Below are positions 1-64,000 of a stretch of DNA of 64,000 nucleotides, piece by piece. This DNA comes from an uncultured candidatus Porisulfidus sp. GTDB taxonomy: Bacteria > Pseudomonadota > Gammaproteobacteria > Poriferisulfidales > Oxydemutatoraceae. A program made the position numbers and the translations under genes. Under the pieces are notes generated by a model. The model worked only from the letters and a program-made list of their open reading frames with translations. It did not search any database and was not told the DNA's origin. The stretch spans positions 2,415,801 through 2,479,800 of the forward strand of contig OZ244118.1 in NCBI GenBank assembly GCA_965215765.1, given 5' to 3'. How positions within the stretch are numbered: position 1 is the stretch's first letter; each line of letters starts with the position of its first letter.

Positions 1-905
1 CTGCCCGGGCAACACCGTGGTCGGCGGCCAGCTTAAACCCTGATTGTCCTACTCTCCGGGTCAGGAAACGGCGGTCTGAGCGGGAATCCTGACTTGGGCA
101 CACGCTTCGCGCGCGTGTACGGCAGCAACAGCTATAGCAATTTCTGCAATTGTTCTTGCAGTTCTTCTTTGTGAAGGGTTCCCTAACCCTGATTGTCCCA
201 CTCTCCGAGTCAGGAAACTGCGGTCAGAGCGGAAATAGTCGGGAAACTGAAAAATGCCGCCATTGAAGCCGACTTCAACTGCCCGGGAAACACCGTGATC
301 GGCGGCCAGCTTAAACCCTGATTGTCCCACTCCCCGGGTCAGGAAACGGCGGTCTGAGCAGGAATTCTGACTTGGGCACACGCTTCGCGCGCGTGTACGG
401 CAGCAACAGCTATAGCAATTTCTGCAATTGTTCTTGCAGTTCTTCTTTGTGAAGGGTTCCCTAACCCTGATTGTCCCACTCTCCGGGTCAGGAAACGGCG
501 GTCTGAGCGGGAATCCTGACTTGGGCACACGCTTCGCGCGCGTGTACGGCAGCAACAGCTATAGCAACTTCTGCAATTGTTCTTGCAGTTCTTCTTTGTG
601 AAGGGTTCCCTAACCCTGATTGTCCCACTCTCCGGGTCAGGAAACGGCGGTCTGAGCGGGAATCCTGACTTGGGCACACGCTTCGCGCGCGTGTACGGCA
701 GCAACAGCTATAGCAACTTCTGCAATTGTTCTTGCAGTTCTTCTTTGTGAAGGGTTCCCTAACCCTGATTGTCCCACTCTCCGGGTCAGGAAGTAGCGAC
801 CGGAACAGGAATTCTGACTTGGCACACGCTTCGCGTGCGCGTACGGCAGCAACAGCTATAGCAACTTCTGCAATTGTTCTTGCAGTTCTTCTTTGTGAAG
901 GGTTC
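1..905. repeat. Tandem array, 149-bp unit (full copies starting at 38, 316, 465, 614, 763, plus a 129-bp variant unit at 187-315 whose end matches window bases 1-37). The array runs off the window start. Each full unit carries the last ~52 bp (14 codons plus stop) of the adjacent thioredoxin-like gene.
   Basis: Direct reading: 'ccctgattgtcccactctccgggtcaggaaacggcggtctgagcgggaatcctgacttgggcacacgcttcgcgcgcgtgtacggcagcaacagctatagcaa(c/t)ttctgcaattgttcttgcagttcttctttgtgaagggttccctaa' recurs with period 149. The terminal 'ctatagcaacttctgcaattgttcttgcagttcttctttgtgaagggttccc' is the reverse complement of the codons for ...KGTLHKEELQEQLQKLL* of ORF 856..1440. Confidence 0.9.
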
Positions 906-1440
906 CCTTTTTAATGAAGCGCACAACCTTGTCACGATCAATCAAGGCACTGAATGGCAGCCCGCCTGAGTCGTTGCCGAGTTCTTTGCCTAGTGCAATG
1001 GCGTCACTGAACCCGATGAGCTGGAGATATTTCACCTGCGGCAGGCTGTCAAGGAAGGCTTGGGCTGGTTCAAGTTCATCTATAGCAATTCCCACTACTT
1101 CAAAGCCCTGCTCGTGATACTGGTCACGGAAATCACTGAACACCGGAATCTCACGCAAACACGGGGGGCACCAGGAAGCCCAAAAGTTCAATAAAACCAC
1201 TTTCCCCTCCCAACTTTTGCTGGACACAGTCTCACCGCTGAGGTTTTTCATGGCAAATTCAGGAACTGTTTTGCCAAAATCCACATCTACAACCTGCGTG
1301 TTCGGTTCTTTGTGCTTCCCCTCCGGCAAATCGTACAGCGTTACCCCGGCAATGGTCGCCACGATGGCCAACAGAAGCAAATGAGGAATGAATCTCATTT
1401 TTCCAGGTTCCTTTTCGCTAAACATCTTTTCGTTGGGCAT
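856..1440 (-). CDS. Periplasmic thiol:disulfide oxidoreductase, TlpA/DsbE-like thioredoxin fold (WCPPC active site). Likely true start at the 3rd Met (coordinate 1398, MRFIPHLLLL...), which gives an N-terminal signal/anchor.
   Basis: 194-aa ORF with 'NFWASWCPPCLREIP' thioredoxin CxxC motif and a hydrophobic N-terminus. It lies immediately downstream of dsbD on the same strand. Confidence 0.8.
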   Translation of the reverse strand: MPNEKMFSEKEPGKMRFIPHLLLLAIVATIAGVTLYDLPEGKHKEPNTQVVDVDFGKTVPEFAMKNLSGETVSSKSWEGKVVLLNFWASWCPPCLREIPVFSDFRDQYHEQGFEVVGIAIDELEPAQAFLDSLPQVKYLQLIGFSDAIALGKELGNDSGGLPFSALIDRDKVVRFIKKGTLHKEELQEQLQKLL

Positions 1441-3229
1441 CTAACACAGCCTTGATATGTGAAATAAATTTTGTGGCACCGAGAAAACCCACCAAGCGAT
1501 AGTTTTTCAACTCCCGGCCTTCGGTGTCAAAGAACAAGATCGCAGGTGGACCAAAAAGGTTGAATTTCTTCAATAAATCCTGGTCTTCCTGATTGTTTTC
1601 AGTGACATCCGCTTTGTACAAAACCAGGCTTGACAATGCTTCCTGAACCTGTGGATCGGAGAAAGTAAACGCCTCCATTTCTTTGCAGCTCACACACCAG
1701 TCTGCATAAAAATCCAGCATCAGCACTTGATTGGACTGCCCGGCCTCCTGAACGCGCGCTGCCAGAGCAGTCGTGGATTCTACAGTCTGGAAATCCAGCT
1801 TGTCTTGTTGCTGAAAGGACTGTGAAACCACCAGCGGTCTGAGCAGACTATGTCCGCCCGTCGCGGCTCCGGCAACCAGCAAAGTTCCATAAAGCAACAG
1901 GAGCAGCGAGATGCCGCGACCGAAGCTCAGCCAGCCTTGCGAAGGGGACGTAGCCTTTAAAACCCCATGGACGTAGGTTCCTGCAAAGATCAACAGGCAG
2001 CCGGTGAAAAACAATATCAGGAATGCGGGCAGAACTCTGTCAAGTAACCACAAGGCCACTCCCAGCATCAAGAAACCGAAGCTGGCGCGAGCCATGTCCA
2101 TGAGTGGGCCGGGCTTTGGCAGGAAAGAGCCCAGAGAGGTACCGAACACCAACAGGGGTATGCCCATTCCCATCCCAAGGCTGAAAAGCGCGATGGCTCC
2201 AGTCAGCGCGTCACCGGTTCGGGCAATAAACAGGAGTGCGCCAACCAAGGGTGCGGTGATGCAAGGCCCAACGATCAGTGCCGAGAGCCCCCCCATTACC
2301 GCCGCTCCAGGCAGACTGCCATTCTTGTTTTGACCCGCCAGCAAAGCAAAGCGGGTTTGCAGGCGGGCAGGCATCTGAAGTTCAAACAGACCAAACATCG
2401 ACAGTGCCAGAATGACGAATACCGCAGCGAAACTGAAGATCACCGCAGGCTTCTGGGACCAGATTTGAAAATTCTCGCCCCCCAGCCCGACGATCATTCC
2501 AAAAATGCTGTACACCACGGCCATTGCCAAAACGTAGCTCAGCGAAAGACTGAAAGCCCTTTTTGTGGTTTTGCGTTCGCCGCTCGTGATGATGCCACTC
2601 AGAATGGGCACCATGGGTAAGACACATGGCGTAAAAGCCAGCAATACTCCAAAACCGATGAACGCCAGAACAGTCAACAGGATGCTTTGGCTGACAAGCA
2701 AGTCGGCAACCCGACTTTGTTCCGACTGCGTGGATGACGGTACCGCAGGTGTTTTGTCGGTTCCAGCGGCCAAAGTAAAAAGCTTGTTAATGGGGGGATA
2801 GCAAATTCCCGCGTCAGCACATCCCTGGTAACTAACGGTGATCTCGGCAGTTTTGGCACTGGGGTTTTGCACCTCAAAAGGCACGAGGAGTTCACCTCTG
2901 AAAACGTTCACTTGGCCGAAATACTCATCGGTCAGTGTCTTCCCGGGCGGCAAGCCCATGGTGACCTCGCCCTGCTCGGAAACAATGCTGGTTTTATGGC
3001 GATACAGGTAGTAGCCCTCAGCGATCAGCCAGTCTGCAACAGTCCCCTGCGAGCTTTCCACGATACGCAAAACGAAGGCTTCATCAGGTGGCAGAAATTC
3101 ACTTTGCCCGTCATCCAGACCTTTCAGTTTCTCTAACAGAGAAGTCTCGGCACTGCTGAAGCCGGCAAAGCAGAACAAAAAAGCCAAAGCTGCCGCAACT
3201 TTTTTCACTGTGTCTCGTCCTCTACCCAT
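1418..3229 (-). CDS. dsbD: Thiol:disulfide interchange protein DsbD (N-terminal DsbD-alpha domain, CcdA-like membrane core, C-terminal thioredoxin domain)
   Basis: 603 aa. Signal peptide present. 'CADAGICYPP' alpha-domain Cys pair, 'TPCVLPMVPILSGII' and 'VGPCITAPLVGAL' membrane Cys motifs, C-terminal 'YADWCVSCKEME' thioredoxin CxxC. The cutA-dsbD linkage is classical. Confidence 0.92.
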   Translation of the reverse strand: MGRGRDTVKKVAAALAFLFCFAGFSSAETSLLEKLKGLDDGQSEFLPPDEAFVLRIVESSQGTVADWLIAEGYYLYRHKTSIVSEQGEVTMGLPPGKTLTDEYFGQVNVFRGELLVPFEVQNPSAKTAEITVSYQGCADAGICYPPINKLFTLAAGTDKTPAVPSSTQSEQSRVADLLVSQSILLTVLAFIGFGVLLAFTPCVLPMVPILSGIITSGERKTTKRAFSLSLSYVLAMAVVYSIFGMIVGLGGENFQIWSQKPAVIFSFAAVFVILALSMFGLFELQMPARLQTRFALLAGQNKNGSLPGAAVMGGLSALIVGPCITAPLVGALLFIARTGDALTGAIALFSLGMGMGIPLLVFGTSLGSFLPKPGPLMDMARASFGFLMLGVALWLLDRVLPAFLILFFTGCLLIFAGTYVHGVLKATSPSQGWLSFGRGISLLLLLYGTLLVAGAATGGHSLLRPLVVSQSFQQQDKLDFQTVESTTALAARVQEAGQSNQVLMLDFYADWCVSCKEMEAFTFSDPQVQEALSSLVLYKADVTENNQEDQDLLKKFNLFGPPAILFFDTEGRELKNYRLVGFLGATKFISHIKAVLDAQRKDV

Positions 3230-3531
3230 TCCTGGTACGCCCTTTCAGCCTGTACTTCTGAAAATATAATTTCCGGTAGATCGTATGGATGTCGCTTCTT
3301 GAGCAACTCCACAGTTCGCTGACAACTCTCAGAGGTGGTTTTGACACTGAGAACATACTCATGCTCCTGCTTCAATTCATTTTTCCATTGGTAAAAAGAC
3401 AGCACCCGCCCGGAAATCTGCGCGCATGCTGCAGCGTGTTTCTCCACCAGGAAAGCCGCAACCGACTCCGCATCCTCGCGTTTTGCGAAAGTGGATTTAA
3501 TGACGACCAGTCCCTTACTCATTACCATCTC
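3205..3531 (-). CDS. cutA: Divalent-cation tolerance protein CutA (108 aa). The long ORF-track N-terminal extension is rejected.
   Basis: C-terminal 108 aa 'MVMSKGLVVIKSTFAKREDAESVAAFLVEKHAAACAQISGRVLSFYQWKNELKQEHEYVLSVKTTSESCQRTVELLKKRHPYDLPEIIFSEVQAERAYQEWV' matches the CutA1 family. ATG at 3529-3531 on the minus strand. Position upstream of dsbD is canonical. Confidence 0.85.
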   Translation of the reverse strand, partial: EMVMSKGLVVIKSTFAKREDAESVAAFLVEKHAAACAQISGRVLSFYQWKNELKQEHEYVLSVKTTSESCQRTVELLKKRHPYDLPEIIFSEVQAERAYQEWVEDETQ

Positions 3532-3887
3532 TTGGTCTGAATTGGATTGTACACAACAATTGCCACCCAAACCCTTGCGACCTCTCATGCGAGCCGCCTG
3601 ACAGCCACTTTTCGCGCTCGCATCTCCTGACCCCGAACCCCCTCCCCTGATCCTGAAGAAAGCTTGTGGCACAAAAGAAGCCAGAAACCATTGACTGCTC
3701 CGCGTGAAAATGAGGCTCTGCCCCGCTGCCCAACTCTTCGACCCTGTGAAATGGAAGCAAATCCTGAATAATACCCTCGCTTTTCTCTGTCTCAAGTGAC
3801 GATTTCTGTCCAGTTTTGACAGAGAGCCGCCGGTGATTTTGTCAAAACAAGCCAAGCGCGCGCCACACTCTTCCCAATAAGACCGAC

Positions 3888-3918
3888 TTGCCACATAAGC
3901 CCTTGCCTTTGCTACAAT
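3888..3918 (+). promoter_or_regulatory. Candidate sigma70-type promoter for fxsA: TTGCCA-(19 nt)-TACAAT
   Basis: Hexamers read directly at 3888-3893 and 3913-3918, about 25 nt upstream of a GAGGG RBS and the GTG start at 3943. The spacer is longer than optimal. Confidence 0.3.
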
Positions 3919-3942
3919 GCCCAAAGTTAGAGGGAATGGATT

Positions 3943-4377
3943 GTGACTTTTCTGTTAATGATGGTGGTTCTGCCGCTTGTTGAGATTTATCTCTTCATCA
4001 TAGTCGGCGGCGCAATCGGTGCACTGACCACGGTACTGTGGTGCGTATTCAGTGCTTTCGCAGGTTTTTACGCCTTGCGTCATCACGGGCGGCAATCTGT
4101 CGCTCGCTATCGTGCCTCTATTGCTGAAGGAAGTAGCCCCACATACGATATTTTAAGCAGCATGCTGATTCATGTGGGCGGTGTGCTTTTGCTGGTTCCG
4201 GGGTTCATGACCGACGCTGCCGGCCTTTTATGCTTGCTCCGACTGAGCAGGGAGTTTATCATCCGGCTCGCTGTGAAGCGTGCTTCCGTTTCTGTAAACG
4301 GTTTTGGCTTTGGGGTTTCTCGCAAAAAAAGCAGGCGCAAAGAATTTCTCGAGGGAGAATACCGGCGGCGCGATTAA
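3943..4377 (+). CDS. fxsA: FxsA family cytoplasmic membrane protein (GTG start)
   Basis: 144 aa with two N-terminal TM helices, the conserved 'LLLVPGFMTDAAGLLCLL' FxsA motif, and a basic/acidic tail 'FLEGEYRRRD'. Confidence 0.8.
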   Translation: MTFLLMMVVLPLVEIYLFIIVGGAIGALTTVLWCVFSAFAGFYALRHHGRQSVARYRASIAEGSSPTYDILSSMLIHVGGVLLLVPGFMTDAAGLLCLLRLSREFIIRLAVKRASVSVNGFGFGVSRKKSRRKEFLEGEYRRRD

Positions 4378-4424
4378 GCACAGTTTCCCGATTCAACTCC
4401 GGGGCTTTGGGAATTTAAATTTAA

Positions 4425-5558
4425 TTGAGATCAGTGATGAGAATAGGCATCTCCAATGAAGCGCATGGTGATGAGCGACGTGTTGCGCTTGTACCGAGTA
4501 TCGTAGAAAAATTAAAGAAGGCAAAAGCGGAAGTTTTTGTCCCCGCTGGTGCAGGAGAAGCAGCACACTACCGTGACGACGCATACCTGAAGGCCGGTGC
4601 GACCGTTGTCGAAAAGACAGAAGAACTGGATGTTTTGTTTCGCATTTGCCCGCTTGCGGCAACAGAAGTTTCAGAACTGAAAAAGGGCAGCACCCTGATT
4701 GGCTTTTTGAACCCCATGGGGGATCGGGAAGTCATAGAGGCACTGTGCGAACGAGACATTAACAGCTTCTCTTTTGAATTGATGCCGCGCTCCACGAGAG
4801 CACAGTCCATGGATGCCTTGTCATCCCAGCGCTCAATAGCTGGTTACCGGGCGGTTCTGGAGGGAGCGAACTTACTCAGCAAGTTTTTGCCAATGCTGAC
4901 CACGCCAGCCGGGACTGTAAGACCGGCTCTGGTTTTGATCATCGGTGTGGGTGTTGCCGGCTTGCAAGCCATCGCAACGGCCAGACGCCTCGGAGCCATA
5001 GTAGAGGCTCAGGACGTACGCCCCGAGTCCCGGGAACAGGTTGAATCCCTGGGCGCAAAATTTATTTCCCCTGGATTGGAAGCGGGTGGCAGCGGCGGAT
5101 ACGCGCGGGAACTCACAGCTGAAGAAAAAGCAAAGCAGGGAGAGCTCCTTGCCAAGCATATTGCCAAAGCAGATATCGTGATTACGACCGCGGCGATTCC
5201 CAATCGCGTATCGCCAGTCATCGTGCGGGCTTCCGTAGTGGAAATGATGCGTGCAGGCTCGGTAATCGTCGACGGGGCGGCTGAAGGCGGCGGCAACTGT
5301 GAACTCAGCCAGCCTGGAAAAACCATCAGCCACAACGACGTGACCATTCACGCACCATTGAATCTGCCATCCCGAACCGCCACGCACGCGAGTGACATGC
5401 TGGCAAGGAATTTTTATAACCTGGCGCAATTGTTTATCGCTGAAGGTGAAATATCTTTTGACTGGGAAGACGACATTCTGGCCGGTTCCTGCATAACGCG
5501 TGACGGCAAAGTCTTGAATCCGCAGGTTCGCGAGTTCATGGAGGGAGAAAGCAAATGA
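4425..5558 (+). CDS. pntAA: NAD(P) transhydrogenase subunit alpha part 1 (dI, NAD(H)-binding; alanine dehydrogenase/PNT-like)
   Basis: 377 aa. Rossmann motif 'LIIGVGVAGLQAIATARRLGA'. ATGA overlap with the next gene. Split three-gene pnt organisation. Confidence 0.9.
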   Translation: MRSVMRIGISNEAHGDERRVALVPSIVEKLKKAKAEVFVPAGAGEAAHYRDDAYLKAGATVVEKTEELDVLFRICPLAATEVSELKKGSTLIGFLNPMGDREVIEALCERDINSFSFELMPRSTRAQSMDALSSQRSIAGYRAVLEGANLLSKFLPMLTTPAGTVRPALVLIIGVGVAGLQAIATARRLGAIVEAQDVRPESREQVESLGAKFISPGLEAGGSGGYARELTAEEKAKQGELLAKHIAKADIVITTAAIPNRVSPVIVRASVVEMMRAGSVIVDGAAEGGGNCELSQPGKTISHNDVTIHAPLNLPSRTATHASDMLARNFYNLAQLFIAEGEISFDWEDDILAGSCITRDGKVLNPQVREFMEGESK

Positions 5559-5872
5559 TTGAAGACTGGGCTGCCATACAGGGTCTTGCCGCATTGTATA
5601 TTTTTCTTTTGGCGGCCTTTACTGGTTACGAAGTCATAAACCGGGTTCCGGCGATTCTGCATACGCCGTTGATGTCCGGTTCGAATTTTGTCCACGGCAT
5701 CGTTCTGGTGGGAGCCATGGTTGCTTTGGGGCAGGCTGATTCAGATAGCACAGGTCAGCTTGTGATTGGATTTCTGGGTGTGGTTCTGGCGGCAGGAAAC
5801 GCAGTCGGCGGATACGTTGTCACCGAAAGGATGTTGCAAATGTTCAGTCGAACCAAAGCAAAAAAGCGATAA
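5555..5872 (+). CDS. pntAB: NAD(P) transhydrogenase subunit alpha part 2 (membrane dII segment)
   Basis: 105-aa hydrophobic protein between pntAA and pntB. Start overlaps the pntAA stop. Confidence 0.85.
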   Translation: MIEDWAAIQGLAALYIFLLAAFTGYEVINRVPAILHTPLMSGSNFVHGIVLVGAMVALGQADSDSTGQLVIGFLGVVLAAGNAVGGYVVTERMLQMFSRTKAKKR

Positions 5873-5902
5873 CGCAAACATCAAATTTAAGGAAATAATT
5901 TC

Positions 5903-7306
5903 GTGGATATAGTCGTTCAAGCTGTTTATTTTGTAACAGCCATTCTTTTTATTTACGGCCTGCGCCAGATGAGTTCGCCGGTGACCGCCAGGCGCGGCAT
6001 CATTTGGGCAGGAGCGGGCATGGTTGGTGCGGTGCTGATCACTTTCTTTTGGTCAGGGCTGGGTAATTTCATTCTGATAATAAGCGCCATACTGCTTGGT
6101 GGCGTACTTGCATGGATGTCTGGCAAACGCGTGCAAATGACTGATATGCCGCAAATGGTGGCATTGTACAACGGCATGGGTGGCGGTGCCGCAGCCTGTA
6201 TCGCAGCCCTTGAGTTGATGAAGGATGGATCGCTGATGTCATCGGCTGGTGCTGGCCATGGCTCGGGAGTTCTGACCTTGGCTCTGCTGGGCGGGCTCAT
6301 TGGAACAGTTTCTTTTTCCGGCTCCCTGATTGCCTTTGGGAAATTACAGGGTCTGATCAATAAAAGCTTTTCTTTTACGGGTCAGCACTACCTCAATTTC
6401 GCGTTGCTGGCCGGCTTGTTTATCGTTGGTTCCTACCTGGGCTTCGCGGATGCACCACACGGGTTCTTTATTTTCCTGTTCTTCATGGGCGCACTCGTGC
6501 TTGGTGTCACCATGACCATGCCGATCGGCGGTGCTGACATGCCCGTGGTGATCTCTCTTTACAATGCCTTGACCGGGTTGGCAGTCGCTTTTGAAGGCTT
6601 CGTGATAGACAACGCAGCGATGATCGTGGCCGGAACTGTTGTCGGTTCAGCAGGAACCTTGTTGACCCAATTGATGGCGAAAGCAATGAACCGCTCACTG
6701 GCAAATGTCTTGTTTTCCGGCTTCGGCACTACGGTTCAAGACGACGGCGATGAAGTTGATGGCGTCATGAGAGCCTTGGAGCCGAACGACGCTGCTGCCG
6801 CGATGGCCTATGCAAACCAGGTCATTATCGTGCCCGGCTACGGGATGGCAGTAGCGCAGGCGCAGCATAAAATTTGGGAATTTTCCCAACTGCTTGAAGA
6901 GGCAGGCGTGGCGGTCAAGTTCGCCGTCCATCCAGTGGCAGGGCGAATGCCGGGACACATGAATGTACTCTTGGCCGAAGCCGGTGTGCCATACGACAAG
7001 ATCTTTGAACTGGAAGAGATCAACGCCGAATTTCCGCAAACAGACGTGGCTTTGGTTATCGGTGCCAACGACGTCGTAAATCCGGACGCCAGAAGCAAAA
7101 AGTCCAGCCCTATTTACGGCATGCCAATTCTGGACACCGATAAAGCAGGCACCTGTATTGTCATCAAGCGTGGCCAGGGAACTGGATTTTCGGGGATTCA
7201 GAACCGCCTGTTCAGCCTGGAGAACACGCGCATGCTCTATGGCGACGGAAAGAAAGTTGCCAATGACTTGATTGCGCAGATCAAACAATTGCAGCTGACT
7301 GACTGA
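5903..7306 (+). CDS. pntB: NAD(P) transhydrogenase subunit beta (dII membrane domain plus dIII NADP(H)-binding domain), GTG start
   Basis: 467 aa. N-terminal multi-TM region and C-terminal soluble domain 'VIIVPGYGMAVAQAQHKI...GANDVVNP' typical of PntB. Confidence 0.9.
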   Translation: MDIVVQAVYFVTAILFIYGLRQMSSPVTARRGIIWAGAGMVGAVLITFFWSGLGNFILIISAILLGGVLAWMSGKRVQMTDMPQMVALYNGMGGGAAACIAALELMKDGSLMSSAGAGHGSGVLTLALLGGLIGTVSFSGSLIAFGKLQGLINKSFSFTGQHYLNFALLAGLFIVGSYLGFADAPHGFFIFLFFMGALVLGVTMTMPIGGADMPVVISLYNALTGLAVAFEGFVIDNAAMIVAGTVVGSAGTLLTQLMAKAMNRSLANVLFSGFGTTVQDDGDEVDGVMRALEPNDAAAAMAYANQVIIVPGYGMAVAQAQHKIWEFSQLLEEAGVAVKFAVHPVAGRMPGHMNVLLAEAGVPYDKIFELEEINAEFPQTDVALVIGANDVVNPDARSKKSSPIYGMPILDTDKAGTCIVIKRGQGTGFSGIQNRLFSLENTRMLYGDGKKVANDLIAQIKQLQLTD

Positions 7307-7340
7307 ACTGACCGATACTCCCGACTAAAAGCCAGTCTCT

Positions 7341-7877
7341 ATGAAACTCCTTCTCCTTGACCGTGACGGGGTCATCAACGAAGACGTTGGATATGTGAAA
7401 TCGGCATCTGAATGGCATGCACTACCTGGCAGTCTTGAAGCGATAGCACGCCTTAGCCAGAACGGCTGGTTTGTAACATTGGTATCCAACCAATCTGCCT
7501 TGGGCAGGAAAATCCTTTCTTTGGACAATCTGGCAGAAATCCAGGGAAAATTGCAAGCAGAGTCAGCTGCAACGGGAGCAGCCATAGCCGGACTGTCCTT
7601 TTGTCCCCACCTGCCAGACGCCGGTTGCGAGTGCCGCAAACCAGCCCCCGGGATGCTTCTGAACATTGCCAAAAGGCTGGATGTCAACCTGGCAGAAGTC
7701 CCATTCATTGGTGACAAGCTAAGCGACATACTTGCTGCCAAAGCTGCAGGGGCGCGCCCTATGCTGGTTTTGACAGGGCAGGGAAAGGAGGATGTAAAGA
7801 ACCCCGGCTTCCCAAGTGATGTCCCTGTTTACCAGGATTTGGCAGAAGCCACGGACCAACTGTTATCCGCTCACTAG
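7341..7877 (+). CDS. gmhB: D-glycero-beta-D-manno-heptose-1,7-bisphosphate 7-phosphatase (HAD-IIIA, histidinol-phosphatase-like)
   Basis: 178 aa. 'LLLDRDGVIN' HAD motif I, 'CxHxxxxxCxCRKP' Zn-binding motif ('CPHLPDAGCECRKPAPGM'), 'IGDKLSDILAAKAAGA' motif III. Confidence 0.85.
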   Translation: MKLLLLDRDGVINEDVGYVKSASEWHALPGSLEAIARLSQNGWFVTLVSNQSALGRKILSLDNLAEIQGKLQAESAATGAAIAGLSFCPHLPDAGCECRKPAPGMLLNIAKRLDVNLAEVPFIGDKLSDILAAKAAGARPMLVLTGQGKEDVKNPGFPSDVPVYQDLAEATDQLLSAH

Positions 7878-8930
7878 ACCCGTTTCCAGGATCCAAAAAC
7901 GTAGCCTGGCTCAGCAATTGCGTGCTGCGCGCTGTACCCGAAGACGCGTATCAAGCTATGTGTTTTTTGCGGGTACCCTGGCCGGACGAAATCTGGCAGA
8001 AATCCAGGGAAAATTGCAAGCAGAGTCAGCCGCAACGGGAGCAGCCATAGCCGGACTGTCCTTTTGTCCCCACCTGCCAGACGCCGGTTGCGAGTGCCGC
8101 AAACCAGCCCCCGGGATGCTTCTGAACATTGCCAAAAGGCTGGATATCGACCTGGCAGAAGTCCCATTCATTGGTGACAAGCTAAGCGACATACTTGCTG
8201 CCAAAGCTGCAGGGGCGCGCCCTATGCTGGTTTTGACAGGACAGGGAAAGGAGGATGTAAAGAACCCCGGCTTCCCAAGTGATGTCCCTGTTTACCAGGA
8301 TTTGGCAGAAGCCGCGGACCAACTGTTATCCGCTCACTAGACCCGTTTCCAGGATCCAAAAAACGTAGCCTGGCTCAGCAATTGCGTGCTGCGCGCTGTA
8401 CCCGAAGACGCGTATCAAGCTATGTGTTTTTTGCGGGTACCCTGGCCGGACGAAATCTGGCAGAAATCCAGGGAAAACTGCAAGCAGAGTCAGCCGCAAC
8501 GGGAGCAGCCATAGCCGGACTGTCCTTTTGCCCTCACCTTCCAGACGCCGGTTGCGAGTGCCGCAAACCAGCCCCCGGGATGCTTCTGAACATTGCCAAA
8601 AGGCTGGATATTGACCTGGCAGAAGTCCCATTCATTGGTGACAAGCTAAGCGACATACTTGCTGCCAAAGCTGCAGGGGCGCGCCCCATGCTGGTTTTGA
8701 CAGGACAGGGAAAGGAGAATGTAAAGAACCCCGGCTTCCCAAGTGATGTCCCTGTTTACCAGGATTTGGCAGAAGCCGCAGTCCAACTGTTATCCGCTCA
8801 CTAGACCCGTTTCCAGGATCCAAAAAACGTAGCCTGGCTCAGCAATTGCGTATCGCATGCTGTACCCGGAAACGCATATCAAGCTATGCGTTTTTGCGGG
8901 TACCCTGGTCGGAAGAAATCTGACAGGCGG
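7531..8930 (+). repeat. Tandem triplication, about 462-bp unit (copies 7531-7993, 7994-8454, 8455-8915, then about 15 bp of a fourth). Each copy carries the 3' 115 codons of gmhB plus about 120 bp of downstream sequence.
   Basis: Near-identical blocks read directly. ORFs 7816..8340 and 8382..8804 are read-through frames that re-enter the duplicated GmhB C-terminal frame ('...AEIQGKLQAESAATGAAIAGLSFCPHLPDAGCECRKP...LLSAH'). Confidence 0.9.
8870..8895 (+). terminator. Candidate intrinsic terminator: 9-bp stem aaacgcata / tatgcgttt, 6-nt loop, followed by a T-run
   Basis: Read directly in the last (most distal) repeat copy. The corresponding hairpin is imperfect in copies 1-3. Confidence 0.35.
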
Positions 8931-9300
8931 GAGTATCGGCGCAAGTTATGCCGGAGCTCGGTGTCAGGAGCAGTTCGGGCGGGTGGTCTGGTCGCAGACA
9001 ACCAAGGCTAGGTGACTGACAGTTACACAACAACTTCTGTGACCGGGAAAGGTCTGGTCGCGGGTCTTGTGGCAAACAATCAGGGTGCCGTCAGCTGTAG
9101 GGGCGCGGTAGGGTCAGTGTCCGGAGCCGGACAGCCCGGAAGTTTTGCCGGCAGCAGTCCGAGTCCGGGAGGCATTGCCGACAGCTACGCGTAGGTTGCC
9201 TCGCGTCAATGGTGGCAGTGTGCCTTTTGTGGAAGATGACGTCGGGCAGGCATCAGACTTTCTGCCGAGTCTCGTGCCTGACGGCACCCGGTTGACTACC
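8925..9300 (+). pseudogene. Decayed fragment (about 370 bp, multiple stops) of a giant GLUG-repeat gene. Plus-strand orientation, fused to the end of the gmhB repeat array.
   Basis: Translation 'VTGKGLVAGLVANNQGAVS.RGAVGSVSGAGQPGSFAGSSPSPGGIADSYA*' aligns to the 'FVTGEGLVAGLVADNQGTVSRSYAAGSVSGAGQPGSFAGSSSGGIADSYAAALPR..' segment of the paralogs at 24.4-64 kb. The downstream portion is degenerate. Confidence 0.75.
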
Positions 9301-9310
9301 TGTTGACGGG

Positions 9311-9814
9311 CTAAACGTCTCCTGCGGCGGCTCTGGCGAGCTCCGATTCGATGGCTCTCAGGGCTGCGTTATAAGTATCAATGCTTTTACCGCCAGCCTT
9401 GGTAACGTCTTTCACCATTCCCCAAGCGTGGTTCAGTCCCTTTTGCACGGCGGAATTCTCACCGACAGGCATCTCGCTTTTAATCGCTTCTTCCAGACCG
9501 TGCAATGTTTTTTCTCTTTCCGCAGTTTGCGCATCGGGAAAAATCAGATCTTTGACAAAGGAGATTATCCAATCAACCGGCCCTTGCGGCCCTCTGTCAA
9601 TGCGTGGGTTTCCGTTTTTATCGATGAACAACTCGGGCGCAAACCCGCTTCCTGACCTTTCGAGTTTTCCGATTGCTTCCCGAAAGCCGGCAAGCCCTCT
9701 CTTCTGTGAATAATCATATCTGGCGGTGTTCACGCTTGGTGTCGCGTGTCTGGCTCCTATTACCGGGTGTGGCATTGTGCTTCTCCTTTCGTCCGTGGTT
9801 GCATCACCGCTCAA
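9311..9814 (-). CDS. Hypothetical protein (167 aa; possible start at MPHPVIG, coordinate 9776). No recognisable family.
   Basis: Open frame co-oriented with the downstream aldo/keto reductase. No motif recognised from sequence alone. Confidence 0.4.
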   Translation of the reverse strand: MSGDATTDERRSTMPHPVIGARHATPSVNTARYDYSQKRGLAGFREAIGKLERSGSGFAPELFIDKNGNPRIDRGPQGPVDWIISFVKDLIFPDAQTAEREKTLHGLEEAIKSEMPVGENSAVQKGLNHAWGMVKDVTKAGGKSIDTYNAALRAIESELARAAAGDV

Positions 9815-9883
9815 TCTCGCTTAATTGTCAGGTTGCTGATTGAGCAAAACAATAGGGTTCTATTGTACCACTGACTCGCCTGT

Positions 9884-10921
9884 TTACGGAGCCGGGAAGG
9901 GGAAACTCGTGTGTACGGCCTCTATTTTTTCAATCAGTTCCTGATCCAGCTTTATGTCTGCGGTTCCGATATTGTCTCGCAGCTGTTCCATTGTCGTCGC
10001 CCCAACAATGGTTGAAGTCAAAAACTTCCTTCCATTGACCCACGCAAGCGCCAGTTGGGCGGGGCTCAAGCCTGCGTCTTTGGCAATGCGCACATATTGC
10101 TCGGTGGCCGCTATGGAGTTGGCACCCAAATAACGCTGAAAATGAGGGTGAAGAGTCAGCCTCGCATCCTTTGGTTTCTGGTCTTGTAAGTACTTGCCGG
10201 TCAGCACGCCAAAGCCCAGAGGTGAGTAAGCCAGCAAACCGGTTTTCTCACGATGCGCAAATTCCGCCAAGCCCACCTCAAAGGAGCGGTTCAGGAGGTT
10301 GTATGGATTTTGCACGCTCACAACACGAGGCCACCCCCGTTGTTCAGAAAGTCTCAGGTAGCTTGCAACCCCCCAGGCGGTTTCATTGGCTATTCCGATA
10401 TGTCGAACCTTCCCTTGAGATACTGCGTCTGCCAAGGCTTCCAGCGTTTCTTCCAATGGGTCAGCTTGCTCGTCTTCACTGTATGGATAGCACAGGGTGC
10501 CAAAAAAATTGGATGTGCGTGCCGGCCAGTGCACCTGATACAGATCAACATATTCCGTCCCCAGACGTTCGAGGCTTTTTTCAAGAGCCAGGCTCACTTG
10601 CTCTTTTGTCAGACGCGGACCTCCGCGTACAAAAGTCGTCCAGGTGGATGGTCCTGAGACTTTGGTTGCCAGGCAAACCTCGTTCCTTGTGCCGCGCTTC
10701 TTCAGCCATCTGCCGATAATCCTTTCGGTGTCTCCGTATGTGCCTGCCGACATCGGAACAGGGTATATTTCTGCAGTATCAAAGAAATTCACTCCCTGAG
10801 TCAGGGCATAATCCATTTGTTCGAAAGCCTCGCTTTCGGAATTTTGTTCACCCCAAGTCATTGTGCCAAGGCAAATCAGACTAAGTTGCAAGTCCGTATC
10901 GCCTAATTTTCTGTATTCCAA
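9884..10921 (-). CDS. NADP(H)-dependent aldo/keto reductase, Tas/YajO-like
   Basis: 345 aa. 'LGDTDLQLSLICLGTMTWGE...FDTAEIYP' AKR N-terminal signature and 'AYSPLGFGVLTGKY'. Confidence 0.85.
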   Translation of the reverse strand: MEYRKLGDTDLQLSLICLGTMTWGEQNSESEAFEQMDYALTQGVNFFDTAEIYPVPMSAGTYGDTERIIGRWLKKRGTRNEVCLATKVSGPSTWTTFVRGGPRLTKEQVSLALEKSLERLGTEYVDLYQVHWPARTSNFFGTLCYPYSEDEQADPLEETLEALADAVSQGKVRHIGIANETAWGVASYLRLSEQRGWPRVVSVQNPYNLLNRSFEVGLAEFAHREKTGLLAYSPLGFGVLTGKYLQDQKPKDARLTLHPHFQRYLGANSIAATEQYVRIAKDAGLSPAQLALAWVNGRKFLTSTIVGATTMEQLRDNIGTADIKLDQELIEKIEAVHTSFPFPAP

Positions 10922-11110
10922 TTTAGCTCCTCCCTGTCAGTTAATCCAAACAAGCTATATGCTATACCATCTGTCCATGGTATCTCAATTTGAGACTGCC
11001 AAACGAACAAAACTGGCGAAGCACTCGTGTGATTCGCAACAAAATACCAAGATGAACGCACAAGGTGCAACGAGGCGGGTCGGCTTCGAACCGCGGCTTT
11101 CCCGGCTTTT

Positions 11111-13015
11111 ATGTGGGGTGCGATTGACATCGCAAAAATCTTCAGGGACGTGAAATTCTTGGCTGGTACTCTTACTTTTCTTGCTTCCCGGTTCTTGCCT
11201 TTTCGTTCCTGGTACCGGGAACTCGGTGAGCCTGGTGTAATGCGGGCAGACGTGGTGGCCGGCATCACGGTTGCCATGCTGCTGATTCCGCAAGCGATGG
11301 CGTACGCGCAATTGGCTGGCCTGCCTGTTTACGTGGGTCTGTATGCCGCTTTTTTTCCGGTCATGGCGAGTGGGCTGATGGGGTCACTGCGACAGCTGGC
11401 AACTGGTCCGACAGCAATTGGCTCCTTGCTGACTTTGTCTGTCATTGGCCCTCTGTCCGGAGGCGATCCCATACTTTTTCTGACTTTGGCAACCATCCTC
11501 GCCATCATGGTCGGAACCATTCAGATCACATTAGGCATGTTGAGCATGGGGCGGCTGGTGGTATTTCTTTCACACCCGGTTTTGCTGGGGTTCACCAATG
11601 CTGCTGCGATTACGATCGTCTCTTCCCAGATTGGCAATATTTTCGGCGTTGAGAAGACGACTGCGGATGCGAGTTATCAAGTGCTGGGGAACACCTTGAT
11701 GGCGATTACCGAGGGTTTCAGCACTCCCACTTTGCTCATGGCCTCCGCCGCTTTGCTGGTTATTCTGTTTTTGCAAAAGTACCTGCCAAAAGTACCTGCT
11801 GTGCTGGTGGCGGTCTTGCTGACCGGGCTGGCTTCCTGGCTCTTTGAATACGAAAAGGGCAGTGGTGGCGCAGTCGTTGGCCACGTGCCAATGGGGTTGC
11901 CATCTTTACAGGTTCCGGACATTAACCTCTCTGCCCTGTCCGCCATGCTGACCATGTCTTTTGTAATCGTGCTGACCGGCTTCACTGAAGCCATTTCCAT
12001 TTCCAAAATAGCGGTGGCGCGTACCCGACAAAAAATGAACGTAGACCAACTCTTGATCGGACAGGGATCGGCCAACGTGGTCTCGGGTCTGTTCCAGGGA
12101 TATCCTGTTTCCGGTTCTTTTTCCCGTACCGCCTTAAACCTGACTACCGGAGCGCGTACTGGCTTCTCCTCAATCGTAACTGCGTCGGTAGTTGGCTTGG
12201 TACTGGCTTTCCTGACTTCGAGTCTGTACCACTTGCCGCAAGCCACTTTGGCAGTCGTGATTATGATCTCTGTCGGCAGCCTCGTTAATATCCGCCCGTT
12301 CCTTGCTGTCTGGCGTGTGCAAAAACTTGAGGGAGTCATCGCTTTGATCACTTTCGCCACTACGATCTTTTCGGCACCACACATACAGTACGGGATCGTC
12401 ACAGGAGTTCTCTTGTCGCTATGCTTGCAAATTTACCGCGCCATGCAGCCAAAAACGGTGGTGGTCTCACGCAACCCGGATGGCTTTCTGGCTGACGCCA
12501 GCCAAAGTCTGTTGCAACTTTGTCCAAAAATTTCGCTGCTACGTTTTAACGCTCCCCTGCATTTTGCCAACACGGAATACTTCGAAAGAAAAGTGCTGGA
12601 ACGGGTGGCGGCGGCACCCGAATTACGGGTCATGATCATTGATGCGGTCGCAATGAATGACGTGGACTCCACAGGAGCGGAAATGTTGCGCAGGCTGGTT
12701 GACACCTTGCACGTGTCAGGAATTGAATTTTTGGTCGTCAGGCCACAACCGCGCTTGCAAAAGATTCTGCAACGTTCGGGGTTGACAGATCATGGGCTCA
12801 GGCATCCTCTTTTCCGAACCCGCGAGGCCGCGCTGAAGCATGCCTGGCAATTCCTGAAAACGGATGACAAAAAATGCCCTCTGAAGAGTTGCAAGGCGCA
12901 AGACTTCAGTGCTTGTATTTTGCAAAAGAAAGTGCCGCCGAAGCCGTCTCCTGAACAAGAACCAGACGACCAGGGGAATCACCGGAAAGAAAAGAAAAGC
13001 CTTGCAGCTCAGTAG
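11111..13015 (+). CDS. SulP-family anion (sulfate/bicarbonate) permease with C-terminal STAS domain
   Basis: 634 aa. 'DVVAGITVAMLLIPQAMAYAQLAGLP' SulP signature, multi-TM core, C-terminal STAS-like region 'ELRVMIIDAVAMNDVDSTGAEMLRRL'. Confidence 0.85.
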   Translation: MWGAIDIAKIFRDVKFLAGTLTFLASRFLPFRSWYRELGEPGVMRADVVAGITVAMLLIPQAMAYAQLAGLPVYVGLYAAFFPVMASGLMGSLRQLATGPTAIGSLLTLSVIGPLSGGDPILFLTLATILAIMVGTIQITLGMLSMGRLVVFLSHPVLLGFTNAAAITIVSSQIGNIFGVEKTTADASYQVLGNTLMAITEGFSTPTLLMASAALLVILFLQKYLPKVPAVLVAVLLTGLASWLFEYEKGSGGAVVGHVPMGLPSLQVPDINLSALSAMLTMSFVIVLTGFTEAISISKIAVARTRQKMNVDQLLIGQGSANVVSGLFQGYPVSGSFSRTALNLTTGARTGFSSIVTASVVGLVLAFLTSSLYHLPQATLAVVIMISVGSLVNIRPFLAVWRVQKLEGVIALITFATTIFSAPHIQYGIVTGVLLSLCLQIYRAMQPKTVVVSRNPDGFLADASQSLLQLCPKISLLRFNAPLHFANTEYFERKVLERVAAAPELRVMIIDAVAMNDVDSTGAEMLRRLVDTLHVSGIEFLVVRPQPRLQKILQRSGLTDHGLRHPLFRTREAALKHAWQFLKTDDKKCPLKSCKAQDFSACILQKKVPPKPSPEQEPDDQGNHRKEKKSLAAQ

Positions 13016-13017
13016 CC

Positions 13018-13752
13018 TCACACGCGCTGGAACTGCAAGTGACAGGTCGCCCTTCCCTTCTTGAGAGCTTTCGCTTCAAAACGGGTACTGACCCACCAGT
13101 GCGGCGGGCGGCAAAAACCATCCTTGCTTTGAGACAGGTTTCGCAAATGCGCACTGCTGTGCAAGACGCCAAGCATGTAGTCGGCGTAGTCTCGTTCATC
13201 AGTCACCAGGTACAGCAGGGCACCCTTTCCAAGCACCTGTTCCAGCAGAGGCAGTAAATCCGGACTGACCAGACGGCGTTTGTGGTGGCGGCGTTTAGGC
13301 CAAGGATCGGGAAACAGGATCAGCATCCTCGCGCAACTTCCCGCCGGAAGTAATTCCGCGAACACTCTCCTCGTGTCTCCGTGGAATATTTTCAGGTTCT
13401 TTAAGCCCAGCTCTTCAGCCCTCATCATGAGCCGGGCGATGCCGGAGCGAAAGACTTCAACCCCCAAAAAATTTTCATCCGGATTATTTTGCGCCAGAGA
13501 TACCAAGGTTTCGCCGTTGCCAAAACCTGCTTCGACCGTGAGAGGGGTATCTGCGGCGAGCCAGCTATTCGCGAGCAAAGAGGAGGTTTCCGGTAGCTGG
13601 TAGTTCTTCCAGTGTTTGTCCCAGGCTTTTTTCTGGGCATTTTTGAAGTGTCTGCCACGGAGCACGAAGCTGGGCAAGTAGCGATATCTGTCAGGGGTTT
13701 GATTGACCTGTTTGCGCCGCAGAATCGCGGCTGACATTTTCGCGGTCGGCAA
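13018..13752 (-). CDS. trmB: tRNA (guanine46-N7)-methyltransferase
   Basis: 244 aa. 'VEAGFGNGE' SAM motif and 'LFPDPWPKRRHHKRRLV' TrmB signature. Confidence 0.88.
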   Translation of the reverse strand: MPTAKMSAAILRRKQVNQTPDRYRYLPSFVLRGRHFKNAQKKAWDKHWKNYQLPETSSLLANSWLAADTPLTVEAGFGNGETLVSLAQNNPDENFLGVEVFRSGIARLMMRAEELGLKNLKIFHGDTRRVFAELLPAGSCARMLILFPDPWPKRRHHKRRLVSPDLLPLLEQVLGKGALLYLVTDERDYADYMLGVLHSSAHLRNLSQSKDGFCRPPHWWVSTRFEAKALKKGRATCHLQFQRV

Positions 13753-13779
13753 TGCTGTGGTTTTTGGCAGACGAAGCGC

Positions 13780-14586
13780 TCAGTCGAGCAGTCCTGTTTC
13801 AGGCGAAGAACTGCTGGCAAAGCGACGCTTTGTCATGCGTCCGGCCAGGTAGGCAGCACGTCCTGCCTGTACTGCCAGATTCATGGCATGTGCCATAGTT
13901 ACAGGTTTCCTGGCCATCGCGATTGCGGTGTTCATCAACACGCCGTCGCAGCCAAGTTCCATCGCAATGGCAGCGTCCGAAGCAGTTCCAACTCCGGCAT
14001 CCACAATTACCGGCACCCGCGCGTTCTCTACAATGCTGCGAATATTGCCCGGATTGCGGATACCCTGCCCTGAGCCTATCGGTGCGGCCAAGGGCATCAC
14101 AGCCGCGCAGCCGATTTCTTCAAATCGTGTCGCCATAACGGGATCGTCGTTGGTGTACACCATCACCTTGAAGTCTTTCCGGATCAGCAGTTCTGCTGCT
14201 TCCAGCGTCTGTATGACATCCGGAAACAAGGTTTTTTGATCAGCGAGCACCTCCAGCTTGACAAAAGAATGTCCGAGCAATTCACGCGCGAGCAAGCACA
14301 CACGAACTGCGCTTTCTGCCGTGTAGCAGCCAGCCGTGTTCGGAAGAATGAACCAGCGATCCGGGCCCAGTGTTGACAACAGATCCGGTTCTTTTGTGGC
14401 ATGTTCCAAATTCATTCGGCGCAAGGCGACGGTCACAATCTCGGCTCCGGAAGCCAGCACTGCCGCTTTGCTTTCTTCCAGATCCCGGTATTTTCCGGTT
14501 CCAACCAAAAGACGCGAAGTGAACGATTTATCGGCAATAAGCAGTTTTTCAGTCATCGGCAATTCCCGCTGTTTTCCATGTCTCAT
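13780..14586 (-). CDS. thiG: Thiazole synthase ThiG. Alternative, likelier start [12 protein letters not shown] at 14556.
   Basis: '[19 protein letters not shown]' and '...[14 protein letters not shown]' ThiG family signatures. Immediately downstream of thiS. Confidence 0.9.
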
Positions 14587-15329
14587 CCCCGTTAACCGCC
14601 ACCAATAGCCCGAACAATTTCAACCGCATCGCCATCTTCGAGAATACATTGATCGTATTCATCGCACGGTACAATCTTGCGGTTCACTCTTCCAGATCCC
14701 GGTATTTTCCGGTTCCAGCCAAAAGGCGCGAAGTGAACGATTTGTCGGCAATAAGCAGTTTTTCAGTCATCGGCAATTCCCGCTGTTTTCCATGTCTCAT
14801 CCCCGCTAACCGCCGCCAATAGCCCGAACAATTTCAACCGCATCGCCATCTTTGAGAATGCATTGATCGTATTCATCGCACGGTACAATCTCGCGGTTCA
14901 CTCTTCCAGATCCCGGTATTTTCCGGTTCCAGCCAAAAGACGCGAAGTGAACGATTTATCGGCAATAAGCAGTTTTTCAGTCATCGGCAATTCCCGCTGT
15001 TTTCCATGTCTCATCCCCGCTAACCGCCACCAATAGCCCGAACAATTTCAACCGCATCGCCATCTTCGAGAATGCATTGATCGTATTCATCGCACGGCAC
15101 AATCTCGCGGTTCACTCTTCCAGATCCCGGTATTTTCCGGTTCCAGCCAAAAGGCGTGAAGCAAACGATTTGTCGGCAATAAGCAGTTTTTCAGCCATCG
15201 GCAATTCCCGCTGTTTTCCATGTCTCATCCCCGCTAACCGCCACCAATAGCCCGAACAATTTCAACCGAATCGCCATCTTCGAGAATGCATTGATCGTAT
15301 TCATCGCACGGCACAATCTCGCGGTTCAC
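14474..15329 (-). repeat. Four tandem 214-bp units. Each spans the thiS 3' end (last ~35 codons incl. ...VRAIGGG*), the 20-bp intergenic spacer and the thiG 5' end (first ~33 codons). The outermost copies are the genuine gene ends.
   Basis: Marker 'tcatcggcaattcccgctgttttccatgtctcatcccc' recurs at 14553, 14767, 14981 and 15195. Homology begins at 14474 inside thiG and ends at 15329 inside thiS. Confidence 0.9.
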
Positions 15330-15434
15330 TTCGGCGGCAAATAATTGCCCGTCAAGATCCAGCTTGCCAAGTAATCCCCCGAGGGTCAGCCCTTGGGGAT
15401 ATTCGTTCTGATGCCCGTTTAACTTGAGATTCAT
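15234..15434 (-). CDS. thiS: Sulfur-carrier protein ThiS (66 aa, C-terminal GG)
   Basis: 'MNLKLNGHQNEYPQGLTLGGLLGKLDL...[14 protein letters not shown]' with the typical ThiS length and GlyGly terminus. The longer ORF-track frame is rejected. Confidence 0.85.
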   Translation of the reverse strand: MNLKLNGHQNEYPQGLTLGGLLGKLDLDGQLFAAEVNREIVPCDEYDQCILEDGDSVEIVRAIGGG

Positions 15435-15674
15435 GATCCTTTCTGCCTGGCCAAAGTCAGCGTTTATGACCTTCCTCGCTATACTACCCGAAGTCTTTGT
15501 CAGGCCTTTGTGCAGTCGTGGCTCCTGCCTGAGAAAAACTACTTCTGTGCCGAAAAAAGAACCTGTTCGCTCCGCATGATTCGACCCGATGACTTTTACA
15601 AGCTCGAACAAAAACTTCTTATGGCCAAGGCTGTCAGCGACCTTTCATCTTGCTTTCTGCCACGGTGATTTTCC

Positions 15675-16739
15675 GTGAGCTTTGAAATGCCCCACCGTTG
15701 TCTGGTTGTAGGCGGCGGCGTACTGGGTCTGTTTACGGCTCTCAAGCTTCGCAAGCTGGGCTGGCAAGTGACTTTGCTGGAGAAACAAAGCCTGGGAGCC
15801 GGGGCGAGCTCGGCTGCAGGCGGGATCCTGAGCCCGCTGTACCCTTGGCGGCAAAGCCGGAAAATAAATTGCCTGTTCAGCCAGTCTCTGTACGCATACC
15901 AGAGATTCTTTCGGGAAACAGCGGCATTGGGGATGAGAGTGGCTTATTCCCAACCGGGCTTGTTTTGCCTGGATGTTGAAGAGCACCCCATGGCGCGCAA
16001 GTGGGTCGCATCCCGACACCTTTCCCTGGAAACATGGCCTCGCCGGCGACTGCGTGCCGTCTTTCCGCGCTTGCGCGCTGGCAGTGGCTTTTTTCTGCCG
16101 GATGTTTGCCAAGTAGATCCGGTCAATTTAATTGCCAGGCTGACGCAACTGGCGACTCATCATGGGGTTCGTATTCGTGAAAATATGTCAGTCCGAAAAT
16201 TGCTGCTGCGCAACCGTATGGTTGGCGGCGTGATTTGCGAGCGAGAAGAAATTCGCGGTGATGCCGTCGTGATTTGCGCTGGCGCATGGTCTAAAGAGCT
16301 GATTCCCACAGCACAAAAATGGTGCCCGGTACGCCCCGTAAAAGGACAAATCATCGAGTACCGTACAAAACCGGGACTATTGCCACATATCGTGTTGCAC
16401 CGTGGAAAGTATTTAATTCCCAAACCGGACGGACGGATTCTTGCCGGCAGCACTTTGGAAAATTCCGGCTTTGACACCACACCGACATCCGCCGCTCGCG
16501 TCGAACTGGACAGCTTTGCCAGGAGCGTTCTTCCAGGACTTTCCATATACAAAATATCTGATCAGTGGGCAGGGTTGCGCCCCGGACTCGCCACGCCCTT
16601 CGTGGGGGCACATCCCGATATTAAAGGCCTTTTTCTCAATACCGGACACCACCGCAATGGAATCGTGCTGGCATCCGGCTCAGCAGACTGGATTGCTGCG
16701 GCGTTTGCACGGCTAATCCTCAGAAACAACCCGGCTTGA
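15675..16739 (+). CDS. thiO: Glycine oxidase ThiO (FAD-dependent)
   Basis: 354 aa. 'CLVVGGGVLGLFTALKL' FAD-binding motif. Divergent from thiS-thiG, as in many beta/gamma-proteobacterial thi loci. Confidence 0.8.
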   Translation: MSFEMPHRCLVVGGGVLGLFTALKLRKLGWQVTLLEKQSLGAGASSAAGGILSPLYPWRQSRKINCLFSQSLYAYQRFFRETAALGMRVAYSQPGLFCLDVEEHPMARKWVASRHLSLETWPRRRLRAVFPRLRAGSGFFLPDVCQVDPVNLIARLTQLATHHGVRIRENMSVRKLLLRNRMVGGVICEREEIRGDAVVICAGAWSKELIPTAQKWCPVRPVKGQIIEYRTKPGLLPHIVLHRGKYLIPKPDGRILAGSTLENSGFDTTPTSAARVELDSFARSVLPGLSIYKISDQWAGLRPGLATPFVGAHPDIKGLFLNTGHHRNGIVLASGSADWIAAAFARLILRNNPA

Positions 16740-17426
16740 ACTTTTTGCCTGCTACGCCACGGCTCGGAGCCAGCTCGGAGCCATCCCGGAGTCGTTCCGG
16801 TGAAGCGCGCTGCCTGTCGCAACATCCGGCTCAGCAGACTGGATTGCTGCGGCGTTTGCACGAGGCTAATCCTCAGAAGCAACCCGGCTTGAGCTTTTTG
16901 CCTGCTGTATACCGGCTTCGGAGCCATCTTGGAGCCGTTCCGGTGAAACGCGCTGCCTGTCGCAACATCCGGCTCAGCAGACTGGATTGCTGCGGCGTTT
17001 GCACGGCTAATCCTCAGAAGCAACCCGGCTTGAGCTTTTTGCCTGCTGCGCCACGGCTCGGAGCCATCTTGGAGCCGTTCCGGTGAAACGCGCTGCCTGT
17101 CGCAACATCCGGCTCAGCAGACTGGATTGCTGCGGCACTTGCACGGCTAATCCCCAGAAGCAACCCGGCTTGAGCTTTTTGCCTGCTGCGCCACGGCTCG
17201 GAACCAGCTCGGAGCCATCTCGGAGCCAGCTCGGAGCCAGCTCGGAGTCGTTCCGGTGAAACGCGCTGCCTGTCGCAGCATCTGGCTCAGCAGACTGGGT
17301 TGCTGCGGCGTTTGCGCGGCTAATCCTCAGAAGCAACCCTGCTTGAGCTTTTTGCCTGCTGCGCCACGGCTCGGAGCCATCTCGGAGTCGTTCCGGTGAA
17401 GCGCGCTGCCTGTCGCAACATCTGGC
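16672..17426. repeat. Tandem array of about 140-150-bp units (about 5 copies, one 181 bp with internal gagccagctcg sub-repeats). Each repeats the last ~22 codons and stop of thiO. The array fills the whole gap between convergent thiO and the ATPase gene.
   Basis: 'catccggctcagcagactggattgctgcggcgtttgcacggctaatcctcagaagcaacccggcttga' recurs at 16672 (genuine), 16823, 16966, 17106 and about 17287, with a truncated copy at about 17418. Confidence 0.88.
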
Positions 17427-35406: not shown

Positions 35407-38400
35407 TCAGCGAATCATACCGCCCAGGAATACCCTCAGGCGCAATTTCTTGACGTGATGCGGACCTGGTCTCGGCGTTGTCGGGATCTCGGGATCCCAG
35501 TTGATAAATTGACTCACTCCTGGCAGCTCAGCCACGCTGTCCCGAGGGAATGCCCGGACTTCGTACGCGACACCGCCCTGCAACCCCGTAAATTCCATCC
35601 TGACGGCTCCCCCGGGCGTCGGCATCGCAACAGACTGTTCCTCTATCAGTTCCCCGTATGAAAGCAGTTGTACCCGATACCCCAAGCCGAGCAATATTCC
35701 GTCAACCGGGGCTCCGAAATCAGCATGATCCGCAGTGCGTCCATAGCCATCATTCCCCGAATATTGCAAGTGTACCTGCACACGACCATTCGCCTTGTGC
35801 ATCAGCTGCATGGCCAATGTTCCCTCAAGAACGTCGAGCAAGGTAAATGCTGCTGTGCCCATCGCGCCCGTTCCGGCGCGGTTGACTGCCCGGAGCGAAT
35901 AGCGTATCTGCTCTCCTCCTGCGTGCTTCTTGCGCAGCTGCACCACGACATGGCCTGACAACACATAAGAAGTGGCGGTTCCCGAGACGGGGTGGCTTTT
36001 TCCGTCCACAAAAAGCTGGTAGCTGTCTATCGTCGCCCCGTTGCTGCTCGCCGCTTCCCAACTCAGGTTCACCCGATCTGCGGACTTCCACCTGGCTCGC
36101 AAGCCCGAAGGTCTGCCAGGCACCGCTATGGTGCTGAACGCGCTTCTGTTTTCGGATGCCTGGGCGGGCTCCCCGGTGCCAGCCCGGTTGCGTGCATAGA
36201 CCTGTAACGAATAGCTTCTCTTCGGCAGCAAGTCGGTGATCTCAATCTCGGTGTCAAAAGCACCTGCCGAGAAAAAGGTCTCGGTGCTGCGTCCTCCAGC
36301 ACTCACCACCACCACGTAGCCAAAACCGGAGCCTGCAACGCGATCAGAGGAAGACGCAAGCGCATCACCCGCCAGGGGAGCGCAATCGTCATGTCCCATG
36401 ATCATCAACACCAGGCGCGCAGTGGTTTGCCCGGGCACCAGCTCCGTTATCGTCGTCGCGCCCGGAAGACCGGGCAAATAGAAATGACCGACCGCCGGAT
36501 AGCCAGCGACATCTCCGCGCACAGCGCGAAGACGGTACGGGTGGGGGCAAGCCCCCTGGCTGTTTTTCCGAAACTCAGCCAGAAAATCTCCGTTGAAGTC
36601 AAAAGTCGGTGCTGTGACTTCCCGTATTGTTCCTGCCAGTTCAAGTTCGTACGAATCAACCGCTGGACTTCCCGCCGCCCAAGTAAAGCGCAGATGATCC
36701 GGAGATTCCCAGCTCACCGCCAAATCAACCGGTGCGGCAGGAATGTCGACAAGCGCGCGCAGCAAGGGCAACGTGCGGGTATTGCCAAAATGCCAGGCTC
36801 CCGGTTCCCAGCCGGCATAAGTCGTGGCACCTGCGCATCTTTGCCCCGCCGCAGTCGGGCAACGCAGCTGGGTCAGAGTGCGAGGTAAAGCACCTTCCGT
36901 CAAGCCACTGCCCACCAAAGATGCCTGTGCAGACACGGGTGCGTAACTGCGATCAATCACCGCATCCGGAGCAGAATAACCCGCCAGACTCCCGGTGCTG
37001 CCCGATTCCCCAACAACCCTGTTCGCTGCATAGCTGTCCTGTATGCGGCGGATATTGTTTCCGACCAGTCCCCCGATAGAGAAATGACCCCGCACCTCAC
37101 CGAGTGCATAGCTCGCATGGACAGAACCCGAGTTGATGCCCACCAGTCCGCCAACACGGCTATCTCCGCTGACCGACACGTCGGCATAGCTGTAGGCAAT
37201 GGTGCTTCCGCTGTAGCCGACCAGACCGCCGGCGCGCGAGCCGTCCACAGCGATGGCCGAACCTGTCGCGTAACAGTGCAAAATCGTGCTTCCCTGGCTA
37301 TAGCCAACCAGACCGCCAGCATTGTCCCGCCCTTCACCCGTGACGCGCACCGCCGCATCGGCACTGCTGTGCAAAATAGCGGCTCCCAGAGCCAGACCGG
37401 CCAGACCACCGGCAGACTCAAGCGCGCTTACTTGCGAAGCCCTCACCGTGCTGCCCACGACCCGACCTTTTGCTTTCACATAACCGACCAGACCGCCGAC
37501 GTATCTGCCCCCGCCAACCTCGGCACTGGCACCACTGTTGATCAACAATCCTCCGTTGCCACCCGCCAGCCCGCCAATGTTGAGCCCGGCTCTGTTGCCG
37601 GAAATCTGTGCGGACTTCACAACGCTGTTCATGACGGTTCCGTCGTTAAAGCCGACCAAGGCTCCGACGCTGTTTTTTCCTTTTACCCACGCATCAACGA
37701 GCACCACATCTTTGACGATCCCGTCTATTGCAACTCTGGAAAACAGGCCAACCGTATCCGTCTCCGGGCGGTTAATGTGCAGAGCAGAGATTTGCCGCCC
37801 TGCCCCGTCGAAAGTGCCTGAAAAAGGCTCTATCGGATGAAAACCGGCGCCGCCTGACCACTCCCGACTCGACCGGGCGTCAATATCTGCCACCTGCACA
37901 TAGTGAGCGTGCAGATCAGAGCGCACATCCTGCAGTTGGCACAACGTGCCAATTTGCCACGGGTTGTCGCCGCTGCCGTCACCCTGCGCACTTTTCAGAC
38001 CCTTGCCGGCGCATCCCGGAAAGCGGGTCACCGACCCGGATCGTTGACGGCGATCCGGTGCCCACCGTGTTATGGGCGAAGGCTTCCAGCCGATATGCAA
38101 AGGCACTTTTAAGCTCCGTAAATTCCATTGTGACCGGGCTCAGAGGACTCCCCAGCGGAATGTCGCGTTCTTCAACCAGCTCCCCGGACGCATACAGATG
38201 TATCCGGTAAGCCAGGTGCAAAGCCATGGCTTCCGCTGACGTTGCGTAATCAGCGTCACCCGGTTTGCGACCGTAGCCGTCATTGGCCGGGGCTGTAAAA
38301 CTGAGTCTCAGCGTGGAGACCCCCGGCACCACGTGCATATCAGCCGGAGAACCAGGAACATCCAGCAGGCGCACGGAAACACGGGCAGCTTCGCCAACAC

Positions 38401-41400
38401 CATAAAGGTTGTAGCCACGAACCGTTAAAAAGAGCGTATTCCCGCCTTCATGACGGGCGCGCAGCTTCTGCAACCAGTCCGATCCTCCCACGTAGTACAA
38501 CGATGCGGTTTCCTCAGCAGCGATCGATGGAGCCTCAATCCGGTAAGCGATCAGTTCTTTGGTGTGAAGCGGAGGCTCCCAACGCAGCAACAAGGCAGAC
38601 GGGGATTTCCACTGCGCGAGCAGGCGCAAGGGTTTGCCAGGAGTCTCAAAGCCCTGCAGAACCGGCAGCGTCCTGTAATCTCCGAAGGACCAGATCTCGG
38701 CACTCCAGCCTGAGTATGTTGACCTTCCCGCACACGCCAGGCCGGGGGCGGTGGGACAACGCAGTTGCTGTAGCGTCCGCAAGGAGCCTGATCCCTGCCC
38801 GGCGTCATCTGCCACAAAAGGCATGCCGCCACCATTGGGGCCATTGACGCGAGGCAACGCTGCTGCGTAGCTGTCGGTAATGCCTTCCGAACTGCTGCCG
38901 GCAAAACTTCCGGACTGTCCGGCTCCGGACACCGAGCCTGCCGCATAGCTGCGGCTGACGGTGCCCTGATTGTTTGCCACAAGACCCGCGACCAGACCTT
39001 CCCCGGTCACAAAAGCTGTTGTGTAACTGTCAGTCACCGAGCCCCGGTTGTCTGCGACCAGACCACCCGCCCGAACTGCTCCTGACACCGAGCCTCCGGC
39101 ATAGCTTGTATCAATACTCCCGGTTACCAGATTTCTTCCGACCAGGCCACCCGCTACTTGGCCTCCCGGCTCTGCCGTCAGCTGTGCCGCGCTGCCGCTG
39201 ATCATGCCTGCGTTGATACCGACGAGTCCTCCCGCCACTTGCCCGCCAAAAAGTGAGCCCGTCACCCCGCTGTTCACGATCCTTCCTCCCTCGTTCCTGC
39301 CCGCCAGAGCACCCACGTTGACGCTTCCCCAAAGCTGTGCGTTCACCAGCACGACCTGCTGCAATAACCCGCCCCGAAGCTGCGCAAACATGCCGACATC
39401 TTCCAGCGCCTCAGAGCGCACCCTTAAATGGAAAATCTGATGACCGGCGCCATCAAGGGAACCGGAAAAATCAGCAATCGGCGCAAAGCCTTTTCCGGCT
39501 CGCCAGTCCCGGGATGGACCTGCCTCAATATCGCTTGCCAGCCGGTAGTGGGCTGCAGGAACAGAGCGAATGTCCTGCAATTGGCACAGCGTGGCAATCT
39601 GCCAGGGATTGTCCTCGCTGCCCGAACCGCCTGCCGATGCCAGGGCTTCCCCGTCGCACTGCCAGGGACGGGTAAATGCCGACAGGAAAAATGACGACCC
39701 TTCTCCAACATTGTTATAGGGCGTCGCCTCCACTTCATAGCGGCTATTGCTTGCCAGACCCGAAAATTCCACAACTGCGGATGTTTCGCCAGCTGTGTGC
39801 GCACGCTCCCGCTCCTGCACCAGTTCTCCCCCGGCGTACAACCGTACCCGGTAACCCAAACCTGAAGAAACCCCGACACTCGTATATCCGTAAGCCGGGT
39901 CTTCCGGTGATTGGCCGTAGCCGTCGTCAGCCGGAGCCATAAGAAACACCTGCAGCGAAAATGCCTGCGCCGATGCCCGAACGACCGTCAATTTGCCTGG
40001 GGCTCTCAGCAGTCTGATCACAACCGTCGTCGCTTCGCTCATGCCATGGCGGTTATATCCACGCACGCTGACTTGCAAGGTACTGTCCCTATATTCGGAA
40101 CGGAGGTTTTTCACCAGGTGCCTGCCGAGCGTAAAAGATGCGGATCCCGTTTCCAGGGAACGCCCTGCCACCTCCACCCAATAGCCGGCGTTCAGACTTC
40201 CTGTTTTCGCGGCTGTCCAGTTCAGTTCCAGATCACCTTCCAGGTTCCATCGCGCCTGCAGGCGTGAAGGGGGAGCAGGTGGCACTGCTTGCAGGGCGCG
40301 ATGGGTCGGGAGCGTCTGCTCGTCCCCGAAATACCAGATTTTGGTGCTCCAGCCGGAGTAACTGATTGCTCCCTGGCACGTGTCTCCCGGCAAAAGAGGA
40401 CACTGCAATTGCGCCAGCGTGCGGGAAAAATTGTTTTCTGTGGCGTCCTCTTCCCCGCTGCCCACGAGTTCCAGCGCGCTGCTGCCGACACCCGGCTCCA
40501 AGGCGTAATTCGCAACCATATCGGTGCCCACGGATTGCCCCACCAGCATGCCCGCCTGATTGTTCCCGTTAACCAGACCTGTCGCATAACTGTCCTCAAT
40601 ACTGATGTTTCTGTTGCGGAAGTGACCACTGTTTCCCGCCAGGCCGCCTACCTGCACATTCCCGCTGACCGAACCAGTCGCATAACTGTCGTCAATCGAG
40701 CCTCGACTGGTTCTTCCCACCAGCCCGCCTGCCTGCACATTCCCGCTGACCGCTCCGGTCGCATGGCTTCTGAGGATTGACCCTGAGTTGAGACCCACCA
40801 GACCTCCCACACGGTCCCCCGCGCCGATAACCATGCTGTCCGAGTAGCTGTCAACTATGGAATAGGGATGATCGTGCTGACCCACCAACCCGCCCACATC
40901 CTCTACCCCATTGACCGCTCCTGCCGAATAAGAGCCGCTTATAAAGCCATGGTTATAACCCGCCAGCCCGCCTACATATTGATGCCCGCTTACCGTTGAC
41001 TGCGCGTGGCAGTGGTAGATCGGAGCCACATTGAACCCCACCAGCCCACCAACACTGTTTGCGCCGCTCACACTTCCTCTCGCGTGCGAACTGCGTATCC
41101 TCGCGCCCCAGGCATTCCTGCCCACCAGTCCGCCTATCATGTTGCCGTGCCTCTGGAAATCAACCGTTCCGACAACGGTAGACTCCGAATGGCTGAGCTT
41201 GATTAAGCCATGATTCTCACCTGCCACTCCTCCCACACGATTCCGCCCGCCTATCAACCCAGTCACCGTGCTGCCCTTGATGCTTCCATTTGCCGCAACG
41301 CGTCCTGCCAGGGCTCCTGTTGCATTTCTGCCCCGCACCGTAACATTCACGAGTGCCAGCCTTTGCAGAGCACCACCGTTGAGCTTCCCGAACAGCCCGA

Positions 41401-44400
41401 CATGGTCTGCTTGCCCAGGATTGATCAAAAGACTCAGAATACTGTGACCACTCCCGTCCAGAGAGCCGGAAAAAGATTCAATCGGTGGAAAACCCTTTCC
41501 GTCTCGCCACTCGTGGCTTTGCTTCGCGTCTATATCGTTTGCCACCCGATAATCAGCTGCCGTGTCGTAACGTATTTCATGCAACTGGCAAAGTGTGCCG
41601 ATCTGCCAGGGGTCATCCTCGCTGCCAGAGCCCGCTGCCGTTATCACCGCTGCCCATGGACACGCGCCAACGTAGGTGAAAACCGGTGCTATCACCGTTG
41701 TTGAGCCTGCGCCCGTCTTGTTTCTGGCAAACATCCTGACTTCGTACCTGGAACCACCTTCCAGGCCTGAAAACTCCACTACGGTCGTGCTTGACCATTC
41801 CTGCTGTGTCACACGCCGCACTTCTTTCAACAGGCCTTTTGAAAACAGTTGCACGTGGTATGCGAGATCCAGCGCAACTCCGCCTGCCGGCTCCCCGTAC
41901 ACGTTGCTGCCCGGTGCGCGTCCGTAGCCATCATCAGCGGCTCCGGTAATGGTGACCTGTATTGTTGACAGCCCCGAAGCTGTCTGAGTCCCCACCTCCC
42001 CCGGAACTTTCATCAAATGGAAACTTCCCGACGCTGCATCTCCCGCAACGCCTCCTTTTACGCCGCGTATGGAATAGTGGATTTCACTGCCGCTGACGTA
42101 ATGCTCACGCAATTCAGCCATTAATGAGCCGCCAAGCGCGAAACGGGTTCCCTCGGTGTCTCGAATGATTCCGCCCACCTCCACCTCAAAAGAATTCACG
42201 GCAACTCCTTGATGCCACCCCCACTGCAGCGTCAATCCACCTCTCGAATTCCAGTTTGCACGGACTGCATGCGGGGCAACGGGAACATCCGTAACTGTCC
42301 GGAGCACGGGCAGCATGCGAGAGTTCCCGAAATACCAAATCCTCGTATCCCAACCCAGATACACACCAGCTGCCCGACAAAGATTGACGGGCAACATCGA
42401 GCACTTCATCTGCTCCACGGTGCGCAAATCACTGCCCTGTACTGCACCGTTATCCTCGCCCAGGAGGCTGTCCCCGTCGCCCAGCTTGCTGGCATAACTG
42501 CGGTCTATCGTGCCACCATTGACTCCGACCAGCCTGCCCGGCAAATCAGTTCCGCCTACAGCACCCGTGCTATAGGCACTTCTGACCAAGCCGCTGTTTT
42601 CGCCGACCAGTCCACCTGTCTGACTGTCTCCGGTCACTACGCCTCGTGCGTAACTGTTACCAATGCTTCCCCAGTTTTCGCCGACCAGACCCCCAACCTG
42701 GTTCTTTCCAGTCACACGTGCGTTCACGTTTGTATGGCTGTTCACGATGCTGGCGTTGCCCCCGTTCACACCCACCAGACCACCTGCCTGACTGCCTCCG
42801 GACACCGGGCCTTGTGCGTAGCTGTCACTGATGCTTCCCTTGTTATCGCCGACCAGACCACCTGCCTGACTGCCTCCGGACACCAGGCCTTGTGCGTAGC
42901 TGTCACTGATGCTTCCCTTGTTATCGCCCACCAGACCCCCAACCTGGTTCTTTCCAGTCACACGTACTCGCCCGTTTGTATAGCTATTCACGATCCTGGC
43001 GTTGCCCTCGCTCACACCCACCAGACCACCCACCTGACTGTCTCCGGACACTACGCTTTGCGCGTGGCTGTTGCTGATGCTTCCCCAGTTTTCGCCGACC
43101 AGACCCCCGACCTGGTTCTTTCCACGTACTTGCCCCTTGCTGTGGCTACTCACGATGCTGGCGTTTTTCAGGTTCATACCTACCAGACCGCCTACCTGAC
43201 TGTCTCCGGACACCGTGCTCCACGTGTAGCTGTCACTGATGCTTCCCCAGTTTTCGCCGACCAGACCCCCGACCTTGTTCTTTCCACGTACTTGCCTAAG
43301 TGCATGGCTACTCACGATCCTGGCTTCGTTCACACCCACCAAGCCCCCAATCCCGGGGGCTGCTCCGACAACATAGCTCTCCGTGTAGCTGCCACTGATG
43401 GTGCCGCCAAGGTGCCAACCCACCAGACCACCCACGTAGCCCCTCCCTGAGGCATGAGTCCCGGTCACATCTCCAGTCGCATCGCTGGAAGTGACCGAAC
43501 CCCTGTTTTTGCCCACCAGACCTCCGACTTGATTGCCTCCTGTTACTGCACCCCTCGCATGACTGCCCACAATCGTGCCACCGTCATTCTGACCCACCAG
43601 ACCGCCGGAAACCCATGTGTTGCGAGAATTCTTCCCAACCCTTACCGTCGACGTGCTGTTACGAATGACACCGCCCCGATTCAGGCCAACCAGCCCACCG
43701 ATGGTTTTGCCCCCGTCAACCTTGCCATCAACCATGCTGCCCTCAATCGTCCCCCGATCGTTCAGCCCAACCAGAGAACCGACATTCACTCCGCCGTTCG
43801 TCGAAAAATTCACCAGCTTCACGCGCTTCAGCAAGCCACCCTGCAACTCGCCAAACAACCCTGTGTTCTCGAATTCTCCGGCTGTTGCACTGACCTTCAA
43901 ATTGGAAATTTTGTAACCGTTGCCATCATAGGTGCCAGAAAAACCCTTGATCGGTGCAAAACCGTCTTTCCAGCCATGCGTCATCGTCGTTGCGTCTATA
44001 TCCTTGATCTGGACGTAGTGCGACTGAGGCGATGCTTCCATGTCGCGCAAATGGCACAGGTTTTCTACCTGGTAGGGATCAGTTTCAGTTCCGGAACCTG
44101 CCATGGCCTGCGAACTTATAGCGCACGCCTGATCTGGATCCATGTAGGGAAATTGGCTGCCGTTGTAATAGGTGTCTCCGTAATTGAGAATGTTGAAGGC
44201 TCTTTCGTCCGTGTAAATCCCTCCCATCCCATAATAAAATGAGGTGCAATCCCGACCCTCCTCGCCCGGATGGGCATTTAGAACCCCTATCATCATGCCG
44301 GTCTTTTTATAAAATGCGGATGAGCCGGACGCTCCAAACGTAGGAGAGATGCCCTTATACGTTAAATCCAAAAACCAGCAAATCGCTCCTTCGCAGAAAG

Positions 44401-45664
44401 GCGGGCCGCCTCTCTTACCGCCGACGCTCCCGAGTGAATCGGTCGCTGCCACTGCACTTTCAAACTCACCCAGCTGCTGAGGCTTGGAGCCAGAGTGGTG
44501 TACGGAGAAACCACTGAAAGTATCGGTAGTGCGGGTCATCCACTCCAGCAATTTATAATCTCCGTGCCCGATAAACCGTCCAGTAAGACGCACAATCGCC
44601 CAATCTCCACCCTCATCTCCCGGCACTCTTGCCTTTCCTGCCACGTATCTCACACCAAAGGCGTATGAATCACCAGGAAGACCGATGAAGAATGGCAAAA
44701 ACGGTTTGTCCACAGTGTTAGCGTACGCTTCAGGGAAAAGGTGAAACGCTGTCAGAATGTAGGGGGCTCCATCACCTGACTTGTTCTTTATAAAACTCCC
44801 AGTCCCGCAGCCAGCATCTCCGCCAAAATAGCGGCACATGCTTACGACACCTTTGGTCACATCCCGCACGTAAGCCGGGCTGTCGCTGTTTACATAGTTA
44901 TTGTTACCGGAAACAAATTCGTTGATGTTTGCGCGCTCGCAACTGTCGGCTTGTCTCCGAGGTGCCAGGTTCCTGACTCCCTCTCCGTATAAAACTCCGT
45001 TGTTATCCTTAAATGTGTGGCTCACTTTTTCGACCGAAAAAGGAAAATCGCCTGGCTCCAGGTGGTAACTGTCCGGAACCCAAAACTCTATGACAACGGT
45101 ATCACCAGACACCGGGAACGCCACAAAGCTGCCATCATTACGTGACAAGCCACGTCCCGTGTACTCTACGACCTCTTCATTGCTGTCTCCGGCGAAGGCA
45201 TAGACATTCACCGACATGCCCGGGTCGAGGGGAAACCCAGAAAAATGCAACCACAGCTGCAGGGCAGACGGAGAGCGAATCTGCGCCTGCCAGACATCAA
45301 GACCGTCTTCCTGTTTGACCAGTGCCCAGTTGGAACGCCTTAAATGGACGTCCCGGGCAAAGCTGGTGTAGTTGATCGTTGTCTCACGGAGCAGTTCACG
45401 AATTTGCTCTTGTTCCCGGGTACTGAAAGGCCCCAAGTCCAGTTGCTGTGCGCGGGCAGGATACAGAGTTCGAGTGGCTTCCCGGGCATTCCTCCCCTCC
45501 GAAAAGGGATAGGACGCATAGCCTTGATCTGCCAGAGATTCCTGATCCTGGCCGAAAACAAGAGAGCTCGACGTGATGATAGATACACCCACGAACAGCC
45601 ACTTCAGCCAACCATGGCTGCCGGAAATCTGCGTATCCGAAAATCTGAAACCTGCTTCTTTCAT
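35407..45664 (-). pseudogene. Giant GLUG/S1-protease paralog 2 (about 3,419 codons), interrupted by a +1 frameshift near 38044-38048 (ORF 37979..45664 of 2561 aa, then ORF 35407..38106 of 899 aa). Could be an authentic pseudogene, or a sequencing/assembly error in a repeat.
   Basis: The two ORFs overlap by 128 nt. Paralog 1 has 'gggtcaccgtccggatcg' where paralog 2 has 'gggtcaccgacccggatcg'. The protein is collinear with paralog 1 on both sides of the break ('...STIR' | 'VTRFPGCAGKGLKSAQGDG'). Confidence 0.65.
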
Positions 45665-47305
45665 TGTGAGTGCTTACGAGCCATGCGGGCAGAGAAAAGA
45701 GAGCCTGGCCATCCTGAGACATAAAATTCCCTGCACCACATTCGCTATCTGTTCTTCATGGCTACGCACTGAGCGATCCTCTGGCTCTGACCTTCACTCA
45801 CTCTCTGATGTCCCAGTACGGCTGTACGCGGTCAGGATACAGAGTTCGAGTGGCTTCCCGGGCATTCCTCCCCTCCGAAAAGGGATAGGACGCATAGCCT
45901 TGTTCTGCCAGAGACTCCTGATCCTGGCCGAAAACGAGTGAGCTTGACGTGATGATGGTTACACCCACGAGTAGCCACTTCCGCCAACCATGGCTGCCGG
46001 AAATCTGTGTATCCGGAAATCTGAAATCTGCTTTTTTCATTGTGAATGCCTACGAGCCATGCAGGCGGAGAAAAGAGAGCCTGACCACCCTGAGACATAA
46101 AATTCCCTGCACCACATTCGCTATCTGTTCTCCATGGCTGACGCACTGAGCGATCCTCTGGCTCTGACCTTCACTCACTCTCTGATGTCCCAGCACGGCT
46201 GTACGCAGGCAGGATACAGAGTTCGAGTGACTTCCCGGGCATTCCTCCCCTCAAAAAAGGGATGGGACGCGAAGCCTTGTTCTGCCAGAGATTCCTGATC
46301 TTGGCCGACAGCAAACGCGCTTGACGTGATGATGGTTACACCCACGAGCAGCCACTTCAGCCAACCATGGCTGCCGGAAATCTGCGCGTCCGGAAATCTG
46401 AAACCTGCTTCCTTCATTGTGAATGCCTACGAGCCATGCGGGCGGAGAAAAGAGAGCCTGACCACCCTGAGACATAAAATTCCCTGCACCACATTCGCTA
46501 TCTGTTCTCCATGGCTGACGCACTGAGCGATCCTCTGGCTCTGACCTTCACTCACTCTCTGATGTCCCAGCACGGCTGTACGCAGGCAGGATACAGAGTT
46601 CGAGTGGCTTCCGGAACATTCCCCCCCTCAAAAAAGGGATGGGACGCGAAGCCTTGTTCTGCCAGAGATTCCTGATCCTGGCCGAAAACGAGTGAGCTTG
46701 ACGTGACGATGGATACACCCACGAGTAGCCACTTCCGCCAACCATGGCTGCCGGAAATCTGTGTATCCGGAAATCTGAAATCTGCTTTTTTCATTGTGAA
46801 TGCCTACGAGCCATGCAGGCGGAGAAAAGAGAGCCTGACCACCCTGAGACATAAAATTCCCTGCACCACATTCGCTATCTGTTCTCCATGGCTGACGCAC
46901 TGAGCGATCCTCTGGCTCTGACCTTCACTCACTCTCTGATGTCCCAGCACGGCTGTACGCAGGCAGGATACAGAGTTCGAGTGACTTCCCGGGCATTCCT
47001 CCCCTCAAAAAAGGGATGGGACGCGAAGCCTTGTTCTGCCAGAGATTCCTGATCCTGGCCGAAAATGAGTGAGCTTGACGTGATGATGGATACACCCACG
47101 AGTAGCCACTTCCGCCAACCATGGCTGCCGGAAATCTGTGTATCCGGAAATCTGAAATCTGCTTTTTTCATTGTGAATGCCTACGAGCCATGCAGGCGGA
47201 GAAAAGAGAGCCTGACCACCCTGAGACATAAAATTCCTTGCACCACATTCGCTATCTGTTCTCCATGGCTGACGCACTGAGCGATCCTCTGGCTCTGACC
47301 TTCAC
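45665..47305 (-). repeat. 4.3 tandem copies of a 377-bp unit that duplicates the giant-gene 5' leader (about 150 bp) plus start codon and first ~68 codons. Each copy ends in an 80-aa signal-peptide ORF (MKKADFRFPDTQISGSHGW...).
   Basis: Start codons of the leader-ORFs at 46040, 46417, 46794 and 47171 (period 377). Breakpoint just after codons '...RTLYPA'. Confidence 0.9.
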
Positions 47306-47719
47306 TCACTCTCTGATGTCCCAGCACGGCTGTACGCGCCGAAAAATCACTAGTGGGTCAATTGTACAAAATAACGCCCATTTCAGCAAATTATTATAAG
47401 AAGATACCGGCCTCATCCGACCGGAAAACCCCGAAAACAGTACCAAGGTGTGCAGTCTTATTTGTGAGCTTTTTGGTCTCCAAGGGGGTGAATCAGTGGC
47501 AATAGTCGGCACTGCAACTTCCTGTTTTTAACCACGAAAAACGTGAAAGTTGGTATTTGCAATTCGTATGATTTCAGTTTTGTGACAGCTTCCAAAGTTC
47601 ACCAAAAGCCCCAATTCAAGGCCTGTTGTTTTAAGACAATTCAACAGTTGTGCTTCATGCTCATCAACAATGTTTGTCATGGCAGATATAGTCAGGCTTA
47701 TGGACTTGCTTTAAAGGTT

Positions 47720-48421
47720 CACCCTCTGTGCCTTAAAAGAAGTGCTCCTTATGGGAAACTCCTTCTCCGGACACTCCTGATCCACTGCCTCAAGAAAACC
47801 ACACCTTCATCAGAAAACAAAACCCTTTCGTTTTTTCGGGCTATTAAACTCGTGGTTCATGGTTTCTCTCCAGTTGCCCGGGCTCTTCATCAAAGGAATG
47901 CTCCTTATGGAAAACTCCTTCTCCAGACACTCCTGATGCACTGCCTCAAGGAAAATACACCTCACTTCCCTGAACCGCATGGCATTCATCAGAAAACAAA
48001 ACCTTTTCGCATTTTAGCGGTTATTAAACTCGTGGTTCATAGCTCTCTCGCCAGCTGCCCGGGCTCTTCACCAAAGGAATGCTCGTTATGGAAAACTCCT
48101 TCTCCGGACACTCCTGATGCACTGCCTCAAGGAAACCACACCTCATTTCCCTGAATCGCATGGCATTCATCAGGAAATAAAATTTTTCGTATATTTCGCG
48201 GTTATTAAACTCATGGTTCATAGCTCTCTCGCCAGTTACCCGGGCTCTTCACCAAAGGAATGATCCTTATGGAAAACTCCTTCTCCGGACACTCCTGATG
48301 CACTGCCTCTTAGAAACTCCTTCTCCAAACACTCCTGGCACACTGCCTCAAGTAAGCCACACATTCATCAGAAAACAAAACCTTTTCGCGTTTTTCGCGG
48401 TTGTTAAATTCGTGTATGCCC
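47720..48421. repeat. Downstream repeat family, about 181-bp unit (about 4-5 copies), abutting the stop codon of paralog 3
   Basis: '(t/c)tattaaactc(g/a)tggttcat' at 47842, 48022, 48202 and 48402. 'ttatgg(g)aaaactcc' at 47749, 47905, 48086 and 48267. Confidence 0.85.
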
Positions 48422-51400
48422 TCAGCGAATCATGCCGCCCAGGAATACCCTCAGGCGCAATTTCTTGACGTGATGCGGACCTGGTCTCGGCGTTGTCGGA
48501 ATCTCGGGATCCCAGTTGATAAATTGACTCACTCCTGGCAGCTCAGCCACGCTGTCCCGGGGGAATGCCCGGACTTCGTACGCGACACCGCCCTGCAACC
48601 CCGTAAACTCCGTCCTGACGGCTCCCCCGGGCGTCGGCATCGCAACAGACTGTTCCTCTATCAGTTCCCCGTATGAAATCAGTTGTACCCGATACCCCAA
48701 GCCGAGCAATATTCCGTCAACCGGGGCTCCGAAATCAGCATGATCCGCAGTGCGTCCGTAGCCATCATTTCCCGAATATTGCAAGTGTACCTGCACACGA
48801 CCATTCGCCTTGTGCATCAGCTGCATGGCCAATGTTCCCTCAAGAACGTCGAGCAAGGTAAATGCTGCAGTGCTCATCGCGCCCGTTCCGGCACGGTTGA
48901 CTGCCCGGAGCGAATAGCGTATCTGCTCTCCTCCTGCGTGCTTCTTGCGCAGCTGCGCCAAGGCATGGCTTGACAACACATAAGAAGCGGCGGTTCCTGC
49001 GACGGGGTGGCTTTTTCCGTCCACAAAAAGTTGGTAGCTGTCTATCGTCGCCCCGTTGCTGCTCGCCGCTTCCCAACTCAGGTTCACCCGATCTGCGGAC
49101 TTCCACCTGGCTCGCAAGCCCGAAGGTCTGCCAGGCACCGCTATGGTGCTGAACGCGCTCCTGTTTTCGGATGCCTGGGCGGGCTCCCCGGCACCCGCCC
49201 GGTTGCGCGCATAGACCTGTAACGAATAGCTTCTCTTCGGCAGCAAGTCGGTGATCTCAATCTCGGTGTCAAAAGCACCTGCCGAGAAAAAGGTCTCGGT
49301 GCTGCGTCCTGCAGCACTCACAACCACCACATAGCCAAAACCGGAGCCTGCAACGCGGTCAGGGGAAGTCGCAAGCGCATCACCCGCCAGGGGAGCGCAA
49401 TCGTCATGTCCCATGATCATCAACACCAGGCGCGCAGTGGTTTGGCCGGGCACCAGCTCCGTTATCGTCGTCGCGCCCGGAAGACCGGGCAAATAGAAAT
49501 GACCGACTGCCGGATAGCCAGCGACATCTCCGCGCACAGCGCGAAGACGGTACGGGTGGGGGCAAGCCCCCTGTCTGTTTTTCCGAAACCCGGCCAGAAA
49601 ATCACCGTTGAAATCAAAAGTCGGTGCTGTGACTTCCCGTATTGTTCCTGCCAGCTCAAGTTCGTAGGAATCAACCGCTGGACTTCCCGCCGCCCAAGTA
49701 AAGCGCAGATGATCCGAAGATTCCCAGCTCACCGCCAAATCAACCGGTGTGGCAGGAATGTCGGCAAGCGCGCGCAGCAAGGGCAACGTGCGGGTATTGC
49801 CAAAATGCCAGGCTCCCGGTTCCCAGCCGGCATAAGTCGTGGCACCTGCGCATCTCTGCCCCGCCGCAGTCGGGCAACGCAGCTGGGTTAAAGTTCGAGG
49901 TGAACTGCTGCCCGTCGAGCCATTGCCCACCAAAGCTGCCTGTGCAGACACGGGTGCGTAACTGCGATCAATCACCGCATCCGGAGCAGAATAACCTGCC
50001 AGACTCCCGGTGCTGCCCGACTCCCCAACAACCCTGTTCACCGCATAGCTGTCCTGAATGCGGCGGATATTGCTTCCGACCAACCCCCCGGTGATGGAGC
50101 GACCCCATACCTCACCGAGTGCATAGCTCGCATGGACAGAACCGGAGTTGATGCCCGCCAGTCCGCCAACACGGCTATCTCCGCTGACCGACACGTCGGC
50201 ATAGCTATAGGCAATGGTGCTTCCGCTGTAGCCGACCAGACCGCCGGCGCGCGAGCCGTCCACAGCAATGGCCGAACCTGTCGCGTAACAGTGCAAAATC
50301 GTGCTTTCCTGGCTATAGCCAACCAGACCGCCAGCATTGTCCCGCCCTTCACCCGAGACGCGCACCGCCGCTTCGGCACTGCTGTACAAAATAGCGGCTC
50401 CCAGAGCCAGACCTGCCAGACCACCGGCAGACTCAAGCGCGCTTACTTGCGAAGCCCTCACCGTGCTGCCCACAACCCGACCTTTTGCTTTCACATAACC
50501 GACCAGACCGCCGACGTACCTGCCCCCGTCAACCTCGGCACTGGCACCACTGCTGATCAGCAACCCTCCGTTGCCACCCGCCAGCCCGCCAATGTTGGCT
50601 CCAGCTCTGTTGCCGGAAACCTGTGCAGATCTCACGACGCTGTTCATGACCGTTCCGTCGTTAAAGCCGACCAGGGCACCGACACTGTTTTTTCCTTTTA
50701 CCCACGCATCAACGAGCACCACCCCTTTGGCGATTCCGTCTTCTGCAAGCCTGGAAAACAGGCCAACCGTATCCGTTTCCGGGCGGTTAATGTACAGAGC
50801 AGAGATTTGCCGCCTTGCCCCGTCGAAAGTGCCTGAAAAAGGCTCTATCGGATGAAAGCCGGCACCGCCTGACCACTCCTGACTCGGGCTGGCGTCAATG
50901 TCTGCCACCTGCACATAGTGAGCGTACAGATCAGAGCGCACATCCTGCAGTTGGCACAGCGTACCAATTTGCCACGGGTTGTCGCCGCTGCCGTCACCCG
51001 ATGTACCCTTCAGGCCTTTGCCGGCGCATTCCGGAAAACGGGTCACCGTCCGGAACGTTGAAGGCGATCCGGTACCCACTGTGTTATGGGCGAAGGCTTC
51101 CAGCCGATATGCAAAGGCACTTTTGAGCCCCGCAAATTCCACCGTGACCGGGTTCAGAGGACTCCCCGGCGGAATGTCGCGTTCTTCAACCAGCTCCCCG
51201 GTCGCATACAGACGTATCCGGTAAGCCAGGTGCAAATCCATGGCTTCCGCTGACGCTGCGTAATCAGCGTCAACCGGCCTGCGGCCATAGCCATCATTGG
51301 CAGGGGCTGTAAAGCTGAGTCTCAGCGTGGAGACCCCCGGCACCACGCGCATATCAGCCGGAGAATCAGGAACATCCAGCAGGCGCACGGAAACACGGGC

Positions 51401-54400
51401 AGCTTCGCCAACACCATAAAGGTTGTAGCCGCGAACCGTTAAAAAGAGCGTATTCCCGCCTTCATGACGGGCGCGCAGCTTCTGCAACCAGTCCGATCCT
51501 CCCGCGTAGTACAACGATGCGGTTTCCTCAGCAGCGAGCGACAGAGCCTCAATCCGGTAAGCGATCAGTTCTCTGGTGTGAAGCGGAGGCTCCCAACGCA
51601 GCAACAAGGAAGACGGGGATTTCCACTGTGCCAGCAGGCGCAAGGGTTTGCCAGGAGTCTCAAAGCCCCGCAGAACCGGCAGCGTCCTGTAATCGCCAAA
51701 GGACCAGGTCTCGGCACTCCAGCCTGAGTATGTTGACCTTCCCGCACACGCCAGGCCGGGGGCAGTGGGGCAACGCAGTTGCTGCAGCGTCCGCAAGAAG
51801 CCTGATCCCTGCCCTGCGTCATCTGCCACAAAAGGCATGCCGCCACCATTGGCGCCATTGCCGCGAGGCAACGCTGCCGCATAGCTGTCGGCAATGCCTC
51901 CCGAACTGCTGCCGGCAAAACTTCCAGGCTGTCCGGCTCCGGATACCGACCCTGCCGCGTAGCTGCGACTGACGGTGCCCTGATTGTCCGCCACAAGACC
52001 CGCGACCAGACCTTCCCCGGTCACAAAAGCTGTTGTGTAACTGTCAGTCACCGAGCCCCGGTTGTCTGCGACCAGACCACCCGCCCGAACTGCTCCTGAC
52101 ACCGAGCCTCCGGCATAGCTTGTATCAATACTCCCGGTTACCAGATTTCTTCCGACCAGGCCACCCGCTACTTGGCCTCCCGGCTCTGCCGTCAGCTGTG
52201 CCGCGCTGCCGCTGATCATGCCTGCGTTGATACCGACGAGTCCTCCCGCCACTTGCCCGCCAAAAAGTGAGCCCGTTGCGCCGCTGTTCACGATCCTTCC
52301 TCCCTCGTTCCTGCCCGCCAGGGCTCCCACGTTGACGCTTCCCCAAAGCTGCGCGTTCACCAGCACGACCTGCTGCAACAGACCGCCCTGAAGCTGCGCA
52401 AACATGCCGACATCTTCCAGTCGTCTCAGAGCGCACCCTTAAATGGAAAATCTGATAACCGGCACCATCAAAGGAACCGGAAAAATCAGCAATCGGCGCA
52501 AAGCCTTCTCCGGCTCGCCAGTCCCGGGATGGACCTGCCTCAATATCGCTTGCCAGCCGGTAGTGGGCTACAGGAACAGAGCGAATGTCCTGCAATTGGC
52601 ACAGCGTGGCAATCTGCCAGGGATCGTCCTCGCTGCCCGAGCCGCCCGAACCGCCTGCCGACATCAGGGCTTCCCCGTCGCACTGCCAGGGACGGGTAAA
52701 TGCCGACAGGGAAAATGACGACCCTTCTCCAACATTGTTATAGGGTGTTGCCTCCACTTCATAGCGACTATTGCTTGCCAGACCCGAAAATTCCACAACT
52801 GCAGATGTTTCGCCGGCTGTGTGCGCACGCTCCCGCTCCTGCACCAGTTCTCCCCCGGCGTACAACCGTACCCGGTAGCCCAGACCTGCGGAAACCCCGA
52901 CACTCGTATATCCGTAAGCCGGGTCTTCCGGTGATTGGCCGTAGCCGTCGTCAGCCGGAGCCAGAAGCAACACCTGCAGCGAAAATGCCTGCGCCGATGC
53001 CCGAAGGTCTGTCAATTCGCCTGGGGCTCTCAGCAGCCTGATCGCAACCGTTGTCGCTTCACTCATGCCATGACGGTTATATCCACGTACGCTGACTTGC
53101 AAGGTACTGCCCCTATATTCGGAACGGAGGTTTTGCACCAGGCGCCTGCCGAACGTAAAAGATGCGGACTCCGTTTCCAGGGAACGCCCTGCCACCTCCA
53201 CCCAATAGCCGGCATTCAGGCTTCCTGTTTTTGCAACTGTCCAGCTCAGTTCCAGATCACCTTCCAGGTTCCATTTCGCCTGCAGGCGCGAAGGGGGAGC
53301 AGGTGGCACTGCTCGCAGGGCGCGATGAACCGGAAGCGTCTGCTCGTCCCCGAAATACCAGATTTTGGTGCTCCACCCGGAGTAGCTGACTGCTCCCTGG
53401 CACGTGTCTCCCGGCAAAAGGGGACACTGCAGTTGCGCCAGCGTACGGGAAAAGTTGTTTTCTGTGGCATCCTCTTCCCCGCTGCCCACGAGTTCCAGCG
53501 CACTGCTGCCGACACCCTGCTCCAAGGCGTAATTCTCAGCCATATCGGTGTTTTCGGAATGTCCCACCAGCATGCCCGCCTGATTATTCCCGTTAACCAG
53601 ACCAGCCGCATAACTGTTCACAATCCTGATGTTGTTGTCGGTGCTGCGCTCACTGTTTCCCGCCAGCCCGCCTATCTGCGCTTTCCCGCTCACCGAACCG
53701 GTCGCATAACTGTCGACAATCGAGCTGTTCCTGCTTTCTCCCGCCAAGCCGCCCACCTGCTCATTTCCGCTGACCGCTCCGGTCGCATGGCTCCTGATGA
53801 TTGACCCTGAGCTGAGGCCCACCAGACCTCCCACACGATTCCCCGCGCTGGTAACCGTGCTGTCCGAGTGGCTGTCAACTATGGAACTGGAATTGTGGTT
53901 ACCCGCCAGCCCGCCCACATCTTCTACCCCGCTGACCGCTCCCGTCGAATAAGAGCCGCTTATAAAGCCATAGTTGGAACCTGCCAGCCCGCCCACAGAA
54001 TGATGCCCGCTCACCGTTGACTGCACATGGCTGTGATAGATCGGAGCCTGATTGAGCCCTACCAGTCCACCAACATTGTTTGTGCCGCTCACACCTCCTC
54101 TCGCGTGCGAACTGCGTATCCTCGCACCCGGGAAGTTTTTGCCCACAAGTCCGCCTATTGCGTGGCCGTGCCCCTGGGAATCAGTTGTTCCGGCAACGGT
54201 GGACTCCGAATGGCTGAGCTTGATCAAGCCATGATTCTCACCTGCCACTCCTCCCACACGTCTCCGACCGCCTATCAGCCCCGTCACCGTGCTGCCCTTG
54301 ATGCTTCCATTTGCCGCAACACTTCCTGCCAGGGCTCCTGTTGCATCTCTGCCCCGCACCGTGACATTTACCAGAGCCAGCCTTTGCAGGGCACCACCGC

Positions 54401-57400
54401 TGAGCTTCCCGAACAGCCCGACATGATCCGTTTGCCCAGGATTGATCAAAAGACTCAGAATGCTGTGACCACTCCCGTCCAGAGAACCGGAAAAAAATTC
54501 AATCGGTGAGAAGCCCTTTCCGTCCCGCCACTCGTGGCTTTGCTTCGCGTCTATGTCGTTTGCCAGCCGATAATGCGCTGCCGTGTCGTAACGTATTTCC
54601 TGCAACTGGCAAAGTGAGCCAATCTGCCAGGGGTCATCCTCACTGCCAGAACCTGCTGCTGTTATCATCGCTGCCCATGGACACGCCTCAACGTAGGTGA
54701 AAACCGGTGCTACCTCCGTTGGGCCTGCGCCCGCCTTGTTTTCGGCAAACACCCTGACTTCGTACCTGGAACCACCTTCCAGACCTGAAAATTCCACTAC
54801 GGTCGAACTTGACCATTCCTGCTGTGTCATGCGCCGCTCTTCTTTCAACAGGCCTTTTGAGAACAGTTGCACGTGGTATGCGAGATCCGGGGCAACTCCA
54901 CCTGCCGGTTCCCCGTATGCGCTGCTGCCCGGTGCACGTCCGTAGCCATCAGCAGCAGCCTCGGTAATGGTGACCTGTATTGTTGACAGCCCCGAAGCTG
55001 TCTGAGTCCCCACCTCCCCCGGAACTTTCATCAAATGGAAACTTCCCGACGCTGCATCTCCCGCAACGCCTCGTGCTACGCCGCGTATGGAATAGTGGAT
55101 TTCACTGCCGCTGGCGTAACGCTCACGCAATTCAGCCATCAATGAGCCGCCAAGCGCGAAATGGAATACCTTGGTGTCTCGAATGATTCCGCCCACCTCA
55201 AGCTCGTAGAAATTCACGGCAACTCCTTGATGCTCCCACTGCAGCGTCAATCCACCCGTCGAATCCCGGCTTTCCCGGACTGCATGCGGGGCAACGGGAA
55301 CATCCGTAACTGTCCGGAGCACGGGCAGTACACGAGAGTTCCCGAAATGCCAAATTCGCGTATCCCAACCCAGATACACGCCAGCTGCCCGGCAAAGATT
55401 GACGGGCAATATTGAACACTTCATCTGCTCCACGGTGCGCAAATCACTGCCCTGTACTGCACCGTTATCCTCGCCCACAAGGCTGTCCCCGTCCCCCCCC
55501 TTGCTGGCATAGCTGCGGGCTATCGTGCCACTGTTGACTCCGACCAGCCTGCCCGGCAAATCAGTTCCGCCTACAGCACCAGTGCTATAGGCACTTCTGA
55601 CCGTACCGCTGTTTTCGCCGACCAGCCCACCTGTCTGACTGTCTCCGGTCACTGCGCCTCGTGCATAACTGTTACCAATGCTTCCTTTGTTATCGCCGAC
55701 CAGACCGCCGACTTGATCCTTCCCGCTCACACGTACTTCCTGGCGTGTATGGCTATTCACAATCCTGGCGTTGTCCCCGTTCACACCCACCAGACCACCT
55801 GTCTGACTGTCTCCGATCACTGCGCCTTGTGCGTAGCTGTCACTGACGCTTCCTTTGTTATCGCCGACCAGACCACCTGTCTGACTGTCTCCGATCACTG
55901 CGCCTTGTGCGTAGCTGTCACTGATGCTTCCTTTGTTTTCGCCGACCAGACCGCCGACTTGATCCTTCCCGCTCACACGTACTTCCTGGCGTGTATGGCT
56001 ATTCACGATATTGGCGTTGCTTTCGTTCACACCCACCAGACCACCCACCTGACTGTCTCCGGACACTGAGCCTCTTCGTGCGTAGTTGTTGCTGATGCTT
56101 CCTGCGTTTCTGCCGACCAGACCCCCAACCTGGTTCTTTCCAGTCACACGTGCATTCCCGCCTGTATGGCTATTCACGATCCTGGCGTTGCCCTCACTCA
56201 CACCCACCAGACCGCCCACCTGGCTGTCTCCGGACACCGTAGAAAACCCGATGCTGTTGCTGATGCTTCCTCTGTTTTCGCCGACCAGACCCCCGACCTT
56301 GTTCTTTCCACGTACTTCCTTGTATGCACGGCCATACACGATGCCGGCTTCGTTCACACCCACCAAGCCCCCAATCCCGGGGGCTGCTCCGACAACCTTG
56401 CTATTCGTGTGGCTGTAACTGATGGTGCCGCCAAGGTGCCAACCCACCAGACCACCCACGTAGCCCACTTCGGTGCTAGCCCCGGTCACATCTCCAGTCG
56501 CATCGCTGGAAGTAACCGAACCCCTGTTTTTGCCCACCAGACCTCCGACTTGATTGCCTCCTGTTACTGCCCCCCTCGCATGACTGCCCACAATCGTGCC
56601 ACCGTCATTCTGACCCACCAGCCCGCCGGCAACCCATGTGACGCTAGAGTTCTCCCCAACCCTTACCGTCGCCGTGCTGTTGCGAATGACACCGCCCTGA
56701 TTCAGGCCAACCAGCCCACCGATGGTTCTGTACCCGTCAACCTTGCCATCAACCTCGCTGTCCTCAATCGTCCCTTGATTGTTCAGCCCAACCAGAGAAC
56801 CGACATTCACTCCGCCTTCCGTCAAAAAACCCACCAGCTTCACACGCTTCAGCAAGCCACCCTGCAGCTCGCCAAACAGCCCTATATTCTTGAATGCTTC
56901 GTCTGCTACGTTGATCTTCAAAGTGGAAATTTGGTAACCGTTGCCATCGTAAGTGCCAGAAAAATCCTTGATCGGTGTAAAACCGTTTTTCCAGCCATGC
57001 GTCATCGTCGATGCGTCTATATCTTTGATCTGGATGTAGTGCGACTGGGGCGATGTTTCCATGTCGCGCAAATGGCATGCGTTTTCTACTTGGTAGGGAT
57101 CAGTTTCAGTTCCGGAACCCGCCATGGCCTGCGAATTTATAGCGCACGCCTGATCTGGATCCATGTAGGGAAATTGGCTGCCATTGTAATAGGTGTCTCC
57201 GTAATTGAGAATGTTGAAGGCTCTTTCGTTCGCGTAAATCCCTCCCATCCCGTAATACCATGAGGTGCATTCCCGACCCTTTCCCGGATTGGCATTCAGA
57301 ACCCCTATCATCATGTCGGTTTCTTTATAAAACGCGGATGAACCGGACGCTCCATACGTAGGAGAGATGCCCTTATACGTTAAATCCAAAAACCCGCAAA

Positions 57401-58670
57401 TCGCTCCTTCGCAGAAAGGCGGGTCGCCTCTCTTGCCGCCGACGTGGTAGAGTGAGCCGTCATTCGTTGCCACTGCACTTTCAAACTCATTCCACTGCTG
57501 AGGCTTGGAGCCGGAGTGGTGTACGGAGTAACCACTGAAAGTGTTGCTGGTGCGGGTCATCCACCCCAGCAATTTATAATTTCCGTGTCCGATAAACGAC
57601 CCGGTAAGACGTATAATCGCCCAATCACCACCCTCGTCTCCCGGCTCTCTTGCCTTTCCTGCCACGTATCTCGCGCCAAAGGCAAGGGAATTGCCAAGAA
57701 GACCGATGAAGCGCGGCAAAAACGGTTTGTCCACAGCGTCAGCGTCCACTTCAGTGAAAAGGTGAAACGCTGTCAGAATGTAGGGGGCTCCATCACCTGA
57801 CTTGTTCTTTATAAAACTCCCAGTCGCGCAGGCAAGTGGGCGGCAGATGCTTACGACACCTTTGGATCCATTCTGCACGTAAGCCGGGCTGTCGCCGTCT
57901 ACATAGGTATTGTTATCGTAAAAAGGATCGATGCTTGCGCGCTCGCAACTGCCGGCTTGTCTCCGAGGCACCAGGTTCCTGACTCCCTCTCCGTATAAAA
58001 CTCCGTTGTTATCCTTGAATGTGTGGCTCACTTTTTCGACCGAAAAAGGAAAATCGCCTGGCTCCAGGTGGTAACTGTCCGGAACCCAAAACTCTATGAC
58101 AACGGTGTCACCAGACACCGGGAACGCCACAAAGCTGCCATCATTACGTGACAAGCCGCGGCCCGTGTACTCTACGAGCTCTTCATTGCTGTCTCCGGCG
58201 GGGGCATAGACATTCACCGACATGCCCGGGTCAAGGGGAAAACCAGAAAAATATAACCACAGCCGCAGGGCAGACGGAGAGCGAATCTGCGCCTGCCAGA
58301 CATCAAGGCCGTCTTCCTGTTTGACCAACGCCCAGTTGGAACGCCTTAACCGGACGTCCCGGGCAATGCTGGTGTAGTTGACCGTTGTCGCACGAAGCAG
58401 TACACGAATTTGCTCCTGTTCCCGGGTGCTGAAAGATCCCAAGTTCAGTTGCTGTGCGCTGGCAGGATACAGAGTTCGAGTGGCTTCCCGGGCATTCCTC
58501 CCCTCCGAAAAGGGATGGGACGTGAAGCCTTGATCTGTCGGAGATTCCTGATCCTGACCGAAAACGAGTGAGCTTGACGTGATGATGGACACACCCACGA
58601 GCAACCATTTCAGCCAACCATGGTTACCGGAAATCTGCGCATCCGGAAATCTGAAACCTGCTTCTTTCAT
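48422..58670 (-). pseudogene. Giant GLUG/S1-protease paralog 3 (about 3,416 codons), interrupted by a +1 frameshift near 52421-52426 (ORF 52125..58670 of 2181 aa, then ORF 48422..52405 of 1327 aa)
   Basis: Paralogs 1 and 2 read 'ttccagc(a/g)cctcag', paralog 3 reads 'ttccagtcgtctcag' (one extra base). The protein switches from '...GYQIFHLRVRSE' to out-of-frame text. The downstream ORF resumes at 'MFAQLQGGLLQQVVLVNAQLWG', collinear with the paralogs. Confidence 0.65.
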
Positions 58671-60700
58671 TGTGGGTGCTTACGCATCACGCGGGCGGAG
58701 AAAAGAGAGCCTGACCACCCTGAGACATAAAATTCCCTGCACCGCATTCGCTATCTGTTCTCCATGGCTGACGCACTGAACGATCCTCTGGCTCTGACCT
58801 TCGCTCACTCTCTGATGTCCCAGTACGGCTGTGCGCGGGCAGGATACAGAGTTCGAGTGGCTTCCCGGGCATTCCTCCCCTCCGAAAAGGGATGGGACGT
58901 GAAGCCTTGATCTGTCAGAGATTCCTGATCCTGACCAAAAACGAATGAGCTTGACGTGATGATGGACACACCCACGAGTAGCCACTTCCGCCAACCATGG
59001 CTGCCGGAAATCTGCGCATCCGGAAATCTGAAACCTGCTTCTTTCATTGTGGGTGCTTACGCATCACGCGGGCGGAGAAAAGAGAGCCTGACCCACCAGC
59101 GACATAAAATTCCCTGCACCACATTCGCTATCTGTTCTCCATGGCTGACGCTCTGAGCGATCCTCTGGCTCTGACCTTCGATCACTCTCTGATGTCCCAG
59201 TACGGCTGTGCGCGGGCAGGATACAGAGTTCGAGTGGCTTCCCGGGCATTCCTCCCCTCAAAAAAGGGATGGGACGCGGAGCCTTGTTCTGCCAGAGATT
59301 CCTGATCCTGGCCGAAAACGAATGAACTCGACATGATGATGGGCACACCCACGAGCAGCCACTTCAGCCAACCATGGCTGCCGGAAATCTGCGCATCCAG
59401 AAATCTGAAACCTGCTTCTTTCATTGTGAATGCTTACGAGCCATGCAGGCGGAGAAAAGAGAGCCTAACCGCCCTGAGACATAAAATTCCCTGCACCACA
59501 TTCGCTATCTGTTCTCCATGGCTACGCACTGAGCGATCCTCTGGCTCTGACCTTCACTCACTCTCTGATGTCCCAGTACGGCTGTACGCGAGCAGGATAC
59601 AGAGTTCGGTGGCTTCCCGGGCATTCCTCCCCTCCGAAAAGGGATGGGACGTGAAGCCTTGATCTGTCGGAGATTCCTGATCCTGGCCGAAAACGAGTGA
59701 GCTTGACGTGATGATGGTTACACCCACGAGCAGCCACTTCAGCCAACCATGGCTGCCGGAAATCTGCGTATCCGGAAATCTGAAATCTGCTTTTTTCATT
59801 GTGAATGCCTACGAGCCATGCAGGCGGAGAAAAGAGAGCCTGACCACCCTGAGACATAAAATTCCCTGCACCACATTCGCTATCTGTTCTCCATGGCTGA
59901 CGCACTGAGCGATCCTCTGGCTCTGACCTTCACTCACTCTCTGATGTCCCAGCACGGCTGTACGCAGGCAGGATACAGAGTTCGAGTGGCTTCCGGAACA
60001 TTCCCCCCCTCAAAAAAGGGATGGGACGCGAAGCCTTGTTCTGCCAGAGATTCCTGATCCTGGCCGAAAACGAGTGAGCTTGACGTGACGATGGATACAC
60101 CCACGAGTAGCCACTTCCGCCAACCATGGCTGCCGGAAATCTGTGTATCCGGAAATCTGAAATCTGCTTTTTTCATTGTGAATGCCTACGAGCCATGCGG
60201 GCGGAGAAAAGAGAGCCTGACCACCCTGAGACATAAAATTCCCTGCACCACATTCGCTATCTGTTCTCCATGGCTGACGCACTGAGCGATCCTCTGGCTC
60301 TGACCTTCACTCACTCTCTGATGTCCCAGCACGGCTGTACGCAGGCAGGATACAGAGTTCGAGTGGCTTCCCGGGCATTCCTCCCCTCCGAAAAGGGATG
60401 GGACGCGAAGCCTTGTTCTGCCAGAGATTCCTGATCCTGGCCGAAAACGAGTGAGCTTGACGTGATGATGGATACACCCACGAGTAGCCACTTCCGCCAA
60501 CCATGGCTGCCGGAAATCTGCGTATCCGGAAATCTGAAATCTGCTTTTTTCATTGTGAATGCCTACGAGCCATGCAGGCGGAGAAAAGAGAGCCTGACCA
60601 CCCTGAGACATAAAATTCCCTGCACCACATTCGCTATCTGTTCTCCATGGCTGACGCACTGAGCGAACCTCTGTCTCTGACCTTCACTCACTCTCTGATG
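58671..60700 (-). repeat. 5.4 tandem copies of the 377-bp 5'-leader/start unit upstream of paralog 3
   Basis: Leader-ORF starts at 59047, 59424, 59799, 60176 and 60553 (periods 377/375). Copies differ by a few substitutions (MKEAGFRF vs MKKADFRF). Confidence 0.9.
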
Positions 60701-61039
60701 TCCCAGCACGGCTGTACGCGCCGAAAAATCACTTAGTGGGTTAATTGTACAAAATAACGCCCAATCCGGCAAATTATTATTAAGAAGATACCGACCCCAT
60801 CCGACCGGAAAACCCCGAAAACAGTGCCAAGGCGTACTGTCTTATTTGTGGGCTTTTTGGTCTACAAGGGGTTGAATCAGTGGCAATAGTCGGCACTGCG
60901 ACTTCCTGTTTTTAACCGCGAAAAACGTGAAAGTTGGTATTTGCAATTCGTATGATTTCAGTTTTGTGACAGCTTCCAAAGTTCACCAAAAGCCCCAATT
61001 CAAGACCTGTTGTTTTAAGACAATTCAACAGTTGTGCTT

Positions 61040-61934
61040 CATGTTCATCAGTAATGTTTGTCATGGCAGATATAGCCAAGCTTATGGACTTGCTTTAAAG
61101 GTTCATCCTCTGTGCCTTGAAAGGAATGCTCCTTGTGGAAAACTCCTTCTCCAAACACTCCTGGCACACTGCCTCAAGAAAACCACACATTCATCAGAAA
61201 ACAAAACCTTTTCGCATTTTAGCGGTTATTAAACTCGTGATTTATAGTTCTCTCGCCAGTTGCCCGGGCTCTTCACCAAAGAAATGCTCGTTATGGAAAA
61301 CTCCTTCTCCGGACACTCCTGGCACACTGCCTCAAGAAAACCACAACCCCACTTCTTTGAATCACATAGCATTCATAAGGAAACAAAACCTTTTCGCATT
61401 TTAGCGGTTATTAAACTCGTGGTTCATAGCTCTCTCGCCAGCTGCCCGGGCTCTTCACCAAAGAAATGCTCCTTATGGAAAACTCCTTCTCCGGACACTC
61501 CTGATGCACTGCCTCAAGGAAACCACACCTCATTTCCCTGAATCGCATGGCATTCATAAGGAAACAAAACCTTTTCGCATTTTAGCGGTTATTAAACTCA
61601 TGGTTCATAGCTCTCTCGCCAGTTGCCTGAACTCTTCACCAAGGGAATGCTCCTTTTGGAAAACTCCTTCTCCAAACACTCCTGATGCACTGCCTCAAGA
61701 AAACCACACATTCATCAGAAAACAAAACCCTTTCGTGTTCTTCGCAGTTATTAAACTCGTGGTTCATAGTTCTCTCGCCAGTTGCCCGGGCTCTTCACCA
61801 AAGGAATGCCCCTTATGGAAAACTCCTTCTCCAAACACTCCTGGCACACTGCCTCAAGGAAACCACACATTCATCAGAAAACAAAACCCTTTCGTACTTT
61901 TCGTCGGCTGCGGTTGTTAAATTCGTGTATGCCC
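61040..61934. repeat. Downstream repeat family, about 160-182-bp unit (about 5 copies), abutting the stop codon of paralog 4
   Basis: 'ttattaaactcgtg' at 61226, 61408, 61589 and 61748, and 'ttgttaaattcgtg' at 61914. Confidence 0.85.

Positions 61935-64000: not shown

Follow-up and report, generated by a model that had tools for sequence, protein, structure and literature searches.

Strain-variable tandem arrays of gene-end segments in a lineage of sponge-associated Gammaproteobacteria

Four tandem arrays in 17.4 kb and further arrays at the giant genes

The left part of the window, by which the whole 64-kb stretch of analysed DNA is meant, raises the question of how several unrelated head-to-tail repeats came to lie at the ends and junctions of housekeeping genes, and whether they exist in the cells at all. 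A preliminary description of positions 1-17426 had claimed four tandem arrays of 140-460-bp gene-end or junction segments, and their presence was confirmed with Tandem Repeats Finder and a repeat search of the window (Table 1). The units have lengths of 149 bp (at least five copies), 464 bp (three), 214 bp (four) and about 150 bp (five). They abut without spacers between them, and the gene fragments that they contain are 8 to 351 nt long; no unit includes a complete gene. As had been noticed before, an intact gene is found at one edge or both edges of every array, identified by open reading frames and NCBIfam models. This rule is automatic, because it follows whenever the two breakpoints of a tandem duplication are not both inside the same gene.

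Array A has 4.0 copies of the 149-bp unit with 96% matches at 314-908, and two further copies at 36-236 that belong to a second-order repeat. Its unit is composed of 52-53 nt of the tlpA 3′ end, an 88-nt spacer and the final 8 nt of a convergent gene (hyp150), and the adjacent units at 463 and 612 are identical to each other. This second-order repeat of 278 bp, with 1-278 matching 279-556, extends past the left edge of the window. The translation of the hyp150 fragment at 229-321, AEIVGKLKNAAIEADFNCPGNTVIGGQLKP*, matches the C-terminus of L001:3057-3509, and the synteny of the tlpA locus is kept in both sister species used here (L001 and L002). In array B the final 351 nt of gmhB and 113 nt downstream are repeated, bounded by the direct repeat AATCTG[G/A]CAG. 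Array C spans an operon junction, the unit comprising the final 101 nt of thiS and the first 113 nt of thiG, for which gene callers favour a start at 14556 (258 aa). The unit of array D reaches from the final 68 nt of thiO through the spacer as far as the stop codon of a convergent pilB-like gene; every unit contains the 11-bp microsatellite GCTCGGAGCCA in variable number, and the boundaries, CATC[C/T]GGCTCAGC, are identical at 12 of 13 positions. The thiO product scored 236.6 bits with TIGR02352, which is under the curated cut-off of 250.8, yet this was the best match by far. The pilB-like product ends with FGKES* in the window versus FGKETWS* in L002.

Table 1. Positions of the arrays and their edge genes in the window
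Feature	Coordinates	Strand	Remarks
Array A	1-908		149-bp units at 36-184, 314-462, 463-611, 612-760, 761-908; partial unit 185-236
hyp150 3′-end fragment copy	229-321	+	convergent neighbour is a 150-aa hypothetical protein; fragment within 278-bp second-order repeat
tlpA, TlpA/ResA-like thiol:disulfide oxidoreductase (thioredoxin-fold)	856-1440	-	intact; right edge of array A; NCBIfam
gmhB, D,D-heptose 1,7-bisphosphate phosphatase	7341-7877	+	intact; left edge of array B; NF006506, 193 bits (cut-off 178)
Array B	7527-8926		three 463/464-bp units + 10 nt; 464 bp x 3.0, 97% matches
thiG	13780-14586	-	intact; open reading frame; first 113 nt within array C; Pfam ThiG in called genes of L161-L164
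Array C	14474-15330		214 bp x 4.0, 96% matches
thiS	15234-15434	-	intact; right edge of array C; TIGR01683, 66.9 bits
thiO	15675-16739	+	intact; left edge of array D; TIGR02352, E=4e-70
Array D	16672-17431		five units, 140-173 bp
PilB/GspE-like ATPase	17427-18626	-	intact; right edge of array D; NCBIfam
Unamplified leader unit, giant gene 1	34691-35076		one 377-bp copy; 34691-35201 matches 46952-47462 (95%)
Leader array, giant gene 2	45445-47337		377-bp units x 5
Array immediately 3′ of giant gene 3 stop codon	47806-48349		181-bp units x 2.8
Paralogous leader array, giant gene 3	58451-60720		377-bp units x 6
Paralogous array 3′ of giant gene 4	61188-61901		181/159-bp units, about 4 copies

The arrays that had been described at the leaders and 3′ ends of giant genes were found as well. 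The 377-bp leader unit consists of 157 nt upstream of giant gene 2 and the first 220 nt of the gene itself. Paralogous junctions have one, five and six units, and the single unit at giant gene 1 can be taken as an internal control for the unamplified, ancestral condition. L162 and L163 have 2.4-2.7 of the 181/159-bp units 3′ of giant gene 1, a site at which the window lacks them. For the repeats within the giant genes, Tandem Repeats Finder gave only unit lengths that are multiples of 3 (78, 162, 168, 246 and 333), and 12 of 14 array unit lengths are not divisible by 3. Altogether eight large-unit tandem arrays lie at non-coding or junction DNA of the window. Extra copies account for 12% of positions 1-23754, and the coding density is 90% after the arrays have been collapsed.

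The same scan was applied to 158 loci from other bacteria (2.04 Mb), and only one array with a unit of at least 100 bp and at least 2.5 copies was detected. The expectation for 17.4 kb is thus 0.009 arrays, and four were observed (P=2e-10, or 1e-7 with a conservative background rate), so that the density is indeed far above normal, as had been suspected. With a looser cut-off (at least 100 bp, at least 1.9 copies) the background contained five arrays.

When the 14 units were compared all against all, no match at E<=0.01 was obtained between different loci, in agreement with the earlier view that the units are unrelated and that no mobile element has spread. A dispersed family of the MIRU type was therefore rejected. 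A mobile or integrative element and a CRISPR were rejected as well: the spacer-less units are copies of local sequence that is single-copy in L001, L002 and L165, and the neighbours are housekeeping genes.

Copy numbers in conspecific strains and in sister species

Copy-number polymorphism between strains had been proposed as a check, and it is present at all four arrays. The conspecific set consisted of seven contigs from ENA sample ERZ25071281 with 98.3-99.2% identity to the window in unique DNA, and about 45 kb of this species were sampled outside the giant genes. The related contigs were reached through a ThiO homologue with the members of its cluster and then through a short PntAB protein; a metagenome scan with GmhB gave no match above 54% identity. 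Array A has one, three or at least five copies, with one unit in L165 (5207-5355) and three plus a displaced one in L168. Array B has 3.0-4.5 copies when the window is included and 3.4 to 4.5 in the other strains. For array C three, three, four and five copies were counted in conspecific strains and four in the window, and for array D about 7, 11, 12 and 12 versus five. In the 20 kb sampled to the left of the window, two strains differ in the copy number of a 238-bp array (6.3 versus 11.3), and a single strain, L170, has a 253-bp triplication, the corresponding region of L169 being unduplicated (one copy versus three). The units within an array have diverged by 3-15%, and the arrays are common to several strains. 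The differences between units are mostly transitions and not indels (12:1, 22:3, 13:1, 36:9 and 40:12), and unit variants are common to strains, yet at different positions of the array.

The arrays are real and dynamic and not assembly artefacts, because the same arrays with other copy numbers occur in the seven strain contigs and because the differences between units are dominated by transitions. An assembler could in principle have made copies that are absent from the cells, or could have collapsed or expanded strain variation; the window and the related contigs are all metagenome assemblies, and the strain contigs share a single sample and probably a single assembler. However, the seven contigs were assembled separately and their unique flanks differ by 1-3%, the shared variants lie at different array positions, the differences are point changes, and the arrays are 0.6-2.7 kb long, far below a typical long-read length. 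About 20 loci from long-read MAG chromosomes (OZ/OY/OX accessions) also contained no array with a unit of at least 100 bp and at least 2.5 copies. Their isolates are named in the same way as those of L001 and L002. Judging by the accessions, they presumably share project and pipeline, and the other bacteria among them are mostly Poribacteria. An artefact is thus extremely improbable.

The two sister species, with about 90% (L001) and about 80% (L002) identity to the window, were sampled over about 41 kb each. At all four array sites both have a single copy; at the site of array B, L001 has one unit and a partial copy that was displaced by its own duplication of about 8 kb. The junction of nadC and fba is likewise single-copy in both species. 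Duplications were instead found elsewhere. L002 has two copies each of a 607-bp and a 311-bp segment, 2.1 copies of a 100-bp unit and three of a 510-bp unit, and L001 has an 11-copy array with units of about 106 bp in addition to the large duplication. The arrays are young and lineage-specific. As the sister species duplicate at other sites and two more arrays exist to the left of the window, the propensity is lineage-wide in Ca. Oxydemutatoraceae, and in this respect the proposed propensity extends beyond the four loci in the DNA sampled; the dedicated terminator-anchored mechanism that had been linked to it gained no support, as shown in the following section.

Junctions, breakpoints and the preference for gene ends

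The homology at the duplication junctions ranges from 0 to 13 nt. It amounts to 0 nt for array A, 3 nt for its second-order repeat and 1 nt for array C; 9 of 10 nt are identical for array B and 12 of 13 for array D. For the 607-bp duplication of L002 the value is 8 of 9, and for the 253-bp triplication of L170 it is 1 nt. Both the window and L001 have kept the right-hand ATCA[A/G]CAGG site of the 607-bp duplication, and therefore the junction homology of this event can be seen to pre-date the duplication. For the L170 event the unduplicated L169 allowed the corresponding comparison. For array B, L001 is rearranged 3′ of gmhB, and for array D the L002 sequence is too diverged for a comparison with the ancestral junction. 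As far as sequence can tell, the junctions point to a homology-poor duplication that would have been followed by slippage or unequal exchange.

Breakpoints occur at depths of 1 to about 570 nt within genes, at 3′ ends and also at 5′ ends (thiG, tlpA in L002, the giant-gene leader, and umuC and egtD in L172). No motif common to the breakpoints was found in the comparison of units and junction contexts. Terminator-like sites are not enriched in the units (31 found, 23 +/- 5 expected from shuffled controls in a consensus scan), and the six units that were folded are not palindromic and were ordinary in their secondary structure (z between -0.9 and +1.0 versus shuffled sequence). The suggestion that duplication is anchored at terminators was thus not upheld. 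Repeats of a structured RNA or of terminators were rejected on the same grounds, and also because the window has no Rfam match at the gathering threshold and no tRNA. The probability that none of the four units falls within a single gene is 0.008, and this avoidance of gene interiors is what purifying selection alone would leave. In addition, arrays are present at four of six convergent 3′-3′ junctions and at three of 40 other junctions (Fisher p=0.003), an excess that may reflect selection or a hot spot, such as a bias linked to termination zones. The youngest events, which are confined to one strain or one species, lie at co-directional or divergent junctions, and the old high-copy arrays are mostly convergent.

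The explanation that we prefer, with a probability of about 0.6, is that the arrays are genuine, minisatellite-like and variable in copy number, that they result from short tandem duplication, the net rate of which is unusually high in one sponge-associated gammaproteobacterial lineage (Ca. Oxydemutatoraceae), and that they have been filtered by selection, the extra units being by-products and not a functional device. Either a raised duplication rate or a lowered deletion rate could be behind them. Judging from the junction sequences, a segment of 100-600 bp would at first be duplicated in tandem in a homology-poor event by template switching, slippage or end joining. Once at least two copies exist, slippage or unequal sister-strand exchange would add or remove units, at times several, as the copy numbers of the strains suggest. 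Selection would purge duplications with both breakpoints in one gene. The survivors would span a gene end or junction and leave an intact gene at the edge, because interior duplications would be lost and 90% of the genome is coding. Arrays would persist and grow best between convergent genes, where nothing is disturbed.

The excess at convergent junctions goes beyond what a filter for intact genes alone would give. To explain it, either a mechanistic bias or additional selection, directed against polar or promoter effects, is needed. Such a bias would exist if duplications arose preferentially where transcription units end or converge, so that the anchoring were partly mutational, an explanation close to that of the preliminary description. 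It could be caused by stalled forks or template switching in termination zones, or by illegitimate recombination by topoisomerase or gyrase at positive supercoils. Apart from the excess itself, a hot spot is favoured by the very short spacers of the two array-free convergent junctions (3 and 30 bp), by three breakpoints 1-8 nt from a stop codon, which is more than naively expected and also speaks against the selection-based explanation, and by several junctions with 0-1 nt homology, as template switching or end joining would give. However, terminators and structure are ordinary, a common breakpoint motif is missing, the breakpoints reach deep into genes and include 5′ ends, the youngest events lie away from convergent junctions, and the identical excess would be expected from selection against polar or promoter effects. 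A hot spot at gene termini is thus rather unlikely, and clearly less probable than duplication followed by selection.

It is tempting to ask whether the units could be used by the cell, as silent cassettes that vary gene ends, as regulatory spacers, as sources of peptides or RNAs, or whether they are remnants of dosage amplification. The variant GmhB residues DVNL/EATD and DIDL/EAAD swap between functional and extra copies among strains, and an 80-aa open reading frame with a signal-peptide region is kept in each 377-bp leader unit. In a codon-position test of neutrality on the extra gmhB units, the coding part is about three times less variable than the non-coding part, although the units are not independent samples; this reduced variation runs against the by-product explanation. 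Because of it, the gmhB units do not seem to be simply drifting, and exchange with the functional copy is proposed as an explanation. On the other hand, selection for dosage is inapplicable to gene fragments and was rejected, the genes concerned encode housekeeping enzymes (gmhB, thiS/G/O, nadC and ruvX) for which variation of the ends has no evident use, most unit lengths are not multiples of 3, known RNA families were not found in the window, and the sister species live without the arrays, as one conspecific strain does without array A. A function for the arrays is accordingly improbable, more so than a hot spot, and the by-product explanation is retained.

Relation to known repeats and significance

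The MIRU-VNTR of mycobacteria are reportedly intergenic, often within operons, with ends that overlap the flanking stop and start codons, and strain-variable. Their units of 46-101 bp belong to one dispersed related family with about 40 loci. The present arrays are alike in being tandem repeats that overlap gene ends and vary in copy number among strains, but their units are 100-600 bp long, unrelated between loci and each copied from its own gene boundary. The REP/BIME elements of Enterobacteria are palindromes of about 35 bp that form one dispersed family and have known protein partners; like the arrays, they favour convergent gene pairs and sites 3′ of stop codons, whereas the units described here are locus-specific, not palindromic and include coding sequence. 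Short-junction tandem duplications and amplifications have reportedly been studied in Salmonella, E. coli and Pseudomonas. Laboratory duplications usually comprise kilobases to hundreds of kilobases and include whole genes; it is dosage for which they are selected, and they disappear within generations. They are similar in that a first event at 0 to about 13 nt of homology is followed by recombination or slippage between copies; in contrast, the units here are smaller than a gene, and the arrays have lasted to 3-15% divergence and sharing between strains. The junction classes of such duplications are summarised in bioRxiv 10.64898/2026.05.22.727201.

By kind, the arrays belong with the variable tandem repeats of Ehrlichia ruminantium, as they affect many loci, vary between strains, have unrelated units and lie outside functional coding sequence. 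The units of E. ruminantium are reportedly roughly 150 bp and more in size. That species is a member of the Rickettsiales, whereas the present DNA stems from sponge Gammaproteobacteria with a G+C content of 52-57%; the units here are demonstrably gene-end or junction segments, with the single-copy state kept in sister species and one conspecific strain. As far as the variable tandem repeats of the heartwater agent are summarised in PMC10710844, E. ruminantium is alike in being host-associated and in having a small genome, many unrelated non-coding tandem repeat loci, copy-number change between strains and inflated intergenic DNA.

For practical work, the arrays are high-resolution markers for the typing of sponge-symbiont strains, and they will break short-read assemblies. 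Spurious fragment genes named 'Hydrolase_like' or 'RuvX' have already been called in array units. Among bacterial mutations, tandem duplications are regarded as the most frequent and the least stable, and hardly ever do they last until they can be seen in a genome. The present lineage has retained them, and for each locus the single-copy state, young states with two or three copies and old states with 5-12 copies are available in sister species and co-occurring strains. Therefore, formation (from junction homology), the frequency of unit gain and loss, and selection on location can be read from natural populations.

The chromosome of a conspecific is 3.0 Mb long according to cluster tables, versus 1.9-2.0 Mb in the sister species. 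It may be speculated, with considerable reserve, that the lineage has a heritable hyper-duplication phenotype because a function in replication or repair was lost or altered, or else that gene termini are preferred by a process linked to transcription termination or convergence that makes short tandem duplications; in both cases the genome would be growing actively. Single-strand exonucleases, helicases of the RecQ/UvrD type or the recombination machinery could be the functions concerned. If this is true, the lineage would be a natural system in which to watch how bacterial minisatellites are born, grow and decay, and possibly how new gene ends are born.

Tandem arrays at gene boundaries and their density

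The window was analyzed with Tandem Repeats Finder, and an in-register comparison of the units added detail. Both confirmed the four unrelated arrays in 17 kb that had been reported in a preliminary description. Every unit of the arrays A to D represents a gene-boundary segment. The array A unit comprises the 3′-terminal 52-53 nt of tlpA, then an 88-nt spacer and the 3′-terminal 8 nt of a convergent gene (150 aa); that of array B the 3′-terminal 351 nt of gmhB and 113 nt 3′ of the gene; that of array C the last 101 nt of thiS and the first 113 nt of thiG; and that of array D the last 68 nt of thiO and a spacer reaching the stop codon of a convergent pilB-like gene. Array C places an insert of 430-860 bp between thiS and thiG. 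Two extra units of array A lie within a second-order 278-bp repeat, which continues past the left edge of the window. The unit lengths of array D range from 140 to 173 bp because each unit contains an 11-bp microsatellite, GCTCGGAGCCA, in differing count (also in L161 10985-12935, a conspecific strain), pointing to slippage at two scales. The boundary of array D falls within the final codons of the pilB-like gene and appears to have rewritten the encoded C-terminus, which reads FGKES* in the window (17427-17445) versus FGKETWS* in the sister species locus L002 (about 17960).

Positions of the arrays, their flanking genes and the giant genes in the window
Feature	Position	Strand	Remarks
Array A	314-908		149 bp x 4.0, Tandem Repeats Finder
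Array A, extra units	36-236		2 units, in-register view
Array B	7527-8926		464 bp x 3.0, Tandem Repeats Finder
Array C	14474-15330		214 bp x 4.0, Tandem Repeats Finder
Array D	16773-17387		units 140/173 bp, Tandem Repeats Finder
Array D, in register	16672-17431		5 units
TlpA/ResA-like thioredoxin-fold protein	856-1440	-	NCBIfam
DsbD			flanking gene, NCBIfam
GmhB	7341-7877	+	NCBIfam
ThiG	13780-14586	-	NCBIfam
ThiS	15234-15434	-	NCBIfam
ThiO	15675-16739	+	NCBIfam
PilB/GspE-like ATPase	17427-18626	-	NCBIfam
Giant gene 1	24414-34910	-	3498 aa, open
Giant gene 2	35407-38106 + 37979-45664	-	two overlapping ORFs
Giant gene 3	48422-52405 + 52125-58670	-	two overlapping ORFs
Giant gene 4		-	continues beyond window

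As a background, 158 loci of other bacteria (2.04 Mb of DNA around gmhB homologues from genomes and metagenomes) were searched with the same settings. They contained one array with a unit of at least 100 bp at ≥2.5 copies, and five at ≥1.9 copies. In the first 17.4 kb of the window four arrays were observed versus 0.009 expected (P=2e-10; P=1e-7 with a conservative background rate), so that the density is indeed far above that typical for bacteria, as had been claimed. About 20 background loci, which stem from long-read MAG chromosomes with the accession and naming style of the closest relatives, were devoid of such arrays, which argues against a pipeline artefact.

Four more arrays adjoin the giant genes. 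Units of 377 bp, each including the 220 nt at the 5′ end of the giant gene, are present in 5 and 6 copies, and units of 181 bp lie directly 3′ of giant-gene stop codons. The three paralogous giant-gene junctions within the window have 1, 5 and 6 leader units. The giant GLUG/Fn3-repeat genes themselves form a tandem of four (24414-64000, minus strand), 91-92% identical and recurring about every 13 kb; the overlapping ORFs suggest that genes 2 and 3 are split by frameshifts. Each leader unit contains an 80-aa ORF, the N-terminus of the giant protein with a hydrophobic signal-like segment (45445-47337; 58451-60720), and therefore the leader arrays could encode several small secreted peptides.

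Variation among strains and relatives

Conspecific strains were reached via a ThiO homologue 98% identical to that of the window, and then via the members of its cluster (ENA sample ERZ25071281). Copies were counted in seven contigs with 98.3-99.2% identity to the window in unique DNA; L170 was left out, its DNA being wholly left of the window. The copy-number polymorphism among strains that had been put forward as a check was found at all four arrays, and particular unit variants were common to several strains at differing array positions. Together, these results ruled out that the arrays are assembly artefacts. The species is represented in the sample (L161-L170) by at least four to five strain haplotypes at 6-21x coverage, and the strain contigs often stop in or beside arrays (e.g., in array B for L164 and L165, immediately to its right for L163). 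Between units, transitions predominated (12:1, 22:3, 13:1, 36:9 and 40:12), and two neighboring units of array A were identical, showing that old and very recent copies coexist.

Copy numbers and junction homologies of the duplications
Duplication	Window	Strains	Sister species	Junction homology
Array A	≥5.35	1 (L165); 3 + one displaced (L168)	1	0 nt
278-bp second-order repeat of array A				3 nt
Array B	3.0	3.4, ≥3, ≥4.5, 4.5	1	AATCTG[G/A]CAG, 9/10
Array C	4	4, 3, 3, 5	1	1 nt
Array D	5	about 12, 12, 11, 7	1 (L002)	CATC[C/T]GGCTCAGC, 12/13
L002 607-bp duplication				ATCA[A/G]CAGG, 8/9; right-hand site kept in unduplicated relatives
L170 253-bp triplication				1 nt; exact unduplicated counterpart in L169

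Among genomes, two circular chromosomes bearing the label Candidatus Oxydemutatoraceae, a family placed in the Chromatiales, come closest to the window, namely OZ243039.1 (1.92 Mb, about 90% nucleotide identity, loci L001 and L171) and OZ250161.1 (2.00 Mb, about 80% identity, loci L002 and L172). The named species of this family lives in symbiosis with the sponge Stylissa (PMC11685487). Both L001 and L002 show synteny with the window and are single-copy at the array sites (for array D this was seen in L002, as the L001 locus stops short). Both sister species have a plain spacer of 212-228 bp at nadC|fba, the site of an array in the window's species. Arrays A to D are young and lineage-specific. 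A 2,997,607-bp contig in NCBI/ENA lists ThiO (P0122) and PstB (P0247) of the cluster of the window's species; if it is the source chromosome, it exceeds those of the sister species by about 1 Mb.

About 20 kb left of the window were surveyed in strain contigs. The convergent nadC|fba junction has a 238-bp array with 6.3 copies in L169 and 11.3 copies in L170, the ruvX 3′ end carries a 253-bp triplication in L170 only, and L168 contains a 108-bp array as well as a duplicated stretch of about 2.5 kb. The ruvX triplication (L170 4701-5460; single in L169 5144-5397) has its breakpoint 1 nt away from the stop codon; in L170, the intact ruvX is lengthened by a 4-aa tail (153 versus 149 aa), and gene callers give three "RuvX" genes. 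This region (L169 1-19256) also encodes a XoxF-type PQQ dehydrogenase, pstCAB, gshB, an ogt-like methyltransferase, ergothioneine-type genes (Methyltransf_33, GATase, DinB_2/FGE-sulfatase) and a umuDC pair (error-prone polymerase V). Duplications in the L002 genome comprise 607 bp x 2 spanning the dsbD 3′/tlpA 5′ junction, 510 bp x 3 spanning umuD/umuC, 311 bp x 2 at the 5′ end of egtD and, between akr and sulP, 100 bp x 2.1. The L001 genome carries an array with 11 copies of about 106 bp as well as a segmental duplication spanning about 8 kb. The latter (L001 10366-18724) was followed by a partial deletion (order A-B-A'-C-B'), leaving a second sulP of 92% identity and, adjoining the 106-bp array, a displaced 3′ fragment of gmhB. 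The duplications of the three species are independent, each at different places. As stated in the preliminary description, the array units are mutually unrelated, no sequence likeness between loci being found among 14 units. The genome-wide propensity postulated there is supported as far as sampled, by the arrays left of the window and the separate duplications in both sister species.

Drift in the extra gmhB units is not free: variability is about threefold lower in the coding part than in the 113-nt non-coding part. ORFs borne on the units correspond to 136-aa GmhB fragments. The functional first unit reads DVNL...EATD in the window versus DIDL...EAAD in other strains, and both variants occur in extra units (L161, L164, L165, L167). 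The low coding variability and the swapped residues suggest that the extra units exchange sequence with the selected functional first copy.

Formation and retention of the duplications

No long repeats flank the duplications at the junctions inspected, which argues that the first step would be a homology-poor event, i.e., template switching, slippage or end joining, following published junction classes. Higher-order periods (278 bp in array A; 317, 437 and 470 bp in array D; 1412 bp in the 238-bp array) and identical neighboring units point to units having later been added or removed, singly or several at once, probably by slippage or unequal exchange.

The genuine gene had been described as one edge of each array, and intact copies are indeed found at the edges; however, this is automatic for any tandem duplication without both breakpoints in one gene. 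A random segment of the observed lengths falls inside a single gene with a probability of 0.50-0.77 (collapsed map, 90% coding), and the chance that all four units avoid gene interiors is 0.008. This avoidance is explained by purifying selection, which is supported by the unit lengths: 12 of 14 are not multiples of 3, while all repeats inside the giant genes are. There was no sign of a device anchored at terminators: breakpoints lie 1 to about 570 nt within genes, at 5′ as well as 3′ ends, and the units showed no terminator enrichment, no unusual secondary structure and no known RNA. The dedicated mechanism that had also been proposed was left unsupported and is only partly excluded.

In about 45 kb sampled in the window's species, arrays occupy four of six convergent junctions versus 3 of 40 others (p=0.003), and the spacers at the two array-free convergent junctions measure 3 and 30 bp. 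This excess goes beyond a simple filter that keeps genes intact. It would be produced by a mutational hot spot in termination zones, a reading that fits three breakpoints within 1-8 nt of a stop codon; however, the youngest, strain-private events are located at co-directional or divergent junctions, and a hot spot seems rather unlikely. Selection can account for the excess, since neither operons nor promoters are disrupted when DNA is inserted between convergent genes, and the location of the youngest events fits duplications that arise anywhere and persist at convergent ends.

Comparison with known systems

The closest precedent for the arrays is Ehrlichia ruminantium. Every tested feature of its repeats was found here, the extent of the arrays being known from the sampled DNA rather than genome-wide. 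MIRU-VNTRs are one dispersed family positioned between genes; the arrays share this position, but are not one dispersed family (14 unrelated units). Laboratory short-junction duplications follow the same formation logic, but, unlike the arrays, carry whole genes and are short-lived. An identity as mobile element, CRISPR, dosage amplification or structured-RNA repeat was rejected, the defining feature being absent in each case. The arrays are thus a real and well-documented case of known genome plasticity in a new lineage, and they offer an unusually clean comparative series, with the same loci in single-copy, young and old states.

Follow-up and report, generated by a model that had tools for sequence, protein, structure and literature searches.

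The tandem array at the beginning of the 64,000-nucleotide stretch of DNA that was analysed (from here on, 'the window') is very probably a long-period VNTR that was produced by a local segmental duplication and that captured the 3' ends of two convergent genes, with no repeat element having donated a tail to a protein. One of these genes encodes a TlpA-like protein, and the other (here termed 'gene X') is its convergent neighbour. The array between them is strain-specific. Taken alone the locus is ordinary, but the lineage has unusually many such arrays, and comparable events are found at no fewer than four further loci in the window.

Anatomy of the array

Positions 36-908 of the window are filled by a 149-bp unit that is repeated five times head to tail and by a single variant of 129 bp, as established by TRF, by repeat finding and by BLAST of the unit. 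TRF described the region from 314 to 908 as a repeat with a period of 149 bp (4.0 copies, 96% matches, score 1078), and repeat finding combined with BLAST of the unit added an extra full copy at 36-184 and a partial one at 185-232. The copies follow one another at spacings of 278, 149, 149 and 148 bp, the arrangement of a constant-period, head-to-tail array, and the 26-nt junction between one unit and the next (GAAGGGTTCCCT joined to AACCCTGATTGTCC) occurs four times in the window, against zero occurrences expected from 100 shuffles. The 149-bp array that had been described in an earlier, sequence-only reading of this DNA was thus borne out by the TRF score, by the five copies and by the recurrence of the junction.

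The first unit (A1, 36-184, 149 bp, 98.7% identical to A3) is composed of the last 8 bp of gene X, an 88-bp spacer and a 53-bp TlpA-like tail. It is followed by the variant unit B (185-313, 129 bp), in which a 47-bp unit head (185-231) is followed directly by a duplicate of the terminal 82 bp of gene X (232-313, encoding EIVGKLKNAAIEADFNCPGNTVIGGQLKP and the stop), then by A2 (314-462, 97.3% identity), A3 (463-611), A4 (612-760, 100% identity, the same sequence as A3) and finally A5 (761-908, 148 bp), which is the gene-proximal and most divergent copy (91.9%) and which closes with the 53 bp that form the true 3' terminus of the TlpA-like gene. B and A1 together make up a 278-bp 'super-unit'. 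The sequence-only reading was right that the 129-bp variant is real and that the array is compound, but it did not see what the variant means: the 3' terminus of gene X, the convergent neighbour, is part of it. Microhomology of 2-4 nt (GG/GGAA) is present at the B joint; the junction between two A units is blunt and without microhomology, so that the mechanism of the initial duplication is not evident from it. The two ends of the 149-bp unit (AACCCT...AGGGTT) form a 6-nt inverted repeat, which is paired in the fold.

Long open reading frames run across the array on the minus strand (61-555 and 339-704), because the 149-bp period shifts the frame at every unit. Each of the non-genic TlpA-like tails has an in-frame TAG just upstream, created at the unit junction (...NQG, stop, GTLHKEELQEQLQKLL, stop), and the extra tails are therefore untranslated.

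A CRISPR array was rejected as a description of the locus, on the grounds that the units abut without unique spacers and that each consists of a gene end plus an intergenic spacer. A dispersed REP/BIME/MITE-like element was rejected as well, the A and B units matching only positions 1-908 of the 64-kb window, and so was an array of a known structured RNA or sRNA, which was set aside on anatomy, with 0 Rfam matches in the whole 64-kb window.

The TlpA-like tail and the single-copy locus in relatives

The gene at the right-hand edge of the array (856-1440, minus strand) encodes a TlpA/ResA/DsbE-type thioredoxin-fold thiol:disulfide oxidoreductase with a WCPPC motif, and it comes last in a cutA-dsbD-tlpA-like cluster. 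Its product matches Pfam Redoxin (2.1e-23, 83 bits, against a cut-off of 26.6) and also AhpC-TSA, and the combination of a CxxC motif (WCPPC) with a family HMM over threshold places it in the thioredoxin fold. Matches to the NCBIfam ResA, TlpA and DsbE models all fall under the curated cut-offs, and no specific equivalog can therefore be assigned. Among solved structures, it matches ResA (PDB 4nmu, 2.5e-18).

The overlap between this gene and the repeat unit amounts to 53 bp (856-908), comprising 2 nt of Lys178, the 16 codons of GTLHKEELQEQLQKLL and the TAG stop. The sharing of a gene end with the unit had been noticed before, in the form of 14 codons and 52 bp, figures that become 16 codons plus the stop and 53 bp. 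The tail had also been described as identical in every unit, which holds for A3, A4 and A5; A1 and A2 carry one synonymous change (AAA versus AAG, Lys). Gene and repeat do diverge immediately upstream of the shared stretch, at position 909, just as had been described.

Contigs from three relatives (L001, L002 and L003) were obtained through a protein search with the TlpA-like protein. The orthologue is 98% identical in L001 (a 24.9-kb contig), 94% identical in L002 (a circular genome of 1.92 Mb) and 77% identical in L003 (a circular genome of 2.00 Mb); at the nucleotide level, the window and L001 are 98.3% identical over 8.2 kb. All three orthologues, which are array-free at this locus, share the tail ...GTLHKE(E/V)LQ(E/H)(Q)LQKLL. 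Across 23-24 orthologues, down to about 40% identity, residues G179, L181, L186 and L194 of the tail are invariant and K183 and L193 are nearly so; Pfam thioredoxin-type models reach into the tail, and the tail aligns with the final residues of the solved ResA structure 4nmu (IGEQTKEQLEGYLKKI).

Because the tail is conserved in orthologues and aligned with the end of ResA 4nmu, it is the native C-terminal end of the fold, which was copied into the repeat and not vice versa. A repeat-encoded or remodelled C-terminus is refuted by the same observations (its presence in the array-free L001-L003, its conservation across the 23-24 orthologues and its alignment to 4nmu). The sequence-only reading had left the choice between a gene end captured into the repeat and a repeat that now encodes the protein's C-terminus; the first half of that choice stands and the second falls, since array-free orthologues share the tail. 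That reading had also foreseen that orthologues with the same C-terminus and no repeat would imply simple 3' capture, and such orthologues are what L001-L003 provide.

The left-hand edge of the array is formed by gene X, whose 3' end lies at 1-43 on the plus strand (the last 13 codons, CPGNTVVGGQLKP, with TGA at 41-43), as read by translation and by its being the same as the end of L001:8849-9301(-). Positions 1-35 of the window are the same as the 3' end of the 150-aa gene X of L001, and the copy in B differs from them at 2 of 35 positions. The array had earlier been thought to continue to the left of the window start; positions 1-35 are most simply the true end of gene X, not another copy, and that claim is not borne out. 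The gene X product is 148-150 aa long in the relatives, ends in ...AAIEADFNCPGNTVVGGQLKP before the stop in L001, and ends alike in all three; no Pfam or NCBIfam family was matched by it.

In the relatives, the spacer between the TlpA-like gene and the convergent gene X measures 88 bp (L001), 83 bp (L002) and 94 bp (L003), and no tandem repeat was found at the locus in any of the three, so that 5(+1) copies in the window stand against 1 in each of L001, L002 and L003. The single-copy segment of L001 is collinear with one 149-bp unit and identical to it at 147 of 149 positions, both mismatches lying in a hairpin loop; its limits are AACCCTGA (the final two codons and stop of gene X) and GGGTTCCCT (within the TlpA-like tail). 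The ancestral state of the locus is a single copy.

Some further features of the neighbourhood were recorded. L003 possesses an additional thioredoxin-like gene (9394-10023, 209 aa) in the interval between dsbD and the TlpA-like gene, a gene that the window, L001 and L002 all lack. To the left of the window start, a PQQ-dehydrogenase/cytochrome c/periplasmic-binding-protein/rhodanese cluster (L001 9309-13939, L002 11114-15768) lies upstream of gene X. As read from its Pfam hits, the cluster resembles XoxF-XoxG-XoxJ, a hint of methylotrophy or of lanthanide-dependent alcohol oxidation in the lineage.

Sister arrays and repeat density in the lineage

Eight long-period arrays are present in the 64 kb, each of them lying across a gene boundary, and their copy numbers vary between strains that are 98% identical. 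The HAD-hydrolase array (7527-8926) contains 3.0 copies of a 464-bp unit made up of the last 351 bp of the gene (7341-7877, plus strand) and 113 bp of downstream sequence; the window has 3 copies, the L001 strain at least 4.5, and L002 and L003 have 1 each. In L001, every copy of this array was called as a 136-aa 'gene'. The thiS-thiG array (14474-15330) contains 4.0 copies of a 214-bp unit that joins the 3' end of thiS to the first ~113 bp of thiG (13780-14586, minus strand), and it places partial thiS/thiG fragments between two intact genes of one operon. The thiO-pilT array (16672-17431) lies between the convergent thiO and T2SSE/PilT-like genes; its unit of ~140 bp (~4.4 copies) has an 11-bp sub-repeat (GCTCGGAGCCA) and reproduces the terminal 68 bp of thiO. 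Copy numbers at these two loci, from which L002 was left out, are 4 in the window, 3.0 in the L001 strain (L084) and 1 in L003 (L085) for thiS-thiG, and ~4.4 in the window, ~11 (1.6 kb) in the L001 strain (L084) and none in L003 (L085), where a 67-bp spacer is found, for thiO-pilT.

Gene beginnings are captured further along the window. Arrays of a 377-bp unit, in five and six copies (45445-47337 and 58451-60720, with a single copy at 34691-35063), consist of the upstream region, the ATG and ~75-80 codons (signal-peptide-like, MKKADFRFPDTQISGSHGWRKWLLVGV...) of a giant GLUG/FN3 surface-protein gene, of which there are copies at 37979-45664 and 52125-58670 on the minus strand. As read from their sequence, the 377-bp units could be multiplying the promoters and start sites of these giant genes. 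Upstream of the 377-bp arrays are arrays of a 181-bp unit (47806-48349, x2.8, and 61188-61901, x2.9, with fragments at 24159-24381 and 35218-35399). The entire cassette of giant gene, 377-bp array and 181-bp array recurs with a period of ~13.0 kb, and tandem duplication is therefore nested at three scales.

Microhomology at the junctions ranges from 0 to 7 nt (A blunt, B GG(AA), HAD GGAC(G)AA, thiS-thiG ACT), and no sequence shared among the arrays of the window, and no common junction motif, was found. This lends no support to a common seed element or to a site-specific recombinase; with such short microhomologies and no motif in common, illegitimate duplication of a non-specific kind, later amplified through homology, is favoured over a site-specific system. 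The relatives also have long-period arrays of their own, for example 5.0 copies of a 244-bp unit across the end of a T2SSE gene (L085 2082-3309) and 5.4 copies of a 106-bp unit (L002 1-542), and L003 too has arrays at other loci; the tendency to form arrays is therefore lineage-wide and not peculiar to the strain of the window.

The union of TRF repeats comes to 11.7 kb, or 18% of the 64-kb window (14% without protein-internal repeats), and tandem arrays account for ~5% of 60 kb sampled from the relatives. The host is an uncultured gammaproteobacterium; the window has a GC content of 55% and the genomes of the relatives are ~2 Mb in size. The best named relatives of its ThiG (~70% identity) are Methylothermus, Thiodiazotropha and Kentrum, and relatives of its DsbD are ~43% identical.

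In published TRF surveys, the repeat share is 0.38% in E. coli and 6.3% of the genome in Ehrlichia ruminantium, where the periods average 139 bp (PMC3287509 Table 4), and active expansion and contraction at non-coding tandem repeats of E. ruminantium genomes is described in a passage of PMC10710844 that cites Frutos et al. 2006. To the extent of that passage, the present arrays resemble those of E. ruminantium in having units of ~100-470 bp in and around intergenic regions, with copy numbers that vary between close strains. They also resemble them in occupying a large share of sequence, although the figure here (14-18%) is that of one 64-kb window and the figure there (6.3%) that of a genome. 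The two hosts differ, E. ruminantium being an alphaproteobacterial obligate intracellular pathogen and the present one an uncultured gammaproteobacterium (~2 Mb, 55% GC). Wolbachia VNTR-105 and VNTR-141 (PMC3287509) are similar in being long-period intergenic repeats with single-copy flanking genes and copy numbers that are polymorphic between close strains; in contrast to the situation here, Wolbachia has few such loci per genome (0.1-1.6% of sequence), which serve as typing markers (PMC3287509). A general literature search on gene-end-capturing tandem repeats found nothing specific.

Origin, possible function and meaning of the array

The ancestral state from which the array would have grown consists of gene X (plus strand) and the TlpA-like gene (minus strand) in convergent orientation, separated by an 88-bp, hairpin-bearing spacer. 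A 149-bp segment, made up of the spacer together with the terminal 8 bp of gene X and the terminal 53 bp of the TlpA-like gene, would first have been duplicated head to tail and amplified. The 129-bp variant would then have come from a second event with a period of 278 bp, one of whose breakpoints fell 82 bp inside gene X and the other 47 bp into the following unit. Both genes still have a complete copy at their own edge of the array, which leaves both proteins unchanged, and unequal recombination among units would always restore intact gene ends, so that copy number could drift without cost.

Tandem amplification in bacteria begins with an illegitimate or microhomology-mediated first duplication, which is followed by unequal recombination; classical duplications span kilobases to hundreds of kilobases and are unstable, most of them being lost unless selected. 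The present arrays share with generic tandem duplications the local, head-to-tail arrangement of copies, the 0-7 nt of junction microhomology and the intact gene at the array edge. They differ from classical duplications in that their units measure only 130-470 bp and persist until the copies diverge by up to 9%. By comparison with the 1.7% that separates the window from L001, differences of up to 9% between copies within arrays indicate that the arrays have been long retained. We infer that the first duplication would have occurred by illegitimate joining or template switching, that amplification would have proceeded by unequal homologous exchange or slippage, and that gene conversion would have acted between copies.

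One observation counts against the simple form of the duplication model. The differences in A5 are clustered in a patch of 35-50 bp that agrees with the outgroup L002 (L002:10518-10661) at no fewer than four sites, part of this patch is also present in A2, and A1-A4 agree with L001; such a pattern is not predicted by a single recent duplication. It suggests that the array may be older than the divergence from L001, in which it would since have collapsed, or else that copies may have swapped patches by gene conversion.

An alternative to a by-product of mutation is that the array has a function, in which multiplied hairpins or terminators insulate the convergent transcription units, or a small or antisense RNA is repeated, and copy number tunes the expression of the TlpA-like gene and gene X. 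Each unit possesses a hairpin 13 nt past the TlpA-like stop, which in A1-A4 is the GC-rich ACACGC-TTCGCGC-GCGTGT (100-118, 378-396, 527-545 and 676-694, by direct reading and folding). The sequence-only reading had seen this inverted repeat as a feature of the unit; it is one in A1-A4, where it folds as a hairpin, but its sequence is altered in A5 (~823-845), which still folds. A repeat search with a minimum of 14 nt reported no inverted repeats, because the arms of the hairpin are only 6-8 nt long. Its position after the TlpA-like stop is kept in the relatives while its sequence changes (ACACGC...GCGTGT, CCGTGCA...TGCACGG and GCCAC...GTGGC), which lends some support to a function, and it would fit a 3'-end or terminator-type stem-loop, though one without a U-tract (a T-run is absent past it).

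Two further properties of the unit might be read in the same way. A weak terminator-like stem with a T-rich tail is found on the plus strand inside the TlpA-like tail of every unit (868-885, 144-161, 422-439, 571-588 and 720-737), five such sites against 2.1 +/- 1.5 expected, all of them by consensus match only, and the minus strand of the unit folds somewhat better than its shuffles (z = -2.4; L001, z = -3.2). Against a function, the GC-rich hairpin lacks a U-tract, no promoter-like site was found in the unit, and the unit has no Rfam match. One copy suffices in the relatives, and because they function with it the multiplication was judged to be a neutral by-product. Moreover, what the other arrays of this kind have captured is unrelated (gene interiors, 5' ends and the thiS-thiG junction), which points to a mutational process and not to a selected design. 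A functional array is thus improbable, and selective neutrality would be the more fitting description.

It is less probable still that the extra copies are an artefact of assembly, generated from mis-assembled reads of mixed strains. The TlpA-like/gene X array is known from one assembly only, that of the window, and neither the JGI metagenome collection nor the gene-position collection yielded a matching contig. In the metagenomes, the A-A junction and the junction between the single-copy gene and its flank both went unmatched; in the gene-position collection, an exact-match look-up of the TlpA-like and DsbD proteins of the window matched no contig. A genome-contig scan with the generic pattern NFWASWCP yielded, among the matches listed, only distant relatives (<=41% identity). 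Against an artefact stand the consistent substitutions of the copies and their compound 278-bp structure; moreover, the HAD, thiS-thiG and thiO-pilT arrays were independently recovered, with different copy numbers, in the assembly of another sample, and every array is shorter than 2.3 kb. The last alternative, an invading, pre-existing repeat element that replaced the 3' end of the TlpA-like gene and now supplies its C-terminus, has as its sole support that the tail is common to every unit, and is next to impossible in view of the same tail in array-free relatives, of a tail motif kept to ~40% identity and matching the solved ResA end, and of a unit that is collinear with the single-copy ancestral locus and occurs nowhere else in the window.

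With local segmental duplication preferred, the value of this locus is mainly corrective: the tail is native, both genes are unaltered, and neither the extra tails nor the open reading frames that cross the array should be annotated as genes. The locus represents a known kind of event, and the density of arrays across the lineage is of mild to moderate interest. The wider pattern of eight arrays in 64 kb marks the lineage as a second case, independent of Ehrlichia ruminantium, of the repeat-driven genome plasticity described there, and it offers both ready markers for strain typing and a natural set of junctions for the study of how short tandem duplications originate and persist in bacteria. 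It is a tentative proposition, and a rather doubtful one, that the lineage makes and retains tandem duplications of 100-470 bp across gene boundaries genome-wide and on an ongoing basis, at a density equal to or greater than that of the phylogenetically unrelated E. ruminantium. Behind such a tendency there might be an unusual replication or repair background, in which blunt-junction duplications are frequent, for example, or repeats are poorly removed. The multiplied 5' ends with their upstream regions, and the multiplied 3' ends with their hairpins, might then serve as raw material for variation in expression, for example upstream of the giant GLUG/FN3 surface-protein genes.

Follow-up and report, generated by a model that had tools for sequence, protein, structure and literature searches.

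Among bacterial tandem repeats, those of Ehrlichia ruminantium also duplicate the ends of genes. In the account given in PMC3287509, repeats detected by TRF make up 6.3% of the E. ruminantium genome compared to 0.38% of that of E. coli, and the large-unit tandem repeats are described as actively variable (Collins et al. 2005 PNAS; Frutos et al. 2006 J Bacteriol, as relayed in PMC10710844 and PMC3287509). As far as these accounts go, the units are roughly 100-470 bp, present in few copies, located outside genes or at gene edges, and account for a large share of the DNA. Laboratory tandem duplications in Salmonella and E. coli span kb to hundreds of kb, have near-identical copies, and are unstable and lost without selection. 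Reviews by Reams and Roth reportedly trace them to tandem duplication mediated by microhomology, with homologous (unequal) amplification or loss as a later step. In silent-cassette systems (Neisseria pilE/pilS, Anaplasma msp2, Borrelia vlsE; cf. PMC4534519), one complete gene is accompanied by 5'-truncated, promoter-less copies, and segments move between the partial and the expressed copies.

The 3' part of gmhB is triplicated head-to-tail in the window (the whole 64-kb stretch of DNA that was analysed). The repeat covers 7527-8926, where TRF (score 2604) gave 3.0 copies of 463/464 bp with 97% matches; the triplication is genuine and has no explanation by chance. The initial annotation had described three 462-bp copies, each with 115 codons of GmhB. 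The triplication stood, and the sizes were corrected to 463/464 bp, as given by TRF, and to 116 codons. Each unit contains these 116 codons (N63-H178), the TAG stop, and ~113 nt of 3' flank that includes a hairpin. The units adjoin directly, with every junction in identical register. Unit W1 (7527..7989, + strand, 463 bp), with gmhB codons 63-178, the stop and the 3' flank, is the live unit. Units W2 (7990..8453, + strand, 464 bp) and W3 (8454..8916, + strand, 463 bp) are 5'-truncated gmhB fragments (coding 7990-8340 and 8454-8804, respectively), each followed by a spacer. W2 differs from W1 at 5 sites and has no private substitutions. W3 differs from W1/W2 at 20-25 sites, D151N and D172V among them. 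We considered W2 as a one-crossover hybrid of W1 and W3 and rejected this simple model because the allele pattern would require ~11 switches.

A 10-nt microhomology, AATCTG(G/A)CAG, marks the unit boundaries, with 6 matches within the window compared to 0.37 expected. It occurs as AATCTGGCAG at the unit starts (7527, 7990, 8454) and as AATCTGACAG on the flank side (8917..8926, + strand), where it forms a 10-nt partial fourth start. Abutting units, 3.0 copies and a 10-nt remainder that matches the unit start are what was found, as for a tandem duplication founded on microhomology, and the founding illegitimate join probably took place at this flank-side site. Further downstream, GCTGTAGGGGCGCG (9094..9107, + strand) matches at 13 of 14 positions GCTGCAGGGGCGCG, which is present in every unit (7743, 8206, 8670). 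We rejected the possibility that the flank at 8927-9310 is an older, decayed unit: its local alignment score was 25 compared to a shuffle mean of 19, and a 15-nt microhomology alone aligned. We also rejected duplication of an att site by an integrated element; nothing lies between the units, and neither Pfam nor NCBIfam gave a match for the ORF that follows (9311..9814). This ORF is on the strand opposite to gmhB, and the array therefore sits between convergent genes. Synteny past the array (AKR, SulP, thiG) was preserved in all strains compared. A peptide specific to the junction would read, for example, ...FFAGTLAGRNLAEIQGK.

GmhB, the D-glycero-beta-D-manno-heptose 1,7-bisphosphate 7-phosphatase, is a cytoplasmic enzyme that acts on an LPS precursor. 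The intact gene (7341..7877, + strand) encodes 178 aa, and its last 116 codons lie within unit 1. Its product scored above the cut-off of the NCBIfam equivalog NF006506 (193.2 bits; cut-off 178) and matched PDB 3L8H over its full length (E=4e-49) as well as E. coli GmhB (2GMW/3L8E). It resembles these members of HAD superfamily subfamily IIIA from end to end, including the CxHx(n)CxC cluster; units 2 and 3 differ from them. The two fragment ORFs scored 109.6 and 109.4 bits, under the same cut-off. In the alignment to 3L8H, HAD motif I (DRDG, residues 7-10) and motif II (SNQS, residues 49-52) were present in the full gene only. The coding part of units 2 and 3 starts at residue 63 and thus lacks the DxD nucleophile (motif I) and the motif II Ser/Thr; what these units retain is the Cys cluster together with motifs III and IV. 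The CPHx5CEC Cys/His cluster was found in all three copies and the DRDG nucleophile motif once. The translations and the alignment thus bear out the initial description of the extra copies as having a Zn-type Cys cluster without the DxD motif.

The hairpins in the three spacers are equivalent in stability. The hairpin after unit 1 (7934..7976, + strand; -21.8 kcal/mol, z=-2.8) has an outer stem, GUACCCG/CGGGUAC, and an inner stem rich in A/U and G.U pairs, with a U-run inside the stem. The hairpin after unit 2 (8398..8440, + strand; -21.8 kcal/mol) is identical in sequence, and that after unit 3 (8862..8903, + strand; -22.8 kcal/mol) has Watson-Crick pairs instead of G.U. This last hairpin had been called a clean hairpin and T-run terminator, present in the distal copy only. 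We found the U-run to be paired within the stem in all three, without the free U-run and the greater strength after unit 3 expected of an intrinsic terminator restricted to the distal copy. A scan for promoters and terminators gave nothing beyond shuffle expectation and no + strand terminator in any copy, the distal one included. The proposal that transcripts from gmhB traverse all copies relied on a difference in terminators that does not exist, and it is unsupported because the hairpins are equivalent after every unit.

Copy number of the array differed among strains of the species. In two Ca. Oxydemutatoraceae chromosomes used as single-copy comparators, OZ243039.1 (L001) and OZ250161.1 (L002), there was one copy of gmhB each, with GmhB identity of 89-94%. 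The 3' flank of L001 was homologous for ~100 nt and then diverged, and could not be aligned, where the flank-side microhomology would lie. Haplotypes X, Y, Z and V are from the same species and are represented by contigs of sample ERZ25071281. These contigs (coverage 16x, 10x, 6x and 14x) had the same junction as the window, and their unit counts, as listed, were four complete and one truncated, at least 4.5, ~3.5, and at least 3. Across strains, copy number was 3.0 in the window and ~3.5, 4.5 and at least 4.5 in strains that coexist, the variation that defines a VNTR. Identity of the flanks was 98.6-99.8% among strains and 98.6-99.0% between the ERZ25071281 contigs and the window. The units of the window and of X had 5-31 differences among themselves compared to 51-60 to L001. 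In all four haplotypes the last unit was fused at 9094..9107, with ~0.4 kb deleted. A scan of JGI metagenomes for the junction sequence gave 0 matches. As judged from the contigs compared, the array is a true repeat, and strains differ in how many copies they have.

The units appear to have been shuffled. Four gametes were present at 122 of the 300 informative site pairs (Rm at least 9). Between the window and X, the 5' 186 nt of gmhB were identical, and 13 of the 351 nt in the repeated part differed compared to 3.3 expected from the flank rate (P=4e-5). Similarly, X, V and Z differed by 0.2-0.3% across 2.9 kb of flank compared to 1.3-2.6% in unit 1; the GmhB protein was identical in these three haplotypes (P0121). 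Overall, divergence between strains in the live 3' part was 5-10x that of the flanks. Identical variants were found in units that hold different positions from one strain to another, and units that are 2-6% diverged persist although recombination is evidently active. The mosaic units, together with the higher-than-expected divergence of the live 3' portion, argue that segments have been exchanged between the live unit and the fragments. Exchange and changes in copy number both emerge from the comparison of strains, as read from their sequences.

The fragments would be functional if they were expressed as truncated C-terminal GmhB proteins, that is, as a Zn-binding or regulatory/dominant-negative half-domain made from read-through transcripts, and we think that this is very unlikely. 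The two ORFs reported in the initial annotation do exist, and both are open from spacer into fragment. The first (7816..8340, + strand, 174 aa, GTG start) is in the +1 frame within gmhB, continues through the spacer and enters W2; it is publicly annotated as the 173-aa gene P0003, starting at ATG 7819. An exact-sequence look-up of P0003 and of the GmhB of the window gave no entry. The second (8382..8804, + strand, 140 aa, TTG start) reads W3, and the public gene call is P0125 (126 aa, start GTG 8424). Gene callers also annotated P0004, and a GCATGC variant of the spacer, seen in other haplotypes, adds an in-frame ATG that yields 136-aa ORFs. In addition, pN/pS between W2 and W3 was 0.09 (P=0.001), which alone resembles purifying selection on the fragments; we infer that it is due to shuffling through the live unit. 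Other evidence weighs against meaningful products. Derived variants found only in fragments were 10 N : 2 S, a TAG>TGG stop loss included, compared to 3 N : 12 S for variants present in a live unit (Fisher P=0.0018 in an MK-style comparison of 27 variants, which come from related, non-independent units). Several insertions break the frame of unit Z3, in which no ORF was called, and in four haplotypes the deletion cuts into the last unit. The ORF starts and N-terminal extensions vary by strain: the window has ORFs of 174 and 140 aa, and elsewhere in the species they are of 136, 169, 136 and 99 aa or absent. Copy number is inconstant, and HAD motifs I and II are absent. The starts of the fragment ORFs lack Shine-Dalgarno (SD) pairing, a test that carries no information here, as such pairing is likewise missing from gmhB itself and from several genuine genes. 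The fragment-only variants, the stop loss and the frame breaks, set against the variants of the live unit, indicate that units 2 and 3, both 5'-truncated, are decaying pseudogene pieces without protein-level constraint, and the two ORFs appear to be incidental, mechanically open frames. Selection on a feature other than protein, such as hairpins stacked as terminators or insulators between convergent genes, an RNA structure, or a store of alternative gmhB 3' cassettes, is a highly improbable reason for the array to be kept. The extended hairpin was retained in all 11 units compared, with most changes wobble-compatible on the + strand, every strain sampled from the species has the array although recombination is active, and the live unit does undergo replacement. 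However, changes in the hairpin were one-sided, with no double-sided compensatory change in any pair, and are therefore evidence neither for nor against a selected RNA structure. Rfam covariance models had no match over 7000-9900 at E<=1, and divergence of the spacers was about equal to synonymous divergence. Moreover, variants in the live unit were purified rather than diversified and, to our knowledge, variation in this cytoplasmic enzyme has no obvious benefit.

If the array were recent, its internal divergence would have come in by homologous recombination with diverged strains that have a single copy, into unit 1 together with the upstream flank and into the last unit together with the downstream flank, rather than have built up through long persistence and shuffling. 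W2, the middle unit, would fit this in having no private changes and in lying on the internal node that connects W1 with W3, as would W3 in being most different in the spacer beside the unique flank; differences between units are also rich in synonymous changes, like those between orthologues. We nonetheless consider a recent array unlikely, as the internal units X2, X3, V2 and V3 of haplotypes with 4-5 units are also strongly diverged and mosaic, and identical variants occupy different unit positions across strains. Furthermore, no single-copy donor of the same species was found, and L001 and L002 are far more distant than any unit. Import into edge units and shuffling within the array are not exclusive. 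The source of the window is a MAG chromosome, and strain mixtures occur in samples of this kind, such that strain variants, or a collapsed or expanded repeat, might have been mis-joined. The chance of such an artefact is practically negligible: the junction, which is non-trivial and on a 10-nt homology, was found again in another assembly, where four independent contigs have it, units that are 1-5% different are not duplicated reads, the register is identical at every junction, and a 1.4-kb array is far below the length of long reads.

Based on these comparisons, we believe that the gmhB array is probably a long-lived tandem array of variable copy number, a bacterial 'minisatellite' with a 463-bp unit, in which the downstream fragments are inert and decaying. 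It would have originated in an illegitimate join between two copies of the 10-nt microhomology, AATCTGGCAG at gmhB codon 63 and AATCTGACAG ~110 nt beyond the stop, just past a stable hairpin, thereby duplicating the intervening segment. The array would be tolerated because the duplicated segment begins in the gene and ends outside it, such that gmhB is completed by unit 1 and remains intact, and because the additional DNA falls in the gap between convergent genes. Copy number has since changed, apparently by homologous exchange between misaligned units (unequal crossing-over, gene conversion), and the same exchange has shuffled sequence among units, including the 3' two-thirds of the live gene. 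The differences between units may be rich in synonymous changes because variation is filtered on each passage through the live position. The second microhomology (14 nt) would account for the terminal deletion in some strains.

The gmhB array appears ordinary in kind, and its closest analogue would be the variable tandem repeats of E. ruminantium. As far as those repeats have been described in the sources above, the two are alike in unit size, low copy number, position relative to genes, and share of the DNA. They differ in host, E. ruminantium being an AT-rich obligate intracellular alphaproteobacterium and the source of the window a sponge-associated gammaproteobacterium with a genome of roughly 3 Mb. 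With the duplications of Salmonella and E. coli the array shares a 10-nt junction homology, whole-number copies plus a microhomology remainder, later changes in copy number that need only homology between units, and microhomology deletions nearby. In contrast to those duplications, the gmhB units are small, 1-6% diverged, and common to all sampled strains of the species. The array is apparently also in part like the silent-cassette systems and not a member of them. There is an expression site with truncated copies, and mosaicism and divergence of the live part point to exchange between them. However, the product is cytoplasmic and not a surface antigen, the cassettes are directly in tandem with the gene, and amino-acid diversification was not found. 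The 3 N : 12 S variation of the live copy therefore indicates no diversifying selection.

These findings bear on annotation and on analyses of strain divergence. The 'HAD hydrolase' calls of 173/174 and 126/140 aa, and those of 136, 169 and 99 aa in related assemblies, would be better annotated as pseudogene fragments, and gmhB as 7341-7877 only. The locus would be a clean natural example of a partial-gene tandem duplication that is tolerated when the edge of the array keeps an intact copy. Through exchange among units, the 3' part of the live gene would diverge 5-10x faster than its 5' part and yet look purified, a pattern that could mislead analyses of dN/dS, recombination and strain typing.

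The gmhB array is not alone, and repeats like it are numerous in the genome of this sponge symbiont, with the genome-wide density extrapolated from 64 kb. Such arrays make up 13.8% of the window, which has seven further large-period arrays, all at gene edges; the copy numbers of these also differ in L081. This suggests that array density is a genome-wide property of Ca. Oxydemutatoraceae, and such arrays would give VNTR-type markers for tracking strains in sponges. A broader and less likely possibility is an unusual, lineage-wide regime in which dense gene-edge arrays (~14% of the window), recombinationally active in a single host population, repeatedly rewrite gene ends, with the gmhB array in effect acting as an expression site supplied by silent 3' cassettes. 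The genes affected would include the housekeeping genes gmhB and thiS/thiG, at their ends, and giant adhesin-like genes, at their 5' ends. If true, such a regime would be a general source of turnover of gene ends, and possibly of new ORFs, rather than a one-off accident.

The 3' part of gmhB is triplicated in tandem. The gene (7341-7877, + strand, 178 aa) encodes a product that scored 193.2 bits against NCBIfam equivalog NF006506 (cut-off 178) and aligned end to end with the GmhB-type phosphatase structure 3L8H (E=4e-49); E. coli GmhB (2GMW/3L8E) was also matched. Tandem Repeats Finder called a single array at 7527-8926 (period 464, 3.0 copies, 97% matches, no indels), and a repeat finder and a MAFFT alignment supported the call. 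Each unit opens with AATCTGGCAG (at 7527, 7990 and 8454 for units W1, W2 and W3) and contains gmhB codons 63-178, the TAG stop and ~113 nt of 3' flank; a short remainder, AATCTGACAG, follows the third unit at 8917-8926. W1 completes gmhB and is the live unit; W2 and W3 are 5'-truncated fragments. The Cys/His cluster CPHLPDAGCEC is in three of three units. DRDG, the nucleophile motif, and SNQS, motif II, are each found once, upstream of the repeat, so the extra copies keep the cluster and lack DxD, as the initial annotation had stated. The two reading frames that it named, 7816..8340 (174 aa, GTG start) and 8382..8804 (140 aa, TTG start), are also present (P0003 and P0125 among the window products in the protein database, with GmhB as P0128, all on a single 2,997,607-bp contig). 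The array and the frames are as described, which confirms the observation apart from two details: the repeat period is 463/464 bp, where 462 had been given, and each unit carries 116 codons, where 115 had been given.

The array is real and is found across the species, with a copy number that varies even inside one sample. The protein database also has fragment ORFs from a separate assembly, ENA ERZ25071281, in which four contigs contain haplotypes of the locus: X (ctg31084, 16x coverage; four full units and a truncated fifth), V (ctg43175, 10x; four full units and a fifth running off the contig end), Z (ctg43179, 6x; ~3.5 units) and Y (ctg45583, 14x; the contig begins inside the array). All four share the gene order pntAA-pntAB-pntB-gmhB-array-ORF(-)-AKR-SulP-trmB-thiG-thiS, with flanks 98.6-99.0% identical to the window. 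They also share the window's junction and differ in their numbers of units, which points to a genuine polymorphism; recurrence of the junction in four contigs of another assembly excludes, for practical purposes, an assembly artefact. L001 (94% GmhB identity) and L002 (89%), both complete MAG chromosomes under the label Candidatus Oxydemutatoraceae, are the nearest genomes; Oxydemutator, a gammaproteobacterial symbiont of sponges, oxidises sulfur (PMC11685487). Each has one gmhB and no array at that locus, and L001 retains ~100 nt of homologous 3' flank. Since these relatives are single-copy, and the window and X units have 5-31 differences among themselves versus 51-60 to L001, we took a single copy to be the ancestral state.

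We conclude that the units trade sequence by unequal crossing-over and gene conversion, and that the unit completing gmhB also receives it. The evidence is mosaicism, excess divergence in unit 1 and a lack of positional orthologues. In a four-gamete test of seven full units with 25 informative sites, 122 of 300 pairs had all four gametes, which puts the number of recombination events inside 463 bp at 9 or more. The gmhB genes of the window and X had no differences in the first 186 nt and 13 in the 351 nt of the repeated part (Fisher P=0.006), where 3.3 were expected from the flank rate of 0.93% (P=4e-5). Likewise, X, V and Z were 0.2-0.3% apart in 2.9 kb of upstream flank versus 1.3-2.6% in unit 1. 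The window units had no positional orthologues in the other haplotypes: derived variants 42T/325A were found in W1, X2 and V2, and derived D151N in W3, X2 and V3, which are different positions in different strains. From these comparisons, the repeated part of the live gene is not orthologous between strains.

The hairpins that follow the units are equivalent to each other. All three spacers fold into one shared extended hairpin (-21.8, -21.8 and -22.8 kcal/mol), in which the U-run forms the 3' arm of an inner stem and GUACCCG/CGGGUAC pair as an outer stem around it. The G.U pairs in the hairpins after units 1 and 2 are Watson-Crick pairs in the distal hairpin. The helix was kept in 11 of 11 units from three genomes; the changes were one-sided and wobble-compatible, and none among these units was compensatory. 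A consensus terminator scan flagged no + strand terminator in any copy. Given equivalent hairpins and no such call, there is no sequence reason for a stop at the third hairpin only, and the claim of a terminator after the distal copy alone fails.

We conclude from sequence comparison that the fragments are unconstrained pseudogene pieces. The pN/pS for W2 versus W3 was 0.09 (7 S : 2 N, P=0.001), the same as for orthologues (0.10-0.12), a value that initially suggests functional fragments. These synonymous-rich differences are instead probably polymorphisms that underwent filtering when they occupied the live position. The conflict is resolved by dividing the variants: derived variants found only in fragments were 10 N : 2 S, versus 3 N : 12 S for variants occurring in at least one live unit (Fisher P=0.0018, from low counts in non-independent units, with variants polarised on two outgroups). 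The fragment-only nonsynonymous changes included A65T, P89S, A110T, R139H, D151N, G156C, D160N, D166G, D172V and a stop loss. The frames are also broken or variable: unit Z3 has several frame-breaking insertions and no called ORF, X3 (L083 7113-7575) reads through its stop (TAG>TGG) and has four private nonsynonymous changes, four haplotypes have a shortened last unit, and ORF lengths are 174/140 aa in the window versus 136/169/136/99 aa elsewhere, with different starts. HAD motifs I and II are missing from the fragments. Shine-Dalgarno pairing is absent at gmhB itself, so a ribosome-binding-site test of ORF starts does not tell genes from fragments here. With unconstrained fragments, strain-variable frames and equivalent hairpins, the suggestion that the read-through frames produce proteins is unsupported. 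The insertions in Z3 (L084 3849-4364; 14, 7, 26 and 6 nt) look like local re-duplications of neighbouring sequence, and Z3 and X3 display small-scale slippage and decay within the array.

The unit endpoints, one inside gmhB and one in the flank ~25 nt beyond the hairpin, share 9 of 10 nt, the signature of a microhomology-mediated join. The first duplication was thus probably made by an illegitimate join between them, and homologous misalignment alone would suffice for later copies. Microhomology-founded tandem duplication followed by homologous expansion and contraction is an established mechanism. The variable microhomology base is G at some junctions and A at others, consistent with joins, or exchanges after them, that were resolved to one side of this base in some cases and to the other side in the rest. 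X, Y, Z and V show another join of this kind: their last unit breaks off at GCTGCAGGGGCGCG and is followed directly by what lies beyond GCTGTAGGGGCGCG (window 9094-9107), a fusion that removes ~0.4 kb. The flank between the array and 9094-9107 was considered as an old unit and rejected. The ~380 nt from the array to the next gene (8927-9310) are G-rich and ORF-poor, with no Rfam match; in the matching stretch, L081, a comparison locus with other array copy numbers, has a 30-bp x 2.4 tandem repeat (1423-1493) where the window has one copy, and there are further indels between haplotypes.

Seven other large-period arrays are present and, with the gmhB array, make up 13.8% of the window. The array at 314-908 (149 bp x 4.0, 96% identity) starts inside a redoxin/AhpC-TSA gene (856..1440, -), ~50 nt before its 3' end, and continues downstream, so that gene end and flank are repeated together as at gmhB. 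That at 14474-15330 (214 bp x 4.0; 5.0 copies in L081, 6781-7851) reaches from the thiS 3' end (15234..15611, -) to the thiG 5' end (13780..14586, -); translation of its internal units would give N-terminal pieces of thiG and C-terminal pieces of thiS. A 140-bp array at 16773-17387 (~4 copies versus ~7 in L081, 9193-10243), which itself contains an 11-bp GCTCGGAGCCA repeat, separates the convergent thiO-like (15675..16739) and T2SSE ATPase (17427..18626) genes. Arrays of 377 bp (45445-47337, x 5; 58451-60720, x 6; 94% identity) span the first ~220 nt and upstream region of giant GLUG/fn3 genes (37979..45664 and 52125..58670, -); these and the 181-bp arrays (47806-48309 and 61188-61901, ~3-4 copies) appear to sit in a ~13-kb segmental duplication. 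Very long ORFs (3498, 2561 and 2181 aa; one at 24414-34910, -) contain 78/84/162-171/246-bp coding repeats (29535-32563, 42594-43429, 55609-56311) in families common to the paralogues, and are probably surface repeat proteins.

All of these arrays are either intergenic or bordered by a gene that stays intact, the pattern to be expected if duplications inside genes are removed by purifying selection. L001 has a 106/301-bp array (9621-10778, 7.7 copies; extra copies at 6690-6860, just downstream of gmhB) that amplifies the homologue of window 9297-9350, the 3' end and flank of the unannotated ORF 9311..9814 (-). Amplification of gene ends is thus common to the family, with different loci hit. 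This ORF (167 aa; called as a 154-aa gene in all ERZ25071281 haplotypes) had no Pfam or NCBIfam match.

The gmhB locus belongs to a known class, the variable tandem array, here built from a partial gene. Like the silent-cassette systems pilE/pilS, msp2 and vlsE, it pairs a single expression site with silent truncated copies, and segments are exchanged between them; unlike those systems, its product is a cytoplasmic enzyme and lacks their defining amino-acid diversification. It thus works in part like these systems and is not one of them. The nearest known parallel is the variable tandem repeats of Ehrlichia ruminantium; according to PMC3287509, tandem repeats called by Tandem Repeats Finder cover 6.3% of that genome versus 0.38% in E. 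coli. Two aspects are worth following: the clear demonstration that exchange within an array rewrites the last two-thirds of a housekeeping gene, and the apparent genome-wide density of arrays in this family of sponge symbionts.

Follow-up and report, generated by a model that had tools for sequence, protein, structure and literature searches.

We analysed a stretch of 64,000 nucleotides (hereafter the window) in which an intact gmhB gene of 178 aa (7341 to 7877, plus strand) lies in a neighbourhood encoding PntAB, GmhB, ORF167, an aldo/keto reductase, SulP, a TrmB-like protein and ThiG/S. Its product, D-glycero-beta-D-manno-heptose 1,7-bisphosphate 7-phosphatase, contains HAD domains (Pfam), scores 193.2 bits against the NCBIfam equivalog NF006506 (cut-off 178) and shares 94% and 89% identity with its orthologues in relatives. 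ORF167 (9311 to 9814, minus strand; 167 aa) is convergent to gmhB and forms the right flank of the insertion site described below. No known family was found for ORF167; it is conserved, with 167 aa at locus L009 and 154 aa at loci L008 and L010. Literature on Ca. Oxydemutatoraceae yielded one incidental mention only.

The 3′ part of gmhB is repeated in a tandem array (7527 to 8926, plus strand), which comprises three 464-bp units (7527 to 7990, 7991 to 8454 and 8455 to 8918) and a 10-nt microhomology. TRF reported a period of 464, 3.0 copies and 97% matches, with the array ending at 8926. Each unit holds gmhB codons 63 to 178, the stop codon, a 3′ hairpin with a T-run and ~21 nt from the beginning of the remnant treated in the next section; unit 1 contains the last 117 codons of the intact gene. 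The units are not identical, differing from one another by 1.3 to 5% at specific sites, and in the unit alignment there are 6 private changes in unit 1, none in unit 2 and about 22 in unit 3. The truncated gmhB copies match NF006506 at profile positions 65 to 179 only and, with 109.6 bits, fall below the cut-off. In public assemblies such truncated copies, joined to bases of giant-gene origin, are annotated as proteins (P0003 and P0004).

The hairpin and T-run that close the third copy (8862 to 8903, plus strand) have core arms at 8870 to 8878 and 8885 to 8893 and the T-run at 8891 to 8895. The hairpin, of minimum free energy -25.9 kcal/mol (z -2.98), was not called by a consensus terminator scan; L008 has a hairpin too. 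Between 7200 and 9900 there was no Rfam match and no promoter or terminator consensus above chance. Long-period arrays make up about 14% of the window, which is unusually rich in them, and vary from strain to strain; some contain, at each giant gene, its start codon and signal peptide in five or six copies.

A decayed giant-gene fragment beside gmhB

The base right after the T-run is the start of a 373-bp remnant (8896 to 9268, plus strand) in the spacer between the convergent gmhB and ORF167. It is a decayed ectopic copy of codons ~2254 to 2377 of the giant genes, the last GLUG repeats of module 3, with E values of 1e-113 to 1e-118. Homologous segments lie, all on the minus strand, in giant gene P1 (27782 to 28151, in ORF 24414-34910; 86.4% identity to the remnant), P2 (38776 to 39154, in ORFs 37979-45664 and 35407-38106; 86.9%) and P3 (51790 to 52168, in ORFs 52125-58670 and 48422-52405; 86.9%). 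Run without a low-complexity filter, blastn matched the remnant (plus strand, with bounds of 8896/8905 to 9259/9268) to 28142-27791 (86.3%, E 2e-118), 39154-38785 (84.6%, E 8e-117) and 52168-51790 (83.4%, E 1e-113).

Other GLUG repeats of the same giant genes match over at most 72 nt (E 5e-5 or weaker), and at the protein level identity is 78% to module 3 against 31 to 50% to other GLUG blocks. The match is thus confined to one module position and is not explained by composition or by low-complexity codon bias, the objection raised at the outset. In P1 the match covers residues 2254 to 2377 of 3498 codons. Of the four module-end W.FG motifs in P1 (aa 1198, 1860, 2405 and 3037), the third follows 28 residues after the match, and therefore the label of module-3 end is correct. 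The distance from the array is 15.5 kb to the closest giant gene, which ends at 24414, and 18.9 kb to the closest homologous site; no other giant-gene fragment outside the giant genes was found in window positions 1 to 24000. A preliminary description of this DNA had reported an inverted plus-strand fragment of about 370 bp, with several stop codons and some 15 kb from the giant genes, and in these respects it was accurate.

The lesions comprise a 1-nt deletion between 8955 and 8956, a TCG to TAG change at 9009-9011, a 6-bp tandem duplication of AGTCCG at 9156-9167, and a 2-nt deletion with a further TAG at 9192-9194. In all there are two frameshifts (-1 and -2), two in-frame stops, no start codon and no ORF longer than 60 aa. 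Private substitutions occupy 23 of the 373 positions (6.2%) and are distributed 7:10:6 over the codon positions; fixed differences between the intact paralog sets are distributed 6:8:12, in a small sample. The even spread over codon positions, together with the frameshifts and stops, shows the remnant to be without function and to have decayed neutrally. By its position-specific homology, truncation, lesions and lost coding constraint (the last in a small sample), it is a pseudogene fragment. Truncated at both ends, disrupted, evenly substituted and placed harmlessly in a convergent spacer, it resembles other bacterial gene remnants; unlike them, it is an ectopic internal piece and not a gene decayed in situ.

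The insertion site in relatives

The remnant is missing from the same site in two relatives, whose flanks are 90% and 80% identical. At L008 (flanks 86-90% identical) the gmhB hairpin leads to the ORF167-side unit with about 20 nt between them, the alignment being anchored at 10629 (window 8894) and 10651 (window 9258). A second copy of this empty-site junction in L008 (13578-13760) likewise lacks the remnant. L009 shares the gene order and lacks giant-gene similarity; its spacer is unalignable, so it shows absence only. Loss of the remnant in the relative, instead of gain in the lineage of the window, is a formal alternative.

The right junction zone, GACTTTCTGC (9256 to 9265, plus strand), is similar to the giant gene (GGCTTCTTGC) and also to the relative's empty site (GGCTTCCTGC), an imperfect microhomology. 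On the right the giant gene and the empty site share GGCTTC.TGC, and on the left only about GCG.G/GGG. As the flanks of the empty-site relative are 10-14% diverged, these microhomologies (~5 nt on the left, ~10 nt and imperfect on the right) are approximate. The preliminary description had proposed recombination or transposition to an ectopic site. Absence from two relatives supports ectopic copying. No support was found for transposition: neither transposase nor integrase appears in the Pfam lists of this neighbourhood in the sister strain and the relatives, and there are no terminal inverted repeats, flanking direct repeats or target duplication at 8896/9268.

Alternatively, a full-length giant gene may once have stood between gmhB and ORF167 and been nearly all deleted. 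Giant paralogs are many and scattered, with at least 3-4 in the window and seven at four regions in a relative, and a microhomology-mediated deletion is known at this very locus in a sister strain. However, the remnant is an internal piece, so that two deletions would be needed, both ending a few bases from the original flanks, which are preserved on the left as far as the hairpin and on the right as far as the ORF167-side unit. Moreover, both relatives have the site without a trace of such a gene. We regard this reading as very improbable, and ectopic copying of a fragment is preferred.

Array junctions and the order of events

A fourth copy of the unit had been described as breaking off after about 15 bp into the remnant. 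That copy turns out to be the 10-nt microhomology, and the remnant starts inside unit 3: giant-gene homology begins at 8896, 21 nt ahead of the shared 10-mer, is continuous through the end of the unit and has 31 nt in common with the array. Comparing the left edge with the junctions places the left endpoint of the primary duplication at AATCTGGCAG in the gmhB codons Asn-Leu-Ala (7527 to 7536, plus strand). The right endpoint is AATCTGACAG, inside the remnant (8917 to 8926, plus strand), which matches gmhB 7527-7536 at 9/10 positions; the 10-nt microhomology common to gmhB and the remnant reads AATCTG[G/A]CAG. P1 has AAATCTGACAGG at the position of AATCTGACAG, and therefore the 10-mer is giant-gene sequence. 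Sequences flanking the two 10-mer copies are unrelated on either side, and no repeat longer than the 10-mer, IS, rrn and REP included, was found at the array edges, the left being gmhB coding sequence and the right the remnant. Head-to-tail, with short shared endpoints and no long boundary repeats, the array fits a microhomology-mediated tandem duplication. The junction structure further suggests replication slippage or template switching, and RecA independence, in its formation. At the ends of other arrays in the window there are likewise matches, of 1-10 bp.

For E. coli, duplications with 4-15 bp of homology at their borders are documented and have been ascribed to long-distance template switching (PMC1428787). 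Short-homology tandem duplication of a RecA-independent, template-switch type, with subsequent amplification, is described there for lac (Slack et al. 2006). Like the lac amplification, the gmhB array is direct and head-to-tail, has a novel junction on a short match between otherwise unrelated sequences, ends without IS, rrn or REP and varies in copy number by strain. Unlike it, the array has a unit of 464 bp as against 7-32 kb, is old (its units differ by up to ~5% and it is common to two strains) and has one endpoint in a pseudogene fragment. Since the repeat covers no more of gmhB than its C-terminal two-thirds, there is no evident selection for dosage.

The junctions also bear on the order of events. 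At internal junction 1 (7969 to 7999, plus strand) the remnant-derived GCGGGTACCCTGGCCGGACGA is followed by AATCTGGCAG, and the same sequence recurs at junction 2 (8433-8463). In the sister strain the junction is GCGGGTGGACTGGTCGGACGAAATCTGACAG, of whose 31 positions 29 agree with the giant-gene consensus. The first bases of the remnant are present at all internal junctions of the window, L010 and L011, and one of these keeps GCGGGTGG, as in the giant genes. Since every internal junction has the remnant's first ~21 nt plus the 10-mer, the left junction of the remnant predates the first duplication. The internal junctions carry a derived GGACGA (A-to-C) where the terminal remnant and the paralogs have GGAAGA. 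These junctions show that the remnant came first and that the 464-bp duplication was seeded on it later. The array has its edge at this position because the remnant provided one of the two microhomology endpoints.

The same structure occurs in a sister strain from an independent sample (ERZ25071281, 94-96% identical), which has an array of 4.5 copies with a 463-bp unit. It retains the second half of the remnant at 95.2% identity; half a unit and the first half of the remnant have been deleted via a gmhB/remnant match, AGCTG[C/T]AGGGGCGCG. Found in a second sample, the remnant and array structure is real and heritable. Two metagenome scans, with a remnant-specific 26-mer and an internal-junction 30-mer, yielded no further strains.

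The preliminary description had suggested that both features arose from the same error-prone process, which in its strictest form would be a single replication accident with several template switches that made the insertion and the gmhB duplication together. The two features do overlap physically and both have microhomology-type junctions; moreover, complex multi-template-switch events are known, including one amplicon with direct and inverted parts (PMC1428787). However, the left junction, hairpin/GCGGG, is identical in each unit tail, so that it either pre-existed or arose by the same switch repeated. The derived A-to-C common to the internal junctions is missing from the terminal remnant, and the private divergence of the remnant (6.2%) exceeds about half of the largest unit difference (~22/464), although gene conversion could mask the age of the units. 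A single event is therefore very improbable. What stands of the suggestion is that insertion and duplication were sequential events, plausibly of the same general class, namely short-homology illegitimate recombination or template switching.

Donor, history and meaning

The donor of the remnant was to be identified by aligning it to each paralog. We compared P1 to P3; module 3 of a fourth paralog, at the end of the window, falls beyond it. Identities were 86.4, 86.9 and 86.9%, as against 92.7-95.8% among the three paralogs themselves, and the remnant branches at their base. It shares 0, 1 and 1 private states with P1, P2 and P3, and its longest identical runs are 47-48 nt, the same for all three. 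As the remnant is equidistant from the three paralogs, no donor can be named. Two more paralog copies from the sister-strain sample were no closer (76%, on a low-coverage contig, and 84.6%). A closer donor might lie outside P1-P3 and would make the copy younger. A 22-mer scan of genome contigs gave a single match, OZ243039.1, a relative. Seven giant paralogs are spread over four regions of the relative, and each of the seven copies of the remnant-homologous segment falls within an open frame not shorter than 3.5 kb. The paralog sets of the two genomes have 26 fixed differences; at these sites the remnant is of the window type 19 times and of the relative type 7 times, which bears on the timing of the copy.

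Several private substitutions are clustered and looked as if copied from a template. GG to AC at 8902-8903 extends the hairpin, the change at 9086-9087 results in a perfect 12-nt inverted repeat with 9278-9289, and those at 9096 and 9101-9103 in a 14/15 match to gmhB. A templated origin was not supported: with positions fixed and new bases randomised, permutation gave P=0.06 for summed match length and P=0.14 for matches of at least 10 nt, and the ancestralised sequence scored equal.

Silent cassettes serve gene-conversion variation of surface proteins in Neisseria (pilS), Borrelia (vls) and Anaplasma (msp2 pseudogenes). Like them, the remnant copies part of a repetitive surface-protein gene, has no promoter and lies close to full-length paralogs; unlike them, it is single and disabled. 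With one copy only and no mosaic conversion tracts with the paralogs, an antigenic-variation cassette was rejected. More generally, the remnant could be a functional element, either a silent conversion donor or the source of a regulatory RNA, given its 83-87% identity to nearby expressed-type genes and the possibility that read-through from ORF167 would yield RNA antisense to the giant mRNAs. Against this stand its neutral decay, the deletion of half of it in the sister strain, the private states and equal runs given above, which form no conversion tracts, and the lack of an Rfam match or promoter-like site at the locus; a function of this kind is extremely unlikely. An assembly artefact (a mis-join or a collapsed or expanded repeat) has next to no probability: these are MAG-type long-read metagenome assemblies, and frameshifts in two giant paralogs could be read errors, but the units differ at specific sites, and two contigs of the other sample, which are 4-6% diverged, have junctions of the same types, another copy number and the second half of the remnant.

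A history in three steps is likely: ectopic copy, neutral decay, and microhomology-seeded duplication with later change in copy number. After the split from the OZ243039.1 lineage, an internal stretch of a giant GLUG gene, 373 bp long, was copied once to a position after the gmhB hairpin and T-run, in the orientation opposite to the nearby giant genes. Given the short imperfect junction microhomology and the lack of transposon features, we judge a templated insertion most likely, which may have come about by template switching in replication or microhomology-mediated repair; alternatively, a DNA fragment may have been captured at a break. Template switching, break repair with a captured fragment and uptake of foreign DNA would all fit alike. 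Like the templated insertions of FoSTeS/MMBIR (reviewed in PMC2583991), the remnant would be a short, inverted copy from tens of kb away, with a few bases of imperfect homology at its junctions and ~20 nt of target apparently replaced. Unlike in those cases, the mechanism is read from an old, diverged event with no donor copy named, and break capture would look alike.

The remnant, functionless, then decayed neutrally. Thereafter, slipped or illegitimate recombination between AATCTGGCAG at gmhB codon 63 and AATCTGACAG at remnant nt 22-31, 464 bp apart, would have produced the tandem duplication and left the first gmhB copy intact; its enzymology we infer. Unequal homologous exchange among the units would subsequently set the copy number, 3 here and 4.5 in the sister strain. 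The sole demonstrable activity of the remnant is as a passive source of chance microhomologies. Remnant and array are known kinds of event, a neutral pseudogene fragment plus a microhomology-mediated duplication, and make a clear though ordinary case of imprecise rearrangement at short homologies.

By itself, the locus is of little importance. It is a well-resolved natural case, its junctions recording the sequence of events, in which a tandem duplication and, in the sister strain, a deletion were seeded on microhomology supplied by junk DNA. The calling of truncated gmhB copies as proteins is a caution for annotation, and the long-period array pattern could merit a genome-wide look. We suggest, tentatively and as something that may well prove otherwise, that short-homology template switching forms a regime peculiar to this lineage and still at work, of which the remnant and the gmhB array are two products; it would strew the genome with arrays of 100-500-bp period around housekeeping genes and over the 5′ ends of giant genes, with strain-variable copy number. 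If true, such a regime may contribute to the larger genome of this lineage, whose source contig measures 2,997,607 bp as against 1.9-2.0 Mb in two relatives.

A decayed giant-gene fragment beside gmhB

The gmhB gene (7341-7877, plus strand) scores 193.2 bits against the NCBIfam equivalog NF006506 (cut-off 178). Convergent with it is ORF167 (9311-9814, minus strand), a 167-aa ORF without a Pfam or NCBIfam family match, which is kept beside an aldo/keto reductase in all four related loci (as 167 or 154 aa). When searched by blastn without a complexity filter, the remnant (8896/8905-9259/9268, plus strand) has three matches on the minus strand, each within a giant GLUG/fibronectin-III ORF (Pfam Glug, 6.7e-70). 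These lie at 28142-27791 in paralog P1 (86.3%, E 2e-118), 39154-38785 in P2 (84.6%, E 8e-117) and 52168-51790 in P3 (83.4%, E 1e-113). The remaining GLUG repeats of these genes gave matches of at most 72 nt (E 5e-5 or weaker), and protein identity to the remnant is 78% at the one matched position vs 31-50% for the other repeats. Therefore, the similarity is position-specific and not one of composition or codon bias only. In P1, W.FG at residues 1198, 1860, 2405 and 3037 marks where its four modules end, and the matching residues 2254-2377 form the tail of module 3's GLUG run, bearing out the homology to the module-3 end proposed in the preliminary description. No further giant-gene fragment was found in 1-24000 by blastn and tblastn.

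Compared with the paralogs, the remnant carries a 1-nt deletion between 8955 and 8956, a TCG to TAG change at 9009-9011, a tandem duplication of AGTCCG at 9156-9167 and a 2-nt deletion with a TAG at 9192-9194, the two TAGs confirming the stop codons described earlier. It has 23 private substitutions, spread over codon positions 1:2:3 as 7:10:6, which is as expected without coding constraint; the intact paralog sets of the two genomes compared differ at 26 fixed sites, distributed 6:8:12. This ectopic piece of a giant surface-protein gene is decaying neutrally. A perfect 12-nt inverted repeat joins 9083-9094 to the flank at 9278-9289, 183 nt downstream, and a private GG to AC change at 8902-8903 lengthens the gmhB hairpin stem into the remnant (8862-8872/8893-8903); both may be quasi-palindrome corrections, a reading without statistical support. 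Clustered private changes at 9096 (C to T) and 9101-9103 (CTA to GGG) give a 14/15 match to gmhB AGCTGCAGGGGCGCG. These changes look like a templated patch, but a permutation test for locally templated substitutions in the remnant was not significant (P=0.06) and gives the idea no support.

Junctions of the gmhB array in two strains

TRF delimits the gmhB array at 7527-8926 (period 464 bp, 3.0 copies, 97% matches), with units at 7527-7990, 7991-8454 and 8455-8918 (plus strand). Every unit includes gmhB codons 63-178 with the stop codon, then a 3′ hairpin (core arms 8870-8878 and 8885-8893; -25.9 kcal/mol, z -2.98) and a T-run. The first gmhB copy is intact, whilst later copies lack the N-terminal third and cover only NF006506 profile positions 65-179 (109.6 bits, under the cut-off). 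Across 7200-9900, searches gave no Rfam match, and sites resembling promoters or terminators did not exceed chance.

The array had been described as ending in the remnant, a fourth copy breaking off directly into it. The abutment is real; however, its boundaries needed correction. A four-way alignment places the start of giant-gene homology at GCGGGT, 8896, immediately behind the T-run, 21 nt ahead of a shared 10-mer, and therefore inside unit 3, so that every unit tail is remnant sequence and the supposed edge is not one. Moreover, the fourth copy is not a true repeat copy but a 10-nt microhomology (9/10) joining gmhB and remnant. The original gmhB reads ...TTTGGAC/AATCTGGCAG/AAATCC (10-mer at 7527-7536), the internal junctions (7969-7999 and 8433-8463) read GCGGGTACCCTGGCCGGACGA/AATCTGGCAG/AAATCC, and the terminal junction reads GCGGGTACCCTGGTCGGAAGA/AATCTGACAG/GCGGGAG, continuing into the remnant. 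At the equivalent place the giant genes have GCGGGTGGCCTGGTCGGAAGAAATCTG, followed in P1 by ACAGGCGGGAG. The remnant-free gmhB locus of a relative, MAG OZ243039.1 (L008), has unrelated bases after the hairpin (TCTTATTGGAGGGATC), therefore the unit tails are not original gmhB 3′ sequence. These junctions show that the array was built on the remnant rather than ending in it; the remnant later supplied the microhomology on which the 3′ two-thirds of gmhB were duplicated in tandem.

A GmhB protein search returned P0003, identical to the window ORF 7819-8340, and P0004, an ORF of 169 aa (sample ERZ25071281) with the N-terminus FAGGLVGRNLTEIQGKL, a GLUG motif fused in frame to GmhB. The sister-strain contigs bearing P0004 (L010 and L011) are 94-96% identical to the window, and their array has a period of 463, with 4.5 copies in L011. 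Four junctions on these contigs are decayed variants of the window junction sequence: one retains GCGGGTGG as in the giant genes (29/31 to consensus), and three retain the remnant's A in AATCTGACAG. GGACGA is common to all internal junctions of both strains, GGAAGA being found in the terminal remnant and all paralogs; therefore the change in the first junction predates both amplification and the strain split. The sister strain thus confirms an array built on the remnant.

In L011 the last unit breaks off at unit position ~230, where AGCTGCAGGGGCGCG/GTAGGG joins it to remnant position 9093. This is a deletion between gmhB AGCTGCAGGGGCGCG (8669-8683) and remnant AGCTGTAGGGGCGCG (9093-9107); here too the remnant supplied the microhomology. 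The 15-mer at L011 8285-8299 is the junction of this deletion. The surviving remnant half is 95.2% identical to that of the window, as would be expected under vertical inheritance. At L011 8330-8430 the remnant has extra insertions of 7, 7 and 27 nt, which look like local tandem duplications similar to that of AGTCCG in the window. Public gene calls (window 7819-8340, P0003, P0004) include chimeric ORFs whose start lies out of frame, either in the preceding unit or in bases that come from the remnant, and which then enter the truncated gmhB frame and carry HAD-domain matches; such ORFs would be mis-annotated as phosphatases.

Timing and origin of the fragment

A 22-mer invariant in all four window copies is present in one genome among 185,579 species representatives, OZ243039.1 (Candidatus Oxydemutatoraceae, Chromatiales; 1.92 Mb). 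All seven of its copies there lie inside open frames of at least 3.5 kb, and so in intact giant genes. The L008 flanks are 86-90% identical to the window, with ~20 nt between the hairpin (10629, window 8894) and the ORF167-side sequence (10651, window 9258); the remnant is absent too from a second, duplicated L008 junction (13578-13760). In L009, a relative further removed (80% identity) but with the same gene order, the locus has a 357-bp unalignable spacer without giant-gene similarity, and the giant protein had no tblastn match in L008 or L009. The ~100 bp at 9250-9347, which include the last ORF167 codons, are single-copy in the window; their counterpart in OZ243039.1 is a 106 bp x 7.7 array (L008 13621-14778 and 10651-10864). 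That genome also contains a segmental duplication, on which lie another partial gmhB tail (L008 13366-13632) and an additional SulP gene.

Paralog identity within genomes is 92.7-95.8% (window) and 93.5-98.6% (OZ243039.1), and between genomes 84-88%. The remnant is 86.4, 86.9 and 86.9% identical to P1, P2 and P3, and 82.6-84.5% identical to the OZ243039.1 copies. At the 26 sites fixed between the paralog sets it has the window state at 19 and the relative's at 7, and the private states it has in common with P1, P2 and P3 number 0, 1 and 1. Most simply read, these comparisons place the copying of the remnant after the split of the two lineages and before the last common ancestor, or last homogenisation, of the window paralogs. 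Alignment had been proposed to identify the donor; no present paralog is the donor among P1-P3 and two further copies from the sister-strain sample (no closer to the remnant). The fourth paralog, at the window end, has its module 3 beyond the window.

At the right junction the giant gene has ATCAGGCTTCTTGCGGA, the empty site CGATGGCTTCCTGCTGA and the window ATCAGACTTTCTGCCGA, with GGCTTC.TGC common to all three; at the left only about GCG.G/GGG is shared. We infer that the fragment arrived by templated insertion or by fragment capture at a break, two routes not distinguishable here. The insertion site follows a hairpin immediately and is flanked by convergent genes, which fits both a stalled fork and neutrality. 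Deleting a full-length giant gene would hardly leave an internal piece flanked by intact target and is therefore an unlikely route, whereas templated insertion or fragment capture would yield such a piece easily. Transposition, also suggested initially, finds no transposase or integrase nearby, nor terminal inverted repeats or a target duplication bounding the remnant. The initial interpretation is partly supported: giant-gene sequence was copied to an ectopic site, but fragment and array are not one event, because the fragment's left junction itself lies inside the repeated unit; insertion and duplication are possibly the same class of event. Well-documented duplications in E. coli have 4-15 bp of homology at their borders and are ascribed to template switching (PMC1428787), and current tools sort bacterial duplications by exactly such junction features (bioRxiv 10.64898/2026.05.22.727201). 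Remnant decay, microhomology duplication and deletion are known kinds of event.

Other long-period arrays

Long-period arrays are unusually dense, with seven further regions and the gmhB array making up roughly 14% of the window: 314-908 (149x4), 14474-15330 (214x4), 16773-17387 (140x3.2/173x1.9), 45445-47337 (377x5), 47806-48349 (181x2.8), 58451-60720 (377x6) and 61188-61901 (181x2.9). Copy numbers are mostly close to integers, and where outer junctions were checked they fall on matches of 1-10 nt (GCTGT[G/A]CGC in the two 377-bp arrays, 1 nt in the 214-bp array). The 377-bp units, associated with minus-strand genes, repeat the giant GLUG gene's start codon, ~80-aa N-terminal ORF and upstream region (for example 58805-59047, 59182-59424, 59554-59799, 59934-60176 and 60311-60553); therefore, 4-5 extra copies of its own 5′ end precede each giant gene. 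One such ORF, MKEAGFRFPDAQISGSHGW.KWLLVGV..., resembles a signal peptide. Of the three complete giant paralogs, two are broken by a frameshift into overlapping ORFs: P2 (37979-45664 with 35407-38106; overlap 37979-38106) and P3 (52125-58670 with 48422-52405; overlap 52125-52405). Either a pseudogene lesion or an error in the long reads could account for each frameshift, and the only uninterrupted complete paralog is 24414-34910 (3498 aa). The source contig is 2,997,607 bp, vs 1,918,571 and 2,000,500 bp in the two closest relatives with closed-looking contigs.

TRF reported neither the 214- nor the 464-bp array in L008 or L009. Array copy number varies by strain: the 214-bp array has 4.0 copies in the window vs 5.0 in the sister strain (L010), where the 140-bp arrays also extend further than in the window. 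How densely long-period arrays occur in this lineage, and how they differ among its strains, is the sole aspect that might repay more work.

Follow-up and report, generated by a model that had tools for sequence, protein, structure and literature searches.

The locus described here raises the question of why the junction between thiS and thiG should be present four times in tandem, and whether its repetition tunes the expression of thiG or is a tolerated rearrangement of local coding sequence. The locus lies in a stretch of 64,000 nucleotides, termed the window in what follows; coordinates given without a contig name refer to the window. The genes at the locus are:

15434..15234, minus strand: thiS, intact, 66 aa, ending ...VRAIGGG (PF02597); its last 31 codons lie in array unit 1.
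14556..13780, minus strand: thiG, intact, 258 aa, thiazole synthase (PF05690); its first 28 codons lie in array unit 4.
13018..13737, minus strand: trmB-like methyltransferase gene (PF02390), directly downstream of thiG.
15675..16739, plus strand: thiO-like FAD oxidase gene, DAO family (PF01266), divergent from thiS.

Proteins identical to ThiS and ThiG of the window are encoded on contigs L081-L084 and carry PF02597 and PF05690 (ThiS: L082; ThiG: three contigs). ThiG is 97% identical to sister-species ThiG and 68-73% identical to many thiazole synthases. The trmB-like gene probably shares the thiG transcript. No TPP riboswitch (RF00059) was detected upstream of thiS, and no Rfam family matched at gathering score anywhere in the window; a scan of 13700-15800, which includes the region upstream of thiS (15435-15674), returned no family at E <= 1. 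A 268-aa form of the ThiG ORF (13780-14586) is identical to protein P0122 (2,997,607-bp NCBI/ENA record); if the window belongs to that record, the genome of the species is about 50% larger than those of its closest relatives (1.92 and 2.00 Mb). Exact-protein look-ups of the 268-aa ThiG form, of the 38-aa decoy ORF described below, of TrmB and of P0122 returned no record.

The array was delimited in the window by using Tandem Repeats Finder (TRF; 14474-15330, period 214, 4.0 copies, 96% matches, 0% indels, score 1595). A gap-free alignment of the four 214-bp units shows 14 variable columns out of 214; chance cannot produce a repeat this long and this similar. The units, with boundaries from TRF and the gap-free alignment, are listed in mRNA-strand order:

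15329-15116, minus strand: array unit 1.
15115-14902, minus strand: array unit 2.
14901-14688, minus strand: array unit 3.
14687-14474, minus strand: array unit 4.

Read in the mRNA direction, each unit runs from thiS codon 36 through codon 66 and the stop codon, across a 35-nt spacer and over the first 28 codons of thiG, so that no complete gene is held by the unit (31 thiS codons and 28 thiG codons only). The spacer is free of variation among the four aligned units of the window, and the ribosome-binding region and thiG start codon of the internal units are identical to those of the real thiG. Consecutive units are joined at GGAAGA/GTGAAC, a new junction at which microhomology between the parental sequences is limited to 1 nt. 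A TGA created at this junction ends the three internal thiG starts (termed decoys here). The resulting ORFs finish in ...YRDLEE and have 28 codons when counted from the ATG (MTEKLL...) that is conserved in the sister species and lies 35 nt past the thiS stop, or 38 codons when counted from an upstream in-frame ATG, which is species-specific and lies 5 nt past the thiS stop. The GTG that opens each following thiS tail overlaps the decoy stop (GTGA) at every junction. The fragments within the array are:

15112..15228, minus strand: decoy thiG 5' ORF of unit 1, 38 codons, conserved ATG at 15198, ending at the junction TGA.
14898..15014, minus strand: decoy thiG 5' ORF of unit 2, conserved ATG at 14984.
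14684..14800, minus strand: decoy thiG 5' ORF of unit 3, conserved ATG at 14770.
15020..15115, minus strand: thiS tail fragment of unit 2, 31 codons, opened by a GTG that overlaps the decoy stop before it (GTGA).
14806..14901, minus strand: thiS tail fragment of unit 3, a 31-aa GTG ORF.
14592..14687, minus strand: thiS tail fragment of unit 4, a 31-aa GTG ORF directly upstream of the real thiG.

An initial annotation of this DNA had recognised a 214-bp junction present four times, which was confirmed by TRF and the gap-free alignment, and had placed three extra junction copies between intact thiS and thiG, as is borne out by the full-length ORFs at the array edges. The in-frame stop that it read at the end of the three internal thiG starts (...YRDLEE) is the TGA at the GGAAGA/GTGAAC junction. 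Its dimensions had to be corrected: the spacer, given there as 20 bp, measures 35 nt to the conserved ATG or 5 nt to the species-specific upstream ATG, and the "about 33" thiG codons are 28 or 38, depending on the start. The thiS tails, which it took to lack a start, do lack an ATG; each is opened by the GTG that overlaps the decoy TGA, and a restart codon is therefore present. An overlap of -4 is the commonest coupling arrangement.

Searches for elements that might act on expression or on rearrangement gave negative results. No sigma-70-like promoter or intrinsic terminator was detected in the 214-bp unit, the RNA structure of the unit gave no signal against shuffled controls (z = -0.6), and the unit has no inverted repeats; a hairpin-mediated template switch was likewise rejected. 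The composition of the unit on the mRNA strand is G65 A58 T49 C42, and sequence that is G-rich rather than C-rich in this way (G65, C42) is poor for Rho loading. BLAST searches of the unit against the window and the related loci gave matches at the thiS-thiG locus only.

The other haplotypes of the locus are four contigs of the same species in the ENA metagenome assembly ERZ25071281, an assembly to which an exact-protein look-up of ThiG had led. The number of units and the distance that separates the thiG ATG from the thiS stop are as follows:

Window: 4 units, 677 nt.
L081: 4 units, 677 nt.
L082: 5 units, 891 nt.
L083: 3 units, 463 nt.
L095: 3 units, 463 nt.

In all five haplotypes the distance is 35 + 214 x (n-1) nt, each unit being exactly 214 bp long. 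The non-repeat flanks are 99.2-99.3% identical to those of the window (0.71-0.79% difference, about 0.75%). Only one junction is present in the sister species, both in L001 (a Candidatus Oxydemutatoraceae MAG with a 1.92-Mb chromosome, ca. 91% nucleotide identity), where thiS and thiG are separated by an 88-nt spacer, and in L094 (a 2.00-Mb circular contig, 88% ThiG identity). The spacer of 35 nt in the window and that of 88 nt in L001 differ by a 53-nt indel. An array at the thiS-thiG junction is absent from all 79 other gammaproteobacterial thiG loci examined (1.25 Mb); a long-period array was found in one of them (L050), about 700 bp upstream of thiG. Of these controls, about 12 belong, by the style of accession and isolate name, to the same long-read MAG series, and none of the 12 has an array. 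JGI metagenome contigs were also scanned with a junction 19-mer; the nine single matches were discarded as chance matches, since BLAST placed them outside any thiS/thiG context. Because contigs of the same species carry 3, 3, 4 and 5 units and the sister species a single junction, the array is a genuine copy-number polymorphism (VNTR/minisatellite).

The 88-nt spacer of L001 also bears on the regulatory role proposed in the initial annotation, according to which ribosomes leaving thiS meet decoy starts before the real one, with effects on coupling and on the ratio of ThiS to ThiG. Such decoy initiation would fit the anatomy of the array; the spacer of the sister species indicates that tight coupling was no ancestral requirement. 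The accompanying statement that the pathway needs a 1:1 complex was too strong. ThiS is a recycled sulfur carrier.

The age of the array can be placed relative to these lineages. Units differ from each other by 2.3-5.6%, compared with 0.71-0.79% for the strain flanks, and as the units diverge more than the flanks, the array predates the strain split. The array therefore originated later than the split from the sister species and earlier than the divergence of the present strains, and its copy number is still changing. Over the 19 units of the five haplotypes, the variants are distributed as a mosaic. A T2A variant that is found within a decoy in the window is found within the functional thiG in L095; sequence therefore moves between units. 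Some variants are tied to position: in each of the five haplotypes the last, functional unit has T at column 184 (Val18, shared with the sister species), where all 14 decoys have C (Ala18), and T at column 61 (Ser56) is confined to first units. Distinct edge units together with shuffled internal units are the product of unequal exchange, so the pattern at column 184 needs no selection. Units 2 and 3 of L081 differ at one site, which points to a recently gained unit in that haplotype. Transitions outnumber transversions 13 to 1 within the array of the window; for all arrays taken together the ratio is about 4:1 and equals that of the strain flanks, from which it follows that no special mutational process acts on the repeats. 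A RIP-like or deamination signature, suggested by the 13:1 ratio of the window, was rejected on the same comparison.

The unique parts of the two genes (thiS codons 1-35 and thiG codons 29-258) contain nine polymorphic codons in the five haplotypes, nine synonymous and none non-synonymous. Random mutation at a 4:1 transition bias is expected to give a synonymous fraction of 0.32 (P = 3e-5 for 9:0). Thus thiS and thiG have remained under purifying selection alongside the array, and the array therefore does not silence thiG. In the decoy fragments, nine synonymous and seven non-synonymous variants were counted (random expectation 31% synonymous, P = 0.03); the comparison of functional parts (12:2) with decoys (9:7) gave P = 0.12 in the Fisher test. 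Decoy fragments alone carry L6P and R15C (thiG heads) and E to K (thiS tails), changes that would be likely to harm a working protein. As the source of the slight synonymous excess among the decoys, we prefer variants imported from the edge units, which are functional; weak selection could also produce it if the decoys are translated. All 14 decoys retain an intact start codon and reading frame, as is also expected by chance, because substitutions are few and indels are absent.

The thiS-thiG array is one of several in the window. With thresholds of period >= 100 bp, >= 2.5 copies and >= 85% identity, 8 arrays were counted in the 64 kb of the window against 1 in the 1.25 Mb of the 79 control loci, a difference of about 150-fold. 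The arrays of the window have integral copy numbers (4.0, 3.0, 4.0, 5.0, 6.0), junction microhomology of 0-8 nt and unit divergence of 3.5-9%; for the arrays other than thiS-thiG, divergence was taken from BLAST and MAFFT alignment, since 1-nt indels prevent slicing at a fixed period. Further arrays are:

7527-8926: 464 bp x 3, covering two-thirds of a HAD/GmhB-like hydrolase gene (its 3' part) and 113 nt downstream.
16672-17431: units of 140-173 bp, about 5 copies, the 3' end of thiO.
314-908: 149 bp x 4; the repeat begins within the final 52 nt of a TlpA-like redoxin gene (856-1440, minus strand).
45445-47337: 377 bp x 5, the upstream region and first ca. 73 codons of a giant GLUG/fn3 repeat-protein gene.
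58451-60720: 377 bp x 6, the 377-bp unit of the GLUG array at a second giant ORF (a Pfam match is known for the first only).

Every array of the window takes in a gene end. Arrays internal to one gene would break it, which would explain why only boundary-spanning arrays are seen, presumably as the outcome of selection on duplications that arise at random positions.

Several details of these arrays were recorded. In the HAD/GmhB-like array an intact 178-aa copy (7341-7877) comes first and is followed by two 5'-truncated copies; L081 has about 3.5 units with indels, L082 has 3.0 units up to the contig end, and L094 has a single 180-aa gene. The thiO-tail array contains an 11-bp GCTCGGAGCCA sub-repeat at 17196-17247, and the thiO tail is present in 7-12 copies in the four other haplotypes and in one partial copy in L001 and L094. 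Two units of the redoxin array are identical, and a detached copy lies at 36-236. The 377-bp unit also occurs as a single copy at 34691-35065; each extra unit gives an 80-aa decoy ORF, and the ca. 73-codon start includes a hydrophobic N-terminal segment that resembles a signal peptide. The giant gene that was scanned with Pfam (37979-45664) has GLUG and fn3 matches; its whole module has undergone segmental duplication, and 181-bp arrays lie at 47806-48309 and 61188-61901.

In the sister species, a junction array with an architecture like that of the thiS-thiG array is present at the overlap of a T2SSE gene and the next gene; this array is absent from the window. The arrays of the sister species are:

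L094, 2082-3309: 244 bp x 5, the last ca. 55 codons of a T2SSE-type ATPase gene and the start of the overlapping gene.
L001, 1818-2317: 245 bp x 2, T2SSE/next-gene array.
L001, 15170-16327: 106 bp x 11.

The best reading of these counts appears to be that the lineage is unusually rich in long-unit arrays, and that the thiS-thiG array is one of many rather than a device specific to thiamine.

From the observed anatomy of the array, its polymorphism, its relative age and the continuing selection on thiS and thiG, we propose that an illegitimate tandem duplication was followed by unequal exchange or slippage, and that the product is a tolerated, nearly neutral and strain-polymorphic minisatellite of local coding sequence; on the comparison of sequences this is probably the correct explanation. 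The duplication would have had its endpoints at thiS codon 36 and thiG codon 28, with 1 nt of microhomology, and would have created a 214-bp direct repeat. From two copies on, unequal homologous exchange or replication slippage could change the number in whole-unit steps and lead to the 3-5 copies found. Since the endpoints lie in two adjacent genes, one complete copy of each is left at the edges of the array and no gene is lost; and since every unit reproduces the native thiS-thiG junction, the real thiG keeps at least 131 nt of native upstream context. Tolerance would be favoured by a unit without a detectable terminator, promoter or stable RNA structure. During translation, a chain of short ORFs, in which a truncated thiG (28 or 38 codons) leads through GTGA to a thiS tail (31 codons) and then through the spacer to the next truncated thiG, may hold ribosomes on the mRNA. 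The consequence would be a few useless peptides and an operon longer by 214 nt per unit, that is, a near-neutral array. Its persistence would be accounted for by a lineage that forms or tolerates arrays at an unusual rate, in which only arrays that span gene ends and break no gene survive selection.

Were the array instead an adaptive rheostat or contingency locus, the number of decoys would be selected to tune thiG (and trmB) relative to thiS through decoy initiation, lost coupling or polarity, and fast changes in copy number would spread expression among cells of the population. The range of 3-5 copies among close strains (flanks less than 1% apart), four of them from one assembly, is what a contingency locus would look like; every decoy has an identical ribosome-binding region, ATG and open frame; the GLUG-gene arrays are similarly built from a 5' end plus upstream region; and there is the slight synonymous excess among the decoy variants. 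We nevertheless consider this reading unlikely. Arrays that consist of 3' ends only (the thiO tail with 5-12 copies, the HAD and redoxin genes) show the same dynamics, and a mechanism based on decoy starts cannot apply to them, which weakens the case for tuning at thiG. Turnover is slow compared with classical contingency loci, as the units have diverged by 2-6%; one junction with an 88-nt spacer suffices in the sister species, and no regulatory element was detected in the unit. A broader version of the same idea is about equally doubtful; it supposes that the lineage (Candidatus Oxydemutatoraceae relatives) might possess a heritable and mechanistically distinct tendency to build and retain long-unit tandem arrays at the boundaries of genes, with a density above 100 per Mb, and that start-region arrays (thiG, GLUG) might act as attenuators or boosters tunable by copy number, a contingency system made from the junctions of housekeeping operons.

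The repeated fragments could also be thought to encode functional micro-proteins, either a 31-aa ThiS C-terminal peptide with the GG end or a 28- or 38-aa ThiG N-terminal peptide, acting on ThiF or ThiG. The GTGA gives the thiS tail a possible restart codon, the frames are open throughout and the weak synonymous excess would be expected; against this, radical changes are tolerated in both kinds of fragment (L6P and R15C in the heads, E to K in the tails), V18A is present in all decoy heads and in no functional thiG, the fragments would be too short to fold as ThiS or ThiG, and like fragments of unrelated genes occur in the window, so that we regard such a function as very improbable. Least credible of all is an assembly artefact, in which strain variants or noisy long reads would have been misassembled as tandem copies. 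All of the sequences are indeed long-read metagenome assemblies, some at only 6x coverage, and repeats are known to cause assembly errors (PMC6868369). The identical novel junction was found on five independent contigs, however, in exact multiples of the unit and without indels, and the divergence between units is four to five times that between strains, whereas the unrolling of haplotypes would make the two equal. The array of 857 bp is far shorter than long reads, and 78 of the 79 control loci are free of arrays, including the ca. 12 that apparently belong to the same long-read MAG series.

With a nearly neutral minisatellite as the preferred explanation, the locus offers a natural experiment, in which one to five copies of a native intercistronic junction stand between co-translated genes that are still under selection. 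The series of arrays can be used to study decoy starts and termination-reinitiation in operon expression, and provides ready-made strain markers; in automatic annotation, such arrays give rise to spurious small ORFs and "pseudogene fragments". Long-unit tandem arrays about 150 times more numerous than in comparable genomes raise a question about replication or repair in this uncultured gammaproteobacterial lineage. In the literature searched, neither junction-derived arrays nor a richness in repeats turned up for this family; the one paper found to name the genus Oxydemutator places it in a sponge microbiome (PMC11685487).

Among known systems, the duplication-amplifications described by Anderson and Roth resemble the proposed origin, in that illegitimate or short-homology joining is followed by homologous unequal exchange and the genes at the endpoints are spared except when a single gene contains both endpoints. 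In the classical case the amplified segment spans kilobases to hundreds of kilobases and includes whole genes; it is selected for dosage and soon disappears. In contrast, the thiS-thiG array holds no complete gene, and its divergence of several percent marks it as long-lasting. Borg repeats are short, perfect, A-rich units with a length that is always divisible by three inside ORFs (PMC9879509). They share with the present arrays a genome-specific high density, independent origins and copy variation within a population, and some start at gene ends; the arrays of the window differ in having diverged units of 140-464 bp with ordinary composition and lengths that are not multiples of three.

MIRUs contain short ORFs with a 4-nt stop/start overlap that is thought to sustain downstream translation (PMC12548453). 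They are likewise tandem units of variable number between co-transcribed genes, and the 4-nt ORF overlap is found here as GTGA; by analogy, this overlap and the repeated native junction could act in translation as a MIRU does. MIRUs form a dispersed and apparently mobile family of short units, whereas the 214-bp unit occurs only at thiS-thiG.

The closest likeness is to the VNTRs or minisatellites used in MLVA typing, which are defined by head-to-tail repeats and by changes of copy number in whole units between close strains, both of which were found here. Evolution by slippage or unequal exchange, with edge units unlike internal ones, is a further common property. The thiS-thiG unit differs in being long (214 bp), in having diverged by 2-6% and in being a copy of a local gene junction rather than an intergenic or in-frame protein repeat. 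Alignments of E. coli genomes yielded 18 non-PU minisatellite variable loci in total (PMC2884548), and the density of 8 arrays per 64 kb in the window is far above normal bacterial values. The thiS-thiG array thus qualifies as a VNTR or minisatellite, and the unusual part is the density of arrays throughout the lineage.

Follow-up and report, generated by a model that had tools for sequence, protein, structure and literature searches.

Tandem repeats detected by TRF add up to 6.3% of the E. ruminantium genome, and their period averages 138.7 bp; this load is described as the 'highest reported for bacteria', and the corresponding values are 0.38% for E. coli and 0.9–1.6% for Wolbachia (Riegler et al. 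2012, PMC3287509; Table 4 for E. ruminantium and E. coli). Units of ~150 bp in E. ruminantium are described as being added or removed (PMC6547736, citing Frutos et al. 2006 J Bacteriol; PMC10710844). Comparable loci are described for Wolbachia, where VNTR-141 and VNTR-105 are intergenic, have periods of 141 and 105 bp, respectively, range from 0.8 to 7.3 copies between very close strains, and occur in some strains as single-period alleles; they contain short direct repeats as well as a hairpin, which are thought to favour slipped-strand mispairing (PMC3287509). Short direct repeats can also give rise to tandem duplications and deletions independently of RecA, by slipped misalignment (Lovett 2004 Mol Microbiol, cited in PMC6547736).

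A tandem array of similar dimensions lies between two convergent genes in the window, i.e., the whole 64,000-nucleotide stretch of DNA analysed here. We read it, with a probability of roughly 80%, as a locus-specific minisatellite (VNTR) that arose by tandem duplication of a ~110–140-bp segment composed of the thiO tail and the adjoining spacer, that was seeded by microhomology, and that is neutral or nearly so. The locus consists of the following features.

15675–16739, plus strand: thiO, encoding a glycine oxidase of the FAD-dependent DAO family (Pfam DAO, 2.2e-65); intact, its last 65 nt and stop opening unit 1.
16672–16822, plus strand: unit 1, 151 bp, with the real thiO 3′ end (stop at 16737–16739), a weak hairpin followed by T5 (~16725–16747), an 11-mer tract and the distal spacer.
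16823–16965, plus strand: unit 2, 143 bp, a copy of the thiO tail and spacer without a start codon.
16966–17105, plus strand: unit 3, 140 bp, with the same sequence as unit 5 on contig L008.
17106–17278, plus strand: unit 4, 173 bp, the longest unit, its surplus consisting of copies of the 11-mer GCTCGGAGCCA (4.7 at 17196–17247).
17279–17418, plus strand: unit 5, 140 bp.
17419–17431, plus strand: terminal partial copy CATCTGGCTCAGC, 13 nt, the right-breakpoint microhomology, holding the ATPase stop (17427–17429) and last codon.
17427–18626, minus strand: gene for a PilB/GspE-family (T2SSE) ATPase of 399 aa (Pfam T2SSE, 4.4e-116), convergent with thiO.
18633–20219, minus strand: secretin gene (Pfam Secretin, 1.9e-43), upstream of the ATPase gene.

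Homologues of the thiO product carry the name glycine oxidase ThiO, and thiS and thiG adjoin the gene; the best NCBIfam match was TIGR02352 (ThiO) with 236.6 bits, slightly under the cut-off of 250.8. Gene callers place the thiO start on related contigs at 15687, giving a protein of 350 aa. The NCBIfam PilB/GspE models also scored under their cut-offs on the ATPase.

The unit starts and unit lengths given above were obtained by repeat finding with alignment and by blastn segmentation, respectively. The five head-to-tail units span 16672–17418 and, together with the 13-nt partial sixth copy, make up 760 bp (16672–17431), which TRF reported with a period of 140, 93% matches and a score of 756. 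A 28-nt piece of the unit occurred 5 times, compared with 0.00 expected from shuffled sequences. Head-to-tail units of this size, in the range of tens to hundreds of base pairs, are those of a VNTR or minisatellite. Nested within the units is the partly palindromic 11-mer, whose tracts were placed by TRF at 16762–16791 and 17196–17247; unit 4 contains 4.7 copies, compared with 2 to 3 in the other units. The preliminary description had stated that about five units start inside thiO, fill the whole convergent gap and contain the ends of both genes, and the alignment and blastn segmentation bear this out: the first unit begins 65 nt ahead of the thiO stop codon (68 nt counting the stop), the thiO stop (TGA, 16737–16739) lies within unit 1, and the ATPase stop (TCA on the plus strand, 17427–17429) lies within the partial copy. 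Its measurements needed revision at two points. The long unit exists but is 173 bp rather than 181 bp in length, and the last copy, said to abut the ATPase stop, is indeed truncated but includes that stop together with the last codon, and ends at 17431 rather than 17426.

The origin of the unit can be traced by comparison with relatives. The genome-contig search returned a single true relative, OZ243039.1, the 1.92-Mb chromosome of a Ca. Oxydemutatoraceae MAG (Gammaproteobacteria) that represents a sister species, with a ThiO 89% identical to that of the window; two other hits (L002 and L003) were unrelated DAO enzymes with 28% identity. The JGI metagenome contigs gave no matches to either ThiO peptides or a 26-nt thiO-tail pattern. 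The sister chromosome is collinear with positions 9267–27504 of the window at 89–91% nucleotide identity and contains the unit only once, in a gap of 75 bp (thiO end at 11041 and ATPase stop at 11117). Comparison of the two shows that the unit comprises the thiO tail (the last 65 nt and the stop, 68 bases) and the complete original intergenic spacer. That the gap is filled by the array and that both genes terminate within repeats follows from the position of the breakpoints, since the duplicated segment spans both gene ends. As in a VNTR of single-locus origin, the unit is thus made of local sequence and is single-copy in the sister species.

The single copy in the sister species is bounded by two sequences, GCATCCGGCTCAG at 10997, which falls in codons of thiO, and GCATCTGGCTCAG at 11108, which covers the stop of the ATPase gene. 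They form a direct repeat (12/13 matching) with a spacing of 111 bp and correspond exactly to the first 13 nt of the window units and to the terminal partial copy of the window, respectively. Direct repeats of 12/13 at a spacing of 50–300 bp are rare on this contig, with 14 diagonal hits in 21 kb, mostly within other repeats. In a more distant relative, a 2.0-Mb circular contig (L005) whose ThiO is 79% identical, the thiO–ATPase gap measures 66 bp, there is no array, and the two breakpoint sites match at 6/13 positions. The single copy of the sister species represents either the ancestral state or a collapsed array, and change may have run in either direction. A collapsed array is conceivable because a match of 13 nt is rather long to have arisen by chance and the outgroup shows only 6/13; this low similarity in the outgroup would also leave room for an earlier homogenisation of the two sites.

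Copy number was compared among contigs of the same species. Four of these (L004, L006, L007 and L008), all from one ENA metagenome assembly (ERZ25071281), encode ThiO proteins ~98% identical to that of the window, and each carries the array. The numbers of units in the window, L008, L007, L006 and L004 were 5, 7, 10, 12 and 12, respectively. The flanks, comprising 1 kb on the thiO side and 3 kb on the ATPase/secretin side, were 98.2–100% identical, and the alignment of these 4 kb was free of gaps; copy number therefore varies between close strains with conserved flanks, as in other VNTRs. The four different alleles of ERZ25071281 represent variation within a population, as in E. ruminantium; it may lie inside one clone or separate strains that live side by side. 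The preliminary description had named absence of the array from long-read data as the observation that would speak against it. The outcome favours the array, which is present in these four independent contigs with differing copy numbers; the contig names follow the convention of a long-read assembler, from which we infer that the contigs derive from long reads.

The alleles also record how the array changes. The thiO flanks of L006 do not differ from those of L007, and both arrays start with the same five units before they diverge; L004 contains a two-unit block duplication; and of the window units, one recurs unchanged and another nearly unchanged in L008. Units are between 140 and 198 bp long across the alleles, chiefly through the number of 11-mers, and there are also composite units of 221–283 bp. 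The 283-bp composite unit of L007 (5764–6046) includes ~70 nt captured from the ATPase 3′ end, with the joint at a 9-nt microhomology (ACCAGCTTC), and L004 contains a similar composite unit with a captured ATPase 3′ end. Units within one array differ by 5–12%, compared with ~1% between strain flanks. Since the units have diverged more than the flanks, the array is old and persistent and not merely recent noise, and some selective maintenance is conceivable.

The breakpoints suggest how such an array may form. The duplicated segment would have been bounded by the 13-nt direct repeat CATCYGGCTCAGC, which occurs once in the thiO codons for ASGSA and once across the ATPase stop. In the first duplication, the two 13-mers would have been misaligned, via slipped-strand mispairing or unequal exchange. 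Once two copies were in place, slippage or unequal recombination could gain or lose whole units and blocks of units, the nested 11-mer would slip independently to give unit lengths from 140 to 198 bp, and secondary events could exploit other microhomologies, such as that of the composite unit in L007. Complete genes are attached only to the outermost copies, so that thiO and the ATPase gene remain intact, and the internal copies are inert gene-end fragments. Arrays would begin inside genes because duplications that straddle a gene end keep one intact edge gene and so survive selection. Slippage or unequal exchange is a mechanism read from sequence scars and is put forward as such. The hairpin potential of the 11-mer tract in single-stranded DNA was marginal (z of −0.3 to −1.9), and the slippage argument is not based on it. 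The sole effect of the array has probably been to move thiO and the ATPase gene 0.7–1.9 kb apart, and in all likelihood it is neutral or close to neutral.

A different role had been proposed at the outset, namely that termination in both directions must take place inside the array. Trivially, transcripts end or collide somewhere in it; nothing indicates that it exists for that purpose. An array of reiterated signals that secures bidirectional termination, or insulation, between thiO and the ATPase gene would explain why it sits exactly between convergent genes, and each unit does contain a stop-proximal mini-hairpin followed by T5 (AAGC-N6-GCTT GAGCTTTTTG) as well as a GC-rich hairpin in its 11-mer tract, with DNA fold z values of −1.5 to −1.9 for two-copy tracts. 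We nevertheless consider this role improbable. A consensus scan of 16672–17431 found no terminator on either strand. The sole terminator-like candidate was the weak hairpin of 4–5 bp with T5 that overlaps the thiO stop on the plus strand; an intrinsic bidirectional terminator would be recognised by a GC-rich stem of 5 bp or more followed by a U-tract, readable on both strands, and this combination was absent from the array; the minus strand offered neither a candidate nor a U-tract. Folding the unit in both orientations, as the preliminary description had suggested in search of terminator hairpins, gave z values of −0.54 and +0.43, equal to those of shuffled sequences. In an RNAalifold analysis of 44 units, the covariation term was positive, i.e., a penalty, on both strands, and Rfam gave 0 matches at E≤1 for the array. 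Neither a covariance match nor a better-than-shuffle fold with covariation was therefore obtained that would point to a structured RNA, and the proposal gained no positive support from any of these analyses. In addition, the relatives make do with 66–75 bp between the two genes, strains that are nearly identical carry anything between 5 and 12 copies, and equivalent arrays occur in non-convergent contexts, including the thiS–thiG operon junction and gene 5′ ends.

The array might instead be a regulatory locus of the contingency type, in which a selected copy number tunes thiO or the pilus/secretion ATPase through 3′-UTR length, antisense overlap or mRNA stability. Its hypervariable copy number inside one metagenome would fit such a role, as would a persistence long enough for 5–12% divergence between units, and giant genes of surface-protein-like type have other arrays of the window at their 5′ ends, a position in which an influence of repeat number on regulation would be plausible. 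Against this, a scan of the array for promoter-like sites found 0, no conserved structure was detected in it, and the arrays adjoin housekeeping genes of unrelated function (thiO, thiS/thiG and gmhB). We therefore regard regulation of this kind, too, as unlikely.

Readings of the array as a dispersed mobile or repetitive element (MITE, REP/BIME or MIRU-like), a CRISPR-like array or a gene for a repeat protein have very little to recommend them. They would account for the tandem structure, and ORFs of 100–180 aa do cross the array and are annotated by gene callers in L004, L006 and L007. However, the unit is the local thiO tail with its own spacer, and no further copy was found outside the array within the 64-kb window, where a dispersed repeat would recur; the other arrays in the window have unit sequences unrelated to it. 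A CRISPR array was rejected as the entire 140-bp period repeats and no unique spacers separate the repeats. The unit lengths (140, 143, 151, 173 bp and so on) are not multiples of 3, no reading frame lasts through the array, and the called array ORFs belong to no Pfam family. Misassembly or over-expansion is equally hard to credit, even though repeats are classic sites of assembly error: the units differ by substitutions and 11-mer number rather than being stuttered identical copies, four other independent contigs contain the array with a partly common unit order, and 760 bp is far below long-read length.

The minisatellite between thiO and the ATPase gene is one of at least eight arrays in the window, in which 14% of the sequence lies in arrays of non-coding type, a value that describes a 64-kb sample and not a genome. 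The others include the following.

36–908: array of 149 bp in about 6 copies.
7527–8926: array of 464 bp in 3 copies, covering the 3′ part of gmhB and the downstream spacer.
14474–15330: array of 214 bp in 4 copies, duplicating the junction of the thiS 3′ and thiG 5′ ends.
45445–47337: array of 377 bp in 5 copies, with a single copy also at 34691–35065.
58451–60720: array of 377 bp in 6 copies.
47806–48349 and 61188–61901: arrays of 181 bp.

The arrays of 464 and 214 bp thus repeat, in other gene settings, the pattern seen at thiO. The 464-, 214- and 140-bp arrays are each represented by a single copy in the sister species, and both the sister species and the more distant relative bear arrays of their own at different sites. 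To estimate repeat load, TRF was run as in Riegler et al. (2012), with the same settings and with the L002 and L003 loci serving as unrelated controls. The load of the window, again a 64-kb sample rather than a genome, was 21.2% when summed and 17.9% as a union, compared with 7–8% in the two relatives and 0.2–0.8% in the two control loci. The ThiO of the window is identical to a protein (P0122) encoded on a 2,997,607-bp contig, and the sister genomes measure 1.9–2.0 Mb. A possible reading of these values, though one less likely than not, is a lineage-wide state of which the thiO array would be one symptom and in which this Ca. Oxydemutatoraceae-type bacterium would have the highest tandem-repeat load yet seen among bacteria, with gene-end minisatellites and giant-gene cassettes of 11–13 kb amplifying freely. 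If this were true, the high load could partly account for a genome of ~3.0 Mb compared with 1.9–2.0 Mb in the sisters, and hypervariable alleles would be generated inside a single host. It would also point to a defect or peculiarity of replication or repair, e.g., loss of an ssDNA exonuclease or of mismatch repair, and would provide a second, independent natural system for the birth and maintenance of bacterial minisatellites. A repeat load possibly beyond that of E. ruminantium, in another class and another host association, would be relevant to symbiont genome evolution and repeat instability.

For the thiO locus itself, the value of the array lies in its being a clean natural example of the birth of a bacterial minisatellite, with the pre-duplication or collapsed state, including its 13-nt microhomology, kept in a sister species. 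In the five alleles, whose size runs from 5 to 12 units, one can follow how units were later gained and lost, how a block was duplicated, how the 11-mer slipped and how a neighbouring gene end was captured. There is also a practical warning, as such arrays lead gene callers to spurious ORFs, scatter duplicates of gene ends and will cause short-read assemblies of these symbionts to break. Our search of the literature on Oxydemutatoraceae/Oxydemutator and on sponge symbionts found no description of such arrays.

Compared with known systems, the likeness to intrinsic bidirectional terminators is confined to the site between convergent stops and to the small hairpin and T-run beside the thiO stop; the stem has only 4–5 bp, the opposite strand has no tract, no consensus match was found, and terminators are not reiterated. 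Slipped misalignment offers a closer parallel. The breakpoints lie at short direct repeats (13 nt here, and 9–10 nt or 1 nt at other arrays and events), copy numbers amount to whole units plus the microhomology, and later gain and loss also proceed by whole units, although slipped misalignment was defined experimentally in E. coli, whereas here it would be recognised by its scars. The Wolbachia VNTR-141 and VNTR-105 loci resemble the array as intergenic minisatellites of a symbiont with variable copy numbers, single-period alleles and internal short repeats. Their periods, however, are ~98–99% identical within and between strains, reflecting concerted evolution, compared with the 5–12% difference between units here, and duplication of flanking gene ends, as in the thiO array, is not described for them.

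The closest analogue is E. ruminantium: both systems have non-coding units of ~150 bp, expansion and contraction by whole units, variation between close strains and a high repeat load. The repeats of E. ruminantium reportedly also duplicate and truncate gene ends. The organisms differ markedly, E. ruminantium being an obligate intracellular alphaproteobacterium with 27–29% GC, whereas the present one is a sponge-associated gammaproteobacterium of Ca. Oxydemutatoraceae with ~53% GC. The local load measured here (21% summed and 18% union, for a 64-kb sample) is above the genome-wide 6.3% of E. ruminantium under the same TRF settings. The likeness between the two is an analogy of process and not one of shared ancestry or homology. 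Overall, the array between thiO and the ATPase gene is a mechanistically ordinary but very clearly documented microhomology-seeded VNTR of a known type.

Tandem duplications in the window were not limited to the array at the thiO 3' end, and the following features were delineated (window coordinates):

36-908: array of about six copies of a 149-bp unit
856-1440, minus strand: ResA/TlpA-like thiol-disulfide oxidoreductase gene
7341-7877: gmhB, encoding D,D-heptose 1,7-bisphosphate phosphatase
7527-8926: three 464-bp units, the first beginning within gmhB
14474-15330: four 214-bp units, duplicating the thiS-3'/thiG-5' operon junction
24382-27504, 35375-38498, 48389-51512 and 61910-63998: four giant-gene segments, all matching 17919-21038 of L001 (OZ243039.1, a sister species)
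34691-35065, 45445-47337 and 58451-60720: a 377-bp segment in one, five and six copies, respectively, at three paralogous positions
47806-48349 and 61188-61901: 181-bp arrays, immediately upstream of the 377-bp arrays

The 149-bp array, which overlaps the 3' end of the oxidoreductase gene, was delimited using blastn and TRF; TRF gave 314-908 only, and blastn extended the left edge to 36. The 464-bp unit comprises the 3' two-thirds of gmhB and the spacer downstream of it. This segment is single-copy in L001, and in two same-species contigs of metagenome ERZ25071281 (L004 and L008) partial gmhB copies are annotated as separate HAD-hydrolase genes (136 and 97-99 aa). A decoy thiG start is present in every internal 214-bp unit; the frame it opens is approximately 38 codons long and closes at a TGA that coincides exactly with the unit junction. 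The 214-bp unit is present in five copies in L008 and one in L001, and the four same-species contigs (L004, L006, L007, and L008) also differ from one another in the thiG-thiS gap.

At the thiO array, composite units were found in L007 (5764-6046) and L004 (12381-12601), in which part of the 3' coding end of the ATPase gene is duplicated, the joint being a 9-nt microhomology (ACCAGCTTC); breakpoints therefore also lie inside the second flanking gene. The C-terminus of ThiO is not conserved between the window (16705-16739, …AAAFARLILRNNPA) and L001 (11030-11041, …AAAFTR), where a 1-nt indel in the repeat-unit region places the stop 8 codons earlier in L001. Unit 2 of the window array has an additional 2-nt insertion at the same site.

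The four giant-gene segments (~85% identity to the L001 segment, 11-13.5 kb apart) make up a higher-order tandem series. Their minus-strand ORFs encode 3498, 899+2561, 1327+2181, and at least 683 aa, and two of the genes appear to be split through a frameshift or stop. Coding repeats of 78 nt (26 aa) lie inside the genes, and homologues in related contigs gave weak Glug/fn3 matches. The 377-bp segment overlaps the paralogous giant genes at their 5' end, together with the region upstream, and the number of repeats preceding these surface-protein-like genes could influence their expression.

The two relatives carry their own, lineage-specific arrays:

L001, 3145-4302 and 17155-17654: 106/301 bp (3.7-7.7 copies) and 245 bp (two copies), respectively
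L005 (a more distant relative), 5491-5702 and 15973-17200: 100 bp (2.1 copies) and 244 bp (five copies), respectively

All of these loci are single-copy in the window; the tendency to form arrays is therefore family-wide and recurrent, rather than the product of one event.

Follow-up and report, generated by a model that had tools for sequence, protein, structure and literature searches.

A 377-bp tandem array of leader and start-codon cassettes upstream of a giant GLUG/fn3 gene, a probable product of microhomology-mediated tandem duplication

The second of three paralogous giant genes in the 64,000-nt stretch of DNA analysed here (hereafter, the window) is preceded by a head-to-tail series of copies of its own 5' end, each of which carries a start codon. 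This raises the question of whether such cassettes form a regulatory or coding system in their own right or are the by-product of a duplication process. TRF places the array at 45445..47337 (to 47338 in Table 1), with a period of 377, 5.0 copies, 94% matches and 0% indels. These 5.0 copies comprise four extra cassettes and the real gene's own unit, which TRF counts too; the 4.3 copies given by a first-pass annotation, made from the sequence without database searches, correspond to the four extra cassettes. Alignment of twelve units from paralogs 1-3 demonstrated that the 377-bp unit combines a leader segment of about 165 nt with the ATG and ~70 codons of a gene whose product is a giant secreted GLUG/fn3 protein. 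The unit had been described beforehand as the gene's own 5' UTR, the start codon and roughly 68 codons; this anatomy holds, with nearly the whole 5' UTR included, but the break is located at codons 70-73, within a microhomology. Indeed, the start context CACAATGAA is found on the minus strand of paralog 2 at 47171, 46794, 46417 and 46040 (cassettes) and at 45664 (real start; ORF 37979..45664). It is present in paralog 3 at 60553, 60176, 59799, 59424 and 59047 (cassettes) and at 58670 (real start), and only once in paralog 1, at 34910 (ORF 24414..34910). With one occurrence against five and six, the earlier statement that paralog 1 has a single leader and paralogs 2 and 3 have several is confirmed, the extra units numbering 0, 4 and 5 for paralogs 1, 2 and 3, respectively.

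Table 1. Coordinates of the features discussed, in positions of the window
Feature	Positions	Strand	Details	Basis or remark
377-bp head-to-tail array, paralog 2	45445..47338	-		TRF, unit alignment and L012
Cassette 1 ORF	46929..47171	-	80 aa	same in L012
Cassette 2 ORF	46552..46794	-	80 aa; identical to paralog 3 cassette 2	exact protein match on ERZ25071281 ctg41326
Cassette 3 ORF	46175..46417	-	80 aa; private substitutions in a clustered patch (SSAFAVGQ)	
Cassette 4 ORF	45798..46040	-	80 aa; differs strongly between the two strains (conversion patch)	
Upstream microhomology site	47329..47338	-	CGCGTACAGC; 5' edge of the array	
Downstream microhomology site	45445..45454	-	CGCGCACAGC; 3' edge of the array, codons 71-74 of the real gene	
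Predicted sigma-70 promoter	47361..47389	-	TTGCTG-17 nt-TACAAT; upstream of unit 1, outside the repeat	read from sequence
Terminator-like hairpin	47407..47424	-	just upstream of the promoter; also upstream of paralog 1	
Paralog 1	24414..35128	-	intact 3498-aa gene, single leader; same promoter at 35100..35128	
Paralog 2, N-terminal ORF	37979..45664	-	2561 aa; signal-peptide-like start, trypsin-fold-like domain, GLUG repeats, fn3 domains	
Paralog 2, C-terminal ORF	35407..38106	-	899 aa	cut off by a +1-nt frameshift
Paralog 3 array	58451..60720	-	377 bp, 6.0 copies (five extra cassettes and the real unit); promoter 60744..60772	TRF
Paralog 3, N-terminal ORF	52125..58670	-	2181 aa	
Paralog 3, C-terminal ORF	48422..52405	-	after a 1-nt insertion at ~52421	
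thiS-thiG array	14474..15330	-	214-bp x4; last 32 thiS codons, spacer and first ~28 thiG codons	
gmhB array	7527..8926	+	464-bp x3; 3' two-thirds of gmhB and downstream DNA; junction AATCTG(R)CAG, 9/10 microhomology	
Array at tlpA/resA-like gene (856..1440)	314..908	-	149-bp x4; 3' end of the gene and downstream DNA	

In the extra units, the reading frame enters the leader of the next copy and then meets a stop (...RTLYPA-CVQ-PCWDIRE-stop). The resulting 80-aa ORF, intact in all four paralog-2 cassettes, looks like a signal-peptide-like N-terminus followed by about 40 residues and a leader-encoded tail. One such ORF per cassette, with a signal peptide and about 40 residues, had been proposed in the first-pass annotation and was recovered, but not its 12-aa tail, as the purely leader-encoded part is 7 aa long (PCWDIRE), or 10 aa with the hybrid junction. 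The copies differ by substitutions, with pairwise identities of 88-100%. An independent long-read assembly, contig L012 (ENA ERZ25071281 ctg41326_43x_l, 43x), is collinear with the window from 54956 to 38032 at 98.1% identity and has the same 377-bp x5.0 array as paralog 2, with four open 80-aa ORFs. Units 1 and 2 are identical in the window and in L012, unit 3 shows 6 differences, and units 4 and 5 are more divergent. A comparison of copy number across isolates, suggested at the outset, thus gave 5.0 for the paralog-2 array in both of the two strains compared.

The giant proteins are encoded in a chromosomal context: the rest of the window carries dsbD, pntB, gmhB, sulP, a trmB-like gene, thiG, thiS, thiO and a secretin/ATPase/PilN cluster. 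Pfam domains of the giant protein are Glug, fn3 and, weakly, Peptidase_M26_N, and no Pfam or NCBIfam model was found for its first ~500 residues. A profile of this N-terminal region weakly matched lysyl endopeptidase 4nsy (E 0.009), and in the homologue alignment H308, D354 and S446 (His, Asp, GxSGS) are invariant. Conservation is highest in residues 1-70, which vary hardly at all among nine homologues and look like a Sec signal peptide at their N-terminal end. Within the species collection, the nearest genome is that of a Candidatus Oxydemutatoraceae MAG (OZ243039.1), which has six homologous genes; Oxydemutator has been described as a sponge symbiont (PMC11685487). Exact look-ups of DsbD and of one paralog-3 cassette retrieved no record, and JGI metagenomes searched with a 36-nt unit pattern and a profile of the N-terminal domain gave no matches. 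Both array-bearing paralogs are frameshifted in the window. In paralog 2, a +1 frameshift at ~38042 (GATCCGGGTCGG vs GATCCGGACGG in paralog 1) is due to an extra base that is also present in L012. The insertion at ~52421 in paralog 3 is absent from L012 and may be private to the strain or an error. A tie between the arrays and pseudogenisation was only partly upheld: the frameshift of paralog 2 is common to L012, that of paralog 3 is not, and the link between arrays and broken genes is weak for this reason.

The breakpoints are informative about the origin of the array. A 9/10-nt microhomology, CGCG(Y)ACAGC (Y = T/C), marks the two edges of the array and all of its junctions. The internal junctions invariably have the sequence CCTGCC-[T/C]GCG[T/C]ACAGC-CGT(G/A)CTGG, a hybrid of the gene site (CGCGCACAGC followed by AACTGG) and of the leader site (CGCGTACAGC followed by CGTGCTGG). 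In a single-copy relative (L001, from OZ243039.1) both sites occur at matching positions, 377 bp apart, which on this comparison is the ancestral, unduplicated state. As read from its composition, the junction bears the mark of a known process, microhomology-mediated tandem duplication. None of the six homologous genes of OZ243039.1 has a 5' array, and the paralog-2 array is therefore derived. The alignment of paralogs 2 and 3, which includes the array, spans 11,955 nt at 91.9% identity; the array therefore predates the duplication that gave rise to these two paralogs.

The array is thus probably the outcome of a microhomology-mediated tandem duplication followed by amplification, tolerated since one intact gene copy remains. 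In brief, illegitimate recombination or template switching would have joined two CGCG(T/C)ACAGC repeats 377 bp apart, one of them in the transcribed leader, ~16 nt from its start, and the other at codons 71-74, and this joining would have doubled the stretch from the leader through the start codon to codon ~70. The duplication would then have expanded to 4-5 extra units, presumably by homologous unequal exchange or slippage. The array would have been copied along with the gene at the origin of paralogs 2 and 3, and gene conversion would later have reshuffled the units. Such an array could persist because a duplication spanning a gene end always leaves an intact gene beside its own ribosome-binding region. 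Events of this kind would be frequent and rarely purged in the lineage, hence tolerated, and the cassettes themselves would be without fitness effect. A counterpoint is that the array has been kept through ~8% divergence and with equal copy number in two 98.1%-identical strains; its age exceeds the usual survival of tandem repeats in recombination-proficient bacteria, and selection for its maintenance could be involved. Points favouring a function are the old arrays, the equal copy number of paralog 2 in the two strains, the open frames, and the lower diversity of the leader part of the units compared with the coding part (pi 0.045 vs 0.072).

Short-junction duplications of bacteria are one known kind of such event, and microhomology-mediated tandem duplications (MTDs) have been described in yeast (bioRxiv 10.1101/2020.03.03.972455). 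The array shares with them the head-to-tail local copies, the breakpoints in a short imperfect direct repeat of the unduplicated state, a copy number that varies among related genomes, and absence from sister species. As to this variability, the paralogs have 0, 4 and 5 extra units, and the paralog-2 array is constant in two strains while sister arrays change. It differs from them in that the arrays described here are old (units 3-11% diverged), have several copies rather than two, and occupy an unusually large part, ~14%, of a bacterial chromosomal region.

The layout is not restricted to the giant genes, and the view of the first-pass annotation that it is special was not supported. Indeed, eight arrays with a period of at least 140 bp are present in the window, where they occupy 8,888 bp (13.9%); besides the adhesin genes, the long-period arrays are found at thiS-thiG, at gmhB, at a tlpA-like gene and at two intergenic sites. 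Roughly one in five gene junctions of the window carries an old multi-copy array, with units of 140-464 bp. Intact thiS and thiG flank the 214-bp array, and the fusion ORFs inside it end at the junction. The junction sequences of these arrays are unrelated: AATCTG(R)CAG (gmhB), GAAG (thiS-thiG) and AGGG-like (tlpA-like gene). In a contig of the same species (L010, 98-99% identical), the thiS-thiG unit is present in 3.0 copies vs 4.0 in the window, and a 140-bp array extends over ~1.6 kb vs ~0.6 kb in the window. A relative with a closed 2.0-Mb genome (L011, ThiG 88% identical) has none of the arrays of the window in its syntenic region. It has an array of its own (244-bp x5) across the junction of the T2SSE ATPase gene and the next, pilN-like gene, an instance of the same design at unrelated genes. 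In the simplest account, which is a probable one, all of these arrays go back to frequent duplications at microhomologies, later amplified, of which only those placed across a gene end or between genes, with an intact copy of each neighbour left, would survive; the adhesin cassettes would then be the 5'-end form of a general duplication process.

Furthermore, a second type of 5' array was identified in homologues of the giant gene (ERZ25071281). Its 305-bp unit consists of 37 nt of leader and 89 codons and is repeated x4.9 in one homologue (L009) and x1.9 in another (L008); in L009, 102-aa cassette ORFs are chained through ATGA stop-start overlaps. This is a further junction within the gene family, independent of the first, and such a pair might indicate a positional preference. 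This is not clearly an enrichment at the 5' ends of the family, because about one fifth of the junctions of the window carry an array.

Three known kinds of repeat or cassette system can be compared with these arrays, of which the MIRU-VNTR of Mycobacterium is taken first. These are variable tandem units between the genes of polycistrons, co-transcribed, with small ORFs that overlap neighbouring genes (Supply et al. 1997, as summarised in PMC3184786). The likeness extends to the small ORFs with overlapping ends, to be compared with the ATGA-chained cassettes of L009. MIRUs form a 40-100-bp dispersed, possibly MITE-like family, whereas the units described here are 140-464 bp long and are copied from a local gene end. 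Units at different arrays are not homologous, each being derived from its own flanking genes, and thus they do not constitute a dispersed family of the MIRU kind.

Expression signals were analysed in relation to the array. The predicted promoter element (Table 1) and the ~190-nt leader are conserved across paralogs and species, and L001 has a near-consensus promoter-like site, TTGCCA-17-TATAAT, at the equivalent position. In a relaxed scan (>=8/12, that is at least 8 of 12 positions) of the gene strand from 47450 to 45600, only TTGCTG-17-TACAAT has a recognisable -35, if a match to the same TACAAT that overlaps it with a shift of 1 nt is disregarded. No sigma-70-like site was detected within the array on the gene strand, either in the promoter scan or in the relaxed scan. 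No terminator-like site was found inside the array. Since the sole recognisable promoter is upstream of unit 1, the array is probably transcribed as an extension of the 5' UTR, which would be lengthened by 1.5-1.9 kb. Each cassette has the same start context as the real gene and would be translated into a purposeless 80-aa product. The earlier description of the array as tandem potential start sites is literally true, but every one of these starts meets a stop, so that none of them can yield the full-length protein.

Two candidate regulatory elements of the leader were considered and rejected. A structured leader RNA or riboswitch is not indicated by Rfam (no match at the gathering threshold), by RNAalifold (covariation ~0 over nine leaders) or by the folding z-score (-0.89 for a single sequence). 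A conserved leader uORF is contradicted by the replacement of its ATG by ACG in L001, L004 and L005. Leader-peptide attenuation by alternative terminator and antiterminator structures is likewise not indicated: no array-internal terminator was found, the fold is no better than that of shuffled sequences (z -0.89), and neither covariation nor an Rfam match was found. The copy-number-dependent decoys or attenuation of the first-pass annotation remain a putative role. The untranslated 134-nt spacer between cassettes contains 42 G and 30 C, a composition that appears unlike that of a C-rich, G-poor Rho loading site.

The most plausible functional alternative, by analogy with the 5'-UTR repeats of hmw1A (PMC12721329), is expression tuning. 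The array would lie between the sole predicted promoter and the real start, its units would lengthen the 5' UTR and add decoy ORFs, and unequal exchange would give heritable, reversible variants, so that added copies would lower, or otherwise alter, the yield of the giant surface protein. The known counterpart is the heptanucleotide 5'-UTR repeats of hmw1A and hmw2A in Haemophilus influenzae, paralogous loci with different repeat numbers (PMC12721329, PMC2424069), where HMW1A expression is inversely proportional to repeat length (PMC12721329). As in that type, the repeat tract is located between a promoter, here a predicted one, and the start codon of a gene for a large secreted adhesin. In addition, the giant secreted adhesin- or protease-like proteins belong to a class often under contingency control, the number of extra units varies by paralog (0, 4 and 5), and the 305-bp array type occupies the same position in the family. 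The hmw unit differs in being 7 bp long and devoid of start codon and ORF, vs 377 bp here, and rapid slippage and its effect on expression have been demonstrated by experiment for hmw, while the adhesin array is known from its sequence. Other observations run against tuning: the copy number of paralog 2 is equal in the two strains compared, the housekeeping thiS-thiG pair has a like array, which is the one that varies between strains, the 3-11% divergence of the units is unlike that of a rapidly cycling contingency locus, and paralog 2 is frameshifted in both strains. Taken as a whole, it is rather unlikely that the arrays are a large-unit analogue of the 7-bp hmw repeats. The broader form of this idea is no more probable: that they are a large-unit contingency device for the giant surface proteins of a sponge symbiont, setting the expression of each adhesin paralog heritably and reversibly, in a lineage that may use or tolerate junction-straddling amplification to retune expression.

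A second alternative is that the arrays serve as homology tracts for the exchange of gene bodies or 5' ends and thereby diversify the surface proteins. Exchange was indeed detected. In a comparison of the paralog 2 array with that of paralog 3, units 1-2 reach 98-100% identity vs 92% for the gene bodies, a difference which shows later conversion between the two arrays. Between strains, units 1-2 show 100% identity; identity drops to 91-96% in a patch made up of units 3-5 and the initial ~500 nt of the gene. The L008 cassette is derived from a different paralog type. However, the same patchy mosaic extends over the remainder of the genes, also at a distance from the arrays, and ~90% identity of the paralogs over 10 kb provides ample homology without arrays. 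Furthermore, the cassettes encode the conserved signal-peptide-like end rather than variable exposed parts, and the thiG and gmhB arrays cannot play such a role. Homology tracts that drive recombination, as proposed in the first-pass annotation, are therefore retained insofar as exchange takes place, as a consequence of the repeats, and the diversifying role is considered improbable.

Silent cassettes of the pilS/pilE, vls and msp2 kind lack start signals and carry variable exposed segments. The arrays resemble them in having partial gene copies beside an expressed surface-protein gene and gene conversion among the copies. The difference is that each cassette here has a start codon, preceded by the promoter-distal leader and followed by the sequence for the conserved signal-peptide-like end. 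Antigenic variation from silent cassettes was rejected for the giant genes, as the cassettes have the start codon and residues 1-70, the most conserved part of the protein.

A third alternative, that the 80-aa ORFs encode functional small secreted peptides or decoys of the Sec pathway, is very improbable. Each cassette does keep the start context and the signal-peptide-like N-terminus of the real gene, the frame is open in 8 of the 9 cassettes of the window and in 4 of 4 in L012, and the 102-aa cassette ORFs of L009 are chained by ATGA. The pattern of substitutions points the other way. Cassette-private variants include 10 synonymous and 17 nonsynonymous changes and 0 stops, for a random expectation of 23% synonymous changes and 3.7% stops, and the variable sites in the coding part are distributed 16:12:22 over the codon positions; on this small sample, the variation of the cassette ORFs is compatible with near-neutral evolution. 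The pooled pN/pS of the cassette ORFs (0.48) is not interpretable alone, because functional paralogs can supply variants. The open 80-aa frame in all eight cassettes of the two copies of the paralog-2 array is weak evidence, as about one stop would be expected by chance. Moreover, the tail is arbitrary leader sequence that is unlike between the 377-bp and 305-bp types, and no family match was found for the 80-aa ORF. In paralog 3, four of the five cassettes encode 80 aa; a 1-nt deletion in the remaining one (ATG 59799) gives an altered, frameshifted 81-aa product. The suggestion of small secreted peptides made in the first-pass annotation is thus not supported.

Finally, an assembly artefact in which a single leader was multiplied by mis-assembly, the condition under which the first-pass annotation would have withdrawn its claim, can be set aside to the extent that two assemblies can show, as the unit substitutions follow a pattern common to two arrays and the independent 43x long-read contig L012, which also answers the proposed check of array length by long reads, has the array unit for unit.

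In summary, the array probably adds a new case to a known type of event, microhomology-mediated tandem duplication, in a genomic background that is unusually rich in such events. The analysis supports no function of the cassettes' own, nor a regulatory role with copy-number-dependent expression. By itself, the array is what tandem duplication ordinarily produces, and neither a new regulatory system nor small-secreted-peptide genes should be annotated on its account. A literature search on tandem arrays and on GLUG proteins in sponge symbionts found nothing relevant. The truncated ORFs of such arrays inflate gene counts, and the arrays are ready-made strain markers of the VNTR type. The background may merit attention, in a lineage related to the Oxydemutatoraceae sponge symbionts whose relatives have different arrays at other junctions, and the arrays point to a regime of recombination or repair that deserves study in complete genomes.

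Tandem arrays, eight in number, together make up 13.9% of the window; their periods range from 140 to 464 bp and their copy numbers from 2 to 6. They include the two 377-bp arrays of leader and start-codon cassettes upstream of the giant-gene paralogs 2 and 3. All eight are placed across gene ends or in intergenic regions and none of them interrupts a gene. The coordinates of the remaining arrays and of the other features are listed in the table.

Arrays and other features in the window and in related contigs (L007, L008, L009, related contigs; L010, same-species contig; L011, closed 2.0-Mb relative; L012, independent assembly ERZ25071281 ctg41326_43x_l)
Feature	Window	Other contigs	Strand	Remarks
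Arrays besides the two 377-bp ones	314-908, 7527-8926, 14474-15330, 16773-17387, 47806-48349, 61188-61901			
181-bp repeat array	~35200-35400, 47806-48349, 61188-61901	L007 6875-7488; L012 6647-7150		
Promoter-like element	35100-35128, 47361-47389, 60744-60772			predicted; TTGC(C/T)(G/A)-17-TA(C/T)AAT
50-aa fragment	47528-47680	L008 6197-6349	- (window)	like C-terminus of GxxExxY/PDDEXK_3-type proteins
140-173-bp array	16773-17387	L010 6490-8100		11-bp microsatellite (GCTCGGAGCCA); between thiO and T2SSE ATPase gene
5' cassettes		L009 274-1776		305-bp unit (377 bp in the window)
244-bp x5 array		L011 2082-3309		3' end of T2SSE ATPase gene and 5' end of next (pilM/N-like) gene
Short ORF, GLUG-like peptide	9012-9194		+	…GLVAGLVANNQG…; resembles C-terminal part of giant proteins
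Secretin, two T2SSE-type ATPases, PilN-domain protein	17427-23754		-	directly downstream of paralog 1

Two of these arrays differ in length between the window and L010, which belongs to ERZ25071281 and shows 98-99% identity: (i) the array at the thiS-thiG junction comprises 4.0 copies in the window (14474-15330) versus 3.0 copies in L010 (9441-10083), which is a copy-number polymorphism within a thiamine-biosynthesis operon, and (ii) the array between thiO and the T2SSE ATPase gene extends over ~0.6 kb in the window versus ~1.6 kb in L010. Arrays across gene ends are also present in other related contigs: the 244-bp array of L011 produces fusion ORFs, and in the 102-aa cassette ORFs of L009 the TGA stop overlaps the following ATG (ATGA), so that these cassettes form a series of minigenes, potentially coupled in translation, which runs into the actual giant gene.

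Upstream of the giant genes, the promoter-like element and a long leader (~190 nt downstream of each element) are conserved between paralogs and between species, while the N-terminal domains of the same paralogs are merely 45% identical. Neither RNA structure nor covariation accounts for the conservation of this leader. Each giant-gene promoter is preceded upstream by a 181-bp repeat array, which is kept in related contigs. The GxxExxY/PDDEXK_3-like fragment, whose copy in L008 gives a weak PF13366 match, lies between this array and the promoter.

With paralog 1 as reference, a single-base frameshift splits both paralog 2 (~38042) and paralog 3 (~52421); the former is also found in the independent 43x assembly (L012), and the latter is absent there. 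Differences between window positions 38032-54956 and L012 are patchy, with 100%-identical stretches alternating with 91-96%-identical ones, a pattern suggesting that the giant-gene paralogs frequently undergo gene conversion with one another.

Furthermore, the short ORF encoding a GLUG-like peptide, which stands isolated directly after the gmhB array, is probably a relic fragment. The cluster encoding the secretin, the T2SSE-type ATPases and the PilN-domain protein is syntenic in L010 and L011 and could serve the giant proteins encoded next to it as their dedicated export or pilus system.

Follow-up and report, generated by a model that had tools for sequence, protein, structure and literature searches.

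Our analysis revealed that the array upstream of paralog 3 (array 3), a giant GLUG/fn3 gene, is a genuine tandem repeat of a gene start. We consider it moderately probable that the array arose by tandem duplication across the gene boundary, beginning at a microhomology and continuing through unequal exchange and gene conversion, and that it has little or no function or selective effect. It has the look of a duplication scar that is tolerated and has been copied and reshuffled between sister genes, and not of a purpose-built device. Array 3 would provide a clean, datable case of a microhomology-mediated tandem duplication that persists for long when it spans a gene boundary, the consequence being a string of decoy starts before a giant adhesin-like gene.

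The array, its decoy reading frames and the leader

Tandem Repeats Finder (TRF) delimited array 3 to positions 58451–60720, minus strand, of the window (the whole 64-kb stretch of DNA analyzed), with 377 bp × 6.0, 94% matches, no indels and a score of 3847, values that make a chance origin impossible. Based on TRF, the sequence and the register of the copies, it comprises six direct, head-to-tail repeats of one segment, as expected of a segmental duplication; one unit is 375 bp long and the rest are 377 bp. The minus-strand ATGs lie in register at 60553, 60176, 59799, 59424, 59047 and 58670, with start-to-start spacings of 377, 377, 375, 377 and 377 nt. The initial annotation had correctly recognized an array here, but its limits (58671–60700, 5.4 copies) omitted the first 220 nt of the gene (58451–58670), which form the sixth, proximal unit, and approximately 20 nt of the distal edge. 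Each unit begins in the 5′ leader, about 17 nt past the predicted transcription start (+17), and reaches codon 73 of paralog 3; it contains approximately 150 nt of leader, the ATG and 73 codons.

Pairs of units differ at 1–37 of 377 positions, so that reads can be placed unambiguously. This bears out the earlier statement that the copies have diverged and are not collapsed reads, and the peptide variants quoted in its support (MKKADFRF/MKEAGFRF and FSEGRNAREAT/FFEGGNVPEAT) were confirmed. The unit is not A-rich (G 111, C 93, T 88, A 85). The mutation spectrum among units is ordinary: of the 80 polymorphic columns, 59 contain transitions only (34 C/T and 25 A/G), the 21 others do not, and no adenine-specific pattern is seen. 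A diversity-generating retroelement was rejected on this basis.

Only the last (proximal) unit, A3.1, is in frame with paralog 3, which starts there at the ATG at 58670. The five upstream units form decoy ORFs of 80 or 81 codons on the minus strand: A3.6 (60311–60553, 80 aa), A3.5 (59934–60176, 80 aa, identical to P0002), A3.4 (59554–59799, 81 aa, identical to P0008), A3.3 (59182–59424, 80 aa, identical to P0005) and A3.2 (58805–59047, 80 aa). The A3.6 product consists of a predicted signal peptide, approximately 35 aa and a junction tail (...YPACVQPCWDIRE*). The tail is an 8–9-residue out-of-frame read of the leader and occurs as CVQPCWDIRE, as RAQPYWDIRE, and in a frameshifted version in A3.4, where a 1-nt deletion near the unit end alters it; distal units carry a CxxxC tail. 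The ATG, the open 80/81-codon frame and the predicted signal peptide are kept in all nine upstream copies of the window. By small counts, pN/pS was 0.62 in upstream copies, 0.31 in gene-attached copies and 0.55–0.62 in gene bodies. The decoy ORFs had no Pfam match. A 66-aa antisense ORF present in each unit was dropped as a candidate, as relatives have stop codons in all frames.

A consensus scan found a single sigma-70-like promoter site on the minus strand, TTGCCG-N17-TACAAT (60744–60772), 23 nt outside the distal array edge; the idea of such a promoter in every unit was therefore rejected. A pattern search for TTGCYR-N17-TACAAT found one site per giant gene (35128–35100, 47389–47361 and 60772–60744) and none within the arrays, and the promoter-like site is conserved across species (L001–L004). 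Since the sole site lies outside the unit, the whole array is probably transcribed as one long leader, with a 5′ extension of 1.9 kb. No terminator is common to the units; one weak terminator-like site occurs, in A3.3 alone.

The promoter and the approximately 185-nt leader of the giant paralogs are conserved across species more than the proteins themselves: leader column identity is 86% between paralogs whose first 500 residues are 47–68% identical. A search of the leader against Rfam gave nothing at gathering scores and only chance-level matches at E up to 1, and there was no signal of conserved structure (covariation term of −0.04 kcal/mol, folding z-score of −1.0). A riboswitch or structured leader RNA was rejected on these results. 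A 26-codon upstream ORF ending as ATGA at the start codon was also dropped; L002 and L003 do not preserve its frame, and there the ORF would be joined in frame to the gene.

Paralog 3 occupies 48422–58670 on the minus strand. Owing to the insertion of one base near 52421, it is broken into two ORFs (2181 and 1327 aa). Its domains were inferred from the intact paralog 1; both array-bearing paralogs of the window (2 and 3) carry frameshifts. The first 400 residues of paralog 1 matched no Pfam family, and the full protein had no match at its N-terminus; the ESPR domain of type V secreted proteins (PF13018) was rejected accordingly. Beyond array 3, the spacer contains a remnant of a PDDEXK_3 (GxxExxY-type) gene (60912–61064, minus strand; the C-terminal 39 of 117 profile positions); spacers 2-3 and 3-4 contain this remnant and spacer 1-2 lacks it. 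A 181-bp (159-bp) tandem array (61188–61901, minus strand), part of the duplicated spacer, follows directly after the stop codon of paralog 4. The giant paralogs exchange sequence in patches. Together with the common promoter and leader, this makes the family a candidate for the diversification of host-facing surface proteins through recombination. The source genome likely belongs to a sponge symbiont, and its closest sequenced relative is a member of the family Ca. Oxydemutatoraceae, which a study of a sponge holobiont mentions.

Junction, sister array and copies at other loci

One novel junction (...CCTGCCYGCGYACAGCCGTRCTGGG...) is found in every internal unit of arrays 2 and 3, with two variants: an A at the second-to-last C of CCTGCC in A2.2 and a T at the last C in A3.4. 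The junction is absent from the single-copy arrangement of paralog 1 and L001–L004. The leader of paralog 1 (34691–35098, minus strand) is unduplicated and contains both microhomology sites. These parental breakpoints, GCGTACAGC in the leader and GCGCACAGC at codons 71–73, are 9 nt long with one mismatch (consensus GCGYRCAGC) and lie 377 nt apart. A shared novel junction and a short direct repeat at both parental breakpoints, as found here, mark a segmental duplication. By sequence comparison, the single-copy leader of paralog 1 is the ancestral arrangement; the same state is kept by four paralogs of OZ243039.1, a Ca. Oxydemutatoraceae genome.

The sister array precedes paralog 2 (45445–47337, minus strand; 377 bp × 5.0 by TRF). 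The initial annotation had described the two arrays as having the same unit and breakpoints, and the identical junction sequence and distal edge agree with this. They share flanking features as well, namely the promoter, the PDDEXK_3 gene remnant and the 181-bp arrays, and their spacers align at 94% over 2.66 kb. The distal units pair closely across the arrays, A2.4 and A3.5 differing at 1 of 377 positions and A2.5 and A3.6 at 8 of 377. Clear pairing is limited to these two, and alignments anchored distally or proximally both give about 94%. The common junction, common flanks and near-identical distal units point to one ancestor; arrays 2 and 3 descend from a single array copied en bloc with an approximately 13-kb gene-plus-spacer segment. 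They are thus not two independent arrays, as had been proposed. Array 3 has one unit more than array 2 (six versus five).

The units were reshuffled afterwards by gene conversion, as 215 of 666 informative-site pairs show all four allele combinations. Independent contigs from the ENA assembly ERZ25071281, which cover the sister array and both of its giant-gene flanks and not array 3, are consistent with this. L006 (43× coverage) is 98.1% identical to the window over 16.9 kb and carries an array of 377 bp × 5.0, and L008 carries an array of 376 bp × 5.0 at 2× coverage, which amounts to nearly single-molecule evidence for the sister array. The paralog-2 locus therefore has five units in all three versions (window, L006 and L008, from one sample), and their unit content differs. 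Unit swaps are visible between the three, the distance from L006 varies from patch to patch, between 0 and 33 differences per 377 columns, and between near-identical strains the differing units are those adjoining the gene.

The same 377-bp junction occurs in L009, a locus approximately 90% identical to the window. A second type of leader array, with a 305-bp unit and a different junction, was found on five other contigs of one metagenome in 1.9 to at least 4.9 copies; the contig search was seeded with the leader peptide and is biased towards leader arrays. Here each ORF shares an ATGA overlap with the start that follows, and the tail, SARMMRKHLQ, is unrelated. The upstream 305-bp unit and the following gene of L005 and L083 belong to different paralog subfamilies, their copies being 83% identical. 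Upstream copies are decayed (frameshifted or truncated) in L007, L084 and L009. A scan of JGI metagenome contigs with a conserved 18-mer of the leader gave 73 matches, all by chance, none of which aligns to the unit.

Judged from the two junction types (377 bp and 305 bp), duplication of the leader is recurrent, having arisen at least twice in the giant gene family. The recurrent mechanism suggested in the initial annotation is therefore supported by the 305-bp type and by arrays at unrelated gene boundaries, and not by the two non-independent arrays of the window on which it had been based. Eight tandem arrays with periods of 140–464 bp are located at gene boundaries within the 64 kb. They include arrays at unrelated or housekeeping genes such as a HAD gene and thiS-thiG, where the array is 214 bp × 4 with a 4-nt junction microhomology. 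This density is unusual and suggests a lineage-specific replication or repair bias, or very weak selection against insertions.

Origin of the array and alternative explanations

These results are consistent with the following course of events. In the single-copy arrangement, the site of the junction corresponds to two nearly identical stretches of 9 nt, spaced 377 nt from each other. Under the established duplication-amplification model, the first duplicate would have come from a single illegitimate join or template switch at this microhomology, and homologous (RecA-dependent) unequal exchange between units would have raised the copy number; the five versus six units of the two arrays and the mosaic units hint at such exchange indirectly. 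Comparison of the loci shows that the array was then copied with the gene-plus-spacer segment, giving the arrays before paralogs 2 and 3, and that gene conversion among the leader copies has since reshuffled unit content more visibly than copy number. The outcome would be an extended leader carrying five translatable decoy ORFs, of which the last unit alone enters the gene. The array may persist because this last copy leaves the gene intact, as in the thiS-thiG and HAD-gene arrays. On balance, it probably leaves expression unchanged or lowers it slightly.

The initial annotation had raised selection on leader copy number, for which we found no evidence: the unit lacks a promoter-like site, copies are decayed at other loci, all three versions of the paralog-2 locus have five units, and the pN/pS of upstream copies equals that of gene bodies (small counts). 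Some observations bear on the other side. Two junction types with 5–6 copies at several loci could reflect selection and not mutational bias alone, and the nine upstream copies of the window all retain the ATG and open frame. The unusual conservation of the 5′ leader also counts against a neutral reading, as extra copies could titrate a regulator.

One alternative is an expression rheostat or phase variation, in which the number of units between the promoter and the real start would set the amount of giant protein through transcript length, polarity after decoy ORFs, ribosome loading or titration of a leader-binding factor, and unequal exchange would reset it. The origin of two junction types within one gene family, copy numbers from 2 to at least 5 at several loci, the intact decoy ORFs of the window, and the strong conservation of the leader across species are compatible with such a device, and the ATGA overlaps of the 305-bp type would allow translational coupling. 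However, the copy number at the paralog-2 locus stays at five despite differing unit content, and units differing by up to 10% indicate that the array is not quickly homogenised. The unit contains neither a promoter-like site nor a shared terminator, upstream copies are broken in L007, L084 and L009, similar arrays accompany housekeeping genes, and both array-bearing paralogs of the window are frameshifted. We therefore regard a rheostat as unlikely. If unit number did affect expression, the array would represent a new kind of copy-number switch.

The units might instead be stubs of deleted paralogs, each left over after the approximately 10-kb body of a tandem paralog was lost, from the codon-73 site up to the leader site of the gene that follows, and not products of a 377-bp duplication. 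Adjacent units are as divergent (up to 10%) as paralogous genes, and the mixed subfamilies in L005 and L083 would fit this origin. Such deletions, however, would need the same 9-nt microhomology independently five or more times over 13 kb. The identical junctions are accounted for more simply if one junction formed and was then spread by unequal exchange and conversion, and mosaic patterns already explain the divergence of the units. We consider the deletion of paralogs improbable.

It is about equally doubtful that the leader arrays have been selected, either as a bank of gene starts that lengthens the homology for exchange between paralogs or because the unit number tunes the expression of host-facing adhesins, or both. 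As a bank of starts, they would allow leaders to be swapped and genes to be gained, lost or made chimeric, and the arrays would form a counterpart of silent-cassette systems with reversed polarity. The two origins of the duplication, the presence of 5–6 units at several loci, and the gene-proximal units that differ between near-identical strains are observations in line with this idea.

Two further explanations have very little probability. Functional small secreted peptides, whose dosage the array would raise, could account for the start, predicted signal peptide and open frame in nine of nine upstream window copies and for the CxxxC tail of distal units, but the tail is out of frame, varies between units and is unrelated in the other junction type, the copies are broken at other loci, the pN/pS of 0.62 (small counts) gives no hint of particular constraint on them, and Pfam gave no match. 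An assembly artefact in the form of an over-expanded repeat is hardly credible: although the independent contigs retrieved cover the sister array and none covers array 3 itself, the units differ at 1–37 positions, the sister array with both flanks is reproduced on two other contigs (one of them at 2×), and the junction recurs in L009. We thus favor the tandem duplication across the gene boundary as the origin of array 3.

Comparison with known systems

Searches of the literature on this lineage and on arrays of gene starts found nothing relevant, and we compared array 3 with better-known repeat systems. Silent-cassette antigenic variation (pilS, vlsE and msp2) uses promoter-less copies of a variable region. 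Array 3 resembles it in having partial gene copies that adjoin an expressed gene and undergo mosaic exchange, but the polarity is reversed: the units correspond to the start of the gene (most of the leader, the ATG and the signal peptide), which is its best-conserved part. Silent cassettes were rejected for this reason. A contingency locus acting through a shift of frame or spacing was also rejected, since the proximal unit keeps its start and frame and the promoter-like site lies outside the array.

Bacterial minisatellites (VNTR) with units of at least 100 bp, such as Wolbachia VNTR-105/141 and MIRU-VNTR, are long, mostly intergenic, imperfect repeats found at many loci of a host-associated genome. 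The arrays described here likewise are imperfect, have long units and occur at many loci of such a genome. The Wolbachia and MIRU-type units are non-coding, whereas the unit of array 3 holds most of the leader, the start codon and the signal peptide, so that each copy creates a decoy ORF. Also unlike VNTR, the array belongs to a tandem paralog family whose members exchange units.

The vomp/badA families of Bartonella are tandem paralogs of large adhesins that evolve by recombination. The giant genes of the window are similar to them, being tandem genes for large surface proteins whose 5′ and 3′ ends are conserved, whose middles vary and whose copies show conversion in patches. To our knowledge, families of the vomp/badA type are not described as having arrays made up of isolated gene starts.

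The repeats of Borgs are short (approximately 20 nt in the examples of that paper), perfect, A-rich and recent, vary in number within populations, and have lengths that are multiples of three inside ORFs (PMC9879509). As in Borgs, the genome studied here is rich in tandem direct repeats, genic and intergenic, often linked to extracellular proteins and with flanking partial repeats (PMC9879509). In contrast, the units of the window are 140–464 nt long, diverged by 3–10% and not A-rich, the length of 377 nt is not divisible by three, and the three versions of the paralog-2 locus agree in copy number. Borg-type repeats were rejected given their lack of fit to these imperfect, long units.

In duplication-amplification of the E. 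coli lac/ampC type, a junction formed at a microhomology is followed by unequal crossing-over (PMC1428787). Array 3 shares with it the head-to-tail units, a short direct repeat as the site of the one novel junction, and an expansion attributed to homologous exchange. Classical amplicons measure 7–40 kb or more and comprise whole genes; they are unstable and under selection for dosage (PMC1428787), whereas the unit of array 3 is 377 bp long and covers the gene start only, with no evident dosage benefit. The copies of the array have diverged by 1–10%, indicating that, unlike classical amplicons, the array is old.

Structure and predicted promoter of the leader arrays

Array 3, the tandem array preceding paralog 3, occupied 58451-60720 with a period of 377 and 6.0 copies (94% matches, no indels, score 3847; Tandem Repeats Finder), and the same program placed its sister, array 2, which precedes paralog 2, at 45445-47337 (377 bp x 5.0, 94%). 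The minus strand carries all relevant features of both. The initial annotation had recognized array 3, and the variant peptides it quoted were found in the units; however, its limits (58671-60700, 5.4 copies) missed the proximal unit, which lies within the gene, and about 20 nt distally. In each unit, an untranslated leader segment of ~150 nt precedes the ATG, and the coding part reaches codon 73 of the giant gene. Array 3 start codons are located at 60553, 60176, 59799, 59424, 59047, and 58670 (minus strand). Only at the sixth does paralog 3 truly begin; each of the other five opens a “decoy” ORF of 80 or 81 codons that crosses the junction out of frame and ends in ...YPACVQPCWDIRE and a stop. 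The giant protein has a putative N-terminal Sec signal peptide, the n-region of which is long (MKEAGFRFPDTQISGSHGWRKWLLVGVSIITSSSFVFG before QDQ).

The only minus-strand sigma-70-like site, TTGCCG-N17-TACAAT, was at 60772-60744, with 23 nt between its end and array 3. Each giant gene had exactly one copy of this pattern (35128-35100, 47389-47361, and 60772-60744), and the pattern search detected none inside the arrays. Since the unit lacks this site, array 3 would probably be transcribed as a 1.9-kb leader extension bearing five decoy ORFs. Among sequenced genomes, the closest is OZ243039.1, a Ca. Oxydemutatoraceae MAG of the Chromatiales, whose genus name appears in a sponge-holobiont study. 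The promoter site and ~185-nt leader showed 86% column identity between the window and the four paralogs of this genome (L001-L004, around 9750-10000), exceeding the conservation of the proteins, whose first 500 residues share only 47-68% identity with those of paralog 1. The leader matched no Rfam family, showed no covariation, and folded ordinarily (z-score -1.0), and neither its small sense upstream ORF nor its antisense 66-codon ORF was conserved. Thus, leader conservation is unaccounted for by structure, a known RNA family, or a small ORF.

The giant genes form a tandem family in the window: paralog 1 (24414-34910) is intact (3498 aa), paralogs 2 (35407-45664) and 3 (48422-58670) are frameshift-split, and paralog 4 (61935 to past the window end) is represented by its 3' part only. 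In paralog 1, GLUG motifs (E = 6.7e-70) occur together with fn3 domains and an M26_N-like region, and the N-terminus matched no Pfam family. The splits are caused by one single-base insertion apiece, near 38034 and 52421, both outside homopolymer runs; in L006, a near-identical metagenome contig, the frame is open over the paralog-3 frameshift position. The L001 giant gene of the related genome is likewise split (1422 + 2096 aa). The first 24 kb of the window hold the housekeeping genes dsbD, pntAB, thiSG, and thiO and an MSHA/T2SS-like cluster (17427-23754, minus strand; two T2SSE ATPases, a PilN-domain protein, and a secretin). The cluster lies directly downstream of paralog 1 and is a candidate exporter of the giant proteins.

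Probable origin and shared history of the two arrays

Paralog 1 and all four OZ243039.1 paralogs have a single leader, in which GCGTACAGC (leader) and GCGCACAGC (codons 71-73) are separated by 377 nt. In both arrays, each internal unit is joined exactly at these two sites (...CCTGCCYGCGYACAGCCGTRCTGGG...). A novel junction that is the same throughout and falls on a 9-nt microhomology is what an illegitimate join or a template switch typically leaves behind. Such an event would have made the first duplicate, and homologous unequal exchange would then have expanded the unit number, in keeping with the established duplication-amplification model of a microhomology join followed by homologous unequal exchange (PMC1428787).

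The two arrays had been considered independent in the initial annotation. This did not hold, since the arrays agree in their junction and along the entire distal flank and their distal units pair with each other. The common flank comprises the promoter, a PDDEXK_3 gene remnant, and 181-bp arrays, and the spacers that carry arrays 2 and 3 aligned at 94% over 2.66 kb. The remnant (GxxExxY-type, 50 codons, minus strand; Pfam E = 1.4e-8) lies at 47528-47680 and 60912-61064 in the leader-array spacers and is absent between paralogs 1 and 2. With units numbered from the gene outward, A2.4 of array 2 and A3.5 of array 3 differ at 1/377 positions, and A2.5 and A3.6 at 8/377; proximal units differ by up to 10%, with no clean pairing across arrays. 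All four allele combinations occurred in 215 of the 666 pairs of informative sites, indicating that the units are mosaics. The substitution spectrum was ordinary (59 transition-only columns vs 21 others). The simplest history is descent of arrays 2 and 3 from one ancestral array, copied en bloc along with a ~13-kb gene-plus-spacer segment, after which array 3 gained one unit and gene conversion acted repeatedly.

Leader arrays on other contigs

When one decoy ORF was used as a protein query, 14 small proteins matched; three were identical to window units and located on a 2,997,607-bp contig, which presumably represents the genome from which the window derives, and the rest came from ENA assembly ERZ25071281. 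One protein of the 2,997,607-bp contig (P0001, 111 aa) is a decoy ORF with an extra in-frame internal duplication of ~31 residues in the signal-peptide region (LLVVGVSIITSSSFVFGQDQESL twice), a smaller, nested tandem duplication.

Arrays of the 377-bp type were present on contigs L006 (43x coverage; 98.1% identity over window 38032-54956; 377 bp x 5.0) and L008 (2x; 97.7% identity to the window; 376 bp x 5.0), and L009 (2x; about 90% identity) has the same junction with decayed frames. Distal units were identical to those of the window (L006.5 to A2.5, L006.4 to A2.4, and L008.5 to A3.6). The gene-proximal units of L006 and L008 were swapped or novel relative to the window, L006.2 differing at at least 31 positions from every other unit. 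Divergence between the window and L006 over 38032-54956 was patchy, with 0-33 differences per 377 columns in gene bodies and array alike; many 377-bp bins had 0 differences and others 15-33. Such a pattern is typical of conversion tracts and suggests that gene conversion among the giant paralogs is ongoing within one population.

On five further contigs, the arrayed unit is 305 bp long (-24 to codon 94) and has another junction, giving 102-codon ORFs whose TGA overlaps the following ATG (...ELLSARMMRKHLQ and stop): L005 (9985-10557, 1.9 copies), L083 (9970-10555, 1.9 copies), L084 (3102-4242, 3.8 copies), L007 (9380-10581, 4.0 copies), and L085 (274-1776, at least 4.9 copies), in which the contig start falls within the array and at least five units stand in a row. 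On L005 and L083, the paralog subfamily of the upstream unit is not that of the gene behind it (the two copies share 83% identity), and in L007 and L084 the frame is lost in some upstream units. This second junction type indicates that leader duplication is recurrent in the giant gene family, one of the two options raised in the initial annotation, within a search that was seeded with the leader peptide and thus biased toward leader arrays.

Selection and comparison with known systems

Four further long-unit arrays lie at gene boundaries outside the giant genes. One (149 bp x 4, 314-908) is downstream of a redoxin gene. Another (464 bp x 3, 7527-8926, plus strand) duplicates downstream sequence along with the 3'-terminal two-thirds of the HAD-family hydrolase gene at 7341-7877, yielding two additional C-terminal fragments of that gene. 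The third (214 bp x 4, 14476-15326, minus strand) takes in the final ~30 codons of thiS, crosses the spacer, and reaches thiG codon 37; its junction has a 4-nt microhomology (CACT), and one intact thiS and one intact thiG remain at its distal and proximal ends, respectively. The fourth (140/173 bp x ~3, 16773-17387) is downstream of thiO and includes an 11-bp GCTCGGAGCCA microsatellite (17196-17247). The 181-bp arrays (47806-48349 and 61188-61901, with about 1.5 units also at 35200-35400) begin just past the stop codon of each giant gene, and an AT-rich stretch resembling a hairpin (GAAAAACACGAAAAGGTTTTGTTTTC) recurs in every unit. In total, the 64-kb window holds eight long-unit arrays, an unusual density. 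At each gene-boundary array, the flanking gene or genes persist in one intact copy; boundary-spanning duplications are those tolerable to selection, and the leader array fits this class with no special selection required.

The leader array may have a modulatory role, since leader duplication recurs, the upstream frames are intact in 9/9 cases in the window, and the leader is conserved. The analysis gave no evidence for selection on leader copy number, which the initial annotation had raised: pN/pS was 0.62 in upstream units, compared with 0.31 in gene-attached units and 0.55-0.62 in gene bodies (small counts throughout), the paralog-2 locus had equal copy number in its three versions (window, L006, and L008), and upstream units are decayed at some loci. 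We lean, with moderate confidence, toward an origin of array 3 by microhomology duplication together with a near-neutral reading.

Array 3 did not show the defining properties, as far as covered here, of a contingency locus (its proximal unit keeps the start and frame of the gene), promoter multiplication (no sigma-70-like site lies within the arrays), Borg-type repeats (PMC9879509), a DGR, silent cassettes, or an ESPR leader. In its behavior it resembles a classical microhomology duplication with later amplification, showing every feature of that class testable here. The unit is a gene start, the leader arrays are old, mosaic, and shared between members of the tandem giant-gene family, and a second junction type exists.
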